In this document: positions 1 through 55,375 of the stretch, piece after piece | How positions within the stretch are numbered: position 1 is the first letter of the stretch | How the letters are laid out: each line of letters begins with the position of its first letter | Assembly (NCBI GenBank): GCA_964489295.1 | Contig: CAZAXT010000001.1 | Coordinates: 1 to 55,375 of the forward strand | Direction: 5' to 3' | DNA: 55,375 nt | Source of the DNA: an uncultured Candidatus Saccharibacteria bacterium | GTDB lineage: Bacteria; Patescibacteriota; Saccharimonadia; QS-5-54-17 | Program-made: the position numbers and the translations under genes | The notes under the pieces: generated by a model | The model's input: only the letters and a program-made list of their open reading frames with translations | Databases searched by the model: none | Told to the model about the DNA's origin: nothing

Positions 1-9496: not shown

Positions 9497-10510
9497 ATGA
9501 GCGAGATGACACTACTATTTTGGATCCTCATATTTGCTGTCGCGCTTTTCGCGCTCGTTAAAGGGGCCGATTGGTTGCTGCTGGGCGCTGAACGTGTCGG
9601 ACTGAGTCTCGGATTGTCGCCGTTTATTATCGGAGTGACGATCGTTGGCATCGGAACCGGGTTGCCCGAAATGATTTCGGGTGTAGTAGCGGTCGTGAGC
9701 GGTGTTACTACGTTGCCGGTGGCGAACGCGGTCGGTTCGAATGTGGCCAATATTCTACTCGTCATCGGCATCCTGGCGATCTGGAGTAAACGCATTGATA
9801 TCAAAAAGAGCATCGTACGCTCAGACTTGCCACTGCTCGGTGTAGCTACCGTGGTGTTTTTAATCGTGGTGTTTAACGGGCATGTCGGCTTAGCTGAAGC
9901 GGTTATGTTGCTGGGGGTCTACGGCGCATACTTAGGATATACGATCTTCACGCGTAAACAGGCAGAAGAACCAGAAGCTAGAGAAGCTATCCCCGAAGAA
10001 GCGGCGCGGTCACCTCACTGGTGGCAGTTTTGGCGCTATTACGAATACGTTACACACCCCCATATACAGACGATAGACTGGTTGCGCATTGGATTCGGTA
10101 TTCTCGGATTAGGGTTTGGTGCCCGGTATGTCGTGGATTCGGTGACCGAGTTATCAGATATGCTCGGTATCGGTGCAGGAGTCATCGCTTTAGTCGCCAT
10201 TGCATTCGGAACCAGTCTGCCCGAGGTTATCGTATCCGTGAAAGCAGCACGGCAAGGTCAATCGGAAGTCGCGGTCGGCAACATCATCGGTTCGTCCGTT
10301 TTCAATATCCTGGTTGTCGTGGGAGCGGGCGGTTTGTTCGGCGAACTTTTGATCGATGCTGGCACATTGTCACTCGGAATCCCGTTCATGACGGCGGTTA
10401 CCCTCCTGTTTATCGTTTCGAGTATGTCCCGGCGCATTTATGCCTGGGAAGGAGCCGCCTACTTAGTTCTGTATGGATTGTTCATTGGTAAAATTATTGG
10501 GGCGTTGTAA
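9497..10510 (+). CDS. Ca2+/Na+ (CaCA family, YrbG-like) antiporter
   Basis: Polytopic membrane protein with two alpha-repeat signatures, GIGTGLPEM and AFGTSLPEV; start uncertain (ATG 9497, or ATG 9506 which lies 7 nt after CATAAT). Confidence 0.8.
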   Translation: MSEMTLLFWILIFAVALFALVKGADWLLLGAERVGLSLGLSPFIIGVTIVGIGTGLPEMISGVVAVVSGVTTLPVANAVGSNVANILLVIGILAIWSKRIDIKKSIVRSDLPLLGVATVVFLIVVFNGHVGLAEAVMLLGVYGAYLGYTIFTRKQAEEPEAREAIPEEAARSPHWWQFWRYYEYVTHPHIQTIDWLRIGFGILGLGFGARYVVDSVTELSDMLGIGAGVIALVAIAFGTSLPEVIVSVKAARQGQSEVAVGNIIGSSVFNILVVVGAGGLFGELLIDAGTLSLGIPFMTAVTLLFIVSSMSRRIYAWEGAAYLVLYGLFIGKIIGAL

Positions 10511-10540
10511 AATGCAGGTGAGAGAAAACCTGTATATTAT

Positions 10541-10627
10541 GCCGCGGTGGCGGAATTGGCAGACGCGCTAGGTTTAGGACCTAGTGGGATATTTCCCGTG
10601 TGAGTTCGAGTCTCACCCGCGGCACCA
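10541..10627 (+). tRNA. tRNA-Leu (anticodon UAG), class II with long variable arm, CCA encoded
   Basis: Acceptor GCCGCGG/CCGCGGC, 3-bp D stem GCG/CGC, anticodon stem CTAGG/CCTAG with loop TTTAGGA, variable stem GGGA/TCCC, T arm GTGAG-TTCGAGT-CTCAC, discriminator A plus CCA. Confidence 0.9.
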
Positions 10628-10758
10628 TGTTGGATCACGTAAAATCTTACACCGATGCTAACGCCAGTTCATACCTTGCTGTACCCTGAATAGAATTGTT
10701 CAGGACCGGCATTAGCTATAGGGTTTTCCGTCTCGAATTCCTCCTCGGCGGCGTGATC

Positions 10759-10767
10759 TGCTAAAAT
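10759..10767 (+). promoter_or_regulatory. Candidate extended -10 promoter for hisS (leaderless geometry)
   Basis: TGCTAAAAT (TGn plus TAAAAT); the hisS ATG at 10776 follows 8 nt later; no SD. Confidence 0.4.
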
Positions 10768-10775
10768 TACTTCTA

Positions 10776-12062
10776 ATGAGTCAATTATCCACCCAGCCGT
10801 ATAAAGGTACGCGGGACTTTTACCCCGAAGACATGCGCCTGCAGCGTTACATCTTCGATGTATGGCGGCGGGTGAGCGAACGGTTTGGCTATGAGGAGTA
10901 TACCGCTCCGCTTCTTGAGTTGACTGATTTGTACCGGGCTAAAACCGGAGAAGAGATCGTAAACGAACAGATTTATAATTTCACTGACCGGGGCGGGCGC
11001 GATGTGACGATCCGACCGGAGATGACTCCTTCGCTGGCCCGGATGGTCGCGGCCAAACAACAGGAACTGCGGTTCCCGTTGCGGTGGTACTCGATTCCGA
11101 ATCTGTGGCGATATGAACGTCCGCAGCACGGGAGACTGCGCGAGCACTGGCAACTCAACATGGATGTATTCGGCATTAAAGACATTACCGCCGAATCGGA
11201 AATGGTGCGGGCGGCACACGCTTTGATGCGTGAATTCGGTGCTGATGAAGACATGTTCACCATCAAACTCAATAACCGGGAACTCATGGGCCACATCTTC
11301 GGAGAGTATCTGCAGGTCAACGTGGATGCCGCCCATCGGCTCGGCACCTTGCTGGACCGGAAGAACAAGATGAACCAGGACGCCTTCAGGACCCAGGCCG
11401 AAGCCATACTGGGCGAGAAAACCGATCAGTTCATGGAATTGCTGGATGCCGGGCGTTTGCAGGACTTGCCCGAGCAGTTACGGGAAAGCCAACCAGCGCA
11501 GCAGCTGCGGCAGTTAGCCCATGATCTTCATGAGAGCGGTATAACCAATATACAGTTCGACGTAACCATACAACGGGGATTCGATTATTACACCGGTATC
11601 GTGTTCGAAGTCTTTGACACCAACCCCGACAATCCGCGGTCGCTTTTTGGCGGCGGTCGGTACGACGACTTGCTCGGCATCTTTCAGGCTGAACAGGTGC
11701 CGGCGGTCGGATTCGGTATGGGCGACGTCGGAACCATGGAATTCCTGCGTACGCATGAGCTTATCCCCGCTTTGCCGTCGGCGACCACCGTATATGTCGT
11801 CAGTCTCGAGCCTGAATATGCTGAACATGCCGAAGGTGTCGCGGCCCGGTTGCGCGATAATGGCATCGCGAGCGCCGTGGATACGACCGATCGTAAAATC
11901 GGCGTCAAAATCAAAACCGCCGACAAAAAATCCATTCCCTACGTCGTTATCCTCGGGGAAAAAGAAGTAGCGGCCGAACAGTACACTCTCCGGGAGTTGA
12001 GTAGCGGGGAAGAACAAACTGAGGATGTCGACGGGTTAATTGCGCGTCTACAGTCCATCTGA
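10776..12062 (+). CDS. hisS: Histidyl-tRNA synthetase
   Basis: 428 aa; class II aaRS motifs including RPEMT, GFDYYTG and GGGRYDDL; C-terminal anticodon-binding domain. Confidence 0.93.
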   Translation: MSQLSTQPYKGTRDFYPEDMRLQRYIFDVWRRVSERFGYEEYTAPLLELTDLYRAKTGEEIVNEQIYNFTDRGGRDVTIRPEMTPSLARMVAAKQQELRFPLRWYSIPNLWRYERPQHGRLREHWQLNMDVFGIKDITAESEMVRAAHALMREFGADEDMFTIKLNNRELMGHIFGEYLQVNVDAAHRLGTLLDRKNKMNQDAFRTQAEAILGEKTDQFMELLDAGRLQDLPEQLRESQPAQQLRQLAHDLHESGITNIQFDVTIQRGFDYYTGIVFEVFDTNPDNPRSLFGGGRYDDLLGIFQAEQVPAVGFGMGDVGTMEFLRTHELIPALPSATTVYVVSLEPEYAEHAEGVAARLRDNGIASAVDTTDRKIGVKIKTADKKSIPYVVILGEKEVAAEQYTLRELSSGEEQTEDVDGLIARLQSI

Positions 12063-12076
12063 TAGAGTGGCTCTTT

Positions 12077-13567
12077 ATGAATACTTCAATCGAACAAACC
12101 GGCAATAAAGCAACATTAACTATTACGGCAGGAGAAGACGACCTCACTCCGACCGTCCGCAACGTCTACAATAAGTTGCGCGAATCGGTCGAAGCTGACG
12201 GATTCCGTAAAGGAAAAGCGCCCAATAACATCGTTGAGCGCGAAATCGGAACTGACAAAGTGCACGCCGAAGTCATCGATGCCGCGGCAGAAAAGCTGTA
12301 CCGGCACGCGATACAGGAGCAGGGAATCCGTCCCGTTTCCAATCCGGAAGTCTCGGTCAAGAAATTCACGCCCTACACCGAACTGGAACTGGAAGTAACG
12401 GTAGAAACTATGCCTGAAGTCAAATTGCCCGATTATACCCAAGTGTCCAAGTCGCTCGAATCCACCGATGTCACCGAGCAAGAAGTCAATGACGTACTGG
12501 AATCGCTCCGGGAGCGTTTGGCTGAACGTCAGGAAGTCGAGCGTGCGGCCCAGTCCGGAGATGAGATTACCATCGACTTTAAAGGCACGAGAGACGGGGA
12601 GGACGTTCCGGGCGCCCAAGCCGACGATTACCCCTTGCTTTTGGGGAGTGAACGGTTTATCCCGGGTTTCGAACAGGAATTGATCGGGCTTAAGCCTGGC
12701 GAGGAAAAACAGTTCAGCTTAACGTTTCCGGATGATTACACCGAGGACTCCTTAGCTGGCAAACAGATTGATTTTCATGTCACGGTCAAAAACGTAACCG
12801 AAGTCGCCAAACCCGAAGTCAACGATGAGTTTGCGCAAAACGCGGGACCGTTCCAGAATCTGGCCGGATTACAGGAAGACGTGCGTAACCATTTGCAATC
12901 CGAGAAGGAACAAGGATCGCAACGGCGACTGGAAAACGAGATCATCCAGGAAGTCGTGGATAATACGGAAGTCGATCTGCCCGATTCCATGCTGGAGCAG
13001 GAACGGGAACGGGTGCAGTCCGACATCAACCAACGGCTGTCCGAGCAAGGGTATGATCTGGAAACGTACCTCCAACAAACCGGCAAAACCCAGCAACAGC
13101 ATGAAGAGGACATCGAAGAACAAACCAGGGAACGGGTCAAAACCGCGTTAGTGCTGACGGAGATCGCCCGGGCGGAAGGATTGGAAATTACTCCAGACGA
13201 ACTGGAAATGCGTATGCAGGTATTGGCGGGCCAGTATCAGGATGACCAGATGCAACAAGAGATGCAAAAACCCGAGGCCCGGCGTGATGTGTCCAACCAG
13301 ATGCTGGCCGAGAAGACCGTGCAACAATTAGTACAGTACGCTACCGAAAACCAAGGAGCGGAGGGTCAGTCTGACGCGAATAAAGACCAGTCCGGTGCGG
13401 ACGAGCGCCAATCACCTTCGAGCGGAAGCGGTAAAGGCGCCAAGAAGCAAAGCAACTCGAAAAGCAGTTCCAAGCAACAATCTTCCAAATCGACGAAAAA
13501 ACAATCCGGATCGTCCAAGCGCTCCACCTCCTCTGGTCAGCAAAGCAAGAAAAAGGAAACAAAATAA
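12077..13567 (+). CDS. tig: Trigger factor with Lys/Ser/Gln-rich C-terminal tail
   Basis: 496 aa; ribosome-binding signature GFRKGKAP, FKBP-type PPIase core (ITIDFKGT...ERFIPGFEQELIG), C-terminal chaperone arm, then an approximately 70-aa low-complexity tail. Confidence 0.9.
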   Translation: MNTSIEQTGNKATLTITAGEDDLTPTVRNVYNKLRESVEADGFRKGKAPNNIVEREIGTDKVHAEVIDAAAEKLYRHAIQEQGIRPVSNPEVSVKKFTPYTELELEVTVETMPEVKLPDYTQVSKSLESTDVTEQEVNDVLESLRERLAERQEVERAAQSGDEITIDFKGTRDGEDVPGAQADDYPLLLGSERFIPGFEQELIGLKPGEEKQFSLTFPDDYTEDSLAGKQIDFHVTVKNVTEVAKPEVNDEFAQNAGPFQNLAGLQEDVRNHLQSEKEQGSQRRLENEIIQEVVDNTEVDLPDSMLEQERERVQSDINQRLSEQGYDLETYLQQTGKTQQQHEEDIEEQTRERVKTALVLTEIARAEGLEITPDELEMRMQVLAGQYQDDQMQQEMQKPEARRDVSNQMLAEKTVQQLVQYATENQGAEGQSDANKDQSGADERQSPSSGSGKGAKKQSNSKSSSKQQSSKSTKKQSGSSKRSTSSGQQSKKKETK

Positions 13568-13571
13568 CCTG

Positions 13572-13598
13572 TTAGCGCTCTTGGAATTAGAGTGCTAA
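13572..13598 (+). other. 9-bp hairpin between tig and clpP
   Basis: TTAGCGCTC / GAGTGCTAA (one G-U), 9-nt loop; no U tract follows, so not a classic terminator. Confidence 0.35.
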
Positions 13599-13604
13599 TA
13601 CGGT

Positions 13605-14213
13605 ATGATTGAGAGTATGGAACGTACGGAGACCGGGCAGTTTATCGTGCCGACCGTCCTGGAGAAGACCCATTACGGTGAACGTGCCTATGACATCTAT
13701 TCGCGATTACTCAAAGACAACATCATCTTCGTGGGCATGCCCATCGATGATACCGTCGCCAATCTCGTGGTGGCGCAGCTGTTGCACCTTTCCCACGAAA
13801 ACCCCAAGAAAGATATCCAGCTGTTTATCAACACGCCGGGCGGAAGTGTCAGCGCCGGTATGGCGATTTACGACACCATGCAGTATGTCGGTCCGGATAT
13901 CTCTACCATGTGCGTGGGTATGGCGGCCAGTATGGGCGCCGTATTACTCGCTGGCGGTACGAGAGAAAAACGATACGCATTGCCCCGCTCCCGGGTTATG
14001 ATGCACCAACCTTCGGCCGGTTTCGAGGGGACGGCTTCGGATATCGAAATCAGCGCCCAGGAGACCATCCGGATCAAGGAAGAAGTTATCAAAACCCTTG
14101 CCGCCGATACGGGGAAAACCTACAAGACCATTGAAAAAGATATCGACCGGGATAAGTGGCTGCCCGCCAAGGACGCACAGGAATACGGGCTTATCGACTC
14201 GGTCGTTACCTAA
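13605..14213 (+). CDS. clpP: ATP-dependent Clp protease proteolytic subunit
   Basis: 202 aa; [13 protein letters not shown], catalytic Ser in GMAASMGA, His in MMHQP; alternative start at 13617. Confidence 0.95.
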
Positions 14214-14219
14214 CGTGTA

Positions 14220-14247
14220 TTGACACCACGCATATATCTCTTAGAAT
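14220..14247 (+). promoter_or_regulatory. Candidate sigma70-type promoter for rpoBC
   Basis: TTGACA (14220-14225), 16-nt spacer, TAGAAT (14242-14247), about 130 nt upstream of rpoB. Confidence 0.55.
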
Positions 14248-14379
14248 AGTGTGCAAAGGGGAAGAATAAACTGGTGCCGCCTATGCGCCCATTGTTTAGT
14301 GGCTCCTCACAAAAACGATCTCCAATTTATCATCAAACCAATATCATAATCATTAGCTAGCAAAGGAGCATGCCACTCT

Positions 14380-17300
14380 ATGAGCGCTCAACGTGAACGC
14401 GTATCCTATTCCCAATCACAAAACTTGATCCCGCTTCCCAACTTGTTACAAGCCCAGCACGAGTCATTCCAATGGTTTATAGAAGAGGGCCTACACGAAC
14501 TCTTTGCTGAAATAAATCCGGTCGAGGACTACACCGGTACCAAGTTATCTCTGACGTTCAAGGATTATTACTTCGATGAACCGAAGATGAGCGAATGGGA
14601 GGCCAAAGAAAACAACGTCTCCTACGACTCTTCGCTGTACGTCACCGTGGAACTCGTCAACAAAGTAACCGGTGAAGTCAAGGAACAGGAAATCTACTTG
14701 GGCGATTATCCCATGATGACGGAACGGGCTACCTTTATTATCAACGGCGCTGAGCGAGCGGTGGTTTCCCAGATTATCCGGAGCCCGGGTGTCTTCTTTA
14801 CGGCAGAGAGTGGCAGCGACCGTGCCCGTTACGGAGCCAAAGTTATACCCGGCCGCGGTGCTTGGCTCGAATTCGAAACCGCCCAGAACGGGGAGATCAA
14901 CGTCAAAATCGACCGCCGCAAGAAGTTGCCGGCCACTACGCTGTTACGGGCTATGGGATTGAGTACGAACAAGCAGATCAAAGAGGTGCTCACCCAGGTA
15001 ACCGGCGAGGACGTAGACCACGTGAAAACCACGCTGGACAAAGATCCGGCAAAGAACACCAGCGAGGCGCTGATCGAAGTGTACCGTCGTTTGCGACCCG
15101 GCGACTTGGCGACCGTGGAAAACGCCAAAGCACTCATCGATAGCACATTCTTTGAATTCAAACGGTTCGACCTTTCCAGGGTCGGCCGGTACAAGATCAA
15201 CCGTCGCTTAGGGCTCGAAACGCCGAATGATACCGATCACCGGGTCATGCAGGTGGACGATGTGGTAGCGATCATTAATGAAATCATCCGTCTGAACCAA
15301 ACTCAGGAACCCGAGGACGAAATCGATTCCTTCGCCAATCGCCGCTTGAAGATGGTTGGGGAATTGATCCAACGTTACTTCCGGATCGGTTTACTGCGAA
15401 TGGATCGGAATATGAAAGACCGGATGAGCGTCTACGATCTGGAAGAAGTAACCGCTCAGCAGTTGTTGAATGCACGCCCGGTTGTGGCCAGCGTCCGCGA
15501 ATTCTTCGCCAGTTCCCAACTCAGCCAATTCATGGAACAGGTTAATCCGTTAGCGGAGTTGACGCACAAACGCCGGCTGAGCGCGACCGGTCCGGGTGGT
15601 TTGAGCCGTGAACGTGCCGGCTTCGAAGTGCGGGATATGCACCGGACGCACTACGGCCGGGTTTGTATGGTTGAGACGCCCGAGGGTCCGAACGTGGGGC
15701 TTGTCTTGAGCTTGACCACGTATGCCCGGATCAACGAGTACGGATTTATCGAAACTCCGTATCGGAAAGTGGTGACGGACGTTCCCGTATCTGAGGCGAG
15801 CGGGTACACAACCCGCCAGGATGTCCTCGATGAATCGGGCAAAAGTGTCGTAGCAATGGACACCGAATTATCCGACAGCGATGTCAAGAATCTGCAGAAA
15901 GCCGGCATCGAAACCGTGCCCGTCCAACCGGTTGCCACCACCGAGGTCGTGTATCTGGATCCACAGGATGAAGATGACACCGTGATCGCTGATGCCAGCA
16001 ACTCGCTCGATGAGAACGGACGCTTCAAGGAAGACCGGGTGTCGGTCAGACGTGCCGGCCGTCCCGGGGAAGAAGAAATCAGCCACGTTACCCACATGGA
16101 CATTTCGCCCCAGCAAACCATCGGCATTACGGCCGGTTTGATCCCGTTCATTGAGCAGGACGACGTAACCCGGGCACTCATGGGTTCCAACCAGTCCCGC
16201 CAGGCGGTCCCGCTTTTGCGTCCGGAGGCACCGATCGTGGGAACCGGAATGGAAGGGCCGGCTGCCTTTAACTCCCGGCAGTTAATCACCGCTCAGGACG
16301 AGGGAACCGTTTCCAAAGCGACCGCCAAAGAAATCGTAGTCGACTACAAAAACAAAGGCCAGGTCACGCATCCTTTGCATATATTCACCCGGAGTAACGA
16401 CGGAACCGCGATTACGCATCAGGCCGCGGTCAAATCAGGCCAAAAAGTCAAAGAAGGTGACTTACTGGCCGATGGTATGAGCACTGATTATGGCGAACTG
16501 GCCATCGGCGCCAATCTACTGGTCGGATTCATGCCCTGGGAAGGCTATAACTTTGAAGACGCCATCGTCATTTCCCGCCGCTTGGTCGAAGACGACACTT
16601 TAACCTCGGTTCATATCGAAGAGTTTTCCATGGAAGTCCGGGAAACCAAACTTGGCCCCGAGCAAGTTACCCGTGATATTCCGAACGTATCCGAAGACGC
16701 CCTGGCCAATCTGGATGAAACGGGCGTCGTCCGTGTCGGCGCGGAAGTCAAACCCGGCGATATCCTGGTCGGGAAGATTACTCCCAAGGGCGAACAAGAA
16801 TTATCCAGTGAAGAACGCCTGCTCAGAGCCGTGTTCGGTGAGAAAGCCAAAGATGTCCGCGACTCTTCCCGCCGTATGCCCGGCGGCAAACACGGCAAGG
16901 TTGTCGGAGTCAAAGTGTTTTCCCGGGAAAGCGGTCACGAACTCAAAGCCGGTATCCTCCAAAACGTACACGTCTACGTAGCGCAAACCCGGAAGATATC
17001 GGTCGGCGATAAACTCGGCGGCCGGCACGGCAACAAAGGAGTCATTGCGCGCGTCCTCCCCCAAGAGGATATGCCGTTCATGGAAGATGGAACCCCGATG
17101 GATATTCTGTTGAACCCGCTCGGGGTCGCCCAGCGCATGAACATCGGTCAGATATTCGAAACCCACCTAGGATGGGCGGCATCAGCTTTGGGATACAACG
17201 TGGCCGTGCCCCCGTTCGAAAAAATGTCTACCGAACAGATCAAAGAAGAACTCAAGAAAGCGGGCTTACCCGAAGACGGGAAAACCCAACTCTACGACGG

Positions 17301-17904
17301 GAGAACCGGAGAGTCATTCAAAGAATCGACAACTGTTGGCTACATTTACATCAACAAGCTCAAGCACATGATCGATGACAAGATCCACGCCCGCTCGACC
17401 GGGCCGTATACCATGGTTACCCAGCAACCACTGGGCGGTAAGGCGCAGAATGGCGGACAGCGGTTCGGCGAAATGGAGGTCTGGGCGCTGGAAGCATACG
17501 GCGTGGCCCATACCTTGCAGGAGATGCTGACCATCAAGTCCGACGATGTTATCGGCCGCTCGAAAGCCTATGAGTCGATCATTAAGTCGGATGACATCCA
17601 CGGTCCGAGATTGCCCGAATCGTTCAATGTCCTGGTTAAAGAGCTCCAGAGTTTGAATCTGGATGTCGATCTGGTCAAATCCGAGGAAGTCGTAGGAGCC
17701 GAGAAAATACTGGAACAGAAGTACAAATCGGACATAGAAGAAACACCGGTCATAAATGAGGACCCCGGTCCTACGGTGGATGTAACCGAAGACGCGGATG
17801 AAGATGACTTCGCGCTTGAAGAAGAGGAGGAAAAAGCCGAAACGTCCTCTGAATCAGAAGAAAAGGAATCGGCAAGCGTAACCGAGGAAGAAGGTAAGGA
17901 GTAA
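14380..17904 (+). CDS. rpoB: DNA-directed RNA polymerase subunit beta
   Basis: 1174 aa; conserved beta blocks throughout (for example GEMEVWALEAYG near the C-terminus); about 50-aa acidic C-terminal tail. Confidence 0.98.
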   Translation: MSAQRERVSYSQSQNLIPLPNLLQAQHESFQWFIEEGLHELFAEINPVEDYTGTKLSLTFKDYYFDEPKMSEWEAKENNVSYDSSLYVTVELVNKVTGEVKEQEIYLGDYPMMTERATFIINGAERAVVSQIIRSPGVFFTAESGSDRARYGAKVIPGRGAWLEFETAQNGEINVKIDRRKKLPATTLLRAMGLSTNKQIKEVLTQVTGEDVDHVKTTLDKDPAKNTSEALIEVYRRLRPGDLATVENAKALIDSTFFEFKRFDLSRVGRYKINRRLGLETPNDTDHRVMQVDDVVAIINEIIRLNQTQEPEDEIDSFANRRLKMVGELIQRYFRIGLLRMDRNMKDRMSVYDLEEVTAQQLLNARPVVASVREFFASSQLSQFMEQVNPLAELTHKRRLSATGPGGLSRERAGFEVRDMHRTHYGRVCMVETPEGPNVGLVLSLTTYARINEYGFIETPYRKVVTDVPVSEASGYTTRQDVLDESGKSVVAMDTELSDSDVKNLQKAGIETVPVQPVATTEVVYLDPQDEDDTVIADASNSLDENGRFKEDRVSVRRAGRPGEEEISHVTHMDISPQQTIGITAGLIPFIEQDDVTRALMGSNQSRQAVPLLRPEAPIVGTGMEGPAAFNSRQLITAQDEGTVSKATAKEIVVDYKNKGQVTHPLHIFTRSNDGTAITHQAAVKSGQKVKEGDLLADGMSTDYGELAIGANLLVGFMPWEGYNFEDAIVISRRLVEDDTLTSVHIEEFSMEVRETKLGPEQVTRDIPNVSEDALANLDETGVVRVGAEVKPGDILVGKITPKGEQELSSEERLLRAVFGEKAKDVRDSSRRMPGGKHGKVVGVKVFSRESGHELKAGILQNVHVYVAQTRKISVGDKLGGRHGNKGVIARVLPQEDMPFMEDGTPMDILLNPLGVAQRMNIGQIFETHLGWAASALGYNVAVPPFEKMSTEQIKEELKKAGLPEDGKTQLYDGRTGESFKESTTVGYIYINKLKHMIDDKIHARSTGPYTMVTQQPLGGKAQNGGQRFGEMEVWALEAYGVAHTLQEMLTIKSDDVIGRSKAYESIIKSDDIHGPRLPESFNVLVKELQSLNLDVDLVKSEEVVGAEKILEQKYKSDIEETPVINEDPGPTVDVTEDADEDDFALEEEEEKAETSSESEEKESASVTEEEGKE

Positions 17905-17906
17905 CC

Positions 17907-20900
17907 ATGGCTGATTATTTGCACGAGAAAAATGCCTCCGATTTTGACGCGATCCAACTTAGCATCGCCGGGCCCGATGAAATCCTGTCGTGGTCCCACG
18001 GAGAAGTATTAAAACCGGAAACGATTAACTACCGGACGCAAAAACCGGAAAAGGACGGCCTTTTCGATGAACGTATCTTCGGTCCGACCAAGGATTTCGA
18101 ATGCTATTGCGGTAAGTATAAGGGCGCCCATTATCGCGGCGTAACCTGTGACAGGTGTGGCGTGCTGGTCGCCCGGGCCATCGTTCGGCGCGAACGCATG
18201 GGACATATCGCCCTGGCGGTTCCGGTTACACACGTCTGGTTTTTGCGCCGGACTCCCTCCAGTATCGGCCTCATATTGAACATGACCGGCAAGAATCTGG
18301 AGAAAATCGCCTACTTCGCCAATTACGCGGTTACCAGTGTGGACGAGGATAAAAAACAAGAATACCTCCAGGAAATGGAGACTGCCTACGAGAACAACAA
18401 AGCTGCCATCAAGCAAAAATTCGAGGAAATGGCTTCCCAGGAAGGACAGGATGAGCAGGCGCTTGCCCAACAACGAAACCAGGAGCTCGAAGAAGCGGAA
18501 GAAGCATACACGACCGGCCGGTCACGATTGGAGTCATTGGTAGAAAAAGCGCTGCTCAGCGAGCAGGATTACCGGGAGTTGCGGAGTCAATATTCCGATG
18601 TATTCAGCGCCCAAACCGGAGCGGAAGCCATCAAGACCTTACTCAAGAATATAGACCTCGACCAAACGGTCGAAGAACTGCATGAAGCCGCCCAGGAAAC
18701 CCAGGGCCAACGGCAACGCAAGATTCTCAAACGTTTGAAGAAACTGGAAGGGATGCAGAAAGCCGGCATCAAGCCGGAATGGATGATCGTTGAACACGTC
18801 CCCGTGATTCCGCCCGAATTGCGACCCATGGTCCAGTTGACCGGTGGCCGGTTCGCCACATCGGACTTGAATGACCTGTATCGGCGAGTCATTAACCGGA
18901 ACAACCGGCTCAAGAAACTGATCGATCTGAACGCCCCCGAAGTCATATGCCGCAACGAAATGCGCATGCTCCAGGAGGCAGTCGACGCACTGATCGATAA
19001 CAGCCATGTCCGCGGCGGCCGGGCTGTCAATGCGGCCGGCGGACGGCGCAAACTCAAGAGTCTCAGTGACCAGCTGCGCGGTAAGCAGGGCCGGTTCCGC
19101 CAAAACCTGCTCGGGAAACGGGTCGACTATTCTGGCCGGAGCGTAATCGTTTCCGGGCCCGATCTCGAATTGCATCAGTGCGGTTTGCCTAAGATGATGG
19201 CGCTTGATCTGTTCAAGCCGTTTATCATCGGCAAATTAATGGAAGATGAGACGGCGCATAACGTCAAAGCGGCCAGCCAGATGATCGACAACAATGAACC
19301 GGTTATCTGGGATGCGCTGGATGCGGTGATCGAAGATAAATACGTGTTACTCAATCGTGCGCCAACGTTGCACCGGCTCGGCGTCCAGGCGTTCCAGCCG
19401 GTTTTGATCGAAGGAAAGGCGATCCAGCTGCATCCATTAGTGTGTAGCGGGTTCAACGCCGACTTTGATGGTGACCAGATGGCAGTCCACGTGCCCCTCA
19501 GTGACGAAGCCCAGTCCGAAGCCCGGGAAATTATGGCATCGGACAAGAACCTGCTATACCCTTCCGACGGCACCGTTATGGTATCGATCATGCAGGACAT
19601 GGTGTTGGGGGCGTACTATATGACGTACGAACCGCAATCCATAGATGATACGCCGCAGCACTCCTATGCTTCCGAATCCGAAGCCATCTATGCGTATGAG
19701 TCGGGCAATATTACCCTGCAAACACCGATATCGGTACTGTGCGATGATGGTGAAATGCGGGCGACAACGGTCGGACGTATCATGTTTAACCAGATTCTTC
19801 CCGAAGATTTCGGTTTCAGAAACCACACTTTCATCAAATCCGATCTGACCGGTCTTGCCACGGAAATCTTTAACCAGTATGGCATGGACACTCTGGGCGA
19901 GATTGCCAACCGAATCAAGGAAATCGGGTTCGAGTACGCCACCAATTCCGGACTGTCTACGGGAATGGATGACTATATCATCCCCGAGGCTAAACAGGAC
20001 ATCGTTCAACAGGGCGAGGACCGTGCTACCGAGATAGATGAACAGTACGATCAAGGGCTGATCACCGAGGAAGAACGGTATCGTTTAACCGTGGATGCAT
20101 GGCTAAAAGCCAGTGACCAACTCCAGGACACCGTCAAGGAAGATTTCCAGCAACAGGAAAACAGCACTACTATCATCACGCTTTCCGGCGCCCGGGCGAA
20201 GCTGGGCGCAGTCAACCAGATCATCGGTATGATCGGTCTGCGTCAGGACGTCTACGGCAATACTATCGAGCTTCCCATCAAAAGCAACTACAAAGAAGGG
20301 TTGGACGTACTGGAATACTTCACGGATGCCCGCGGTTCCCGCAAAGGGTTAATTGATACCGCCCTTAAGACGGCTGACTCGGGATATCTGACCCGTCGGT
20401 TGGTCGATGTTTCCCAGGACGTCTTCACGGTCGAAGACGATTGCGGCGATGAAGAAGGTGTCGCCATGGGGCGCGAAGAAGCCCATGACTTGGATGTCGG
20501 ATTCGCCGAGCGGTTGAGCGGCCGGGTTGCGGCCGAAGACGTGGAAGATATCGTCCGGAACGGGCAACTGATCGGCCGCGAGCAAGCCGAGGCGATCGAA
20601 TCCAGCGACCGGGAAACGGTCCGCGTCCGCAGTCTATTGCGGTGCCGCTCGATCCGCGGCGTGTGCCGGCAATGTTATGGTCAGGATCTTTCAACCGGCG
20701 AAATGGTTGATATCCGCGTTCCCATCGGTGTAATGGCTGCCCAGGCCATCGGTGAGCCGGGTACCCAGTTAACGTTGCGGACGTTCCACAGCGGCGGTGG
20801 TGCCGGAGAAGACATTACCCAAGGGTTACCGCGTGTCAACGAACTGTTCGAAGCCCAAAATCCGAAAGGTCAAGCCCAGATCGCCGATGTGGAAGGCACG

Positions 20901-21716
20901 ATCAGCACCGGTAACCACGATACGTACTACACGGTTCGTCTGACACCGACCAGTAAACCCGAACAGACCCACGAGCTTAAAGGCATGATACCTATAATTG
21001 CCGATGGCGATACAGTTAAACCGGGCGATGTCATGGCATCCAGCGAGGATGACCGGCAGATCATCAGCGCCAACATGAGCGGAACCGCGCAGGTCAGCAA
21101 GAAGCAAATCAAAGTCACGGCCGAGCACGTCGGAGCCCGGGAGTACACCGTACCCAAGTACCGGAATCTCTTGGTCCAGGATGGTGAACAAGTCGCGCCG
21201 GGCCAACGACTTACTACCGGCTCCGTCAATGTCCACGATCTACTGAATTTGACCGATACCAGCGAGGTGCAACGCTATGTCATCAACGAAGTCCAGCGCG
21301 TCTTTAGTCTGCAAGGTACTACCATTTCCGATAAACACCTGGAAGTCATCGTTCGCCAGATGACATCACGGGTGCAAATCGAAGATCCCGGTGATAGCTT
21401 GTTCGTGACCGGCGATGTCGTTACCAAAGCCCGGATCATCGAGGAAAATCAGCAACTCCGCGCTGATGACAAACGCCCGATTATCTATAGGCAGCTTCTA
21501 CTCGGGATTAGCAAGACATCGCTCAGTACCGAATCCTGGCTGTCGGCAGCTTCCTTCCAGGATACGACCCGGATATTGATCAACGCCGCTACGGCCGGCA
21601 GCGTCGACCACCTGTACGGTTTGAAGGAAAATGTCATTATCGGACGGAAAATTCCGGTCGGTACTGGTTATCAGGCGGACGCCGAAGACGGAGAAGAAAC
21701 AGAAGTTGACGAATAA
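17907..21716 (+). CDS. rpoC: DNA-directed RNA polymerase subunit beta prime
   Basis: 1269 aa; zinc finger CYCGKYKG...CDRCGV, catalytic NADFDGD, trigger loop and bridge helix regions. Confidence 0.98.
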   Translation: MADYLHEKNASDFDAIQLSIAGPDEILSWSHGEVLKPETINYRTQKPEKDGLFDERIFGPTKDFECYCGKYKGAHYRGVTCDRCGVLVARAIVRRERMGHIALAVPVTHVWFLRRTPSSIGLILNMTGKNLEKIAYFANYAVTSVDEDKKQEYLQEMETAYENNKAAIKQKFEEMASQEGQDEQALAQQRNQELEEAEEAYTTGRSRLESLVEKALLSEQDYRELRSQYSDVFSAQTGAEAIKTLLKNIDLDQTVEELHEAAQETQGQRQRKILKRLKKLEGMQKAGIKPEWMIVEHVPVIPPELRPMVQLTGGRFATSDLNDLYRRVINRNNRLKKLIDLNAPEVICRNEMRMLQEAVDALIDNSHVRGGRAVNAAGGRRKLKSLSDQLRGKQGRFRQNLLGKRVDYSGRSVIVSGPDLELHQCGLPKMMALDLFKPFIIGKLMEDETAHNVKAASQMIDNNEPVIWDALDAVIEDKYVLLNRAPTLHRLGVQAFQPVLIEGKAIQLHPLVCSGFNADFDGDQMAVHVPLSDEAQSEAREIMASDKNLLYPSDGTVMVSIMQDMVLGAYYMTYEPQSIDDTPQHSYASESEAIYAYESGNITLQTPISVLCDDGEMRATTVGRIMFNQILPEDFGFRNHTFIKSDLTGLATEIFNQYGMDTLGEIANRIKEIGFEYATNSGLSTGMDDYIIPEAKQDIVQQGEDRATEIDEQYDQGLITEEERYRLTVDAWLKASDQLQDTVKEDFQQQENSTTIITLSGARAKLGAVNQIIGMIGLRQDVYGNTIELPIKSNYKEGLDVLEYFTDARGSRKGLIDTALKTADSGYLTRRLVDVSQDVFTVEDDCGDEEGVAMGREEAHDLDVGFAERLSGRVAAEDVEDIVRNGQLIGREQAEAIESSDRETVRVRSLLRCRSIRGVCRQCYGQDLSTGEMVDIRVPIGVMAAQAIGEPGTQLTLRTFHSGGGAGEDITQGLPRVNELFEAQNPKGQAQIADVEGTISTGNHDTYYTVRLTPTSKPEQTHELKGMIPIIADGDTVKPGDVMASSEDDRQIISANMSGTAQVSKKQIKVTAEHVGAREYTVPKYRNLLVQDGEQVAPGQRLTTGSVNVHDLLNLTDTSEVQRYVINEVQRVFSLQGTTISDKHLEVIVRQMTSRVQIEDPGDSLFVTGDVVTKARIIEENQQLRADDKRPIIYRQLLLGISKTSLSTESWLSAASFQDTTRILINAATAGSVDHLYGLKENVIIGRKIPVGTGYQADAEDGEETEVDE

Positions 21717-21717
21717 T

Positions 21718-21870
21718 ATGTCCTCTGTCAGACTAGCTACTGTACTCAAGCCCCGGTGGCGTAATGAAAATGCTACACACATAGTGTATGCCCGGGTATG
21801 TTATGGATATCCGTGTAATGGCATATCGTGTGTGTCCACAGCAGTCGATGCTACGGGAATGGAGTTTTGA
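21718..21870 (+). CDS. Candidate spacer-filling (bridging) small ORF, 50 aa, rpoC>rpsL
   Basis: ATG 1 nt after the rpoC TAA; TGA 1 nt before the rpsL ATG; [50 protein letters not shown]; no family recognised. Confidence 0.3.
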
Positions 21871-21871
21871 T

Positions 21872-22279
21872 ATGCCTACAATGAACCAATTAGTCAACAA
21901 ACCACGCAAGAAGAAGAAGCGGCAGTCCAAATCTGCAGCACTACACCAGGTGAATAACGTTTTGCACAACAAAACGTATGAAAAACCGTCTCCGCTGAAG
22001 CGAGGCGTGTGTTTACGGGTCACGACCCAAAGTCCGAAGAAGCCGAACTCGGCGTTGCGCAAAATCGCCCGTGTCCGTTTGACTAACGGCAAGGAAATTA
22101 CCGCCTATATCCCCGGCGAAGGGCACAACCTCCAGGAGCACTCGGTGGTGCTGGTCCGCGGCGGCAGTGTCAAAGACTTGCCGGGTGTCCGCTATCACGT
22201 TGTTCGCGGCGCGTTTGATACCGGCGGTGTATCGGAACGAACCAAAGCACGCAGTAAATACGGAACCAAGAAAGGGTAA
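21872..22279 (+). CDS. rpsL: 30S ribosomal protein S12
   Basis: [16 protein letters not shown]..., conserved [10 protein letters not shown]; GGAG 7 nt upstream; tracked ORF start (21788) rejected. Confidence 0.97.
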
Positions 22280-22281
22280 TC

Positions 22282-22758
22282 ATGCCGCGCAAGAAAACCA
22301 AGACGCTCCAACGACAAATCCAGCCGGACCGGAAATACAATAGCGTACTGGTGCAGCGGTTTATCAATAAAGTTATGCAGGACGGCAAAAAACTAAAAGC
22401 CGAGCGGCTCGTATACGATGCGCTCGATGAAGTAGAACGCCGCACCAAGCAACCGGCACTCGAGGTATTCCAACAAGCTATCGAAAACGCCGCACCGTCT
22501 CTAGAGGTCAAATCACGGCGAGTGGGCGGGGCCAATTACCAGGTACCATTTGAAGTGCACGGCAACCGCCGTACCCATTTGACTTTGATGTGGATGGTGC
22601 AGGCCGTTCGCCAGAAAAGCGGCCAATCCATGAGTCAGCGCATTGCTGATGAAATCATAAACGCCTACAACGAAACCGGCGATACGTTCAAAAAGAAGGA
22701 AGACGCACACCGGATGGCCGAGGCCAACCGCGCATTCGCGCACCTAGCGAGGTTTTGA
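22282..22758 (+). CDS. rpsG: 30S ribosomal protein S7
   Basis: 158 aa; MPRK...PDRKYNSVLVQRFINKVM, typical S7. Confidence 0.97.
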   Translation: MPRKKTKTLQRQIQPDRKYNSVLVQRFINKVMQDGKKLKAERLVYDALDEVERRTKQPALEVFQQAIENAAPSLEVKSRRVGGANYQVPFEVHGNRRTHLTLMWMVQAVRQKSGQSMSQRIADEIINAYNETGDTFKKKEDAHRMAEANRAFAHLARF

Positions 22759-22760
22759 TT

Positions 22761-23024
22761 ATGGAAGAGCAATCACGGTACACTTCACAAGCTGATTTTC
22801 CTGCTCAATGCAAGGAATGTCCTATGTTGGTGGGTATGATTGAAGACGGAGAATTGCCACCCGATCGCCGATTGGATGAGGAAGAAAAACAAGAGATGCG
22901 CGAAGCGCTCGGTAGATGGGTGGTTGATTCGTGCCCGGGACCAACAATAGAGAGCAATCAGGCAAATTTCGCCATTACGTGCACAGCAATGGACCAGTTA
23001 GAAAATAGTGGGATTAATCGATAA
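22761..23024 (+). CDS. Hypothetical 87-aa acidic Cys-containing protein filling the rpsG>fusA spacer
   Basis: ATG 2 nt after the rpsG TGA; TAA 10 nt before the fusA ATG; contains CKEC plus two more Cys; no family recognised; looks AT-richer than its neighbours. Confidence 0.4.
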
Positions 23025-23034
23025 GGGTCTTTGT

Positions 23035-25125
23035 ATGGGGCAACGGGACTACGCACTAGACGTCACTAGGAACATCGGGACTATTGCCCACATCGATGCC
23101 GGTAAAACAACGGTCACCGAAGGTATACTGTATCGTACTGGTATCGTGCACCGAATTGGTGCGGTTCACGAGGGTGAAGCCACCATGGACTGGATGTCTC
23201 AGGAGCAGGAGCGTGGTATCACCATTACTTCGGCCGCGACCACGTGTTTCTGGAACGACCACCGCATCAACATCATCGATACGCCCGGCCATATCGACTT
23301 TACGGTCGAGGTCGAACGCTCCCTACGGGTGCTTGATGGCGCGGTCGTAATTTTTGACGGCAAGATGGGCGTGGAGCCGCAGTCGGAAACGGTGTGGCAC
23401 CAGGCGGACAAATACCACGTTCCCCGGATATGCTTTATTAATAAGATCAACCAAACCGGTGGCGACTTCTACGAGAGCTTGGAAACCATCCAGGAGCAGC
23501 TCAGCAGTAACGCCTACCCGATCCACTTGCCGATCGGCCATGAACAGGATATCAACGGTGTCGTTGATCTGATCGAAATGAAATCATACACCTATAGCAA
23601 TTACAGCGATAAAGAGCTGCACGTCGATGACGTACCCGAGGATATGCGTGAAAAGTGCGAACGTTATCGCCAGCATTTGATCGAGGGTGCGCTGGAAAAT
23701 GATGACGAGCTGCTGGAGAAGTACCTGGAAACCGGTGATCTGAGTGTGGATGAAATTAAATCCGCTGTCAGAAAGTCAGTGTTGACCGGACAGTTCTTTC
23801 TGATTACCGGCGGCGACGGGCGAGGTGTGATCGTGGAAAAATTACTGGACGCCGTTACTGATTTTCTCCCCAGTCCGCTGGATGTGCCGCCCGCTGAAGG
23901 AGAAGACCCGAAAACCGGTGACACGATTACCCGGACCGCTGATGACGAGGGTCCGTTCGCGGCCTTGGCTTTTAAAATCGCAGCCGATCCGTACGTGGGT
24001 AAACTAACCTTTTTCCGCGTCTATTCGGGCACTCTGAAAACCGGTTCATACGTACTAAATGCCAATACCGGTGAAAAAGAACGCGTCGGAAGAATCGTGC
24101 GACTGCACTCTAACCACCGTGAGGAAGTCGACGAAGTATATACTGGCGATATTGCGGCCGCGGTCGGATTGAAGAAGACGACGACCGGTGACACATTATC
24201 CGAGGCGGACCAACCTATCATGCTGGAGAACATTACGTTTCCCGATCCGCCGGTCCAGGTGGCGATCGAACCCAAGACCAAAGCCGACCAGGAAAAGATG
24301 TCCCAGGCCCTGCAACGTTTGGCCGAAGAAGACCCTACATTTCAGCTGTCCACGGATGAGGAGACCGGACAGACGCTGGTTGCCGGTATGGGCGAATTGC
24401 ACTTACACATCATCGTTGATCGTTTGAAACGCGAGTTCAAAGTCGATGCCAACGTTGGCAACCCGCAGGTAGCCTACCGTGAAGCCATGAAAAAACCGGT
24501 CAAAAATATCGAAGCTCAATTCATCAAACAAAGCGGCGGACGCGGACAGTACGGTCACGTCATCATCGATGCTGAACCTTTGGAGCGCGGGGAAGGGTTC
24601 CAGTTCGAGAACAAGATCGCAGGCGGCGTCATACCCAAAGAATTCATAAATCCGATCGAGCAAGGCATTAAAGAAGCTCTGGCAAGCGGTATTGTGGCCG
24701 GATACCCGGTTATCGACGTAGGAGTCGTGTTGCATGATGGCTCATATCACGAGGTCGACTCTTCGGAGGTCGCTTTCAAAATGGCCGGTTCCATGGCGAT
24801 CCAGGATGCGGTTAAACAATCGAATCCGGTGTTACTAGAGCCGATCATGCGAGTCGACGTTACCATGCCCGAAGAGTTTATGGGTGATGTCATGGGCGAC
24901 ATTAATTCCCGCCGCGGCCGCGTGGAATCCATGGGCGACCGGGCTAAGGCCAAACTCGTCGAAGCTTATGTGCCGCTGGCTGAGATGTTCGGGTACGAAA
25001 CCGATCTCCGCTCTATGACCCAAGGACGAGCGGCCAGCTCGATGGAACTGTCCCATTACGAAGAAGTGCCTTCGAATGTCGCCGAAACTATCATCGGATC
25101 TCAGACGTCCTCCAAAAATGAATAG
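23035..25125 (+). CDS. fusA: Elongation factor G
   Basis: G1 [10 protein letters not shown]3 DTPGH, G4 NKID-type (NKIN), domains II-V; start placed at [15 protein letters not shown]. Confidence 0.97.
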
Positions 25126-25197
25126 ATCTGCGCGGTCGTCTTGTATTGTGCGTAGCGCCCCATGAGATTTCCCGGGTAAAAATTTACCCAACAGGGG

Positions 25198-25226
25198 TTT
25201 ACAAGAACTGCGGCAAAACGTATAAT
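25198..25226 (+). promoter_or_regulatory. Candidate strong sigma70-type promoter for tuf
   Basis: TTTACA, exactly 17 nt, TATAAT; followed by hairpin GCGCC-ATAC-GGCGC in the 5' UTR. Confidence 0.6.
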
Positions 25227-25297
25227 CACAACCTGATGAAAAAGCGCCATACGGCGCCTGATGAATAACAGAGTTAACGCATGTAAGGAGTAATCAC

Positions 25298-26482
25298 ATG
25301 GCTGACTTCCAACGCGATAAGACGCACATCAATGTCGGAACCATGGGACACGTTGACCATGGTAAAACCACATTAACTGCCGCTATCACGACCGTATTGG
25401 CGGAAAAGAATCCAACAGAAACGAACAAAAAGGTCGCTTACGAGCAGATCGACAACGCGCCGGAAGAACGCAACCGCGGCATTACGATCGCTACGTCCCA
25501 CAACGAGTACGAGACCGAAAACCGTCACTACGCCCACGTGGATATGCCCGGCCACGCCGACTACGTCAAGAACATGGTTACCGGTGCTGCCCAGGTAGAC
25601 GGAGCGGTTCTGGTAGTTTCGGCGGCTGACGGTCCGATGCCCCAAACCAGGGAGCACGTGCTTCTGGCCCGCCAGGTTGGCGTACCCAGCGTCGTAGTCT
25701 ACTTGAACAAAACCGATCTGGTTGATGACGATGAACTGGTTGACTTGGTCGAAATGGAAGTCCGTGAACTTCTGGAAGAATATGACTATGACAAAGACGC
25801 GCCTATCGTCAAAGGTTCGGCCCTGAAAGCGGTCGAAGGCGACGAAAAAGAGCAGGATGCCATCATGGAGCTGCTCCAGTCCATGGACGACTACTTCCCC
25901 GAACCCCAACGCGAGCTCGATAAAGATTTCCTGATGCCGATCGAAGACGTCTTTTCCATCAAAGGGCGCGGTACGGTCGCGACCGGTCGTGTTGAGCAAG
26001 GCGAAGTCACCAACGGTGATGACATAGAAATCGTTGGATTGCGCGATACGGTCAAGACGACCGTCACGGGTGTTGAGATGTTCAACAAATCGCTCGATAA
26101 AGGACAAGCTGGCGACAACGTCGGCGTATTGCTCCGCGGCGTTGAGCGGGAAGACATCGAGCGCGGCCAGGTATTAGCCAAACCCGGCACGATTACCCCG
26201 CACACCGAATTCGAAGCCGAAGTCTACGTTCTCAACAAAGATGAAGGCGGCCGGCACACCCCATTCTTCACCGGATATAAGCCCCAGTTTTACTTCCGAA
26301 CCACTGATGTTACCGGCGAGGTTACATTGACCGAGGGGACCGAAATGGTGATGCCGGGTGACAATGCCACGTTCCAAGTCAAGTTGATCCAACCGATCGC
26401 CATGGAAGAAGGACTCCGGTTCGCGATCCGTGAAGGCGGAAAAACGGTCGGCGCCGGTGTTGTGACAAAAATCACCAAATAG
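25298..26482 (+). CDS. tuf: Elongation factor Tu
   Basis: 394 aa; [21 protein letters not shown]; near-canonical EF-Tu throughout. Confidence 0.98.
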
Positions 26483-26511
26483 TTTACGCCAAGAAACATA
26501 AGGCATATCAT
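26483..26511 (+). promoter_or_regulatory. Weak candidate promoter upstream of rpsJ
   Basis: TTTACG, 17-nt spacer, TATCAT directly after the tuf stop; competes with the uORF interpretation. Confidence 0.3.
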
Positions 26512-26569
26512 GAACACATTGACATTCGGTTCCAATATGGCGACAGAAAAGGAGCACTCTCGTGGCTGA
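26510..26569 (+). CDS. Candidate 19-aa upstream ORF overlapping the rpsJ start
   Basis: [19 protein letters not shown]; the TGA lies at +5..+7 of the rpsJ GTG (GTGGCTGA); same geometry as at rpsI. Confidence 0.2.
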
Positions 26570-26879
26570 GGCAACAAAACAGCGTATCCGTATCCGGTTA
26601 AAAGCCTACGATCACAAATTGGTTGATCAATCGGCCAAGCAGATTATCGATACGGCGCTCCGGACCGGAGCCAATGTGTCCGGACCGGTGCCGCTTCCGA
26701 CCGACCGAAGCGAATACACGGTCGTCCGCGGGCCGTTCAAACATAAGGATTCCCGTGAACAATTCGAAATGCGCGTTCATAAACGGTTGATCGATATCAC
26801 CGAACCCACGGACAAAACCATCGACAATCTCATGAACCTGAGTTTACCGACCGGTGTCGATACCGAAATAAAAATGTGA
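26562..26879 (+). CDS. rpsJ: 30S ribosomal protein S10
   Basis: 105 aa; GTG start 6 nt after AAGGAGCA; [14 protein letters not shown]...GPVPLPT typical S10. Confidence 0.96.
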
Positions 26880-26882
26880 CGT

Positions 26883-27329
26883 ATGCGTCAAAAACCGGAG
26901 CGTACTGACATTTCGTTTGGCGGGATACTATTCCAGCATTCTGTCAGTATCGATTCGAAACTTTTGGCGTTACGGCACCGTGCCGGTCACTGGGGACTGC
27001 CAAAGGGGCACTCAGAGCATGATGAGGCCCCAATCCAGACAGCTGAACGTGAAATTCGCGAAGAAACGGGCATCGAGGATGTAAGCTTGCAATCAGAGCC
27101 AACGTTTTCCCAAAAGTACACGTTCGAAGATGACAACACGGTATATCACAAAACCGTAACCTATTTTCTGGGTATGACATCTCAGCACAGGGTAACGACA
27201 CAACCGGCCGAAATCATAGAATATCGATGGGTCGGGCTTGAAGAAGCGCGAGCTCTCCTTGTAGTTAACGGCAATGTCAATGAAGCGCTGGAGCAAGTTC
27301 GGGAGTATCTGCAATCAAAACATATATAA
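26883..27329 (+). CDS. NUDIX hydrolase
   Basis: 148 aa; complete Nudix box GHSEHDEAPIQTAEREIREETGI (G-x5-E-x7-REUxEExGU). Confidence 0.85.
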   Translation: MRQKPERTDISFGGILFQHSVSIDSKLLALRHRAGHWGLPKGHSEHDEAPIQTAEREIREETGIEDVSLQSEPTFSQKYTFEDDNTVYHKTVTYFLGMTSQHRVTTQPAEIIEYRWVGLEEARALLVVNGNVNEALEQVREYLQSKHI

Positions 27330-27384
27330 CCGGTTTGATGTCACGTCTCGTCAAGCAAGCGCAAGTTTGATTTAATAGAAGGTA

Positions 27385-27642
27385 ATGACACGCAACACAT
27401 CCGCCAAACAGACCGAAACCGACTCAGCGTATTTTTTGAAAATATTGCTGTTTTTTATCGTCGGGGCAATCTGGATTGAGATAACGGCCTGGAACGCTTC
27501 TTTGCCGCTCGGATTAGTGCTCGGGTTGGTGTTTGCCAGCCATGATCATTTCCAGATCGACCGGAAGATCGAATACGCGGTACTGCTGATAGCGGCCATC
27601 GTGAGTTTCATCGCGCCGATCGGTATCGTTGCCCAAATATGA
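27385..27642 (+). CDS. Small hypothetical membrane protein (85 aa, 2-3 TM)
   Basis: GAAGG SD; hydrophobic segments FLKILLFFIVGAIWI, LPLGLVLGLVFA, AVLLIAAIVSFIAPIGIV; stop overlaps the next start (ATGA). Confidence 0.55.
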   Translation: MTRNTSAKQTETDSAYFLKILLFFIVGAIWIEITAWNASLPLGLVLGLVFASHDHFQIDRKIEYAVLLIAAIVSFIAPIGIVAQI

Positions 27643-29354
27643 CAGCCCGTTCATACCATACGCCCAGGTCCCGTAAAAAACGACACCGATCCTCCGGGTC
27701 AAAACGGCATAGGCGGCACTGGTTCGTGTACGGAATCGGTCTTGTCGTAGTTATATCCGGAATCGGAGCCGGTGCCTATTGGTGGTACACGCAGCCACGG
27801 ACCGCCGAGATAGCTTACCAGCCGTGCCGGATCGAATACGGCACCGTCGTGGCCGAATGGGAAGGTACGGACAGGGACGCTCCATGGAACGACGCCAACC
27901 ACCACTATCAACTTCGTCGGTTTAGCCTCCGTGCTACGGCGCCGGATGTCTTTTTCCCGAATACGATCGAATCTCCGCCTACCCGGATAGCGACCGGTGG
28001 TGAGGATACCTGCAAGAACGAGTTCGATGAAACAGTGGATGTGGCCGCGGAACGGTATCGATGGCATGGAGCCAGGACAACGGCTCTGCGCCTGGGAAGA
28101 CCGTCCTCAGCACCGTTACCCGGGGCAGTGCGTATGCCGGAGGTTGCCAAACCTGCTGACCCCGGCTTGAAGGTGCCGACGCTTGGAAAACCCCGATCAG
28201 CCGCGGTGTGGGTGGATGATGGCGGGTCGGCGTCGCTCAGTCATGATGGTCAGCGCCAGCAATGGTGGTGCATCAACGCGCCTGGGTGCGGAAGCATCGC
28301 TGGGCAACGCCATAATGCACAGGTTGCACGGGGTGCGGGGTATCAATACGTGCCTGATAATTGTCCGCCGGGTATTTCATGTCATGGTAATTGGCGGGAC
28401 GGAAAAGGTACGCCGCGTGTCATTGGACGCACCCATGGTATGCTGCAGCCGTTCGACATGCGGCTGTCAGCCGTTTCAACCTATGCCGATACGGTCGGAG
28501 CCGCTGTTTTAGTAACGTTCAAATACCCCGAACAAACCACTATACAAACGTCACTCACTGGTACACCGGGAAGTATTGCTCCGGGTGCTTCCTTTGAAAC
28601 TGATCTGACTCTCCATAAGAAAGGTCCGGCCGTGGATTCACTGACCGTGAAGGCCGATACGACCGGCCATCCCATACGCAACAAAGAACCCGTTCGATTA
28701 ACCCGGTCACAGATATCCCGTTTGAATACGGCCGATACGGTCCAACTTCCCGTGCGTTTCCGGTTAAGCGACGAAGCGCAATCCGGGATGTGTCATAGTA
28801 TACCGCTTACCATAGCGAAAGTTGAGGCGGATACGTCTTTAGCGAATCCCGAGGTAGCATATTGCGTGGCAGCCGAGGAAACCCGTATTCAATATCAAGT
28901 GCGCACCCGCGGCGCTATCGACACGAACACCGAAACATTCAAAACCCAGGTGGCTCATACGCTGCGGGATTCTCGCGGGTGGACGGCAGCAAACATTACG
29001 TTTGACCGGGTGGCAAATGGCGGTGATTTCACCTTGTGGTTGGCGTCCGCGGATGCCGTGTCCGATTTTTCCAGCGGATGCAGCCCCCAGTATAGTTGCC
29101 GTGTCGGGTCGAATGTGATCATCAATGATACGCGGTGGCAAAACGCGACACCGGCTTGGAACCAAGCGGGTGGTGGTCTGCGGAATTATCGTCACATGGT
29201 GATCAATCATGAAGTCGGGCATTTTCTCGGGCTCGGGCACCGTAGCTGCCCGGGAGCGGGGCAAGCGGCGCCGATTATGATGCAACAATCGATTGATCTA
29301 GATGGATGCCGGTTTAACCCATGGCCGTTACCGGGAGAACTCGAGCGTATATGA
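27639..29354 (+). CDS. Membrane-anchored protein with C-terminal DUF3152-like zinc metalloprotease motif
   Basis: 571 aa; Arg/Lys-rich N-terminus, TM WFVYGIGLVVVISGIGAGAYWWY, Cys-rich middle region; C-terminus RGW...FDRV...DFTLWLAS...RW...YRHMVINHEVGHFLGLGHRSCPG...APIMMQQS (HExxHxxGxxH); resemblance to actinobacterial DUF3152 is from memory only. Confidence 0.7.
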   Translation: MTARSYHTPRSRKKRHRSSGSKRHRRHWFVYGIGLVVVISGIGAGAYWWYTQPRTAEIAYQPCRIEYGTVVAEWEGTDRDAPWNDANHHYQLRRFSLRATAPDVFFPNTIESPPTRIATGGEDTCKNEFDETVDVAAERYRWHGARTTALRLGRPSSAPLPGAVRMPEVAKPADPGLKVPTLGKPRSAAVWVDDGGSASLSHDGQRQQWWCINAPGCGSIAGQRHNAQVARGAGYQYVPDNCPPGISCHGNWRDGKGTPRVIGRTHGMLQPFDMRLSAVSTYADTVGAAVLVTFKYPEQTTIQTSLTGTPGSIAPGASFETDLTLHKKGPAVDSLTVKADTTGHPIRNKEPVRLTRSQISRLNTADTVQLPVRFRLSDEAQSGMCHSIPLTIAKVEADTSLANPEVAYCVAAEETRIQYQVRTRGAIDTNTETFKTQVAHTLRDSRGWTAANITFDRVANGGDFTLWLASADAVSDFSSGCSPQYSCRVGSNVIINDTRWQNATPAWNQAGGGLRNYRHMVINHEVGHFLGLGHRSCPGAGQAAPIMMQQSIDLDGCRFNPWPLPGELERI

Positions 29355-29392
29355 TACCGTCATTCGACCCCGGACTCATGGAAGTGCTCCAG

Positions 29393-29422
29393 TTGACATC
29401 TGTTTCACGGTGTTGATATACT
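29393..29422 (+). promoter_or_regulatory. Candidate sigma70-type promoter restarting the S10 operon at rplC
   Basis: TTGACA (29393-29398), 18-nt spacer, TATACT (29417-29422); the approximately 100-nt leader contains hairpin GTGCCGT-N11-ACGGCAC. Confidence 0.5.
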
Positions 29423-29526
29423 CACTCGAGTATTCCTGACACGGGGAGCAGGACAGTAACTCCTGTATAAGTGCCGTTGCCGAAAGGGACGGCACGATTT
29501 ATGGATGATGTATAGCGAGGATATAA

Positions 29527-30129
29527 ATGAAAGCATTACTCGGGCGCAAGCTCGGTATGAGCCAGATATTTTCCGAGGAAGGGACCGCGACACCAGTCAC
29601 GCTGGTGCAGGCCGGCCCGTGTACCGTGGTCGGACTTCGAACAGCGGAAACCGATGGCTATGCGGCCGTGCAGCTAGGATTTGAAACCGATAAACATCCC
29701 AAGAAACCACAACAAGGGCAGTTCACGGATGCGAACGCAACTCCTCGGTATGTCCGTGAAATCCGCGGTGAGCATGAAGTCCAAACCGGCGACACGCTTC
29801 AGGCGGACGTATTCGAAGCCGGAGACACCCTGACCGTAACCGGAACCAGTAAAGGACAGGGTTTTACGGGCACGATCAAGCGGTACAATTTCAGTCGTGG
29901 TCCAGAAACCCATGGTTCACGCAACCAGCGCAGACCTGGATCAATCGGTGGCATGTATCCCCAAAAAGTATGGAAGGGCAAAAAGATGCCAGGCCGGAGC
30001 GGCAACGAAACGATTACCCAAAAAAACCGAGCAGTTGTCGCGGTAGACACTGCAAACAACATCATAGCCATTAAAGGCGCCGTACCCGGCAAACGAGATG
30101 GACTCGTTGTTTTGAAAGGAGACTCGTAA
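29527..30129 (+). CDS. rplC: 50S ribosomal protein L3
   Basis: MKALLGRKLGMSQIF..., FTGTIKRYNF typical L3. Confidence 0.96.
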   Translation: MKALLGRKLGMSQIFSEEGTATPVTLVQAGPCTVVGLRTAETDGYAAVQLGFETDKHPKKPQQGQFTDANATPRYVREIRGEHEVQTGDTLQADVFEAGDTLTVTGTSKGQGFTGTIKRYNFSRGPETHGSRNQRRPGSIGGMYPQKVWKGKKMPGRSGNETITQKNRAVVAVDTANNIIAIKGAVPGKRDGLVVLKGDS

Positions 30130-30767
30130 TGGCGACCGCCCCGACGTTTACCAAGACCGGTAACGCTTCATCGCGTAACACGACACTTCCCGAATCGGTA
30201 TTTTCGACGCCTTCAATTTCCCATGATCTGCTGCATCAGGCATATGTCGTTCAGCGCTCTCACGACCACGCACACGGAGCACACACTAAGAGTCGTGGTG
30301 ATGTTCGTGCCAGCGGTCGGAAGATCAAGCCGCAGAAATACACTGGTGGAGCCCGTGCCGGAACTAGCACCAGTCCGATGCGTCGGGGCGGTGGGGTCGC
30401 GTTCGGTCCCAAGGGCAGCGAAGTACGACGGAAACAGATTAACAAATCAGCTAAACGAGCAGCTCTCCGACACGCCTTGTCACTCCAAGCCCGGGAAGAA
30501 GCAGTCGTCGTCATAGAGGACTTTGCGCTTGACGGAAAAACCAAATCCGCTCGAACGTTGCTCGACTCTTTACCGGTTCAAGGCACAATCGTGTGTGTGG
30601 TTGAGCAATTCGACTCCCTTATACAACGGAGCCTGCGGAATATCCCGAACGTATTTTTGACGGATTCGGCCTCCTTGAACGTAGTCGATGTGGTGGATGC
30701 GGATTATGTAGTATTCACCCGGAACGGGCTGAACGCAATGCAACAGAGAATGGAGGCGTCGTCATGA
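30129..30767 (+). CDS. rplD: 50S ribosomal protein L4
   Basis: 212 aa; S10-operon position, KPQKYTGGARAGTSTSPMRRGGGVAFGP motif; TAATG overlap with rplC. Confidence 0.95.
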   Translation: MATAPTFTKTGNASSRNTTLPESVFSTPSISHDLLHQAYVVQRSHDHAHGAHTKSRGDVRASGRKIKPQKYTGGARAGTSTSPMRRGGGVAFGPKGSEVRRKQINKSAKRAALRHALSLQAREEAVVVIEDFALDGKTKSARTLLDSLPVQGTIVCVVEQFDSLIQRSLRNIPNVFLTDSASLNVVDVVDADYVVFTRNGLNAMQQRMEASS

Positions 30768-31057
30768 TCGTGCGTCCGGTTATTTCAGAAAAAGCTATCG
30801 CCCAAACCGATGAAGAAAACACCTATGTGTTTTATGTCCCGATTTCGGCTAACAAGCATACCATAGCGTCCGAGGTAGCGCAGCGGTTCGATGTCACGGT
30901 AACGCGGGTGCGAACTGCTGTTTTGAAAGGAAAATCCAAACGTATGCCGGTTCGCCGTGGCCAGAAATTGATATCGGGTCGACGGAGTGATATGAAAAAG
31001 GCGTATGTCACGCTCCAGGAAGGCGACAGTATATCAATGTTTGAGGGGAGTGAATAA
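30764..31057 (+). CDS. rplW: 50S ribosomal protein L23
   Basis: 97 aa; RPVISEKA...YVFYV; ATGA overlap with rplD. Confidence 0.95.
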   Translation: MIVRPVISEKAIAQTDEENTYVFYVPISANKHTIASEVAQRFDVTVTRVRTAVLKGKSKRMPVRRGQKLISGRRSDMKKAYVTLQEGDSISMFEGSE

Positions 31058-31887
31058 TGGCAGTCAAAAGATATAAACCGACCACACCCGCCCGTCGGGG
31101 CATGAACGCCGAAGACACGTCCGCTGTTACGAACAAGAACCCGCAGAAATCCCTGACACGTGCTCAGAACAATCGATCAGGCCGGAGTACCCACGGCGCG
31201 GTAACCGTCCGCCGTCGCGGCGGAGGCACCAAACGCCGGTACCGGTTAATTGATTTCGATCTTGAACCAGGTACCGATGCGATCGTGGAAGCCATTGAGT
31301 ATGACCCGAATCGATCCAGTCACATCGCACGCATCAAGAAACAGGACGGCAGTTATAGCTATGTGCTGGCTGGCAGCAAGATGGACGTGGGCGATCATGT
31401 CCAAGCCGGTAACGATGTACCGGTGAAACAAGGCAACCGGATGCCGCTTTCTCACATACCTCTGGGAAGCAGTGTCTACAACATCGAAGCCACGCAGGGC
31501 AAAGGCGGCCAGTTCGTGCGAAGCGCCGGCGCACGGGCGCAAGTGACGTCCAGGGAAGGCGATTCGGTGTATGTGCGTTTGCCGAGCGGTGAAGTTCGCT
31601 TGATACACCGGAGTTGTTACGCTACACTAGGCACCGTTGGTAACGAACAGCACCAGAATGTCAAGATTGGCAGTGCTGGACGGAATCGTCGAAAAGGCAA
31701 GCGACCGAGCGTACGCGGCAAGGCAATGAACCCCGCCGATCACCCGATGGGCGGCGGTGAAGGATTGACCAAACCGGGCAGACTCCCCCGGACTCCGTGG
31801 GGCAAGCCCGCTGTCGGCAAGAAAACCCGCCACCGCAAACGCGGCAATAACGCTATCGTCCGGAGACGGACAAAGAAGAGGAAGTAG
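31057..31887 (+). CDS. rplB: 50S ribosomal protein L2
   Basis: 276 aa; YDPNRSSHIARI, GKAMNPADHPMGGGEG. Confidence 0.97.
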   Translation: MAVKRYKPTTPARRGMNAEDTSAVTNKNPQKSLTRAQNNRSGRSTHGAVTVRRRGGGTKRRYRLIDFDLEPGTDAIVEAIEYDPNRSSHIARIKKQDGSYSYVLAGSKMDVGDHVQAGNDVPVKQGNRMPLSHIPLGSSVYNIEATQGKGGQFVRSAGARAQVTSREGDSVYVRLPSGEVRLIHRSCYATLGTVGNEQHQNVKIGSAGRNRRKGKRPSVRGKAMNPADHPMGGGEGLTKPGRLPRTPWGKPAVGKKTRHRKRGNNAIVRRRTKKRK

Positions 31888-31888
31888 T

Positions 31889-32020
31889 ATGTGTGGATCG
31901 AAGACGCAAAACGCAACATTTGGACTCAAGACTCGTGAAACAGCTCGCGGATCATATGCGAGTGTTGCTTCTTATGCCGTGGCGCGTGTTTCATGTACGG
32001 GTTTTGGAGGTCAGATATGA
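31889..32020 (+). CDS. Candidate spacer-filling (bridging) small ORF, 43 aa, rplB>rpsS
   Basis: ATG 1 nt after the rplB TAG, with GAGGAAG upstream; TGA overlaps the rpsS ATG (ATGA); [43 protein letters not shown]. Confidence 0.3.
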
Positions 32021-32292
32021 GCCGATCGCTCAAAAAAGGTCCGTATATTGACCAGCGCTTGCAGCGCAAAGTGGAGGCAATGGGCACTTCGGACAAAACC
32101 GTAATCAAAACTTGGGCCAGAGCAGCAACTATCACGCCGGAAATGGTCGGCAAGACTATCGCGGTGCATAACGGAAAAGTCCACGTTCCGGTGCTAATCA
32201 CCGAAAATATGGTCGGGCACAAACTCGGCGAATTCGCGCCCACCCGGAAGTTTAAAGGTCATGGCGGTAAACTCGCCAAAGGAGAGAAGTGA
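32017..32292 (+). CDS. rpsS: 30S ribosomal protein S19
   Basis: [12 protein letters not shown]...; GGAGG 6 nt upstream; tracked start (31993) rejected. Confidence 0.96.
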
Positions 32293-32648
32293 TGAAGGCG
32301 GTCGCCAAGGGTGTCCGGGTTCCGCCGCGGAAGATGAATGTGGCCGCTTCTTTGGTACGGCGCCGCACGGTTGATGACGCGTTGACGATTCTTGAACATA
32401 CCCCCCGCCGGGCGGCTGAACACCTCCGTGATGTCATTAAAAGTGCTGCCGCCAATGCCGAACATAATGACAAGTACGAGACGGAGCAGTTGCGAATCGA
32501 CACCATAGAAGTTAATACCGGCGGAATGATCGTTCGGGGTCGACCGGCAGCCCGGATGAACGTACATCCGCACCGCCACCGTCTGAGCAACGTGAAAGTG
32601 CAGTTACAAGCAGTGGAAGACGAAGGAGAGATAACCAATGGGACATAA
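32292..32648 (+). CDS. rplV: 50S ribosomal protein L22
   Basis: [16 protein letters not shown]...; TGATG overlap with rpsS (GTG at 32289 is also possible). Confidence 0.95.
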   Translation: MKAVAKGVRVPPRKMNVAASLVRRRTVDDALTILEHTPRRAAEHLRDVIKSAAANAEHNDKYETEQLRIDTIEVNTGGMIVRGRPAARMNVHPHRHRLSNVKVQLQAVEDEGEITNGT

Positions 32649-33264
32649 GATAAACCCGATCAGTTTCAGACTACCGCTTCAGAAGGATTGGCAGTCCAAA
32701 TGGTTCGCCAGCAAACAGGATTATGCTCAGGCCTTAGAGGAAGATATGCGGATCCGGGAAGTCATCCAGAATTATCTGGGGCGCCGGGCAGCCATTGACC
32801 GCATAGAGATCGAACGTTCACCCAACAGTGTCAACGCCACCATTTATACGGCACGCCCCGGTGTGGTTATCGGTCGCGGTGGCGGCGGCGTTGAGGAACT
32901 GAAGCAAAAGTTGGCACGCCATATCGACTCACCGCTCAATCTCAATATCGAGGAAGTCAAGCAGCCCGAACTCAGGGCCCAACTGGTCGCTGACAATATC
33001 GCCAACCAACTGGAAAAGCGGACGTCCTTCCGGCGAGCGATCAAGTCGGCCACGGACAGTACGATGCGAGCGGGCGCTCAAGGTGTTAAGGTTACCGTAT
33101 CCGGTCGGCTGAATGGTGCCGATATGGCTCGGACCCAACAGGAAGTCGAGGGGAGTATACCCTTGCACACATTACGGGCACATATCGATTACGCTCAAGC
33201 GGACGCGGTCACGACGTACGGGAGTATCGGTGTGAAAGTCTGGATTTATCGAGGCGAGGTGTAA
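32638..33264 (+). CDS. rpsC: 30S ribosomal protein S3
   Basis: [12 protein letters not shown]..., KH domain, [10 protein letters not shown]. Confidence 0.96.
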
Positions 33265-33268
33265 GATC

Positions 33269-33697
33269 ATGTTATTACCCAAAAAAACCAAATACCGTAA
33301 GGCAATGAAGGGCCGTATCAGCGGCGTTGCCCAGCGCGGTAATCAGATCAGTTTCGGGTCGTACGGATTGCAGGCACAGACCGCTGAGCGAGTCACCTCA
33401 CGGCAAATCGAAGCAGCACGCCGGGCGATGACCCGCTACGTGAAACGTGGCGGCAAGATATGGATTCGCATTTTCCCCGATATACCCGTTACGCGAAAAG
33501 GCGAGGAAATGCCCATGGGAAGCGGAAAAGGAGCGCCCGAATTCTTCGTCGCCCGGGTGCGACCCGGCACGATCATGTTCGAGATGGCCGGCGTCGATGA
33601 GAAAACGGCCCAGGAAGCTATGCGGCTGGCCGGGCATAAATTGCCGGTTAAAACCAAGTTTATAACCCGGAATATACCAGGGGAGACGGAAGTATGA
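33269..33697 (+). CDS. rplP: 50S ribosomal protein L16
   Basis: [16 protein letters not shown]... typical L16. Confidence 0.97.
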
Positions 33698-33885
33698 AGA
33701 CGGAAGAGTTACGCCAGCAATCCATAGAAGAGTTACGCCAGCAGCTTGCCAAAGATGAAGCCGATCTGGCAGACTTTATGGTTGATGTCAGAACCAAAGA
33801 GGTAGACGATATCCGCCGCGGTCGACGGTTGCGGAAAGAAATTGCCCGTATCAAGACGATTATCAGGGAAAAGGAGTTGGAATAA
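33694..33885 (+). CDS. rpmC: 50S ribosomal protein L29
   Basis: 63 aa; helical, [14 protein letters not shown]; S10-operon position; ATGA overlap. Confidence 0.93.
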
Positions 33886-34133
33886 TGGCCAGAACAATGA
33901 CAGGCAGAGTCGTATCCGACGGCATGGACAAGACGGTAACCGTTGCGGTCGATCGGGTAAAGATGCACCGGATTTATCAGAAACGGTATAAAGCGACCAG
34001 TACGTTTCTGGCCCATGACGAGGATAATGCCTGCAGCAAAGGTGACCGGGTGACTATCGAAGAAATGCGGCCGTTAAGTAAGCGGAAACGGTGGCGCGTA
34101 AAGACGATCGTCGAAAAGGCACAGTTGGTATGA
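33885..34133 (+). CDS. rpsQ: 30S ribosomal protein S17
   Basis: 82 aa; [16 protein letters not shown]...HRIYQKRY. Confidence 0.95.
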
Positions 34134-34498
34134 TACAGCAGGAAAGCCGTCTCAAAGTAGCCGACAACAGTGGAGCGCGCGAGTTGCAATGCATCAAGGT
34201 GCTCGGGGGTAGTAAACGTCGATATGCTCGGTTGGGCGATGTATTTATTGCCAGCGTTAAATCCGCCACACCCGGTGCAGCTATCAATAAAAAGGACGTG
34301 GTTCGCGCGGTCGTGGTGCGCTCCAGCGATATTACCCAGCGACATGACGGCTCATCGATCAGATTCGACGAAAACGCGGCGGTCGTCATCGATTCAGGAA
34401 AAAATCCGCGCGGAAGTCGTGTATTCGGTCCAATTGCCCGTGAGCTCAGGGAGAAAAAATTCGGCAAAATAATTTCGCTGGCGCCGGAGGTTTTGTGA
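34130..34498 (+). CDS. rplN: 50S ribosomal protein L14
   Basis: [16 protein letters not shown]... ends ...IISLAPEVL at a TGA, the canonical L14 C-terminus; ATGA overlap with rpsQ. Confidence 0.97.
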
Positions 34499-34605
34499 TG
34501 AAAAATTTCAAGCTGCGCGTTTCAAGTTTAAGACATAAGAGTCCGGCGCAGACCGAGAGTCGTCCGATGCCCGTCGGCTCGGGCGTCCAAAGGGGGCGAG
34601 TATGA
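34498..34605 (+). CDS. Candidate spacer-filling (bridging) small ORF, 35 aa, basic, rplN>rplX
   Basis: ATG overlaps the rplN stop (TGATG); GGAGG at 34486-34490 with 7-nt spacing; TGA overlaps the rplX ATG (ATGA); [35 protein letters not shown]. Confidence 0.4.
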   Translation: MKNFKLRVSSLRHKSPAQTESRPMPVGSGVQRGRV

Positions 34606-34922
34606 AAATCAAGAAAGGCGATACGGTGATTGTGCGATCCGGCAAAGATAAAGGGAAAACCGGCACGGTTACCAAGGTTAACCCTGAGTTGAACGAAATC
34701 GTAGTAGATGGTATAAATGTAGTGAAACGACATCTGAAGCCGTCGCAGACTAACCCCAAAGGGGGTATTGTGGAGGCAAACGCCCCCCTTAACGCGAGTA
34801 ACGTCGGTCTCGTCCACCCCGATAAGAAGCAACAAGGTAGCCGGGTCGGATACGAATTCAAGGACGGCAAGAAGGTGCGCGTCTATCGCCAAGCTGAGAA
34901 TAAGGAAGTCAAAAGCGAATGA
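34602..34922 (+). CDS. rplX: 50S ribosomal protein L24
   Basis: MKIKKGDTVIVRSGKDKGKTG (KOW motif). Confidence 0.95.
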   Translation: MKIKKGDTVIVRSGKDKGKTGTVTKVNPELNEIVVDGINVVKRHLKPSQTNPKGGIVEANAPLNASNVGLVHPDKKQQGSRVGYEFKDGKKVRVYRQAENKEVKSE

Positions 34923-35467
34923 GTCGATTACTGGAACACTACCAGAACCAAGCTATGCCGGATCTGCAGACGCGGTTGGGGATAAGCAATGTGCACCAGG
35001 TGCCGCGGATCGAGAAGATCGTGTTAAACGTAGGGGCCGGACGGGCTATCCAGGATTCGCGTGTACTTGAAACCGCGGTGAACACCCTGGGTAAGATCAC
35101 CGGACAGCAACCGGTCAAAACCAAGGCCAAACACAGCGTTGCCGGGTTTAAGTTACGACAAGGGCAGCCTATCGGTGTCAAGGTTACACTGCGTGGTGCG
35201 CGGATGTACGAATTTTTGGACCGCTTGGTAACGGTGGTGTTGCCGCGAACCCGGGATTTCAGAGGTTTGTCAGAGAAGTCGTTCGACCCCGATGGCAATT
35301 ACAGCCTCGGTATTGCCGATCAGAGCGTTTTCCCTGAACTTTCCTACGAAGATTCACAAATTACCCACGGTTTGCAAATCAATATTATAACCAATAGCGA
35401 TCCTGAGCAGTCATACGCACTGTTATCCGCATTAGGGTTGCCGTTCGAAAGGAGCGATGATGGCTAG
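34919..35467 (+). CDS. rplE: 50S ribosomal protein L5
   Basis: 182 aa; [11 protein letters not shown]...[17 protein letters not shown]. Confidence 0.96.
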
Positions 35468-35642
35468 GAAAGCACTGTGGATCAAGGCCCGGAAAACCAA
35501 ATACCCGACCCGCCAAGTCAATCGGTGCAATCGCTGCGGCCGCTCCCGCTCCTATATGCGCCAATTCGGTTTGTGCCGAATATGCTTCCGTGAACTGGCC
35601 AGTCAAGGTAAACTGCCCGGAGTAAAGAAAGCGAGCCGATGA
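35457..35642 (+). CDS. rpsN: 30S ribosomal protein S14, zinc-binding type Z
   Basis: 61 aa; CNRCGR...CRICFRE zinc-ribbon cysteines. Confidence 0.93.
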
Positions 35643-36028
35643 TGTTCGACCCGATAGCCGATATGCTGACCAGAATCAGGAATGCGACTGCCGTGAACAA
35701 AACCGTGGTAGATGTCCCGTATTCAAAGGCCAAAGCCTCCATAGCCGAGGTTTTAACCAATTACGGTTATGTGGCCGGGTATGAAGTAACCGATGACGCG
35801 AAGCCGCTCGTCCGCCTTCAACTTCAGGAAGAAGGCCAGGCGAATCCGATTACCGAAATACACCGCATCTCCAAGCCCGGACGCCGCGTGTATGCTCCAG
35901 CGGATGAAATACCGACCGTTTTGCGGGGCAGGGGTATGGTAATACTTTCCACTTCCAGTGGCGTCATGAGCGGTTCTGATGCCCGCCAACAGGGAGTTGG
36001 TGGTGAAATAATGTGTAAAGTGTGGTAG
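35639..36028 (+). CDS. rpsH: 30S ribosomal protein S8
   Basis: [13 protein letters not shown] signature. Confidence 0.95.
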
Positions 36029-36030
36029 TT

Positions 36031-36102
36031 ATGCAAATACGAGCTATAAATCACTGGAACAAAATTTGTATATCGGAGAACAACCGGAAGGAGCGATCAT
36101 GA
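36031..36102 (+). CDS. Candidate spacer-filling (bridging) small ORF, 23 aa, rpsH>rplF
   Basis: ATG 2 nt after the rpsH TAG; TGA overlaps the rplF ATG (ATGA); MQIRAINHWNKICISENNRKERS. Confidence 0.25.
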   Translation: MQIRAINHWNKICISENNRKERS

Positions 36103-36641
36103 GTCGTATCGGCGCATTACCCATCGACATACCGGATGGGGCCGAAGTTTCGGTTGACAAAAAAACCGTGCATGTACGCGGCCCCAAGGGTGAACTCAAC
36201 ATATCCGTGCTTGCTGGTACGAGCGTGCAACAGGAAGAGAATCAACTTGTTGTATCCCGGCGCAATGATAAGCCGGTCGCCAAAGAGCGTCACGGTCTGA
36301 TGCGAACGCTACTTGCGAATGCTATCCAGGGAGCAACCGAGGGCTTCACCAAATCCTTAGAGATCAACGGTGTCGGGTTTAGAGCACAGGTGGACGGAAG
36401 TACCGTGATACTGAACATCGGATACTCCCAACCCCGGCATGTTGCCTTACCCGAAGGTATTACGGCCACCGTCGAAGACAACGTACTTACCATCAGCGGT
36501 GTGGACAAACAATTAGTAGGCCAGGTAGCTGCTAACATCAGAAGCTTACGACCGCCCGAACCGTACAAAGGCAAAGGCTTGTCATATACAAATGAACGGG
36601 TTCGCCGCAAGGCCGGCAAGACCGCGGGAGCAGGCAAATGA
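36099..36641 (+). CDS. rplF: 50S ribosomal protein L6
   Basis: MSRIGALPIDIPDGAEV...; GGAAGGAG SD; tracked start (36066) rejected. Confidence 0.95.
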   Translation: MSRIGALPIDIPDGAEVSVDKKTVHVRGPKGELNISVLAGTSVQQEENQLVVSRRNDKPVAKERHGLMRTLLANAIQGATEGFTKSLEINGVGFRAQVDGSTVILNIGYSQPRHVALPEGITATVEDNVLTISGVDKQLVGQVAANIRSLRPPEPYKGKGLSYTNERVRRKAGKTAGAGK

Positions 36642-36967
36642 GCACACAAAGCAGATTAGCCAGAACCAAACAACAGGTACGGGGTACGTCTGACCGCCCC
36701 CGCTTGAGCGTGACGGTTTCCAACGCCCACGTGTATGCCCAGATCATAGACGACACCGTTGGCCACACGCTCGCATTCAGCTCTTCTCATGCCGGTGGCG
36801 TGAGTGGTACGATGACGGAAAAAGCGCAATGGGTCGGCAGTGATATCGCCGGTAAAGCCCAAAAAGCCAATATAACCCGGGTCGTATTCGACCGAAGAAG
36901 CAGAAAATTCCACGGACGCGTGGCGGCCCTAGCCGAAACCGCCCGGGAGCAAGGATTGGAGTTTTAG
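36638..36967 (+). CDS. rplR: 50S ribosomal protein L18
   Basis: 109 aa; PRLSVTVSNAHVYAQIIDD...FDRRSRKFHGRVAALAE. Confidence 0.94.
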   Translation: MSTQSRLARTKQQVRGTSDRPRLSVTVSNAHVYAQIIDDTVGHTLAFSSSHAGGVSGTMTEKAQWVGSDIAGKAQKANITRVVFDRRSRKFHGRVAALAETAREQGLEF

Positions 36968-37441
36968 ATGAGCCCCGAAGAGAGTCAAGACCAATTCCAG
37001 GAACGAGTCGTCAATGTGGACCGTGTATCCCGCGTCGTCAAGGGCGGCCGCCGGTTCCGTTTCCGTGCGCTTGTGGTTGTCGGTGACCAGAATGGTCAAG
37101 TCGGAGTGGGGCTTGCCAAAAGTGATGATGTAACTTCGGCCGTCTCGAAGGCTTCCGACCAAGCTAAGAAACACCGTATCGAAATACCGGTTGAAAACGG
37201 TACAATTCCGCATGAAGTAGAAGCCAAGCATTCCGGTGGCCATGTGCTGTTGAAGCCGGCCGGCCAGGGGACTGGAGTGATAGCCGGTGGTGCGGTCCGT
37301 GATGTGGTGGAAATGGCCGGATTGAGTAATATCCTGACGAAATCACTAGGTTCGCCCAACAAGATCAACATCAGCTACGCTACCATCGATGCGCTGCAAA
37401 AGATAATTCCCGCCCGCGAGGTTGCCCATGAAAATTCATGA
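36968..37441 (+). CDS. rpsE: 30S ribosomal protein S5
   Basis: 157 aa; [26 protein letters not shown]. Confidence 0.95.
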
Positions 37442-37871
37442 ATTGCAGGTATCCGGTAAAAAAACACGTAAGCGCGTAGGCCGTGGTGACGGCAGTGGCA
37501 TCGGAACCACGTCCGGCCGTGGCGACAACGGGCAGAATTCCCGCAGTGGCGGCAGGGTTTCCCCGGGCTTTGAAGGTGGCCAAACCCCGATTTCCAAACG
37601 GATCCCCAAGAGCCGCGGCTTCAAAAAACTTTCTCGCGAGTGGACGCTTATCCATACCGACCAATTGAATGTCTTTTCCGAAGGCTCGCGAGTGGACGCA
37701 TCGACGCTTAAAGAGCAAGGATTACTGAAAGATGACGATCAACCCGTGAAACTACTGTATCGAGGAGACGTGGAACATCCGGTCCACGTGGTCGTCGGCA
37801 GCGTTAGCCGGAATGCCAGGACGGCAGTAGAAAATGCCGGGGGTACGGTAACCCAAGGGTGGCAGGAGTAG
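37428..37871 (+). CDS. rplO: 50S ribosomal protein L15
   Basis: MKIHELQ...KRVGRGDGSGIGTTSGRG; overlaps the rpsE 3' end, so there is no room for rpmD (L30). Confidence 0.93.
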   Translation: MKIHELQVSGKKTRKRVGRGDGSGIGTTSGRGDNGQNSRSGGRVSPGFEGGQTPISKRIPKSRGFKKLSREWTLIHTDQLNVFSEGSRVDASTLKEQGLLKDDDQPVKLLYRGDVEHPVHVVVGSVSRNARTAVENAGGTVTQGWQE

Positions 37872-39176
37872 ATGCAACACGGGCGATTAAAACAGTTACT
37901 GACCAATCGTGACATCAGAAAACGCTTACTTGGCGTTTTCGGTATCATATTCCTGTTTCGTGTGCTTGCGCATATCCCGATCCCGATCGGTGATACGACA
38001 ACTCTGAAACAATTTCTGGAAAACATTCTCTCTTCCAACCAACTGTTCGGTCTGGTCGATTTGTTCTCGGGAGGGGCGGTGGCCAACTTTTCCATCGCCA
38101 TTATCGGGTTGGCGCCTTTTATTAACGCGTCCATCATCATGCAGTTACTGTCGTATGCTCTGCCAAAGTTCTCAGAGCTGAAAAAGGAAGGAGAAGAAGG
38201 CCGGCGCAAGATCAACCAATACACCCGGTATTTGACACTTCCTTTAGCGATCGGACAGTCGATCGGCACCATCTTTTTTATCAGGCAATTGGCTATACAG
38301 CAGACCCAGACCGACATCATCGGCGACCCGACTCTCGCCGAGTGGGCGGTCATGGTAACCTGTATTACCGGTGGCAGTATGTTGCTGATGTGGCTGGGCG
38401 AAATCGCGACCGAGAAGGGGGTCGGTAACGGCATTTCAATCCTGATCGCCTCCAGTATCATCGCTCAGTTGCCGAACATCTTTGGTCAGGCGCTGTCCCT
38501 GGCTCAAGCCAGCAGTCAGCAAATGATGACCGTCATCCTATTCGCGGCCGGCGCGTTAGTCGTCACTTACTTCATCGTCAAACTGAATGAAGCCCAACGG
38601 ACGGTCCGGGTGTCCTATGCCAAACGTATGCAGGCGAGCGGGTACGGCGGCGTGGAATCAGAGCTGCCTATACGTGTTTTGACCGCCGGTGTCATCCCGA
38701 TTATCTTTGCCATTGCCTTTATGTCTGTACCGACGTTTCTGGGTCAGCTCTTTCAAAACGCCGATGCGGTCTGGTTGGCCGAGTTTGCGACCAATCTGAC
38801 AGTCTGGTTCAACCCGTCCAGTGCTATCTATGCGGTTGCCTACTTCGGGCTGGTTATCGCTTTTACGTACTTTTACACCGGCATTGCTTTCAACCCCACT
38901 GATATCGCGGAAAACCTGCAAAAACAAGGCGGGTTTATTCCCGGCATTCGACCCGGGAAACAGACCGAGGAATATTTACGACGCATTGTTAATCGCATCA
39001 CGCTGTTCGGTTCTGTCAGCCTCGGTGTCATCGCCGTACTCCCCTTTATCGGTGAACAGCTAACCGGGAGTTCGGTGTTGACATTCGGCGGTACTGGGCT
39101 GTTAATTGTTGTCAGTGTCGCGATCCAGACTATGCGGCAACTCGATTCACAGATTATTAGTGCGTCGTATGAATAA
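37872..39176 (+). CDS. secY: Preprotein translocase subunit SecY
   Basis: 434 aa; 10-TM pattern, LGIMPYISASII-like GLAPFINASIIMQLL, GGTGLLIVV. Confidence 0.96.
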   Translation: MQHGRLKQLLTNRDIRKRLLGVFGIIFLFRVLAHIPIPIGDTTTLKQFLENILSSNQLFGLVDLFSGGAVANFSIAIIGLAPFINASIIMQLLSYALPKFSELKKEGEEGRRKINQYTRYLTLPLAIGQSIGTIFFIRQLAIQQTQTDIIGDPTLAEWAVMVTCITGGSMLLMWLGEIATEKGVGNGISILIASSIIAQLPNIFGQALSLAQASSQQMMTVILFAAGALVVTYFIVKLNEAQRTVRVSYAKRMQASGYGGVESELPIRVLTAGVIPIIFAIAFMSVPTFLGQLFQNADAVWLAEFATNLTVWFNPSSAIYAVAYFGLVIAFTYFYTGIAFNPTDIAENLQKQGGFIPGIRPGKQTEEYLRRIVNRITLFGSVSLGVIAVLPFIGEQLTGSSVLTFGGTGLLIVVSVAIQTMRQLDSQIISASYE

Positions 39177-39227
39177 GACGTGGAGGCAGAAGCGGATTAG
39201 TTGGTCGATATACATCTGCTTAGAGGG

Positions 39228-39256
39228 TTTACAGGGTGATAAAAAGTGCGTATAAT
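39228..39256 (+). promoter_or_regulatory. Candidate strong sigma70-type promoter for infA-rpmJ-alpha operon
   Basis: TTTACA, exactly 17 nt, TATAAT, 21 nt upstream of the infA ATG. Confidence 0.6.
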
Positions 39257-39277
39257 TGAGGATTGTAATTTTTAGGT

Positions 39278-39499
39278 ATGGCCAGCAGTAAGGAAGTTAT
39301 AGAATTTGAGGGTACAGTACTCGAGACACTGCCGAACGCGATGTTTCGGGTAAAGCTCGAAAACGGGCATGAAGTACTTGCTGTTATTGCTGGCAAGATG
39401 CGTATGCATTATATCAAGATCGTTCCTGGTGATACGGTCACGGTGGAGATGACGCCGTACGATTTGTCCAAGGGTCGGATCACGTATAGGCATAAATAA
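39278..39499 (+). CDS. infA: Translation initiation factor IF-1
   Basis: 73 aa; [25 protein letters not shown]...GKMR S1-like fold. Confidence 0.97.
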
Positions 39500-39514
39500 G
39501 CAAGGGTTAGAGTT

Positions 39515-39628
39515 ATGAAGGTGCAAGCAAGTGTCAAAAAACGGTGTGTTCGGTGCAAACTCATTCGTCGCAGTGGGGTCGTCCGGGTCATATGCTCTAA
39601 TCCACGACATAAACAGAGGCAGGGATGA
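39515..39628 (+). CDS. rpmJ: 50S ribosomal protein L36 (zinc type)
   Basis: 37 aa, absent from the ORF track (below its size cutoff): [37 protein letters not shown]. Confidence 0.93.
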
Positions 39629-39726
39629 TGAACGCAGGTTTTAGTTTACGGACTATAGATTGTAGTCAAGACGCGCATATCCACGGTAAAAGTGGTAGCT
39701 GTCACTTCACGGGAGGGGCCCGGTAA
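39625..39726 (+). CDS. Candidate spacer-filling (bridging) small ORF, 33 aa, rpmJ>rpsM
   Basis: ATGATGA overlaps the rpmJ stop; TAA overlaps the rpsM ATG (TAATG); [33 protein letters not shown]. Confidence 0.3.
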
Positions 39727-40094
39727 TGGCGCGTGTAGCACGGGTCGATATCCCTGATAGCAAACGGGTCGCTGTTTCTTTGACGTATATCAAAGGAATC
39801 GGCGATACGAGTGCCCGAAACATCCTTAAAGAGACCGGCGTAGATCCAGATACCCGAGTTAAAGACTTGACCGAAACCGAGTTGAGCAGCATCCGCGAGA
39901 TCATCGAGAACCAATATATCGTGGAAGGCGATCTGGCGCAGCGGATTCGCACGAACGTCAGTCGTCTACGCGAGATAAACAGTTATCGCGGCGTTCGTCA
40001 CAAGTCAGGGTTGCCGGTCCGCGGTCAACGGACTCAGAAAAACGCCCGTACCAGAAAAGGCCGGCGCAGTTCAATCGGTAGTATGCAAAAGTAA
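39726..40094 (+). CDS. rpsM: 30S ribosomal protein S13
   Basis: [15 protein letters not shown]...GIG typical S13. Confidence 0.96.
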
Positions 40095-40113
40095 TATGAG
40101 AATAAGGTAGTTC

Positions 40114-40500
40114 ATGGCGCAACAGGCGAAATCCACTAAAAAGAAGAAGCGTACAGTTCCGAGTGGACAAGTGCACGTCCAAGCGACGTTCAATAACACC
40201 ATCGTGACGTTCACCGACACGAGTGGCAAAACGCTGGCGTGGTCGAGTGCGGGTTCGGCCGGCTTCAAAGGATCGCGTAAAGGCACGGCATATGCCGCCC
40301 AGGTAGCGAGCAAGAACGCGGCCGAGAAAGTCAAAGACCATAAAGTCAAAGAGGTATCCGTGTTCGTTAAAGGTATCGGCCAGGGACGGGAAGCCGCTGT
40401 CAGGGCGCTCATGAATACCGATATGGAAGTTAGAAGTATCAAAGACGTGACCGGTGTACCGCATAACGGATGCCGACCGAGAAAGCCACGGAGGATCTAG
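40114..40500 (+). CDS. rpsK: 30S ribosomal protein S11
   Basis: 128 aa; HVQATFNNTIVTFTDTSG...GFKGSRKGT. Confidence 0.96.
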   Translation: MAQQAKSTKKKKRTVPSGQVHVQATFNNTIVTFTDTSGKTLAWSSAGSAGFKGSRKGTAYAAQVASKNAAEKVKDHKVKEVSVFVKGIGQGREAAVRALMNTDMEVRSIKDVTGVPHNGCRPRKPRRI

Positions 40501-40503
40501 GAT

Positions 40504-40617
40504 ATGCAACACGCAACACGCAACACGCAACACGCAAAGCAAGCAATAAACGGACAGTTCGTTCCGTATTGGCTATTTCCTGTTGTGTGTTCCACGCGAT
40601 TGAAAGGAGCGTTGTAA
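40504..40617 (+). CDS. Candidate spacer-filling (bridging) small ORF, 37 aa, rpsK>rpsD
   Basis: GGAGGA 9 nt upstream; ATG 3 nt after the rpsK TAG; TAA overlaps the rpsD ATG (TAATG); MQHATRNTQHAKQAINGQFVPYWLFPVVCSTRLKGAL; its 5' third is encoded by the heptamer array. Confidence 0.35.
   Translation: MQHATRNTQHAKQAINGQFVPYWLFPVVCSTRLKGAL
40506..40533 (+). repeat. Tandem heptamer array (GCAACAC) x4 plus degenerate units to about 40547
   Basis: Read directly: GCAACAC GCAACAC GCAACAC GCAACAC GCAAAGC AAGCAAT. Confidence 0.9.
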
Positions 40618-41225
40618 TGGCGCGAAATCGACAACCGATCGTTAAGCAAAGCCGCCGCGAGGGAACGGCATTACACCCCAAAGCCCATAAAGTCATGGTA
40701 CGCCGAAAAGCATTGCCGGGTGAACGGGCTGGTGCTCGTCGTAGCAAGACCACCCAGTACGGGCAACAATTGCGTGAGAAGCAAAAAGTTAAGCGTATGT
40801 ACGGCCTGCTGGAGAAACAATTCCGCCGTCTCGTGGAAGAGGCCGAGCGCCAAAACGGCATTACCGGTGAGATTCTGTTGCAACTGCTGGAGCGCCGACT
40901 CGACAATGTCGTATACCGCTTGCATTTGGCTTCAAGCCGGAAAGCAGCCCGACAATTGGTCACGCACGGGCATATCATGCTGAATGGTCGGCGGGTTGAC
41001 GTGCCGTCCATACGGGTTAGAGTTGGTGATGAAATCACGGTCCGCCCCAAAAGCGCCAAAAACGCGTATTTCCAATCCCTGGAGATTGACCAAAAGGTTG
41101 ATTTGAGCTGGTTGTCGTTCGATACAACCAAGCTGAAGGCCACGGTCACAGGGGAGCCGAACCGTGATGAGGCTGAGCCAGGAATCAGTGAACAATTAAT
41201 AATTGAATTTTACTCAAGACAATAG
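40617..41225 (+). CDS. rpsD: 30S ribosomal protein S4
   Basis: MARNRQPIVKQSRREG...; AAAGGAG SD; S4 RNA-binding domain; tracked start (40470) rejected. Confidence 0.95.
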   Translation: MARNRQPIVKQSRREGTALHPKAHKVMVRRKALPGERAGARRSKTTQYGQQLREKQKVKRMYGLLEKQFRRLVEEAERQNGITGEILLQLLERRLDNVVYRLHLASSRKAARQLVTHGHIMLNGRRVDVPSIRVRVGDEITVRPKSAKNAYFQSLEIDQKVDLSWLSFDTTKLKATVTGEPNRDEAEPGISEQLIIEFYSRQ

Positions 41226-41236
41226 GAGAACATACC

Positions 41237-42142
41237 ATGTACGCTATTCATCTACCAGACATTACCAAAAGCGACGAAGACGCCACGCACGGCACATTCG
41301 TGGTCGAGCCGCTGCATCGCGGGTACGGAGTGACACTCGGAAACTCCATACGCCGTGTGTTGCTGTCATCGCTCGGCGGTGGCGCGGTTACGGCCTTTAG
41401 TGTAGAAGGAGCAAGCCACGAGTTCACCAGCCTGGACGGCGTCAAAGAAGACGTGGTGCAGATCACCTTGAACTTGAAGCGCCTGCGTTTCCGGGTTTAC
41501 ACCGATGATCCGCAGACTGTGACTCTCAAGAAGAAAGGCAAAGGCGAAGTGACCGGCGCTGATATTTCGGGCACCGCTGATGTAGAAGTCGCCAATCCGG
41601 AACAAATTATTGCTACCCTGGATGATGACAAGACCGAACTCAATATGACATTGCAAGTGGAGAAAGGTCGCGGCTATGTACCGGTGGATGAGCGTCACGA
41701 ACAACTGCCGGTCGGTATGATCGCCATCGACGCACTCTTCTCCCCGGTCGACCGAGTCCGTTATAAAGTGGAAAATACCCGTGTCGGTCAGATTACTGAC
41801 TTGGATAGACTGACACTGGAAATCGTAACCGACGGCACGATAACTCCGAGTCAGGCCATGCAGCAATCGGCCGAGATACTCGTGAACCAGTTCAATGTAT
41901 TGGCTGGAGCTGAAGGAAACGAAGCTGTTGAATCACCTGAAGAAGACGGGGATGAATTGGCCGTCAGCGTGGAGGATCTGGAGTTGTCGTCCCGTACCAC
42001 CAACGCCCTTCAAAAGAACGGTGTTACCACGGTGAAAGATCTGGTGCAGATGAACGAATCCGAACTCAAAGGCTTGCAAGGATTCGGCGATAAGGCTCGT
42101 GATGAAGTTATGTCCAAACTCAAGGAGCTGGAGCTGAAGTAA
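41237..42142 (+). CDS. rpoA: DNA-directed RNA polymerase subunit alpha
   Basis: 301 aa; N-terminal dimerisation domain (GYGVTLGNSIRRVLLSS) and C-terminal domain with helix-hairpin-helix (LELSSRTTNALQKNGVTTVKDL). Confidence 0.95.
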   Translation: MYAIHLPDITKSDEDATHGTFVVEPLHRGYGVTLGNSIRRVLLSSLGGGAVTAFSVEGASHEFTSLDGVKEDVVQITLNLKRLRFRVYTDDPQTVTLKKKGKGEVTGADISGTADVEVANPEQIIATLDDDKTELNMTLQVEKGRGYVPVDERHEQLPVGMIAIDALFSPVDRVRYKVENTRVGQITDLDRLTLEIVTDGTITPSQAMQQSAEILVNQFNVLAGAEGNEAVESPEEDGDELAVSVEDLELSSRTTNALQKNGVTTVKDLVQMNESELKGLQGFGDKARDEVMSKLKELELK

Positions 42143-42579
42143 TGACGACCAAAGCGAAGACGGCCAAACTTTCCCGGCAACGGAACAAACGGAACGCCCT
42201 TATGCGGTCGTTGGCAGAATCGTTGATAGACCAGGAAAGTATTGTTACTACTGACACGAAAGCGCGCACACTTCGTCCGTACATCGAAAAACTGGTCACC
42301 AAAGCAAAAACCAACACACAAGCTCGACGACGGTTGATCCGGAGCCGTCTGAATACCGACGAAGCGACGGACAAGTTGTTCGATGTTATCGCTCCACGCT
42401 TTCACCAGCGCCCTGGTGGATACACCCGCCTGTCCCGGGCCGGTCTCAGACGGGGAGACAACGCGCCGATGACACGTATCAGTTTCGTGGAAGAAATGAC
42501 TCCCCAAACAAACGCGGAATCACAACAAACGGAATCCAAAACCGGTACTTCCAAGACGGCCAAGGGAGCGCAACAGTGA
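42142..42579 (+). CDS. rplQ: 50S ribosomal protein L17 with Thr/Gln/Lys-rich C-terminal tail
   Basis: 145 aa; KLSRQRNKRNALMRSLA...GGYTRL. Confidence 0.93.
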   Translation: MTTKAKTAKLSRQRNKRNALMRSLAESLIDQESIVTTDTKARTLRPYIEKLVTKAKTNTQARRRLIRSRLNTDEATDKLFDVIAPRFHQRPGGYTRLSRAGLRRGDNAPMTRISFVEEMTPQTNAESQQTESKTGTSKTAKGAQQ

Positions 42580-43004
42580 GTACGTACAACCAGAAGCCGG
42601 CCGAAGTCACCCGGGATTGGTATATCGTTGATGCGTCAGGTATTACATTGGGACGACTCGCTACGGTGGTGGCCGAAAAACTGACAGGAAAACATAAACC
42701 GACCTATACGCCGCACGTTGACGGCGGGGACTGTGTGATCGTCATTAACGCTGCTAAAGTCAATGTGACCGGCAAAAAACACACCGACAAAACCTATCAC
42801 CGCCACTCCGGCTACCCGGGCGGCTTGAAAACCAAAAACTTTGAACAGGAAATTGCCCAGCATCCGCAGCGGGTCATGTACCGCGCGGTTGCGGGTATGC
42901 TACCGGATAATAAATTACGCGATCAACGCTTGAAACGGTTGAAGGTATACAAAAGGGGAGAGCACCCCCACACCGCCCAACAACCCACGGAGCTACACGT
43001 ATGA
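42576..43004 (+). CDS. rplM: 50S ribosomal protein L13
   Basis: 142 aa; WYIVDASGITLGRLA...KPTYTPHVD.GD.VIVINA. Confidence 0.95.
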   Translation: MSTYNQKPAEVTRDWYIVDASGITLGRLATVVAEKLTGKHKPTYTPHVDGGDCVIVINAAKVNVTGKKHTDKTYHRHSGYPGGLKTKNFEQEIAQHPQRVMYRAVAGMLPDNKLRDQRLKRLKVYKRGEHPHTAQQPTELHV

Positions 43005-43123
43005 GCACGAAAGAAGTGCTAAACCGGCCAGTTTTTATCAACTTTATAAAAAGCGTTATCAATCCATGTTGCAAATTGTTTGTTGCATGTTGCATACGAC
43101 GAGAAGGAGCATATCGTGGCTAA
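43001..43123 (+). CDS. Candidate spacer-filling (bridging) small ORF, 40 aa, rplM>rpsI
   Basis: ATG overlaps the rplM stop (ATGA); GGAG 8 nt upstream; TAA lies at +5..+7 of the rpsI GTG (GTGGCTAA); MSTKEVLNRPVFINFIKSVINPCCKLFVACCIRREGAYRG. Confidence 0.35.
   Translation: MSTKEVLNRPVFINFIKSVINPCCKLFVACCIRREGAYRG
43067..43094 (+). repeat. Heptamer array TGTTGCA-AATTGTT-TGTTGCA-TGTTGCA
   Basis: Read directly; the core TGTTGC is the complement of the GCAACA core of the array at 40506-40533. Confidence 0.7.
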
Positions 43124-43517
43124 AGACGAACAATACTACTACGGCGTGGGACGACGGAAAGAATCGGTGGTAACCGCGCGAATTTACAGTGGCGGTCAAG
43201 CCGGTATTGCCGTTAATGATAAACCCATGGAAGACTACTTTTTGTCCGAAGAGCAGCAAGGACGAGTCAAAGCTCCGCTGACACTCCTGGACAAAGACGG
43301 CCAGTATCGGATCACACTGCACACTCGTGGTGGCGGACTCAGCGGCCAGGCGGATGCGGCGCTCCTGGCGATTGCCAACGCACTAGTCGCCATGGATCCG
43401 CAACTGCGCTCCACGCTCAAACGCGCCGGCTACATCAAGCGCGACGCCCGCGTCAAAGAACGCAAGAAATACGGCCTCAAACGTGCCCGCAAAGCTCCAC
43501 AATATACCAAGCGGTAG
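43116..43517 (+). CDS. rpsI: 30S ribosomal protein S9
   Basis: GTG start 6 nt after GAAGGAGCA; ...QYYYGVGRRKESV...; ends KAPQYTKR. Confidence 0.94.
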   Translation: MAKDEQYYYGVGRRKESVVTARIYSGGQAGIAVNDKPMEDYFLSEEQQGRVKAPLTLLDKDGQYRITLHTRGGGLSGQADAALLAIANALVAMDPQLRSTLKRAGYIKRDARVKERKKYGLKRARKAPQYTKR

Positions 43518-43538
43518 ACAAATCCCTGGAGGAGACGT

Positions 43539-44147
43539 ATGCCCCGTGGCCAACCAGAAGTACGAATTACGTTCCAACGGGCTCTTTATCGTACTATATC
43601 GGTGCCACGTGCTGAATTATACAACTTGGAGTTACCTGATGAAGAAACCGTCGAACATGTAACTGAACAATATAAGGCAGCTTGGGCAAAGCAAGAAACT
43701 GTTATTTTGGCCGGCATGCAGGAATGTTTCGGATTCAGTTTCGAGAAAAATATTATTGATGCACACATAGTGCCTAAAGTAGTGCCTATGAGCTCACCCG
43801 TTCTTATTAATACGCGTGAAACAGATCCACAGAATTTTGTTGATGTTCTGACTCATGAGCTGTTTCACGTTTTGTTCAGTGAGAATAATGAAAATACCTC
43901 TTTCCCCGTTAAGGCAATGCTCCAGCGATACCCTGAAGAAGACGGCCAGACACGGAGTCACGTTCCGGTGCATGCTGGACTGAAATATATATACCTGGAT
44001 GTGCTTGACGAACCTGACAGGCTCGAAACTGATATACAACGGTGTAAAAGTGATTTACCAGCAGGATACGCCAGGGCATGGGAGATAGTGCAGGAAAACG
44101 ACTACACTCAAATCATCCGCGAGTTTTCCGAAGCCGCGAAACGATAA
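43539..44147 (+). CDS. Hypothetical protein with HExxH motif (possible zinc metallopeptidase-like)
   Basis: 202 aa; GGAGGAG SD 21 nt after rpsI; VLTHELFHVLF; looks AT-richer than its neighbours; family not recognised. Confidence 0.5.
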   Translation: MPRGQPEVRITFQRALYRTISVPRAELYNLELPDEETVEHVTEQYKAAWAKQETVILAGMQECFGFSFEKNIIDAHIVPKVVPMSSPVLINTRETDPQNFVDVLTHELFHVLFSENNENTSFPVKAMLQRYPEEDGQTRSHVPVHAGLKYIYLDVLDEPDRLETDIQRCKSDLPAGYARAWEIVQENDYTQIIREFSEAAKR

Positions 44148-44161
44148 TACATGAGGCACGT

Positions 44162-44833
44162 ATGCAAGACACACATTTCGAGCCATCGATAATCCATGAA
44201 GATGAATACCTGCTGGTTGTCGACAAACCAGCAGGTATAACCGTGCATGCAGGAGGTGTGCGCGATGACGAACAAACGGTATTAGATGGAATCCGGGATA
44301 AAATATATGATCCAGAAAGTGACCGGCCTGGTGTCGTGCATCGGCTGGATAAAAACACCTCGGGTGTGCTCGTCGTTGCCAAAGACCCCGGAACCAAATC
44401 ATTTCTCCAACAGCAATTTCAACAACGAAAGGTTAAAAAACACTATATCGCCGCCGTGCAAGGAGTACCTGATCCAAAACACGCCCGGATCGATGTGCCG
44501 GTTGGCCGCCACCCCAAAAACCCACTCAAGCGTGCTGTTCGGCCGAACGGAAGACCGGCTATAACCGAGTACCGTGCCAGGAAGATAGCAAATGATATGA
44601 GTTTACTTGACGTCTACCCGGGCACCGGGCGGACGCATCAGATACGGGTACACCTTGACTACATCGGTCATCCGGTACTGGGCGATGTGCTCTACGACGC
44701 ATCGCACCCGAAATTAAATCGGCATTTCCTTCATGCTGCCGAGCTTACTTTCATTCATCCCGATACACATCGGCACACGACCTATGCCGCGGATACGCCT
44801 ACGGAATTGCGGTGGAAAGAGCTCGGCTGGTAG
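44162..44833 (+). CDS. RluA-family pseudouridine synthase (no S4 domain)
   Basis: 223 aa; LVVDKPAGITVH, catalytic HRLDKNTSGVLVVAK, GRTHQIRVH; tracked start (44078) rejected. Confidence 0.85.
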   Translation: MQDTHFEPSIIHEDEYLLVVDKPAGITVHAGGVRDDEQTVLDGIRDKIYDPESDRPGVVHRLDKNTSGVLVVAKDPGTKSFLQQQFQQRKVKKHYIAAVQGVPDPKHARIDVPVGRHPKNPLKRAVRPNGRPAITEYRARKIANDMSLLDVYPGTGRTHQIRVHLDYIGHPVLGDVLYDASHPKLNRHFLHAAELTFIHPDTHRHTTYAADTPTELRWKELGW

Positions 44834-44862
44834 TCCTCTCGACCGCAGATAACACGAGTGCT

Positions 44863-44913
44863 GCTACCAAAAACCTTCAAGACACCTGATATCAAGGTTC
44901 GGATCCTGGTAGC
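44863..44913 (+). other. Nested hairpin element downstream of the pseudouridine synthase gene
   Basis: Outer stem GCTACCA/TGGTAGC (7 bp) enclosing inner stem AACCTT/AAGGTT (6 bp); no U tract follows. Confidence 0.3.
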
Positions 44914-45029
44914 GAATGTGCCGGTTTTGTGGCGCTATTTCGTGGTGTATTGAAGTCATACCCGATCACGTTAGGGAAAGTTGATGTCGCATCAACATAT
45001 TGTCCTATAACAATGGGCGCTCAAACGTA

Positions 45030-45035
45030 TATACT
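45030..45035 (+). promoter_or_regulatory. Candidate -10 box for the SEDS gene (leaderless geometry)
   Basis: TATACT, then 6 nt (GGTGGT), then ATG at 45042. Confidence 0.3.
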
Positions 45036-45041
45036 GGTGGT

Positions 45042-46136
45042 ATGCAAAAACGATTCGATTGGACATTGCTGGCAGCGACCGTATTGTTAGTGGCGATCGG
45101 GTTGATCATACTTCACGCTATTAACTTTCGTGACCCGAGTTTGGCGGAAGGATTTAACCCTGCACATCAATTAGTGGCAGCGGTTCTGGGTTTTGGCGTT
45201 ATGATGCTCGTATCACGGGTCGATTATCGGTTTTGGTTCAGAGCTGCGCCGGCGTGGTATGTGGCGAGCGCGGCTTTATTGGTGTTGTTGCTTTTCGTGG
45301 GAGAAACGGTTGCTGGTTCGACGCGAAGTATCAACTTGATATTTATCGAATTCCAACCAACCGAACTGGCGAAACTCGGGCTGATATTTCTACTTGCGCG
45401 GTGGTATACCATCCGAGCGCGTGAGTTGCGGCACCCGTGGTACATGTTTTCTTCGCTCATGGCGACCGGTTTGATAGCGGGTTTGATAGTATTGCAACCG
45501 GACATCGGCTCGGCGGTATTAGTAGGGGGTATATGGTTTATCATGACACTTGCCAGCAATGTCCGGAAGTCGTATCTAGCGGTATTGATCGTAGGTGTGT
45601 TGCTGGTATCGCCATTCGTGATCCAGCAGATGCAACCGTATCAGCAGGAACGTTTGCAAACATTTTTCTATCCGGAATCCGATCCACAAGGTGGTGGGTA
45701 TAACGTCGACCAGTCAACTATCGCGGTTGGAAGCGGACAGATTTTCGGGCGCGGATTAGGTGGCGGTACCCAGAGTCAACTCAACTTCCTGCCATCGCAA
45801 CATACTGACTTTATTTTCGCGGTGGTAGCAGAGAAACTCGGATTGTTGGGTGCGGCTCTTGTGATCGCGCTCTTCGCTGTGTTGCTGCTGCGTGGGTTCT
45901 ACATCGCTATTCACGCCAAAGATACCTTCGGGTCGCTGCTGGCGATCGGTCTGAGCGCGTTGCTATTGATCCATGTTGTCATCGCGATAGGCATGAATCT
46001 CGGTGTCGCGCCGGTCACCGGCTTACCGCTCCCGTTTATATCCTACGGCGGCACCAACTTGGTTATTAGTTTGTTCGCGGTTGGAGTTCTTCAAAGTATT
46101 TCCATTCACAAACGTGATTTGGAATTCAAGGAATAG
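45042..46136 (+). CDS. SEDS-family peptidoglycan polymerase (FtsW/RodA)
   Basis: About 364 aa, polytopic; FQPTELAKL, TDFIFAVVAEKLG, LPFISYGGT motifs; start chosen at MQKRFDW. Confidence 0.88.
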   Translation: MQKRFDWTLLAATVLLVAIGLIILHAINFRDPSLAEGFNPAHQLVAAVLGFGVMMLVSRVDYRFWFRAAPAWYVASAALLVLLLFVGETVAGSTRSINLIFIEFQPTELAKLGLIFLLARWYTIRARELRHPWYMFSSLMATGLIAGLIVLQPDIGSAVLVGGIWFIMTLASNVRKSYLAVLIVGVLLVSPFVIQQMQPYQQERLQTFFYPESDPQGGGYNVDQSTIAVGSGQIFGRGLGGGTQSQLNFLPSQHTDFIFAVVAEKLGLLGAALVIALFAVLLLRGFYIAIHAKDTFGSLLAIGLSALLLIHVVIAIGMNLGVAPVTGLPLPFISYGGTNLVISLFAVGVLQSISIHKRDLEFKE

Positions 46137-46139
46137 TAA

Positions 46140-46182
46140 GCTCCGTATGGCACGGTGCAATTTGTTTTTTCTTTTCTTTTTT
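46140..46182 (+). terminator. Candidate intrinsic terminator after the SEDS gene
   Basis: Hairpin GCTCCGT-ATGGC-ACGGTGC (one mismatch) followed by a long T-rich tract TTTGTTTTTTCTTTTCTTTTTT. Confidence 0.4.
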
Positions 46183-46275
46183 AATTCCCATTCTCCATGT
46201 CGCATCCATGATCCTATTTGTTTTGTCCAATAAGCCATGCTGCGCAGGCTGTGAAAATATGCATCGTACATAGGC

Positions 46276-46305
46276 TTTACACACCTTAGAATCAGCTGGT
46301 ATTAT
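46276..46305 (+). promoter_or_regulatory. Candidate sigma70-type promoter for rplU
   Basis: TTTACA, 18-nt spacer, TATTAT; AAGGAG SD follows. Confidence 0.5.
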
Positions 46306-46333
46306 AAAGGTAAGTTCAAGGAGCAATTCCGGT

Positions 46334-46756
46334 ATGAAGCAGGCAGTAATACAAGCTGGCGGCCAGCAGTACATTGTGAGCAAAAATCAGGAGCTCATGA
46401 TAGACCTCGTGGCAGACAAGAAGCAGCTGACGTTCCACCCGCTGTTGGTATTTGACGATGACAGTGCCGATGTCGGCACGCCGCAGGTAGAAAATGCCAA
46501 AGTTACTGCCAAGGTCATGGACCCTGACATTAAGGGTGAAAAAGTCATCGCTATCCGGTACAAACCCAAAAAGCGGGTGCATAAACGCCAGGGACACCGC
46601 CAACACTACAGTCGCATCAAAATCACGGGCATCACTCACCAAAGCAGCAACACGAAATCACAAAGCAGCACATCCAAGACCAAACAAAAGGGCTCTAACT
46701 CAGCGAGCTCAAAAACCCCAAAAAGCGCGCAGACAAAAACCGCCCAAACCGCCTAA
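46334..46756 (+). CDS. rplU: 50S ribosomal protein L21 with Ser/Lys/Thr-rich C-terminal tail
   Basis: MKQAVIQAGGQQYIV...KKRVHKRQGHRQHYSRIKI; an approximately 38-aa tail follows; no rpmA downstream. Confidence 0.92.
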   Translation: MKQAVIQAGGQQYIVSKNQELMIDLVADKKQLTFHPLLVFDDDSADVGTPQVENAKVTAKVMDPDIKGEKVIAIRYKPKKRVHKRQGHRQHYSRIKITGITHQSSNTKSQSSTSKTKQKGSNSASSKTPKSAQTKTAQTA

Positions 46757-46829
46757 AGCGAAGTGCTTTTTATGTGCACCCAATCCGTGATGTGCAAGAG
46801 GTAATACCCTCGTGTTTATCCGTAAAGTG

Positions 46830-46838
46830 TGATATTAT
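46830..46838 (+). promoter_or_regulatory. Candidate extended -10 promoter for parAB
   Basis: TGATATTAT (TGn plus TATTAT), 32 nt upstream of the parA ATG. Confidence 0.35.
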
Positions 46839-46870
46839 GTGGTACATACGCACGGGGTAACGAAACAAAC

Positions 46871-47632
46871 ATGCCGGGAAACGTGATCGCCATCGCAAAT
46901 CAAAAAGGAGGGGTCGGTAAGACCACGACGGCCATTAACACGGCCTACTACTTAGCCGAGCAGGGCAAATCCGTTTTAATTGTGGATCTTGATCCACAAG
47001 CCAATACCACCAGCGGTCTCGGATTTGATAAGCATGGACTCCAGCAAGATATATACCACGCCCTTTATGACGAAACTCTTGTTTCGCAACTTTTACATAA
47101 TACGCCCCATGGCATCGATTTACTTCCGGCCAGTCCGGTGCTGGCAGCAGCGGAGGTAGAATTGGTCGATATCGCTGAGCGGGAGCATCGGGTACGAAAA
47201 GTATTGGAACAGTTGGATTTTGATTACATATATATCGATTGTCCGCCCAGCCTCGGGTTATTGACCGTGAACGCCCTGGCGGCCTCGGATTATATCATTA
47301 TTCCCGTCCAGACCGAGTATTATGCACTGGAAGGCTTGGGTCAGCTATTGCACACGATCGATTTGGTTAAGCAAGGATTAAATCCAGCGCTCGAAATACT
47401 CGGGGTGGTGTTGACCATGCATACCAGTCGTACCGTGTTGTCCCAGCAAGTTCATGAAGAAGTTAAAAAACATTTTCCGGACAAAGTATTCGAAGATGTG
47501 ATCCCGAGAAATATCAGAGTGGCCGAAGCGCCCAGCTACGGGCAACCGCTTCACGTATATGACAAGCGAAGTAAGGGAGCCAAAGCTTATAAGCGCTTAG
47601 CAAAGGAGGTCGTGCGCCGTGTCGAGCAATAG
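46871..47632 (+). CDS. parA: Chromosome partitioning ATPase ParA/Soj
   Basis: Deviant Walker A NQKGGVGKTT; DCPPSLG; start at MPGNVIAIANQ. Confidence 0.9.
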   Translation: MPGNVIAIANQKGGVGKTTTAINTAYYLAEQGKSVLIVDLDPQANTTSGLGFDKHGLQQDIYHALYDETLVSQLLHNTPHGIDLLPASPVLAAAEVELVDIAEREHRVRKVLEQLDFDYIYIDCPPSLGLLTVNALAASDYIIIPVQTEYYALEGLGQLLHTIDLVKQGLNPALEILGVVLTMHTSRTVLSQQVHEEVKKHFPDKVFEDVIPRNIRVAEAPSYGQPLHVYDKRSKGAKAYKRLAKEVVRRVEQ

Positions 47633-48482
47633 AGGATTAGGGCGGGGGTTTGACTCCCTTATACCTACCGAAGTAGAGCAAGAATTCGACCCTACACCGA
47701 CAGGATCGAGTGATATTCAGCATATCGGGGTGGAGCAGATTGACCCCAACCCGCATCAACCCCGGGACGGTTTTAATCAACAGGAGCTCGATGCGTTAGC
47801 GGATTCGATCCGGGAACATGGTATCCTGCAACCACTTGTCGCCCAAACTTCGGGTGAGCGCTATCAATTGGTGGCGGGGGAACGTCGTCTCCGTGCCGCA
47901 CGGGCCATTGGGCTGGAGACCGTACCGGTGATTGTCCGCAGTTTCGATGAACAACAGACACTCGAACTGTCGCTGATTGAAAACATCCAGCGGGAACAGC
48001 TCAATGCCGTGGAAACGGCTGCGGCTTATCAGAAACTGCTTGACCAATTCAATCTCGACAGTGGCGAGATTGCCAAACGCGTTGGTCGTGATGAGAGCAC
48101 CATCAAAAATACCCTTCGACTATTAAAACTCCCCACTACCGCTAAACACGCGCTGGTTGACGGTGAGATCAGCGAAGGTCATGCCCGTGCCATCCTGAGT
48201 GTCACCGATGAAACCCGCCAGGAAGAGTTATTGCGCAACATCATCGATAACGACTGGACAGTTCGCCGGTCTGAAGAGTATGCTCGCGACGTCAAAACCG
48301 AACGTGCCGCGCCGACCCAGCTCACGTCCGAGACGGAAGCCACTAAAAAACTCAGCGTCAAACTCGACACGAAAGTACAACTACAACGCCGCGCCCACGG
48401 TGGCCGGTTGATGATTCATTATCAGGACGACGAAGACTTACAACGGCTTCTGGATCAGTTATCGGCGGACCAAAACCGGTAA
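47619..48482 (+). CDS. parB: Chromosome partitioning protein ParB/Spo0J
   Basis: 287 aa; LQPLV...LVAGERRLRAA box, HTH region; GTG start overlapping parA. Confidence 0.9.
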   Translation: MSSNRGLGRGFDSLIPTEVEQEFDPTPTGSSDIQHIGVEQIDPNPHQPRDGFNQQELDALADSIREHGILQPLVAQTSGERYQLVAGERRLRAARAIGLETVPVIVRSFDEQQTLELSLIENIQREQLNAVETAAAYQKLLDQFNLDSGEIAKRVGRDESTIKNTLRLLKLPTTAKHALVDGEISEGHARAILSVTDETRQEELLRNIIDNDWTVRRSEEYARDVKTERAAPTQLTSETEATKKLSVKLDTKVQLQRRAHGGRLMIHYQDDEDLQRLLDQLSADQNR

Positions 48483-48675
48483 CACGGGTATTACTGGTTA
48501 TTCTCGACCTAGCGTCGGGTGTTCTATCATGAAATTTACAAGCGTGTTCTGTTATAGCGAGCCCGAATATACGAAGATAAATGTGCGCTTTTTATAGTGA
48601 AGTATATTAAAAACTGACCCAAAATAAGCTACAGTGCCTGCGCTACTCGTGACTGATGTGGTCTGCAACCTATCC

Positions 48676-49263
48676 CTAGAACGTTTCAAGATCGTTAGCT
48701 GGCCACAGACGGAGTACTAATGAGCCGATAACGTCCTCTGTGGGAATCGTGCCAAGTCGGTTCCGTGAATCCGATGAGCCGTTACCCTGGCGGTTATCCC
48801 CGACAACAAAAACATGTTCGGATGGCACTTCGGTTTTGATGTTGCCCGATACGTTGGTTTCGGGTGTATCTATCACGGTATACGGGTTAAATCCCTCAGG
48901 GTGTTGCTGATTAAATACTGTTAAGTCACCATCTGCTACGGTGACCCGCTCTCCTGGCAATCCAATAACCCGTTTGATCAACCGGGGGCTATTGATCGGA
49001 TCTACCACCACGATGTCACCTCTTTCGGGAATATATGGATCATTTTGCAAATGCTGCCATGTTGGTTCCAGTTTGGAGATGATCAAATAATCTCCGTCAT
49101 GTAACGTCGGTTCCATGCTCTTGCCGTATACTTGGAAAGGTTTGAATACGAACGACTGGAGCCCGATCGCGACAGTAATCGCGACGACCCATGCGACAAC
49201 GAATTTCACAAATGAAAAATCACGGCGTTTGGGTTGGTTGGAATATTGTTGGTTTTCCATCAC
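48676..49263 (-). CDS. lepB: Signal peptidase I
   Basis: GKSMEPTL (Ser box), KRVIGLPGE (Lys box), GDNRQGNGSSDSR; start GTG 49263 or ATG 49260. Confidence 0.9.
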   Translation of the reverse strand: MMENQQYSNQPKRRDFSFVKFVVAWVVAITVAIGLQSFVFKPFQVYGKSMEPTLHDGDYLIISKLEPTWQHLQNDPYIPERGDIVVVDPINSPRLIKRVIGLPGERVTVADGDLTVFNQQHPEGFNPYTVIDTPETNVSGNIKTEVPSEHVFVVGDNRQGNGSSDSRNRLGTIPTEDVIGSLVLRLWPANDLETF

Positions 49264-49269
49264 TATTTC

Positions 49270-49278
49270 AGTATAGCA
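49270..49278 (-). promoter_or_regulatory. Candidate extended -10 promoter for lepB (leaderless geometry)
   Basis: Minus-strand TGCTATACT; GTG follows 6 nt downstream and ATG 9 nt downstream. Confidence 0.4.
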
Positions 49279-49313
49279 GGAAATATCCTGGTGATCATGG
49301 AGCGTATTAACGG

Positions 49314-49343
49314 TTGGCCATTGCCCGTGTTTTTCGGTATACT
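49314..49343 (+). promoter_or_regulatory. Candidate promoter for the LCP gene
   Basis: TTGGCC, 18-nt spacer, TATACT; ATG 11 nt downstream. Confidence 0.35.
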
Positions 49344-49354
49344 ATCCCGTAGTT

Positions 49355-50881
49355 ATGCAAGAACCACGTCCGGGTCGTTCATTGGATGGAATGTCCGCAC
49401 GACGGCCGTCCGACCAAAACACCCAAAATGCTGCACCACAACAACCGGTATCTTCAGATCAGGAGATTGCGTCTGAGGCATACCATAGCCACCATCAACA
49501 ACCTCAAGATGATGGCGTTGAAGATACCGACTTGCACGTTTCGGATTCACCCACCGACCGTACGAAAAAGATGAATAAAAACCGTCGTGGAGCGCGCCGG
49601 TTCTTCACATGGCGGAAAATTATGCTCGCTTTCGGTGTGCTTTTGTTCGGTGTACTGGCGGTAGCCGCCTTTGCCGTTTGGCACGTCCAAAACAATCTGA
49701 TCGTAGATAATGTCGATGGCGGCGCCGCCTTACTACAGGAAAACACCGATCCCAGTATGTTGGACGGAGAAGGGGATGGACGGATTAATGCACTACTGAT
49801 CGGTATCGATGAAAAGACCGGGTTAGCGGACACGATCATGCTCGCAAGTTTCGACCCAATTGCTAAGGACGTGGTATTACTGAGCATCCCCCGGGATTTA
49901 TATGTGGAAATCAATGGATTCGGCTCGGCTAAAATCAACGCCGCCCATGCCTACGGGCAGCGGTATGAGTATGAAGGAGGCGGCCCGGAATTACTGAAAG
50001 ACACGGTTAGCAGGGTTACGGGCATGCCGATTCATTACTATGGACGGGTAGACTTTGCCGGCTTCAAGCAAGCTATTAACGTGGTGGATGGCATTACCGT
50101 TAACGTTGAACAACCCATTCACGATCCGTATTATCCCGATCAAACCCGGACCGGATATGAACCGTTGCATATCGAAGCCGGTGATCAACATATGGATGGA
50201 GAACGAGCGTTACGGTATGCGCGCTCTCGCAAGACGACCAGCGATTTTGATCGAAGCCGGCGGCAACAAAAGATCATCATGGCGCTTCGCGAGAAAGTAT
50301 TATCCCGGGGAACGCTTGCCAATCCGAGTAAAGTTACCGGTCTGTTAAACACACTCAGCGGTAATGCCAAAACCAACATGAGCGTGGACGAGATCATGCG
50401 ACTGCTTGAGCTGAGTGAAGGCATGAGCCGGGATGACATTAAACGGGTGCAACTCGATACCTCCGAGGATGGCTACTTGACATTTAGTAATGTTCACGGA
50501 AAATCGGTACTCGTACCCTCGGCTGGCGACTTTAGTGAGATTAAAGAATACGTTCGAACGCTGATGGTTGATAGTTACATCAAAGATGAGGCCGCTAAAG
50601 TCAGTGTACTGAACGGTACGGGCGAACCTGGTCTAGCCGGAGATACGGCAGATTTACTTCGCAGTTATGGATACGATGTGGTCAATGTCAACAACGCGCC
50701 CAATCAAAACTACACCCAGACCGTGATTTTCAATTACACCGGGGATGAGAATCCGTACACGCTGCGATACCTGGAAAAACGGTTTGGCGTGCAGGCGAAA
50801 CGCCGCCAAAATACCGGTCAGAATACTCCGCATGACATAGAGATCGTACTCGGCAGTGACTATGAACCGAATACTGAGTAA
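49355..50881 (+). CDS. LytR-CpsA-Psr (LCP) family cell-wall glycopolymer transferase
   Basis: 508 aa; disordered N-terminus, one TM, LCP core (RINALLIGID...ADTIMLASFDP...SIPRDLYV...ALRYARSR), C-terminal LytR_C-like domain. Confidence 0.85.
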   Translation: MQEPRPGRSLDGMSARRPSDQNTQNAAPQQPVSSDQEIASEAYHSHHQQPQDDGVEDTDLHVSDSPTDRTKKMNKNRRGARRFFTWRKIMLAFGVLLFGVLAVAAFAVWHVQNNLIVDNVDGGAALLQENTDPSMLDGEGDGRINALLIGIDEKTGLADTIMLASFDPIAKDVVLLSIPRDLYVEINGFGSAKINAAHAYGQRYEYEGGGPELLKDTVSRVTGMPIHYYGRVDFAGFKQAINVVDGITVNVEQPIHDPYYPDQTRTGYEPLHIEAGDQHMDGERALRYARSRKTTSDFDRSRRQQKIIMALREKVLSRGTLANPSKVTGLLNTLSGNAKTNMSVDEIMRLLELSEGMSRDDIKRVQLDTSEDGYLTFSNVHGKSVLVPSAGDFSEIKEYVRTLMVDSYIKDEAAKVSVLNGTGEPGLAGDTADLLRSYGYDVVNVNNAPNQNYTQTVIFNYTGDENPYTLRYLEKRFGVQAKRRQNTGQNTPHDIEIVLGSDYEPNTE

Positions 50882-51641
50882 ACTCCGCATCAGTCGGGCT
50901 CAATGGCAAATCATCCGTTTGGGTGCCAGCGTTGCGCTTATACTCGTGTTGTTGTACTTAGTGCAAGCCGGGTTTACCCCAATCGCCATCGTGGTAGCTT
51001 TGGCAAGTAAATGGCAAATTGTCCGCGGCGGCCCACGTCTGTGGCTTCACAATTTGTGGGACAACATTGTCGATATTATATTTATTCTCAGCATTATTGC
51101 CCTGCTCGAGATATACAGCGGAGCTGCTATATCCGTTATGCAATTAGGGGTACTCGGGCTCTATTTGGCGTGGCAAATATTGATTAAGCCGTATTCAGGT
51201 ATCGTGGGTCATAGTATTCAAGCTTTGCTCATGTTGGCTGCGGCGGTGTCGGTCATCTTCCTGATGAAATCAACCATCGGTATCGCCGGCATGGTAATAC
51301 TATCCTGGCTCGTCGCGGTCGCGGCCGCCGACCACTTTCTCATTACTATCACTGACGACACCTCCCTGCGTAGATTGCTTTCAGTTGTCTGGGCACTGAT
51401 CATTACCCAGACAGTCTGGCTTTTCGGGCATTGGCTGGTGTTTTACCCGTTCCTTGAGGGCAGGATCTTGTTTCCGCAAGCCATGCTGGTAATTGTCGCT
51501 ATGGGGTATATATTTGGTACCATATACAATGATCACCATCACAAACGGTTAAGTCGAAAGCGCCTGTATTATTACTTGGGCCTGATGGCCGTGATCGTAC
51601 TGGTATTAATCATGGGAAGCGAATGGGTTTCCCGCGTATGA
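50862..51641 (+). CDS. Hypothetical polytopic membrane protein
   Basis: About 259 aa with 6 or more hydrophobic segments; overlaps the LCP 3' end; family not recognised. Confidence 0.55.
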   Translation: MNRILSKLRISRAQWQIIRLGASVALILVLLYLVQAGFTPIAIVVALASKWQIVRGGPRLWLHNLWDNIVDIIFILSIIALLEIYSGAAISVMQLGVLGLYLAWQILIKPYSGIVGHSIQALLMLAAAVSVIFLMKSTIGIAGMVILSWLVAVAAADHFLITITDDTSLRRLLSVVWALIITQTVWLFGHWLVFYPFLEGRILFPQAMLVIVAMGYIFGTIYNDHHHKRLSRKRLYYYLGLMAVIVLVLIMGSEWVSRV

Positions 51642-51651
51642 GGAGGTATAC

Positions 51652-52782
51652 GTGTATCTGCAGCTGAAACATATCGGATGGGGCATCTTCATATTGGTAG
51701 TCACATCGTTTTTCGGGGGCTTGATCGGTGGCTTTTTGGGTGTCGGCGTATTGGACGACATGTTATTTAATTCCGAAAATAACAATGAAATCACGCTCCA
51801 GGAAAGCTCGGTTATTACTAATGTAGCACAAGAACTGCGCCCCAGTGTGGTAAGTATCGAGACCGAAGAAGCGCCCCGCTTCGATGTATTCGGCCGTGAA
51901 TTCGAGCAACAGGCCGGCTCTGCCACCGGTGTGATCGTGTCTGAAGATGGTACCGTGTTGACCAACAAACACGTGGTGCCCGAAGGAAGTGACATCACTA
52001 TACGGGACAACCAAGGGAGAGCATACGACGATGTCAATGTGATCGACCGGGACCCCTTTAATGATATCGCTTTTTTGCAGATAGAAACGGACCGGGATTT
52101 GCGACCGGCTGAGCTCGGTGATTCGGATCAAGTGGAAGTTGGTCAACGAGTCATCGCTATCGGCAACGCATTAGGTGAATTCAGTAATACGGTAACCTCC
52201 GGTATTATTTCCGGTATCGGACGGCCCGTACAAGCGGCGGGAGGTGATTCGGGCGTATCCCAATTACAGGGATTATTCCAAACGGACGCTGCCATTAATC
52301 CAGGTAATTCCGGTGGTCCGCTGGTGAACATCGAAGGCCAGGTAATCGGCCTCAATACCGCAATAGCCGGCAACGCGGAAAACATAGGATTCTCCATACC
52401 GATCAACCAGATTAAGCCCGGTTTGCAGAGTATCAGTGAGCATGGTCGTATCATAAAGCCGTTTCTGGGTATCCGATACGTGACACTCGATTCACAGATC
52501 GCTGAGCGGTCCGGGTTGGATATTACGCAAGGCGCCTATCTACCCGAATCCGGTGGTCAACCGCCTGTTATCCCGGACGGTCCAGCCGCTGAAGCCGGCC
52601 TTCAGGCCGGTGATGTCATTACTGCAATTGATGGGCAGGCCATCAACCGGGAAAACAACTTGGCCAGCATCATCGGTCAACACCAACCCGGCGACACCAT
52701 AACGGTGACGCTACAACGCGACGGGGAAGAACAAACGCTCGATGTTACGCTTTCCGAAGCCCCCGAAAATCTTCGGAATTAA
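51652..52782 (+). CDS. HtrA/DegP-family serine protease with PDZ domain
   Basis: GTG start 5 nt after GAGGAGG; N-terminal TM; triad contexts TNKHVV, DIAFLQ, GNSGGPL; C-terminal PDZ (GLQAGDVITAIDG). Confidence 0.9.
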   Translation: MYLQLKHIGWGIFILVVTSFFGGLIGGFLGVGVLDDMLFNSENNNEITLQESSVITNVAQELRPSVVSIETEEAPRFDVFGREFEQQAGSATGVIVSEDGTVLTNKHVVPEGSDITIRDNQGRAYDDVNVIDRDPFNDIAFLQIETDRDLRPAELGDSDQVEVGQRVIAIGNALGEFSNTVTSGIISGIGRPVQAAGGDSGVSQLQGLFQTDAAINPGNSGGPLVNIEGQVIGLNTAIAGNAENIGFSIPINQIKPGLQSISEHGRIIKPFLGIRYVTLDSQIAERSGLDITQGAYLPESGGQPPVIPDGPAAEAGLQAGDVITAIDGQAINRENNLASIIGQHQPGDTITVTLQRDGEEQTLDVTLSEAPENLRN

Positions 52783-52825
52783 GTAAGATATTTTTCCAAC
52801 TGCTTGAAAAGCGTTTGCTACGGTG

Positions 52826-53452
52826 TTACCGATTCGGGTAATGCGTCGGAGTTTCCAAAAGAAACTCTCGGTATATGAAGGAACTGTGTTGACGTAGCAG
52901 ATCCGCCCATCGCTGACCTGTTGCTAGTTCTTGTCGCCAGTTGTTTCGAGAAAATCGGAATTGCGCGAATTCATACGCAACAGATTTTCTCGTTTCTTCT
53001 GGCAACTGTTCATCATCCCCAACCCTGTTATTCACAAATGCTTCAACTGCTGTGTCCGGAAATCCATATAGGTATCCGAGTGTGGCGTGGTCCATGTCAT
53101 GGACAGATCGACTAAGTTGTTCCAGTCTGTTTTGATCTGCTGCGATATGGATCGTAATACGTGTTCGCCCGTCATCAACTAGATGGGCTTCGGTTGGGGC
53201 GTACGACCGGGCTAGGGTTACAATGAGTTGCTCGTTGTCAATGGTATACACCAGCGGCAACGTATCCAGTTGATGACCGATAATACGTACTGCGTTCCTA
53301 TCAATCCGTTTGGCAGGGGAGTCGTCCGGATATTCGTCGGAATCAAGCACGACTTCAGTTGCATACTTCTCACCTAATAAAAGCAGTACCAAATCTACCT
53401 TTTCAGCAATCATGATATCCATATGTTCTACAGTTTTGATGTGTGATTCCAT
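52826..53452 (-). CDS. Hypothetical protein downstream of prmC
   Basis: About 208 aa from ATG 53452 (tracked start 53566 would overlap prmC by 90 nt); no motif recognised; looks AT-richer. Confidence 0.5.
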   Translation of the reverse strand: MESHIKTVEHMDIMIAEKVDLVLLLLGEKYATEVVLDSDEYPDDSPAKRIDRNAVRIIGHQLDTLPLVYTIDNEQLIVTLARSYAPTEAHLVDDGRTRITIHIAADQNRLEQLSRSVHDMDHATLGYLYGFPDTAVEAFVNNRVGDDEQLPEETRKSVAYEFAQFRFSRNNWRQELATGQRWADLLRQHSSFIYREFLLETPTHYPNR

Positions 53453-53475
53453 ACATCCAAATTTAACAGTGGGGT

Positions 53476-54291
53476 TTATTTTTCCAAAGCTAACAGGAAA
53501 CGACCCTCGTCCCGTGCGCAAAAGCCGTAAGTATAACCGAAACGGATCAATTTCGGGTGTTGCCACGGATCGGATTCGAGTACGATTATGCCGCCGGAAT
53601 TAAGATAACCAGGTGCGTCTTGCAGGAAACGGCGATATACTCCCAGCCCATCTTTGTCGCCGCCATCCAGCGCCAACTTTGGTTCTTGTTCCGTATCCCG
53701 GGTTAATTCCGCGTCCGGTTTGAGATAGGGAAGATTGGCTATTATCACGTCGAATGTTCCGGTGATTCGGGAAAAAAGATCACTCTCCTGGAACTGTAAA
53801 GATGTGACGTTATCCGAGGCGTTATCACGGGCGATAGTGAGCGCTTTGGCTGAAACGTCGCTGGCCGTAACATCCAGATCCGGGCGGCTGACCTTGAGAG
53901 AGACGGCCAATGCACCACAACCGGTCCCCATATCAATCACGCGAGCTTCTTTCGGTGCGTTTTTCAAAACGTAATCTATCAGAGCTTCGGATTCCGGTCG
54001 CGGAGTCATAACATCCGGCGACACTGAAAACGATAGCCCGTAAAATTCTTTCTTGCCTATTAGGTAGGCGACAGGGGCGCCGTTTATCCGTTGTGCCACC
54101 AGCTCCTCGTATTTTTGCAGGCACTCTTTTTGCAATTTGGAATCAATTGGTTCATTCGCGTGAGTATACAGCCATGTACGCGGTTTCTCGCAGGTGTGTT
54201 CCAAAAGTATTAACGCATCCAGTTCGGGTGTAGTAGAACCGGACTCCGCGATTCTATGGCGCGTTTTTTTGATGGAATCACCAATAGTCAT
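53476..54291 (-). CDS. prmC: Release-factor glutamine N5-methyltransferase PrmC/HemK
   Basis: 271 aa; SAM motif DMGTGCGALAV; catalytic tetrapeptide reads NLPY instead of the usual NPPY. Confidence 0.88.
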   Translation of the reverse strand: MTIGDSIKKTRHRIAESGSTTPELDALILLEHTCEKPRTWLYTHANEPIDSKLQKECLQKYEELVAQRINGAPVAYLIGKKEFYGLSFSVSPDVMTPRPESEALIDYVLKNAPKEARVIDMGTGCGALAVSLKVSRPDLDVTASDVSAKALTIARDNASDNVTSLQFQESDLFSRITGTFDVIIANLPYLKPDAELTRDTEQEPKLALDGGDKDGLGVYRRFLQDAPGYLNSGGIIVLESDPWQHPKLIRFGYTYGFCARDEGRFLLALEK

Positions 54292-54297
54292 AAAGAT

Positions 54298-54306
54298 AGT
54301 ATAGCA
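54298..54306 (-). promoter_or_regulatory. Candidate extended -10 promoter for prmC (leaderless geometry)
   Basis: Minus-strand TGCTATACT, then 6 nt (ATCTTT), then ATG at 54291. Confidence 0.4.
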
Positions 54307-54350
54307 ATAATATCCATTCCTAAATATTTACAAGAGGTAACGTTGGCTTT

Positions 54351-54379
54351 TTGACAGAAATGCAATACCAATGTATAAT
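54351..54379 (+). promoter_or_regulatory. Consensus sigma70-type promoter for the orphan ORF 54418-55128
   Basis: Exact TTGACA, 17 nt, exact TATAAT. Confidence 0.6.
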
Positions 54380-54386
54380 ATTAAAA

Positions 54387-54408
54387 GACACAACAAGGAC
54401 ACAACAAG
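54387..54408 (+). repeat. Tandem 11-mer GACACAACAAG x2 in the 5' UTR
   Basis: Read directly; begins about 8 nt after the -10 box and ends 9 nt before the ATG at 54418. Confidence 0.85.
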
Positions 54409-54417
54409 GTTTACTCT

Positions 54418-55128
54418 ATGAATCCGGAAAGCCCTCTATTTCATCAACATAATATTAACAGAATTGCCAACAACGTCTACGAAAAAGGTGAGAAACAAAA
54501 GTTGGCGAACGATCTTTCCGAAATCCTGCAAATTCCCGATGCCGTTGAAAGCGTAGCGATAGCTAGTATGCGCATAGAAGCAGATGATATTCTTGCTGAA
54601 CGGGACAGTTTCCCCATGTTGCTTAATAAAGCGCTGACTCGAGAAGAGGATTGCAAATTATCTCCAGGCCCCGGTCTTCATCAACCCCCTGCGAAAGCAA
54701 AACTATTTGAGCCGCACGATAAAACGACTTCGAGTCAATTCCCCGAAGTAGAGCTCAAAACTTCAGCGGTTGGTTTTGATTTGTTTGAGAGAGGAACGCC
54801 GCAAAAGGAAGGAACACCCGTGTCGCAGATGTTGCTTTTCAAACTTGACCATATCGAAAATCCGGAAACAGCAAAGGATTTACAACTGGATGTAAACTGT
54901 AAATTCGGCGTTAACATCCAACATGGAGAGCTAGAACCGTTTATACTCGAGATGATGAACAACGAACGGGCAGAGCACCCCCTGGAACGCCGCAGCCCGA
55001 TGGAAGATGATGACAAGAGATTAAAAATAAGATTTCTTGATAGAGAAAAAGATGCCGACGAGTATGTTGCCGTAATGGATGAAGCTAAGTTGTTTGTGCA
55101 GCAAAGACAAGCTGATCAGGAGCAGTAG
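54418..55128 (+). CDS. Hypothetical orphan protein (236 aa, acidic, AT-rich gene)
   Basis: Long ORF with a consensus promoter; no recognisable motif, TM segment or signal peptide. Confidence 0.5.
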   Translation: MNPESPLFHQHNINRIANNVYEKGEKQKLANDLSEILQIPDAVESVAIASMRIEADDILAERDSFPMLLNKALTREEDCKLSPGPGLHQPPAKAKLFEPHDKTTSSQFPEVELKTSAVGFDLFERGTPQKEGTPVSQMLLFKLDHIENPETAKDLQLDVNCKFGVNIQHGELEPFILEMMNNERAEHPLERRSPMEDDDKRLKIRFLDREKDADEYVAVMDEAKLFVQQRQADQEQ

Positions 55129-55190
55129 AATTAACCGTACTTGCGGTTGATGGATCAGGACGGCTGCTTATACTGACAAGTTATCAATCG

Positions 55191-55375: not shown

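What the first reader, a model, noticed from the sequence alone, without database searches (positions are those of the whole stretch)
21717..43123. Every long promoter-less spacer in the RNAP/ribosomal-protein string is exactly filled by a small ORF (candidate translational relay ORFs)
Pattern. Most junctions in the rpoBC-str-S10-spc-alpha-L13/S9 string are tight: ATGA or TAATG overlaps, or gaps of 0-20 nt. Eight junctions are long and have no recognisable promoter. Each of these is spanned by one open frame that starts at, or within 3 nt of, the upstream stop codon. Each ends overlapping the downstream start, or 1-10 nt before it.

The eight cases:
- rpoC>rpsL, 21718-21870, 50 aa
- rpsG>fusA, 22761-23024, 87 aa
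- rplB>rpsS, 31889-32020, 43 aa
- rplN>rplX, 34498-34605, 35 aa
- rpsH>rplF, 36031-36102, 23 aa
- rpmJ>rpsM, 39625-39726, 33 aa
- rpsK>rpsD, 40504-40617, 37 aa
- rplM>rpsI, 43001-43123, 40 aa

Supporting detail. Several have a good SD buried in the 3' end of the upstream gene: GGAGG before 34498, GGAGGA before 40504, GGAG before 43001. The peptides share no similarity with each other and mostly do not look protein-like. That points to selection on the act of translation rather than on the product.

Rough expectation. With about 3/64 stop codons per random codon, a 35-50 codon frame is open by chance only about 10-20% of the time. That is before requiring both ends to abut the flanking genes.

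Contrast cases. Spacers with a clear promoter are not bridged: clpP>rpoB, fusA>tuf and the rplC leader. Spacers between non-ribosomal genes are not bridged either: tyrS>recG, rsmD>antiporter, pseudouridine synthase>SEDS, SEDS>rplU and rplU>parA. Two cases are partial: tuf>rpsJ and secY>infA.

Hypothesis. These are relay ORFs that keep ribosomes on the mRNA across expanded spacers. This would preserve translational coupling and stoichiometry, and protect against Rho-dependent polarity or RNase attack. I know of no description of such a systematic arrangement.
Basis: partly seen in the sequence, partly recalled or inferred. Interest (0 to 1): 0.82.

Follow-up and report, generated by a model that had tools for sequence, protein, structure and literature searches.

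The report
Bridge ORFs filling ribosomal-operon spacers
In this Saccharibacteria genome and its close relatives, every piece of extra DNA lying between ribosomal-protein genes is kept as a small open reading frame that starts at the previous gene's stop and ends at the next gene's start, so ribosomes can apparently translate straight across the gap while the peptide itself evolves freely.

Summary
All eight small ORFs (sORFs) start with ATG, −3 to +4 nt from the end of the upstream stop codon. All end −11 to +7 nt from the downstream start. Shuffles predict 1.5 bridged spacers of 12; eight are bridged (P≈2.5e-6).

The four unbridged long spacers behave differently. Three of them, plus clpP>rpoB, carry the window's only 11/12 sigma-70-like promoter matches.

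The window comes from a Saccharibacteria (CPR) genome. More distant relatives (L002, L089) have tight 0–7-nt junctions at five of these sites, so those spacers are lineage-specific insertions. In five lineages of the clade, 21 of 22 promoter-less long junctions are bridged, although the spacer sequences cannot be aligned between lineages.

Sister genomes show that only the reading frame is under selection:
- Substitutions are spread evenly over codon positions (43/45/43), with pN/pS 0.74.
- Indels are almost absent (P≈1e-4).

The idea is not without precedent. Mycobacterial MIRU repeats and engineered bicistronic designs use the same double-coupling geometry. Here, however, the spacers are unique sequences, not repeats. 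One case, rpsG>fusA, may be a decaying real gene.

The parts
21718..21870 (+). sORF1, rpoC>rpsL bridge, 50 codons. ATG lies 2 nt after the rpoC TAA. Its TGA ends 2 nt before the rpsL ATG (21872). The rpsL SD, GGAG at 21861-21864, lies inside the sORF.
   Evidence: Bridged ORFs sit at the same junction in L001 (162 nt) and L084 (188 nt). The first 12 codons are conserved with L001; the rest cannot be aligned. Contains a 15-nt x2.2 tandem repeat at 21799-21831.
22761..23024 (+). sORF2, rpsG>fusA bridge, 87 codons. ATG lies 3 nt after the rpsG TGA. Its TAA ends 10 nt before the fusA ATG (23035). It is the only one that looks protein-like (CKEC ... CPGP ... C).
   Evidence: ORFs of 113-127 aa with an N-terminal CxxC occupy this junction in L002, L089, L006 and L016. 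L001 and L087 keep a 43-44-codon remnant in the same frame without the cysteines. No significant BLASTP similarity and no Pfam match.
31889..32020 (+). sORF3, rplB>rpsS bridge, 43 codons. ATG lies 2 nt after the rplB TAG. ATGA overlap with the rpsS start (32017). The rpsS SD, GGAGG, is at 32006-32010.
   Evidence: Seven of 7 clade genomes have a 107-130-nt spacer here. All are bridged from an ATG and all end in the ATGA overlap, with unrelated peptides. L002 and L089 have a 7-nt junction.
34498..34605 (+). sORF4, rplN>rplX bridge, 35 codons. TGATG overlap with the rplN stop. ATGA overlap with the rplX start (34602). The ancestral SD, GGAGG at 34486-34490, now precedes the sORF.
   Evidence: The junction is tight (-4) in L001, L083, L084 and L085. 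L087 has a different 133-nt insertion that cannot be aligned with this one, and it is also bridged. These are therefore recent and independent insertions.
36031..36102 (+). sORF5, rpsH>rplF bridge, 23 codons. ATG lies 3 nt after the rpsH TAG. ATGA overlap with the rplF start (36099). The rplF SD, AAGGAG, is at 36088-36093.
   Evidence: Five of 5 clade genomes with 67-109-nt spacers are bridged. This is the least informative case on its own: shuffle probability is 0.13-0.52.
39625..39726 (+). sORF6, rpmJ>rpsM bridge, 33 codons. ATGA overlap with the rpmJ stop. TAATG overlap with the rpsM start (39726). The rpsM SD, GGAGG, is at 39712-39716.
   Evidence: Bridged in L001 and L087 (106 nt). Tight (0 or -1 nt) in L084, L089 and L002.
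40504..40617 (+). sORF7, rpsK>rpsD bridge, 37 codons. ATG lies 4 nt after the rpsK TAG. TAATG overlap with the rpsD start (40617). The ancestral SD, GGAGG, is at 40490-40494. The rpsD SD, AAGGAG, is at 40604-40609.
   Evidence: Bridged in L001, L087 and L084. Tight in L095, L089 and L002. Contains a perfect 7-nt repeat, GCAACAC x4.6, at 40506-40537.
43001..43123 (+). sORF8, rplM>rpsI bridge, 40 codons. ATGA overlap with the rplM stop. Its TAA ends 7 nt inside rpsI (GTG start at 43116). The rpsI SD, AAGGAG, is at 43104-43109.
   Evidence: In relatives the same junction is 27 nt (L094), 34 nt (L092) or 90 nt (L095). Each is bridged, by an 11-, 12- or 33-codon ORF that overlaps both neighbours.
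25198..25226 (+). Contrast feature: promoter-like site TTTACA-17-TATAAT in the unbridged fusA>tuf spacer.
   Evidence: 11 of 12 matches. fusA>tuf is never bridged in 9 genomes.
29393..29422 (+). Contrast feature: promoter-like site TTGACA-18-TATACT (with TG) in the unbridged DUF3152>rplC spacer.
   Evidence: 11 of 12 matches. Never bridged in 9 genomes.
39228..39256 (+). Contrast feature: promoter-like site TTTACA-17-TATAAT in the unbridged secY>infA spacer.
   Evidence: 11 of 12 matches. Bridged in 1 of 8 genomes.

Best explanation
These are translated spacer ORFs ("bridge" or "relay" ORFs).

**Background.** In this Saccharibacteria clade the ribosomal-protein and RNA-polymerase operons are packed with -4, -1 and 0-nt junctions. 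This is the geometry of termination-reinitiation coupling.

**What happened.** DNA of unknown source was inserted, or grew by local duplication, just downstream of the old initiation site of several cistrons.
- The old SD and ATG, still abutting the upstream stop codon, now open a small ORF.
- That ORF runs through the insert and terminates on or next to the start codon of the displaced gene.
- The displaced gene has a new SD inside the 3' end of the sORF.

**How it would work.** A ribosome finishing the upstream gene re-initiates on the sORF, translates the spacer, terminates at the next start and re-initiates again. The chain of coupled translation is not interrupted and the spacer RNA is never left untranslated.

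**What is selected.** Selection acts on the frame: start position, absence of stops, absence of frameshifts and stop position. It does not act on the peptide.

**Shown.** The geometry, the excess over chance, the recurrence in relatives with unrelated sequences, a neutral-like substitution pattern, and strong avoidance of indels.

**Inferred.** That the ORFs are translated, that re-initiation is the route, and that the benefit is stoichiometric coupling, propagation of autogenous control, or protection from Rho or RNases.
For: - **Geometry.** All eight sORFs are coupled at both ends.
- **Chance.** Eight of 12 long spacers are bridged, against 1.5 expected (P = 2.5e-6).
- **Link to promoters.** The 11/12 promoter matches fall only in unbridged spacers.
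- **Insertions.** L002 and L089 have 0-7-nt junctions at five of the sites, so those spacers are insertions.
- **Recurrence.** 21 of 22 promoter-less long junctions are bridged in five lineages, against 3.5-7.0 expected (P between 1e-15 and 1e-22). Promoter-type junctions give 2 of 19 against about 1.1-1.5 expected.
- **Per junction.** rplB>rpsS 7/7, rpsH>rplF 5/5, rpsK>rpsD 4/4, rplM>rpsI 4/4, rpmJ>rpsM 3/3 and rpoC>rpsL 3/3, all with peptides that cannot be aligned.
- **Independent events.** The two insertions at rplN>rplX, in the window and in L087, are independent and both are bridged.
- **No peptide selection.** L001 vs L087 sORFs: pS 0.255, pN 0.189, differences by codon position 43/45/43. 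Flanking genes: pS 0.164, pN 0.013, 100/57/605.
- **Frame kept.** Two indel events in 661 nt, against 8 in 383 nt in unbridged spacers (P = 1.1e-4). L083 vs L085 rplB>rpsS has 0 indels in 130 nt, against 36 events in 495 nt elsewhere (P = 7.8e-5).
- **Ancestral SD reused.** The sORF starts sit behind the same SD that serves the downstream gene in tight-junction relatives.
- **Why a bridge is needed.** Published experiments show that about 20 nt of untranslated spacer almost abolishes termination-reinitiation coupling (PMC10666635). The same double-coupling logic is described for MIRUs and bicistronic designs (PMC12548453).
Against: - There is no direct evidence of translation. The organism is uncultivated, and no Ribo-seq or proteomics data are available.
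- Seven of the 8 downstream genes have strong SDs of their own. They could initiate independently, so the need for a relay is not demonstrated.
- Avoidance of stop codons in the close sister pairs is only weakly significant on its own (joint P = 0.037).
- Two sORF starts (rpoC>rpsL, rpsH>rplF) lack an SD.
- The short cases have high chance probabilities individually (0.13-0.56).
- The lineages are not strictly independent, so the pooled P values are optimistic.
- In more distant Saccharibacteria only 38 of 257 long spacers are bridged. This exceeds the roughly 9 expected, but the rule is not universal, and the gene boundaries there were called automatically and roughly.
- The source of the inserted DNA is unknown. 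No target-site duplication signal and no repeat family were found.
Confidence: 0.7

Rival explanations
1. Historical relics without present function. The inserts arrived as ORF-carrying mobile elements (MIRU-like), as in-frame extensions or duplications, or as small genes. They are simply still open, so the bridging geometry is inherited from the moment of insertion and is not maintained by selection.
For: - A mobile-looking structured element in other Saccharibacteria arrives with bridging geometry built in, through a duplicated SD-stop-ATG target. L034 has AAGGAGATCAAGTAATG on both sides.
- rpsG>fusA looks like a shrinking older gene.
- Short tandem repeats are enriched in the spacers: 4 of 34 arrays lie in 2.9% of the sequence.
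- Stop avoidance in the sister pairs is only weakly significant (P = 0.037).
Against: - Spacers at the same junction have diverged until they cannot be aligned (54-62% identity), yet all stay open and keep both abutments. Examples are 7/7 at rplB>rpsS and 4/4 at rplM>rpsI.
- Indels are strongly depleted relative to neighbouring non-coding spacers, which evolve more slowly.
- Under neutrality most lineages should have lost the frame. Shuffle probabilities are 0.03-0.56 per spacer.
- This rival explains the origin, not the maintenance. It is compatible with the best explanation as a first step.
Confidence: 0.13
2. The sORFs encode functional micro-proteins, for example ribosome-associated peptides, that are co-expressed with ribosomal proteins.
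For: - Gene callers annotate several of them as proteins.
- sORF2 has CxxC and C..C motifs that are shared loosely with ORFs at the same junction in distant relatives.
Against: - pN/pS is 0.74 and substitutions are uniform over codon positions.
- The peptides cannot be aligned between lineages that share 80-87% identity in ribosomal proteins.
- There is no Pfam match and no significant BLASTP similarity for sORF2.
- The codon-usage score is -0.06, against +0.25 for real genes.
- The same junction carries ORFs of 11 to 40 codons in different genomes.
Confidence: 0.05
3. The spacers are cis-acting RNA elements, and the ORFs are incidental. Candidates are ribosomal-protein autoregulatory binding sites, processing sites or attenuators.
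For: - Ribosomal-protein operons are known to carry such RNA structures (general knowledge; PMC3616713 is listed).
- A few spacers can form long imperfect hairpins.
- A terminator-like hairpin lies at 31943-31963.
Against: - There is no Rfam match, even at E<=1.
- Folding energies are no better than shuffles (z from -1.3 to +0.7 for all bridged spacers).
- Neither sequence nor structure is conserved between lineages.
- An RNA element would not explain start and stop abutment or the avoidance of frame-breaking indels.
Confidence: 0.05
4. Chance open frames in a T-poor coding strand, combined with selective reporting by the first reader.
For: - Individual short spacers have 13-56% chance probabilities under a lenient criterion.
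- Genes starting with ATGA give a free stop in one frame.
Against: - The joint probability in the window is 2.5e-6.
- The pattern repeats in every clade genome examined.
- Promoter-bearing spacers of similar length in the same genomes are bridged at the chance rate, 2 of 19 against 1.1-1.5 expected.
Confidence: 0.01

Closest known systems
MIRUs (mycobacterial interspersed repetitive units; Supply et al. 1997, as summarised in the translational-coupling review PMC12548453)
   Same: - Short DNA sits between co-oriented genes of operons.
- It is inserted at a start codon.
- It carries an ORF that is translationally coupled to the neighbouring gene with a -4 overlap. This is thought to let the insertion persist with little effect on expression.
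   Different: - MIRUs are a dispersed, often tandemly repeated sequence family. The window's eight spacers share no similarity with each other or with other loci and show no target-site duplication.
- The host here is a CPR bacterium.
- The sites are concentrated in the RNA-polymerase and ribosomal-protein string.
- The evidence here is evolutionary: selection on the frame only.
Termination-reinitiation coupling at overlapping gene pairs (-4 ATGA and -1 TAATG; Huber et al. 2023, PMC10666635)
   Same: Both ends of every sORF use exactly these overlaps or gaps of 10 nt or less. The rest of the operon string uses them too.
   Different: The known cases couple two functional genes directly. Here a peptide-indifferent ORF is placed between them as an intermediate link.
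Engineered bicistronic design (BCD) and natural uORFs that "deliver" ribosomes (review PMC12548453, section 11)
   Same: A short leader ORF contains the SD of the gene of interest in its 3' end and stops on the gene's start codon. The product of the short ORF is irrelevant.
   Different: - BCDs and uORFs sit at the 5' end of a transcript, behind a promoter, and start by ordinary initiation.
- These sORFs are internal, promoter-less and also coupled to the upstream cistron, so they form a two-sided relay.
Rickettsia palindromic elements (RPEs) inserted in frame into genes (from my own knowledge, not checked here)
   Same: Inserted DNA survives in essential, highly expressed genes only in a form that keeps the reading frame open.
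   Different: - RPEs become part of the host protein and form a repeat family with a palindromic structure.
- Here the insert is a separate cistron, is not repeated, and is not significantly structured.

Membership tests
MIRU-type intercistronic repeat with coupled ORF | Located between co-oriented genes of an operon, in the same orientation as the genes | tested here: met
   All eight lie inside the + strand rpoBC/str/S10/spc/alpha/L13-S9 string. None contains a strong promoter match.
MIRU-type intercistronic repeat with coupled ORF | Internal ORF whose ends overlap or abut the stop and start codons of the flanking genes | tested here: met
   Start is -3 to +4 nt from the upstream stop end. 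Stop is -11 to +7 nt from the downstream start.
MIRU-type intercistronic repeat with coupled ORF | Member of a dispersed or tandem repeat family (copies similar in sequence) | tested here: not met
   All-against-all blastn of 29 clade spacers gave only three chance-level 12-16-nt matches. No copies were found elsewhere in the window or in 90 loci. Only 55 kb of this genome was available.
MIRU-type intercistronic repeat with coupled ORF | Signs of transposition, such as target-site duplication at the insertion point | tested here: not met
   Similarity between upstream and downstream junctions scores 6.9, against a null of 6.56. In contrast, a different element in other Saccharibacteria does show a duplicated 15-17-nt target.
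Termination-reinitiation (translationally coupled) cistron pairs | Stop and start overlap (-4 or -1) or lie within about 10 nt | tested here: met
   Met at both ends of all eight sORFs. The distance requirement is taken from PMC10666635.
Termination-reinitiation (translationally coupled) cistron pairs | Translation of the downstream cistron depends on translation of the upstream one | not testable with these tools
   Needs reporter assays or Ribo-seq.
Functional small-protein gene | Purifying selection on the amino-acid sequence, with homologues conserved among relatives | tested here: not met
   pN/pS is 0.74 and codon-position differences are 43/45/43. The peptides cannot be aligned between lineages. 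No Pfam match. sORF2 alone is inconclusive.
Ribosomal-protein leader or cis-regulatory RNA (Rfam families) | Match to a curated covariance model, or a conserved and unusually stable fold | tested here: not met
   No Rfam match at gathering score or at E<=1. Folding z-scores range from -1.3 to +0.7.
Leader-peptide attenuators (trpL, pheL, ermCL type) | Short ORF in a 5' leader behind a promoter, with alternative terminator and antiterminator hairpins | tested here: not met
   The sORFs are internal to operons and lack promoters. Terminator-like sites are not enriched: 33 against 24 +/- 5, and 21 against 16.5 +/- 4.
Bicistronic-design-like architecture | SD of the downstream gene embedded in the 3' end of a short ORF whose stop overlaps the downstream start | tested here: met
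   Seven of 8 downstream genes have GGAG, GGAGG, AAGGAG or GGGG 5-9 nt upstream, inside the sORF. Five of 8 have ATGA or TAATG overlaps.

The most novel reading that the evidence does not exclude
In lineages whose ribosomal-protein operons depend on termination-reinitiation, intercistronic DNA can persist only as a translated spacer. This would be a class of ORFs kept by selection purely on frame and on stop/start abutment, with freely drifting peptides.

Such spacers appear, grow and shrink repeatedly. Examples are the rplM>rpsI series of 27, 34, 90 and 111 nt, and the independent insertions at rplN>rplX.

Part of the supply may come from a MIRU-like structured element that I found at ten ribosomal-protein junctions in other Saccharibacteria. 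If so, this is a natural, replicated experiment on the fitness value of translational coupling. It is also a source of de novo ORFs inside the most highly expressed operons.
Probability: 0.5. Interest if true: 0.78.

Novelty: new variant of a known kind. Interest (0 to 1): 0.7.

Why it matters
- **Coupling under selection.** The data give comparative evidence that uninterrupted translation through an operon is itself selected. It is strong enough to hold 23-87-codon frames open with no constraint on the peptide. How much translational coupling contributes to fitness and stoichiometry is still debated (review PMC12548453).
- **ORF-calling caveat.** It defines a class of ORFs that are truly translated-by-design but not protein-coding in the usual sense. 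This matters for annotation of small ORFs and for dN/dS-based gene calling.
- **Gene birth.** It offers a route to new genes: drifting peptides that are made at ribosomal-protein expression levels.
- **CPR biology.** It is a trait of uncultivated CPR bacteria that can be tested directly by Ribo-seq in cultivated Saccharibacteria or with simple reporters.

Tried and rejected
- **Stop-codon reassignment or read-through.** Rejected. None of the sORFs is in frame with its upstream gene, and all begin with ATG.
- **Mis-called downstream starts or N-terminal extensions.** Rejected. The homologous N-termini align from residue 1, and the sORFs are in other frames or are closed by a stop.
- **Known RNA families.** None found, at gathering score or at E<=1.
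- **Unusually stable RNA structure.** Not found.
- **Repeat family among the spacers, or copies elsewhere.** None found.
- **Target-site or tandem duplication of the junction as the origin.** No signal in the window clade. Hints only: the sORF4 start ATGAAAAATTTCAAG resembles the rplX start ATGAAAATCAAG; L001 and L087 carry a 10-nt duplication, GAGGATTTAA; short tandem repeats are mildly enriched.
- **Metagenome scan with rplD.** Wasted. Close relatives were recovered instead through the protein search and exact-protein look-ups.
- **Homology of sORF2 to the CxxC ORFs of distant relatives.** Suggestive motifs only, not significant. No Pfam match for it or for the longer junction ORFs.
- **Codon-usage scoring.** sORFs score -0.06, between real genes (+0.25) and off-frames (-0.31). 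The off-frame value is depressed by stops, so the comparison is of limited use.
- **Rfam search for the structured element of other Saccharibacteria.** Only a chance-level snoRNA hit, far below threshold.

Full report
**What the window is.** The rpoB-rpoC-rpsL-rpsG-fusA / tuf-rpsJ / rplC...secY / infA...rpsI string lies on the + strand at 14.4-43.5 kb. The L2 protein finds its best relatives in uncultivated Candidatus Saccharibacteria (CPR). The closest is L001 (PXOU01000019, QS_5_54_17; 79% L2 identity, 86.7% mean over 32 proteins). Next is L002 (68% L2 identity, about 70% mean). The protein search shows that the window is itself an NCBI contig of 55,375 nt. As is typical of CPR, there is no L30 gene, and there is no adk or map between secY and infA.

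**Checking the observation.** Every one of the eight ORFs is present as described. All start with ATG. The start lies -3 to +4 nt from the end of the upstream stop codon. The stop ends -11 to +7 nt from the downstream start: five ATGA or TAATG overlaps, one TGA-T-ATG, one 10-nt gap and one 8-nt overlap with a GTG start. The downstream starts are secure, because homologous proteins align from residue 1. In the string, 12 spacers are 60 nt or longer, and eight of them are bridged. The four others are fusA>tuf, tuf>rpsJ, DUF3152>rplC and secY>infA. Three of these, plus clpP>rpoB, contain the only 11-of-12 sigma-70-like matches on the + strand in 14-47 kb. No bridged spacer has one.

**Chance.** I fixed a lenient criterion: a start of any of three kinds within -3 to +15 nt, and a stop within -12 to +15 nt. 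With 1000 dinucleotide-preserving shuffles per spacer, 1.48 bridged spacers are expected against 8 observed (P = 2.5e-6). If the first 18 nt are kept, and with them the start codon, 2.2 are expected (P = 4.5e-6). Individual short spacers are not impressive (0.13-0.56). The force of the result lies in the set.

**The spacers are insertions.** L002 and L089 (about 70% mean identity) have 0-7-nt junctions at rplB>rpsS, rplN>rplX, rpsH>rplF, rpmJ>rpsM and rpsK>rpsD. There the start codon abuts the stop behind an SD that lies in the upstream gene's 3' end. In the window the same SDs now precede the sORF ATGs (GGAGG before 34498 and 40504, GAGG before 39625). Each displaced gene has a new SD inside the sORF 3' end. 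The sORF therefore inherits the ancestral initiation site, and the insert sits just downstream of it.

**Relatives.** Through the protein search and exact-protein look-ups I recovered several loci:
- the window organism again (L082);
- a sister of L001 (L087 and L088);
- L083, with L092 and L093 apparently from the same organism;
- L084, with L094 from the same contig;
- L085 and L086, with L095 from the same assembly;
- L091 and L089.

The junction table and one search show that every expanded intra-operon junction in this clade is bridged:

| Junction | Bridged | Note |
|---|---|---|
| rplB>rpsS | 7/7 | |
| rpsH>rplF | 5/5 | |
| rpsK>rpsD | 4/4 | |
| rplM>rpsI | 4/4 | spacers of 27, 34, 90 and 111 nt with ORFs of 11, 12, 33 and 40 codons |
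| rpmJ>rpsM | 3/3 | |
| rpoC>rpsL | 3/3 | |
| rplN>rplX | 2/2 | |
| rpsG>fusA | 3/4 | the exception is a 123-codon ORF ending 16 nt before fusA |

The controls behave differently: fusA>tuf is bridged in 0 of 9 genomes, >rplC in 0 of 9 and secY>infA in 1 of 8. Taking one genome per lineage, 21 of 22 promoter-less long junctions are bridged against 3.5-7.0 expected. Promoter-type junctions give 2 of 19 against 1.1-1.5 expected. The pooled P values (1e-15 to 1e-22) are optimistic because the lineages share ancestry. Even so, the spacers cannot be aligned between lineages (54-62% identity, with many alignment gaps). The inserts at rplN>rplX in the window and in L087 are different sequences and are absent from L001, L083, L084 and L085. 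They are therefore independent recent events, and both are bridged.

**What is under selection.** L001 and L087 are close enough for codon analysis.

| | pS | pN | Differences at codon positions 1/2/3 |
|---|---|---|---|
| Flanking genes | 0.164 | 0.013 | 100 / 57 / 605 |
| Six sORFs | 0.255 | 0.189 | 43 / 45 / 43 |

The sORFs have pN/pS 0.74, so there is no trace of selection on the peptide, and they change at least as fast as synonymous sites. Yet the same six spacers carry only two indel events in 661 nt. One is 3 nt long; the other is a 2-nt change near the end of tuf>rpsJ that merely moves the stop. The four unbridged spacers are more conserved in sequence (83-90% identity), but they carry eight indel events in 383 nt (P = 1.1e-4). 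Between L083 and L085, the rplB>rpsS spacer is 72% identical with no indel. The five other spacers have 36 indel events in 495 nt (P = 7.8e-5). Random-substitution simulations give only weak separate support for stop avoidance in these close pairs (joint P = 0.037). The stronger evidence for stop avoidance is that the frames persist after the sequences have diverged to saturation. The codon-usage score of the sORFs (-0.06) lies well below that of real genes (+0.25).

**Alternatives examined.**
- No Rfam family matches the region, even at E<=1.
- No bridged spacer folds better than its shuffles (z from -1.3 to +0.7).
- The spacers are not a repeat family and have no copies elsewhere in the data held.
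- No target-site-duplication signal is detectable.
- None of the sORFs is in frame with its upstream gene, which excludes read-through.
- sORF2 (rpsG>fusA, 87 codons) is a partial exception. ORFs of 113-127 codons with an N-terminal CxxC sit at this junction in L002, L089, L006 and L016, and a second Cys-containing motif follows in some of them. The window's ORF keeps CKEC and CPGP...C. L001 and L087 keep only a 43-44-codon remnant of the 3' part, in the same frame, without the cysteines and still bridging. The similarity is not statistically significant and there is no Pfam match. I read this as a small gene in decay that can shrink but may not lose its frame. That fits the same rule.

**Mechanism proposed.** Shown: the geometry, the statistics and the evolutionary signature. 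Inferred: ribosomes terminating on the upstream gene re-initiate on the sORF, translate the insert and re-initiate on the next gene. The sORF restores the overlap or gap of 10 nt or less that termination-reinitiation needs. In E. coli and Haloferax, about 20 nt of untranslated spacer almost abolishes coupling (PMC10666635). A translating ribosome would also open any structure around the downstream SD, as in bicistronic designs, and would leave no naked RNA for Rho or nucleases. In ribosomal-protein operons, coupling additionally propagates autogenous translational repression down the operon (established knowledge from E. coli). This would explain why the phenomenon is concentrated here. The main weakness is that the displaced genes have good SDs of their own, so the quantitative need for the relay remains to be shown.

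**Origin.** This is unresolved. There are hints of local growth by slippage or duplication:
- a perfect 7-nt repeat x4.6 in sORF7, a degenerate 7-nt repeat x4.4 in sORF8 and a 15-nt repeat x2.2 in sORF1;
- a 10-nt tandem duplication, GAGGATTTAA, at the L001 and L087 rpsK>rpsD junction;
- four of 34 tandem-repeat arrays lying in the 2.9% of sequence formed by bridged spacers;
- the graded sizes at rplM>rpsI.

Separately, other Saccharibacteria carry a conserved structured element at ten ribosomal-protein junctions, which shows how such bridges can be born ready-made (see the items noticed in passing).

**Comparison with what is known.** The nearest precedent is the MIRU. The 2025 review describes it as a mobile repeat that inserts at start codons so that an internal ORF is coupled to the gene with -4 spacing (PMC12548453). 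The window's spacers share the position and the double coupling. They fail the defining repeat-family and transposition features, so they work like MIRU ORFs but are not MIRUs. Bicistronic designs and ribosome-delivering uORFs share the downstream half of the architecture. Full-text searches found nothing on such ORFs in Saccharibacteria or Patescibacteria, or in ribosomal-protein operons. That library is incomplete.

**Verdict.** The pattern is real, replicated across relatives and non-random. The best reading is frame-selected, peptide-indifferent bridge ORFs that keep translation continuous across insertions in tightly coupled operons (confidence about 0.7). It is a new variant of a known principle, not a new principle. 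Interest 0.7.

Noticed in passing
L034:5071-5186, L009:7410-7531 and 11434-11554, L026:11117-11228, L016:8811-8908, L069:3328-3435 and 771-871, L040:14045-14161, L050:59-154, L034:3821-4011: Other Saccharibacteria carry a conserved element of about 100-120 nt at ten different ribosomal-protein junctions, always on the gene strand. Its core is AGGGAAAAGAGCAGC, then a variable hairpin with 9 compensatory pairs, then GCGCG, then an invariant hairpin AUGAGAAAAACC-GUA-GGUUUGUCUCAU. Several copies are flanked by a duplicated 15-17-nt SD-stop-ATG target (L034: AAGGAGATCAAGTAATG on both sides). Seven of the copies form a doubly coupled sORF. There is no Rfam match. It looks like a MIRU-like mobile structured RNA element.
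   Followed up: partly
L006:10839-11159, L020:10859-11185, L027:10860-11153, L035:10840-11139, L040:10840-11151, L050:1447-1743, L051:6077-6397, L071:4895-5146, L074:10857-11114; rpsL>rpsG in L015, L016, L020 and L055: Many more distant Saccharibacteria have tightly coupled ORFs of 77-106 codons between rplB and rpsS (9 of 12 long spacers) and between rpsL and rpsG (4 of 5). They are mostly acidic. The six of them that were scanned have no credible Pfam match. Some are visibly related to each other: L027 and L051 share YPW.(Q/E)GFDA. They may be real accessory genes, or larger versions of the same bridges.
   Followed up: partly
window 26883-29354: Three non-ribosomal genes sit between rpsJ and rplC: a NUDIX hydrolase (26883-27329), an 85-aa ORF (27385-27642) and a DUF3152 protein (27639-29354). 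The last two are conserved at this position across the clade and in L002 and L089. A strong promoter-like site for rplC follows at 29393-29422.
   Followed up: partly
window 40506-40537 and 43065-43095: sORF7 contains a perfect heptamer repeat, GCAACAC x4.6. sORF8 contains a degenerate heptamer repeat, CATGTTG x4.4, which resembles its reverse complement (a 16-nt match on opposite strands). A change of one repeat unit would break the frame.
   Followed up: partly
L001:19388-19411 and L087:18720-18739: A 10-nt tandem duplication, GAGGATTTAA GAGGATTTAA, lies right at the rpsK stop. It duplicates the SD and the stop codon ahead of the sORF start. This is direct evidence that local duplication reshapes these junctions.
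   Followed up: no
window 5847-5909: The 66-nt tyrS>recG spacer is spanned by a 20-codon GTG ORF. It overlaps the tyrS stop and ends 8 nt before recG, so bridging may not be strictly limited to the ribosomal string.
   Followed up: no
window 26483-26561; L001:5311-5382, L087:4504-4584, L084:5422-5520, L085:4554-4673: tuf>rpsJ is unbridged in the window and in L083; the window has a weak 9/12 promoter-like match at 26483-26511. It is bridged by 23-39-codon ATG ORFs in four relatives, so the state of this junction varies within the clade.
   Followed up: partly
window 31943-31963: A terminator-like hairpin (7 bp, followed by GTTGCTTCTT) lies inside sORF3 on the + strand. Terminator-like sites are not enriched overall, so it may be nothing. 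A translating ribosome would, however, suppress such a hairpin.
   Followed up: no
window 36968-37871 and 39177-39277: There is no rpmD (L30) between rpsE and rplO. There is no adk or map between secY and infA. This gene content is typical of CPR and Saccharibacteria.
   Followed up: no
window 10541-10624: A tRNA gene is the only Rfam match in the whole window.
   Followed up: no

Follow-up and report, generated by a model that had tools for sequence, protein, structure and literature searches.

A probable class-typical boundary between rpsJ and rplC in Saccharimonadia, with gap genes of different ages and a predicted leader before rplC

In cyanobacteria and archaea, the genes rps12-rps7-(fus)-tufA-rps10 form a block and rpl3 heads a large cluster. 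The L4 leader of the Escherichia coli S10 operon was reportedly worked out by Zengel and Lindahl. This L4-responsive leader acts through both attenuation and translational control (PMC3616713, Fu et al. 2013). Red-algal plastids carry rps10 behind tufA, and rpl3 starts their big cluster (PMC5217408). The S8 site of 16S rRNA consists of an asymmetric internal loop featuring the G597-C643 pair, A640, N641, the invariant A642 and the A595-(N596-N644) triple (PMC4176348).

The window analysed here is a stretch of 55,375 nucleotides (contig CAZAXT010000001.1, forward strand) from the draft genome of an uncultured Candidatus Saccharibacteria bacterium of the class Saccharimonadia (GCA_964489295.1; 32 contigs, 88% completeness). 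This genome is referred to as G000, the other genomes of its family as G001-G007 and a genome of the neighbouring family as G008. The features of the locus are given below, and all noted coordinates proved correct.

25198-25226, plus strand: promoter-like site of tuf, TTTACA-17-TATAAT (promoter scan)
25298..26482, plus strand: tuf (EF-Tu), from the open reading frame list
26562 (GTG)..26879 (TGA), plus strand: rpsJ (S10); PF00338 3e-36, NF001861 3.8e-46
26883 (ATG)..27329, plus strand: NUDIX hydrolase, 148 aa; PF00293 5e-17
27385..27642, plus strand: mem85, 85 aa, orphan family with three hydrophobic helices
27639..29354, plus strand: DUF3152 protein, 571 aa; PF11350 2.8e-25
29393..29422, plus strand: predicted rplC promoter, TTGACA-N18-TATACT; 11/12 match with TG extended -10
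29429..29526, plus strand: predicted rplC leader, about 98 nt; fold z = -2.5
29527..30129, plus strand: rplC (L3); TIGR03625 9.5e-70
35648..36025, plus strand: rpsH (S8); PF00410 3.6e-45

A stretch of 2647 nt separates the end of rpsJ from the first codon of rplC and encloses three genes and a promoter-like site in the order rpsJ, NUDIX, mem85, DUF3152 gene, promoter, folded leader, rplC. On one side, rpsJ lies directly downstream of tuf (79-nt spacer) as the last gene of a str-like block, rpsL-rpsG-fusA-tuf-rpsJ; on the other, rplC opens a long predicted ribosomal unit (rplC-rplD-rplW-rplB-...) which also contains rpsH. The gap genes are all co-oriented and close-packed: the NUDIX ATG is found 3 nt past the rpsJ stop, mem85 follows after 55 nt, and the ATG of the DUF3152 gene overlaps the mem85 stop by 4 nt (ATGA). 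A preliminary description of the locus had pointed out the split, its gene content and the ATGA coupling, all of which are present as listed, and had proposed that the gap genes are expressed from the tuf/rpsJ transcript. Because no terminator or strong promoter occurs between the genes from rpsJ through the DUF3152 gene, read-through into all three is plausible and predicted in this genome, but it cannot be generalised, as intrinsic terminators (hairpin and U-run) stand right after rpsJ in four sister genera (G002, G004, G006 and G007).

The separation of the two ribosomal genes extends across the class. In the 98 Saccharimonadia genomes where the two genes share a contig, the gap has a median of 2239 bp (4 gaps are shorter than 300 bp, 23 measure 0.3-1 kb, 65 measure 1-10 kb and 6 exceed 10 kb), and the S10-L3 distance in the class is a matter of kilobases, up to 170 kb. 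The common pattern places rpsJ with fusA-tuf and rplC at the start of a separate, predicted ribosomal unit, with variable genes gathering in between. Patescibacteria of other classes (126 genomes) have a median gap of 160 bp, about 90 of them falling below 300 bp; in 12, the two genes are rearranged or 1 kb or more lies between them. The break is therefore very probably a lineage-typical operon boundary of the class Saccharimonadia, involving no insertion event in this genome, and the split arose independently within Patescibacteria, in which other classes keep the genes adjacent. The rpsJ-rplC adjacency, previously listed among the most conserved gene pairs of bacteria, is not universal, red-algal plastids being split as well (PMC5217408). 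No paper describing the class-level split or the layered gap was found in the literature searched.

The promoter ahead of rplC follows the same class-wide distribution. Its hexamers (TTGACA at 29393-98, TATACT at 29417-22, N18 spacer) make it the best plus-strand site of the promoter scan between 25.2 and 39.2 kb, and no other promoter-like site of at least 10/12 was found on the plus strand from 29.4 to 39.2 kb. The same element occurs 85-162 nt before rplC in 63 of 67 relatives, compared to about 1 of 67 in shuffles. The rplC unit thus has a conserved, predicted sigma-70-type promoter across the class, undescribed in the papers searched, and from rplC onward the genes would be transcribed mainly from it. 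Although the preliminary description rightly assigned rplC its own promoter and leader, the promoter is far from being "fresh", as had been supposed.

The oldest gap gene appears to be mem85, whose start is preceded at 5 nt by the Shine-Dalgarno sequence GAAGG. Its profile matches 126 of 201 class genomes (80 of 117 genera), mostly in single copy, and in each of the 66 genomes that list the three genes on one contig, its position falls between those of rpsJ and rplC, with the strand shared. The family, with the near-invariant motif FASHDHFQIDRKIEY, comprises 742 homologues, none with a Pfam domain. mem85 itself matched nothing in Pfam or NCBIfam, and neither a profile search of the PDB (best E 0.68) nor a Foldseek fold search (best E 3.3) returned a relative; JGI names attached to some homologues (EutH, NhaP, fatty-acid transporter) were discarded as mutually inconsistent. 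The gene was not found in five genomes outside the class with large rpsJ-rplC gaps. mem85 is a small membrane protein family conserved across much of the class and undescribed in the papers searched. As it went undetected in 75 of the 201 class genomes, including all 14 of one family (f8), its presumed status as an ancestral resident of the gap assumes losses or divergence beyond detection. Transposon data from the cultured Southlakia epibionticum show 21-26 tolerated insertions in the 321-nt gene that separates S10 from L3; it was called non-essential at each of the three time points, in contrast to the essential S10 and L3 (PMC10633639 Table S1). This tolerance fits an independent transcription of rplC. 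SEML1_0475 is a possible mem85 homologue, judging only from its size and spacing.

The DUF3152 gene was probably added later, in the ancestor of the family, directly behind mem85. It holds this position in all seven other family genomes (G001-G007) and in G008, and its distance from mem85 stays within -4 to +14 nt from genus to genus. The PF11350 domain spans residues 404-555 (89.6 bits, gathering threshold 25.1) and includes the zinc-site motif HEVGHFLGLGH at residues 524-534 of the 571; H524, E525, H528, G531, H534 and M547 show no variation among 22 sequences. A public gene call puts the start 29 codons later (542 aa); the relatives align from residue 1-12, and the short distance from mem85 is maintained. 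In the AlphaFold model (AF2; pLDDT 83, about 90 in the C-terminal part), a basic N-terminal tail and a transmembrane helix (25-51) precede an ectodomain rich in beta-sandwiches (54-410), and Foldseek relates the model to matrix metalloproteinases with probability 1.00 (TMt 0.57 for MMP-1, 1ayk; 0.55 for MMP-8, 3tt4). The protein is accordingly a predicted membrane-anchored, metzincin-like ectoprotease. With actinobacterial DUF3152 proteins and metzincins (MMP) it shares HExxHxxGxxH, the invariant Met 13 residues later and the MMP-like fold; unlike them, the Saccharibacteria version adds a signal-anchor helix and a beta-sandwich stalk of about 350 aa without a Pfam match, and its gene sits within a ribosomal neighbourhood, coupled to mem85. 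In the literature searched, the sole paper found to mention DUF3152 was a computational adhesin screen.

PF11350 is found mainly in Actinobacteria. The closest kin of the domain appear to be Nocardioidaceae (Actinobacteria) proteins: it is 55-61% identical to those of Nocardioides, Aeromicrobium and Marmoricola, which are as close as those of other Saccharimonadia families. In the tree, the sequences from Saccharimonadia group together (SH-aLRT 86), and their sister is a Nocardioides/Marmoricola/Aeromicrobium clade (94). Cultivated Saccharibacteria, moreover, live on Actinobacteria (PMC10633639). These observations, together with the tight spacing to mem85, would be explained if the protease, possibly along with the remodelling of the leader, had come from an actinobacterial host through horizontal gene transfer and been fixed behind mem85 as a surface module used on that host. 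This is a real possibility, although we lean against it: the tree is unrooted and was built with a quick method, leaving the direction of transfer without a root; DUF3152 proteins of Saccharimonadia beyond the family (G031, L014-L019) are not adjacent to mem85; and mem85 does not need the protease, since it is conserved without it in most of the class. Judging from family and fold, the mem85/protease pair may have a role on the cell surface, plausibly where the epibiont touches its actinobacterial host.

The NUDIX gene would be the youngest addition, dating from the ancestor that this genus shares with its sister genus and placed immediately after rpsJ, where it seems to occupy the position of the rpsJ terminator in other family genera. 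No genomes other than G000, G001 and G005 have it in the gap, and the same-genus counterpart is 40% identical. In G002, the best match (reciprocal-best, 35% identity) lies elsewhere, with flanks that map to two other G000 contigs, and the gene may have reached the gap either by relocation or as a new gain. In common with NUDIX hydrolases such as NudB, MutT and RppH, it has a complete box (GHSEHDE-APIQTAE-REIREETGI, against GX5EX7REUXEEXGU) and a PF00293 score of 62.5 bits, above the cut-off of 21.1; differently from them, its 22 NCBIfam matches all fall far short of their cut-offs, and no equivalog is reached (the best, NudB-like, has 42 bits against 103). From its family, it could be a housekeeping nucleotide or RNA-5'-end pyrophosphatase.

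Downstream of the promoter, most of the class carries a predicted leader before rplC in which a long hairpin precedes a U-run, and the internal loop of this hairpin matches the core that S8 binds in helix 21 of 16S rRNA. The leader models R1 and R2 were built from a hand-structured seed of 8 sequences (A3); a MAFFT and RNAalifold alignment of 24 leaders (A2) was dropped for its misaligned 3' strand and mere 8 pairs. In 36 class leaders, 90.7% of cells pair, against 74.9% after shuffling (none of 500 shuffles as high, with shuffles that ignore phylogeny), and 12 of 16 pairs show compensatory changes, with slid controls at no more than 47% and an alignment that is fitted to the model. R2 found one strong match per genome in 72 of 150 class genomes, located 2-175 nt upstream of rplC in 52 of the 52 scorable ones, and only chance-level matches in 142 genomes outside the class. 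Weak secondary matches in G044, G117 and G080, considered as 16S h21, were ordinary terminator hairpins and no rRNA.

The columns of the core are nearly fixed in these 36 leaders, both on the 5' side (A 33, G 35, G 36, U 34, C 31) and on the 3' side (G 32, A 35, N with 27 A and 9 U, A 35, C 36, C 35). In these leaders, which belong to other families than that of this genome, the core matches A595, N596-N644, G597-C643, A640, N641 and the invariant A642 of the S8 site (PMC4176348). A class-wide, covarying leader with such a core is undescribed in the papers searched. It could work as an S8-responsive attenuator or translational operator for a unit of about 10 kb which encodes S8, with the rpsH product as the candidate repressor.

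The leader of this genome seems to be a simplified, lineage-specific version. R2 has no match in the window, in the rest of the family (0/7) or in families f6, f10 and f17, and consequently the S8 reading says nothing direct about this genome; a scan of the window with an S8-like regular expression gave three matches, all in coding regions, and nothing intergenic. Rfam scans of 25100-30200 (E<=5) and of the gaps of 12 relatives likewise found no leader family, with matches to snoZ256, His_leader and rimP dismissed as chance. This agrees with the earlier contention that the L4-mediated leader control known from E. coli cannot work in the same way here, as no such leader was detectable upstream of rpsJ. 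The predicted leader folds into hairpin A (29449-29465) and hairpin B (29471-29495; GUGCCGU UGCC-GAAA-GGGA ACGGCAC), the latter followed by GAUUUAUGG, and a weak AU helix encloses the Shine-Dalgarno sequence GAGGA (29517-29521) ahead of the rplC start codon.

Through hairpin B and this Shine-Dalgarno-enclosing helix, the simplified leader might still be autoregulatory for L4, L3 or S8. In favour of this, the leader folds better than shuffles, as its z-score indicates; hairpin B sits where the rest of the class has its hairpin, with a U-rich stretch and the Shine-Dalgarno sequence right after it; it begins with AAGUG, as does the 5' strand of the S8 site in this genome's own 16S h21; and G001 and G005 share it, with a single compensatory change from U-A to C-G. 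With three sequences only, however, this covariation support is minimal. Furthermore, hairpin B is a perfect Watson-Crick stem which lacks the asymmetric A640-N641-A642 loop that S8 needs, and just three U follow it, with none in G001. Such autoregulation is unlikely. Under the reading of a simplified leader, the S8-like loop would have been lost in this family, and the remaining plain hairpin may only affect mRNA stability or access to the Shine-Dalgarno sequence.

Taken together, the three gap genes are historical layers of different age, mem85 first, then DUF3152 and then NUDIX. The preliminary description had instead seen a single NUDIX/membrane/DUF3152 cassette, recently inserted as a unit, with the rplC promoter arising afterwards. 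Apart from the shared orientation and close packing of the genes, this could draw on composition, as GC ranges from 0.46 in NUDIX up to 0.61 in the 5' half of the DUF3152 gene and the GC3 of NUDIX is two standard deviations below the genome mean (z = -2.0). It is nevertheless very improbable: phyletic depth differs for each gene, with the break and mem85 class-wide, DUF3152 family-wide and NUDIX alone young; gap and promoter are older than all three; and codon scores are native-like throughout (all within 1 sd, against 286 reference ORFs). A mobile element was ruled out as well, because no repeats, tRNA or mobility/integrase genes were found flanking the block. What the survey of relatives uncovered is an old lineage feature. 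That the split is an artefact of assembly or binning on a chimeric contig, as the draft state of the genome might suggest, has a negligible probability, given the identical order in eight independent genomes (family and neighbouring family) and the presence of the split in many single-contig class genomes and in cultured Southlakia.

In this window, then, the "insertion" is inherited and the only recent layer is NUDIX. A class with S10 far from L3 matters for practice in synteny-based phylogeny and binning, as contig binning and the 16 "syntenic" ribosomal proteins concatenated for candidate-phyla phylogenies assume rpsJ-rplC synteny. The family stands out for an Actinobacteria-like surface protease in the slot and for a plain hairpin in place of the canonical leader. 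As a tentative and rather doubtful scheme, Saccharimonadia may have rewired their ribosomal cluster so that an S8-mimic attenuator before rplC governs more than 20 genes in a fused S10 and spc unit; the junction it set up behind rpsJ would have turned into a lasting cargo slot with mem85, a new membrane protein family bound to this locus, as its constant tenant, and this family would have lost the S8 loop when a host-derived metzincin wedged itself between mem85 and the promoter. If true, the family is a natural "knock-out" lineage of the S8 feedback loop. The S8-core leader would represent a novel way for bacteria with minimal genomes to achieve feedback by ribosomal proteins, and since genetics exist for Saccharibacteria (PMC10633639), the predictions on leader, promoter and mem85 are testable.

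Compared to the known arrangements, the gene order resembles that of plastids, cyanobacteria and archaea, in which rpsJ also stands right after tuf and apart from rplC; here, rplC would head its own unit, as the conserved promoter-like site, the rpsJ terminators of sister genera and the tolerated insertions in Southlakia suggest. In contrast to those arrangements, the two blocks are still neighbours in most genomes, the junction is a slot for non-ribosomal cargo, and a lineage-specific small membrane gene and a leader are tied to it. As in the E. coli S10 operon, the genes rplC-rplD-rplW-rplB... come after a structured leader that includes a terminator-like hairpin, and most of the class would probably rely on feedback by a protein encoded downstream. 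Unlike that operon, the leader lies before rplC instead of before rpsJ, and rpsJ is outside the unit; the class-wide core resembles an S8 site rather than an L4 site, no Rfam leader matches, and this genome has a simplified hairpin only.

With the S8 operator of the E. coli spc operon and 16S helix 21 (PMC4176348; PMC3616713), the class-wide leader shares the core A-N-G-U-C / G-A-N-A-C-N', with N-N' Watson-Crick, and in both cases rpsH falls within the regulated unit, as proposed here. The E. coli operator is situated at the start of rplE, whereas the class leader is found about 20 nt before rplC, heading a fused S10 and spc unit; the U-run behind it points to attenuation and not just to translational occlusion. 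The S8-like core, unlike in E. coli, is absent from this window and its family.

The rpsJ-rplC gap of the window is 2647 nt long, and the elements which the preliminary description placed in it are all real, as judged from an ORF map, family scans and the raw sequence:

Features of the rpsJ-rplC gap in the window
26562-26879, rpsJ (ORF map, family scans, raw sequence)
26883-27329, NUDIX gene, 148 aa, beginning 3 nt past rpsJ (PF00293, 5e-17)
27385-27642, ORF of the 85-aa membrane protein (mem85), behind a spacer of 55 nt that holds a Shine-Dalgarno (GAAGG)
27639-29354, DUF3152 ORF, 571 aa, with PF11350 (2.8e-25) at the C-terminus, including HEVGHFLGLGH
29393-29422, + strand, promoter-like site TTGACA-N18-TATACT (11/12, with TG)
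directly before rplC, leader of ~98 nt which folds to hairpins (z = -2.5)
29527-30129, rplC

The NUDIX gene has a full Nudix box (GHSEHDE-x7-REIREETGI), and the mem85 stop and DUF3152 start overlap as ATGA. TTGACA-N18-TATACT was the top plus-strand promoter-like match of a scan over 25.2-39.2 kb and, together with the folded leader behind it, agrees with the promoter and structured leader proposed ahead of rplC. A perfect 14-nt palindrome, TGACGTATGCGTCA, at 26877-26890 covers the rpsJ stop and NUDIX start codons and may fold into a short hairpin where translation would reinitiate. A second strong promoter-like site within the ribosomal cluster, TTTACA-17-TATAAT (11/12) at 39228-39256, has a 12-bp hairpin ahead of it at 39069-39100 and probably begins the next unit. 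The assembly comprises 624 kb in 32 contigs.

The reading of this layout as a recent single insertion was not upheld across the class Saccharimonadia. Both genes were located in 200 other class genomes, and distances were taken for the 98 with both on one contig and strand: the gap was below 300 bp in 4 of these, 0.3-1 kb in 23, 1-10 kb in 65 and above 10 kb in 6, the median of 2239 bp marking a class trait. Among 126 Patescibacteria of other classes, about 90 had a gap below 300 bp, and in 12 the genes were rearranged or separated by 1 kb or more; because the median there is 160 bp, the break characterises the class rather than the phylum as a whole. Three complete genomes of genus g41 (G133, G136, G154) keep rpsJ and mem85 together with rplC 165-172 kb off, while in their congeners G049 and G180 all three genes lie within ~600 bp (gap ~590 bp); the split in this genus is a recent event whose breakpoint falls precisely between mem85 and the rplC promoter.

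The junction cargo was surveyed by fetching 20 genomes of 14 families, calling ORFs and clustering them. The sole widely common gene was the mem85 homologue (13/20 loci), and the remaining cargo was family-specific, namely an MgsA/RarA ATPase, CTP synthase, a pilin-like protein, an ABC-F ATPase, DUF4870 and other membrane proteins. With a gap that is wide across the class and cargo layers differing in age, the split is, with considerable confidence, an inherited operon boundary carrying three layers of unlike age. The preliminary description therefore stands as an observation and only partly as an interpretation, as the boundary is inherited and the NUDIX layer alone is recent.

A database search returned 742 mem85 homologues of 80-115 aa, called 'hypothetical' or named inconsistently, none with a Pfam domain; the window copy matched neither Pfam nor NCBIfam. 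The closest named homologue belongs to 'Candidatus Saccharibacteria bacterium SW_7_54_9', and relatives of both mem85 and the DUF3152 protein are titled Candidatus Saccharibacteria, Saccharimonadales and Nanosyncoccaceae. An alignment of 24 sequences shows a basic N-terminal tail, three hydrophobic segments and the near-invariant motif F-A-S-H-D-H-F-Q-I-D-R-K-I-E-Y. The AlphaFold model (pLDDT 78) has helices at 13-27, 42-52 and 60-76, and no relatives emerged from profile search of PDB and Pfam or from Foldseek on this model. The mem85 profile matches 126 of 201 class genomes, which represent 80 of 117 genera, and most of them have a single copy. Wherever mem85 and both flanks share a contig (66/66 genomes) it lies between rpsJ and rplC on the same strand, and its position agrees in 41 further genomes with just one flank listed; a profile search of five non-class genomes with large gaps did not detect it. 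In 27 genomes the distance from the mem85 end to rplC is 162-250 nt, i.e. promoter and leader only.

The predicted rplC promoter, which had been considered fresh, is likewise shared across the class: TTGACN-N16-18-TAnnnT occurs in 63 of 67 rplC upstream regions, against ~1/67 in shuffled sequences, and from its end to rplC there are 85-162 nt (median 124). It is more universal than mem85, since gaps of just 150-240 bp still retain it. Downstream of it lies a class-wide leader consisting of an irregular 55-75-nt hairpin, a U-run and a Shine-Dalgarno, for which a covariance model was built from eight well-anchored leaders and a hand-drawn structure, with one iteration. In 36 leaders of many families 90.7% of cells pair, against 74.9% in shuffles (0/500 as high), with compensatory changes in 12 of 16 pairs and 108 doubly changed cells against 33 shuffled, which is supportive and not proof because the alignment is model-fitted and the shuffles ignore relatedness. 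Slid controls fall to at most 47%. Whole-genome search gave one strong match in 72 of 150 class genomes; in all 52 scorable genomes this match lies upstream of rplC and stops 2-42 nt short of it, except for a single case where the distance is 175 nt. The 142 genomes searched outside the class yielded just four matches, all at chance level and none near rpsJ or rplC. The proposed search for homologues of the leader yielded no Rfam match. In G004 and G006 (L013), of two other genera of the family, an apparent N-terminal rplC extension of ~30-40 codons (MADKSDNQ...) separates the conserved MKA start from the leader hairpin.

The core of the class-wide leader (n=36) reads A(33)-G(35)-G(36)-U(34)-C(31) ... 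G(32)-A(35)-N(27 A / 9 U)-A(35)-C(36)-C(35). The S8 site of 16S rRNA contains an A595-(A596-U644) triple, which is G595-(C596-G644) in Thermus, together with G597-C643, A640, a variable 641 and an invariant A642 (PMC4176348), and the leader core agrees with it position by position. Leaders of families f6 and f17 read AAGUC...GAUACU, with a covarying 596-644 pair. The gene for S8, rpsH, lies 6 kb downstream of the leader inside the rplC-headed unit, and the promoter scan found no further strong promoter in between. Judged from sequence, the best hypothesis is that the class-wide leader would act as an S8 feedback site.

The class-wide model had no match in the window, its family (0/7) or the neighbouring family (0/2). 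At the canonical leader position the window has hairpin B (29471-29495), whose 7+3-bp stem is perfect and closed by a GAAA loop, with GAUUUAUGG coming after it. Hairpin B is common to G001, of the same genus, and G005, of the sister genus, with one compensatory change. A different hairpin, CUGCUAGAAGAUACC...GGUAUAAUUCGUAGCAG, then UAUUUUUAUG, stands in the family's four remaining genera. The S8 site in the genome's own 16S helix 21 (contig C23) reads AAGUG...CAAACU, with A at position 641 and the 599-639 pair swapped to G-C relative to E. coli (C599-G639). Both its 5' strand and that of hairpin B open with AAGUG, but hairpin B has no asymmetric A-N-A loop; a motif scan found no S8-like motif in the window's spacers. 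Since the model misses the family and hairpin B is without the S8-like loop, the lineage which acquired the protease, at a site flanked by mem85 and the promoter, also lost the canonical leader; this gain and this loss are a single correlated event, and not a test.

Homologues of this DUF3152 protein lie directly behind mem85 in the gap, at a spacing of -4 to +14 nt, in 7/7 other family genomes, which represent six genera, and also in G008. The latter belongs to the neighbouring family, whose second genome has mem85 142 nt from rplC and no protease. In G007 (L039, G007:C1 2560-5361), three repetitive Gly/Ser/Thr-rich, tail-fibre-like genes of 291, 259 and 349 aa lie between DUF3152 and the rplC promoter and expand the gap to 5.2 kb. 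The AlphaFold model, from a 22-sequence alignment (pLDDT 83), comprises a TM helix (25-51), a beta-rich region (54-410) and a C-terminal domain. Foldseek matched the latter, at prob 1.0, to the catalytic domains of MMP-1 (TMt 0.57) and MMP-8 (TMt 0.55) and the middle region, at low TM, to Ig-like, adhesin and GH2 beta-sandwiches. The invariant residues H524, E525, H528, G531, H534 and M547 make up a metzincin signature with a candidate Met-turn. Within the beta-sandwich region, three GCCGATACGGTCGG-like 14-mers, 168 and 78 nt apart (28485-28756), may be the trace of an internal domain repeat. The public gene call starts at 27726 rather than 27639, 29 codons later, and the resulting 542-aa form is without the basic tail RSRKKRHRSSGSKRHRRH and would no longer be coupled through ATGA; the long form is favoured because relatives' alignments begin at residue 1-12.

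Outside Saccharibacteria, the nearest DUF3152 domains (55-61% identity) are from Nocardioides, Marmoricola and Aeromicrobium. In a quick, unrooted maximum-likelihood tree of 136 domains, Saccharimonadia form one clade (SH-aLRT 86) which takes in other families' copies located outside the gap and is sister to a Nocardioidaceae-type clade (94). This topology would fit one old exchange with Actinobacteria, direction unrooted, followed by vertical descent; Actinobacteria are hosts of cultivated Saccharibacteria (PMC10633639).

By tblastn, a NUDIX gene occupies the gap solely in the window's genome, G001 (40% identity) and G005. The G005 copy (L003, G005:C10 ~3520-3950, minus strand) is split over three frames, and the frame changes at homopolymers (GGGGGG and AAAA, for example); this reflects either gene decay or faulty sequencing. 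The family's other four genera have a clear hairpin-plus-U-run terminator directly 3' of rpsJ, at the NUDIX site, and NUDIX paralogues (31-38% identity), one of which may have moved into the gap, occur elsewhere in family genomes. Measured against 286 long ORFs of the window's genome, codon choice is native-like (z = -0.9 for NUDIX, 0.1 for mem85, -0.9 for DUF3152, inside the rplC/rplD range), and NUDIX GC3 is low (z = -2.0). The block has no bracketing direct or inverted repeats and no tRNA gene nearby. What is recent is the NUDIX layer, with the predicted rpsJ-NUDIX transcript fusion, and nothing else.

Southlakia epibionticum ML1 is annotated with EF-Tu (SEML1_0477) followed by S10 (0476), then by a hypothetical gene of 321 nt (0475) and L3 (0474) (PMC10633639). 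From its size and spacing we infer SEML1_0475 to be a mem85 homologue, as its spacers of 148 and 171 nt give the geometry of mem85 in family f6. Tn-seq found it non-essential at all three time points, with 21-26 insertions, and S10 and L3 essential (PMC10633639 Table S1); that insertions are tolerated immediately ahead of an essential operon is consistent with rplC having a promoter of its own. The TM7x rpsJ promoter has been employed as a strong promoter (PMC10633639). E. coli has an L4-responsive leader before rpsJ (PMC3616713), an arrangement which is not present in the window. A literature search for Saccharibacteria with the S10 operon or rpsJ/rplC found nothing relevant, and the cargo slot, mem85 and the S8-like leader of Saccharimonadia appear undescribed. 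The rpsJ-rplC split is ordinary for the lineage, and it is the lineage-wide design which seems undescribed. The boundary between tuf-rps10 and rpl3 is itself a known organisation, because cyanobacteria, archaea and red-algal plastids have one, tuf-rps10 lying apart from an rpl3-headed cluster in cyanobacteria and archaea. Likewise, red-algal plastids have the order ...rps12-rps7-tufA-rps10 and a large cluster headed by rpl3 (PMC5217408).

Follow-up and report, generated by a model that had tools for sequence, protein, structure and literature searches.

The window analysed here is a stretch of 55,375 nt from an uncultured Candidatus Saccharibacteria bacterium, and it carries a string of ribosomal-protein genes. 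The genome it belongs to (G000 below) has an assembly of 624 kb that is 88% complete. Between the genes for ribosomal proteins L14 and L24 lies a short open reading frame that touches both of them, and which we call the relay ORF. The features of this junction are as follows.

34130..34498, + strand: rplN (L14, 122 aa; stop TGA at 34496-98), from the ORF list and Pfam PF00238 (E = 5.7e-49)
34486..34490, + strand: GGAGG, 7 nt 5' of the relay ATG, within the final rplN codons (GCG CCG GAG GTT TTG TGA)
34498..34605, + strand: relay ORF, 35 codons plus stop; its ATG (34498-34500) lies on the rplN stop (TGATG) and its TGA (34603-05) on the rplX ATG (ATGA)
34499..34601, + strand: lineage-specific 103-nt insertion between rplN and rplX, not present in the same-genus genome G001 or in most of the family
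34592..34596, + strand: GGGGG, the new Shine-Dalgarno (SD) motif of rplX, 5 nt 5' of its ATG and within the final relay ORF codons
34602..34922, + strand: rplX (L24, 106 aa; ATG at 34602-04), from Pfam PF17136 plus KOW

Run SRR9010614 was assembled independently by Logan, and that assembly (locus L112) has the identical stretch, with the relay ORF predicted by its gene caller; an assembly error is hence unlikely at this place. What the original prediction had read from the junction agrees with the sequence: GGAGG at 34486-34490 is inside the last codons of rplN, the ATG at 34498 follows it by 7 nt and overlaps the rplN stop as TGATG, and the sequence and the ORF list both give a 35-codon open frame whose TGA overlaps the rplX ATG as ATGA. 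The encoded peptide is basic, as claimed, with nine K/R/H among its 35 residues.

The same prediction had taken GGAGG as a consensus SD that supports the ORF. The motif is present, but it is not independent evidence, since it is fixed by the conserved Pro-Glu-Val codons of the L14 C-terminus. GGAGG is found at the rplN 3' end in all examined relatives but G008 (which has GGAGA), with or without a spacer, and in the spacer-less genomes it is the SD of rplX; the SD of the relay ORF is therefore inherited. Read against the spacer-less genomes, the relay ATG occupies the position of the ancestral rplX ATG, behind the ancestral rplX SD.

The genes for L14 and L24 were placed in 28 genomes of relatives, as well as in Logan/JGI contigs from close relatives (the Logan contigs come from runs SRR9010614 and SRR26668033), and the operon was annotated in full, from L3 to SecY, in 69 sequences. 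The two genes are normally adjacent, as had been supposed: some 60 other operons of the class have rplN overlapping rplX (as TAATG or ATGA) or set no more than 13 nt before it, against 103 nt in the window. There are only three further exceptions with a spacer.

L113 (Logan contig): closest relative of the window (L14 99% and L24 91% identical); spacer of 85 nt; 29 codons, MSNFKCKGLFQMKAPFLMPVNTYRRGGRL
G004 (another genus of the same family): spacer of 109 nt; 37 codons, MPAAKFKVLGFSVMEVISPAVPCKLATKAPNGYEVQA
L123 (JGI contig): L24 77% identical; spacer of 133 nt; 46 codons, MRAPRRELAIEHPGLATYPLAQGSRDEPVMYCFFSSRSVDERKELV

Each of the three has an ATG on the rplN stop, from which the frame continues unbroken to a TGA that overlaps the rplX ATG. 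The four rplN-rplX spacers (85-133 nt) are thus bridged by an ATG-initiated ORF in four out of four cases, and their sequences are mostly unrelated. The observation that was to decide on the original prediction, a spacer that is absent or closed in close relatives, turned out both ways: the spacer is absent from most of them, including same-genus G001, which counts against it, and is open wherever it is present, which counts in its favour. A metagenome scan for L14 returned just generic L14 genes, with an identity of 71% at most.

A tree built on S17, L14, L24 and L5 places G000 and L113 as sisters; their sister group consists of G001 (no spacer) and L123 (spacer), and G004 is sister to L121 (no spacer). 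Because spacer-less genomes are set between spacer-bearing ones in this tree, at least two, and probably three, independent insertions at the rplN/rplX junction are indicated. One of them can be seen directly by comparing L123 (1064-1204) with L002 of G001: at the rplN/rplX ATGA, L123 has 137 nt more, cleanly inserted and bounded by TATGA direct repeats, and the flanks are nearly identical (a handful of mismatches). Judging from this alignment, the L123 insertion is a recent insertion or an insertion polymorphism, and it is already read through in frame.

The relay peptide itself finds hardly anything. The 35-mer has no match in Pfam and NCBIfam, and a phmmer search of 1.84 billion representative proteins returned the peptide itself and two borderline matches to long repetitive proteins. 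A search for homologues in related genomes, as had been proposed, was equally empty: six-frame searches of the 20 nearest genomes (all seven family members included) found the query alone. Even between G000 and its closest relative L113 (whose version has 29 residues), only about 11 positions are in common, comprising MxNFK in the first five codons, MPV and the SD-encoding end. At the nucleotide level, four-fold degenerate sites in the flanking genes of these two are 76% identical, and the spacer interiors are 71% identical, which equals the 71% obtained for shuffled sequences with the same gap-permissive aligner; by this measure the interior is not alignable above random. The two spacers differ in length by 18 nt net, a multiple of three. 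The G004 and L123 peptides are unrelated to that of the window, and the L123 peptide is near neutral (eight K/R/H versus seven D/E).

It was suggested that the ORF encodes a genuine basic micro-protein associated with the ribosome. An ATG with an SD and an open frame, nine K/R/H in 35 residues and the ORF call in the independent assembly are what one would expect of such a gene. We nevertheless consider a functional basic micro-protein (ribosome-associated or other) highly unlikely: the peptide has no homologue, the closest relative encodes a different 29-codon version, the spacer is missing in G001 and in most of the family, and the syntenic ORFs of G004 and L123 are unrelated to it, the L123 peptide not even keeping the charge.

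The architecture is not restricted to rplN/rplX. Ribosomal-protein genes of the family form a chain in which the stop of one overlaps the start of the next (TAATG or ATGA). Where genes of the operon do not overlap, they are only a few bases apart (up to 31 nt), and the exceptions are 13 long spacers, of 65-133 nt, found at four junctions.

rplB>rpsS: G000, G001, G005
rplN>rplX: G000, L113, G004, L123
rpsH>rplF: G000, G001, L114, L117, L119
rpsN>rpsH: G006

All 13 contain an ATG frame beginning between -3 and +6 from the upstream stop. In 12 out of 13 its stop overlaps the downstream ATG as ATGA (the remaining one ends in ATGGTAG), and in 13 out of 13 the last 20 nt contain GGAGG, AAGGAG, GGGAG or a similar motif. 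The peptides have 23-46 residues, and different lineages have unrelated ones even where the junction is the same. Short spacers (20-35 nt) are mostly not bridged (two out of 14 are). In the window there are six junctions with a verified bridging ORF, plus a partial one at secY>infA; besides the relay ORF of rplN>rplX, they are the following.

31889..32020, + strand: rplB>rpsS, 43 codons; ATG 1 nt past the TAG, TGA on the rpsS ATG (unrelated ORFs of 40 and 42 codons occupy the same register in G001 and G005, respectively)
36031..36102, + strand: rpsH>rplF, 23 codons; counterparts in G001, L114, L117 and L119
39625..39726, + strand: rpmJ>rpsM, 33 codons; begins at an ATGA and ends at a TAATG
40504..40617, + strand: rpsK>rpsD, 37 codons; GCAACAC x4.6 inside
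43001..43123, + strand: rplM>rpsI, 40 codons, ending two codons into rpsI; a period-7 array inside

How often would such frames arise by chance? In our null model the ATG is kept fixed, each spacer is replaced by dinucleotide-preserving shuffles, and the probability is multiplied by one third for phase. For the rplN-rplX spacer of G000 taken by itself, a frame that is open and in phase has a probability of about 0.12-0.16, so by this calculation the open frame is significant only through its recurrence in relatives and at other junctions. Values per spacer range from 0.02 to 0.2, and their product over the 13 family cases is 1e-15; these cases come from related lineages and are hence not 13 independent trials. 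With six origins only, and the most lenient value for each, the joint chance under the same null is 6e-8. Spacers of this length (65-133 nt) are testable only in the family, other families providing a smaller and noisier sample.

As a second reference we used the rest of G000, which has 64 gaps of 60-140 nt between co-directional genes (by crude gene calls); a bridging ORF is present in six of them, even by a generous criterion. The six bridged gaps (70-133 nt) lie at C4:~7056, C12:~3698, C13:~7877, C14:~6383, C16:~7265 and C16:~12344, and the bridging ORF on C13 adjoins a CGTGTTG x5.7 array. Being outside the ribosomal-protein string, they may represent further relay ORFs in other operons.

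These numbers bear on the simplest alternative, a non-coding insertion whose frame is open by coincidence or as a by-product of the way it arose. A single spacer would be open often enough by chance for this to work, and duplication of the ATGA gives both overlaps for free. Against it, the frame is open in four out of four spacers at this junction and in 13 out of 13 in the family, compared with six out of 64 in the background (joint chance no greater than about 6e-8), and it has been held open despite indels and an interior that cannot be aligned between G000 and L113. We therefore regard a non-coding insertion as very improbable. The claim of the original prediction is accordingly to be divided: its bridging ORF is more than a chance open frame, as all spacer-bearing relatives hold it open in the same register, and for that reason it is probably translated; the micro-protein function attached to it is not supported.

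An RNA element is another way to account for the insert. Fold prediction for the G000 spacer, which is more stable than its shuffled versions (z = -2.06), gives two hairpins.

34478..34551, + strand: predicted hairpin in which GCGCCGGA (34481-88) pairs with UCCGGCGC (34542-49), with an inner stem of 34491-97 with 34534-40; such a fold would enclose GGAGG and border on the relay ATG
34558..34601, + strand: predicted GC-rich hairpin, specific to G000, of 34594-99 (part of the rplX SD and the following bases) with 34560-65

Pairing of GGAGG and of part of the rplX SD is what a cis-regulatory RNA might do, be it a ribosomal-protein leader or a switch that sequesters the SD of rplX, with the ORF incidental or acting as a regulatory upstream ORF. 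But the fold is not conserved: the other three spacers fold no better, or worse, than their shuffles (z = +0.5, +2.4 and +1.6), no sequence or structure common to the four rplN-rplX spacers was found, and Rfam gave nothing relevant at the gathering threshold or at E-values up to 10. The missing Rfam match and the unconserved folds rule against a structured RNA, and we consider the cis-regulatory reading very improbable. An operon break between rplN and rplX was also rejected, as neither a promoter-like site nor a plus-strand terminator was seen between 33800 and 35000 of the window.

Translation of the spacer might also serve to shield it from Rho-dependent termination or RNase attack, and not to deliver ribosomes to rplX. 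Spacer translation would serve either purpose, and the architecture as such does not tell them apart. The Rho RNA-binding domain (PF07497), however, was undetected in eight out of eight family genomes (of which five have a completeness of 96% or more), with nine control genomes positive, which makes Rho polarity unlikely as an alternative driver; and the exact placement of the stop on the next start, in 12 out of 13 cases, is a need of coupling and not of protection. We regard shielding as an extremely unlikely reason for the frame.

As to where the inserts come from, a dispersed mobile element was tried and rejected. A sensitive blastn search with the G000 spacer over all 624 kb of the assembly recovers the spacer alone, in a single copy, and the L123 insert has no match in 41 related genomes and no resemblance to the other rplN-rplX spacers. 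Tandem duplication of the rplX 5' end or the rplN 3' end did not gain support either: three spacers compared with their own flanks behave like shuffles (p = 0.17-0.94), with the first 12 nt as a possible exception. The relay and rplX starts do look alike (ATGAAAAATTTCAAG versus ATGAAAATCAAG).

Tandem repeats of period 7 are enriched in the 13 family spacers (summed score of 71 versus 39.2 ± 3.5 for shuffled sequences, z = 9.1), and no other repeat period exceeds z = 2.3. In the rplN-rplX spacer of the window they are the following.

34519..34542, + strand: degenerate 7-nt tandem units GTTTCAA/GTTTAAG and TAAGACA/TAAGAGT

The G004 spacer has GGTTTTA x2 at the place that matches 34519-34542 of the window, and other examples are GAAATTA x3 (G005), TCAGGTG x2 (G006) and CAAGGGT/CAAGGGA (L123). 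Two further relay ORFs of the window have arrays recognised by Tandem Repeats Finder, GCAACAC x4.6 in one and another array of period 7 in the other. It is plausible, from these repeats, that the inserts grew by slippage of heptamer units. As 7 is not a multiple of 3, such slippage would constantly threaten the frame, which makes its conservation more telling.

Heptamer arrays are common in this genome. Those of the window are at 40506-40537, 43065-43095, 31904-31917 and 34519-34542; genome-wide, the 624 kb of G000 contain 49 arrays of period 7 with 2.5 copies or more, a number far above that for periods 6 or 8. Only 16 out of the 49 are inside long ORFs, although about 87% of G000 is coding (by crude calls). 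Many of the units have an AGTAT/ATACT or a GCAACAC/GTGTTGC core in common. The arrays recall the STRR repeats of cyanobacteria. They also recall the TAACTGA repeats of Beggiatoaceae (PMC4679880).

We also sampled 40 further operons outside the family from the 150 class-wide L14 matches listed; SecY starts were left unscored in these, being too uncertain. Apparent L5>S14 spacers in other families proved to be an artefact of the N-terminus of long-form S14, and were excluded as controls. (S14 of the window, at 35457-35642, is the short zinc-type form of 61 aa, and the protein is longer in many of the other families of the class.) Bridged spacers occur outside the family as well: G060 has a 70-nt rpsH>rplF spacer with a 22-codon bridging ORF, G304 a 229-nt spacer filled by a 71-codon ORF whose stop is 12 nt before rplF, and G365 a 350-nt spacer filled by a 118-codon ORF.

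In G318, also of another family, there are two 130-nt spacers (rplW>rplB and rplX>rplE), with bridging ORFs of 43 codons. The 130-nt element (L161, G318:C1; 3602-3731 and 7625-7754 in the oriented sequence) has exactly two copies in the genome, about 80% identical and each bounded by AAGTAATG. From the sequences of the two copies, it seems that a relay cassette was copied from one junction of the ribosomal-protein operon to another. A different solution is seen at rpsH>rplF of G254 (L188, another family), where a 197-nt spacer has no filling ORF; it contains a terminator-like hairpin (CTGCCGCGTAATGCGGCAG, then a T run) followed by promoter-like boxes, and by these signals it is an operon break.

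The reading we favour, and hold to be likely, is that the relay ORF is a relay cistron, which would preserve termination-reinitiation coupling across the insertion: that it is translated matters, and the peptide does not. Its marks are present at the locus, namely a stop/start overlap, the downstream SD in the 3' end of the ORF, and an unconserved peptide with a conserved frame. The 103-nt insertion, probably grown in part by slippage of 7-nt units, would have parted rplN from rplX. A ribosome that ends rplN at the UGA of 34496-98 would then restart on the overlapping AUG at 34498, cross the insert on the relay frame (melting the predicted G000 hairpins on its way), stop at the UGA of 34603-05, which lies over the rplX AUG and near the new SD, and restart on rplX. 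We infer, from the frames and overlaps, that ribosomes translate the relay ORF and that rplX needs this for its expression, the coupling being what selection maintains. Two points count against this reading. If an ATGA or TAATG junction is duplicated on insertion, a start-on-stop and a stop-on-start arise automatically, and only phase and openness need selection. Also, each relay ORF is followed by a good SD, so that rplX could be initiated independently, and coupling is perhaps inessential.

A stronger version of the relay reading can be put forward only tentatively, and we rate its chances somewhat below even: hand-over of ribosomes along the whole ribosomal-protein string would be near-obligatory, inserts would survive only as exact stop-to-start frames, and slippage would keep creating them. 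If hand-over is obligatory, the operon would amount to an experiment, run by nature in replicate, on the distance that a ribosome can cover after termination, and it would also be a breeding ground for translated de novo ORFs.

In E. coli and H. volcanii, termination-reinitiation coupling is nearly lost at a spacing of about 20 nt (PMC10666635), and it is disputed whether long intercistronic gaps are crossed by 70S scanning or coupling is by strict termination-reinitiation (PMC10666635, PMC12548453). Every tolerated insertion of 65-133 nt in the ribosomal-protein operon of the family has become a frame that restores two stop/start overlaps, which supports the notion that distance kills coupling, and suggests a heavy reliance on coupling in these reduced genomes, in which Rho is undetected. 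For annotation, the rule would be to treat small ORFs of this kind as probably translated, but not as protein families. Relay ORFs would also be examples of translated (by inference), unconstrained ORFs from which new genes could arise. Among the best-ranked matches of our literature search, no work ties translational coupling to Saccharibacteria or Patescibacteria.

[quoted passage not shown] According to the account of Supply et al. 1997 given in PMC12548453, MIRUs insert at start codons, with their ORF coupled at -4. MIRU ORFs are likewise short intercistronic insertions in operons, in which the ORF overlaps the flanking stop and start and the cistrons are co-directional, and insertions of both kinds would be tolerated since their ORF keeps the downstream gene translated. 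MIRUs, as described in the same account, are dispersed repeated units; the rplN-rplX insert is single-copy in its genome, and it is unrelated to the inserts of other junctions. The only repeated relay case seen is the two-copy 130-nt element of G318, in another family. Relay inserts differ from MIRUs also in their 7-nt-unit signature, their Saccharimonadales host and their site in the ribosomal-protein operon.

Rickettsia palindromic elements are dispersed, palindromic, selfish in-frame insertions inside genes. They resemble the relay insert in surviving by keeping the frame open; the relay insert, by comparison, occurs once, between two genes, and has no palindrome that is conserved.

Short ORFs that solely drive a coupled downstream gene (Shell et al. 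2015) and the leader cistron of the synthetic bicistronic design (Sun et al. 2021), both as cited in PMC12548453, share with the relay ORF an SD for the target in the 3' end, a stop over the target start, and a peptide that is irrelevant. Leader cistrons are at the 5' end of the transcript and self-initiated, whereas the relay ORF is coupled at both ends and links essential genes. The motifs at both relay ends are those of ordinary ATGA/TAATG overlaps (Huber et al. 2019, PMC6728339; 2023, PMC10666635), and the operon likewise encodes subunits of the same complex; but ordinary overlaps join two functional genes directly, and the relay ORF is a non-conserved filler that restores two overlaps across 103 nt. 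What is new compared with MIRU ORFs and leader cistrons is thus a single-copy cistron, coupled at both ends, in a ribosomal-protein operon, and recurrent at several junctions with unrelated sequences.
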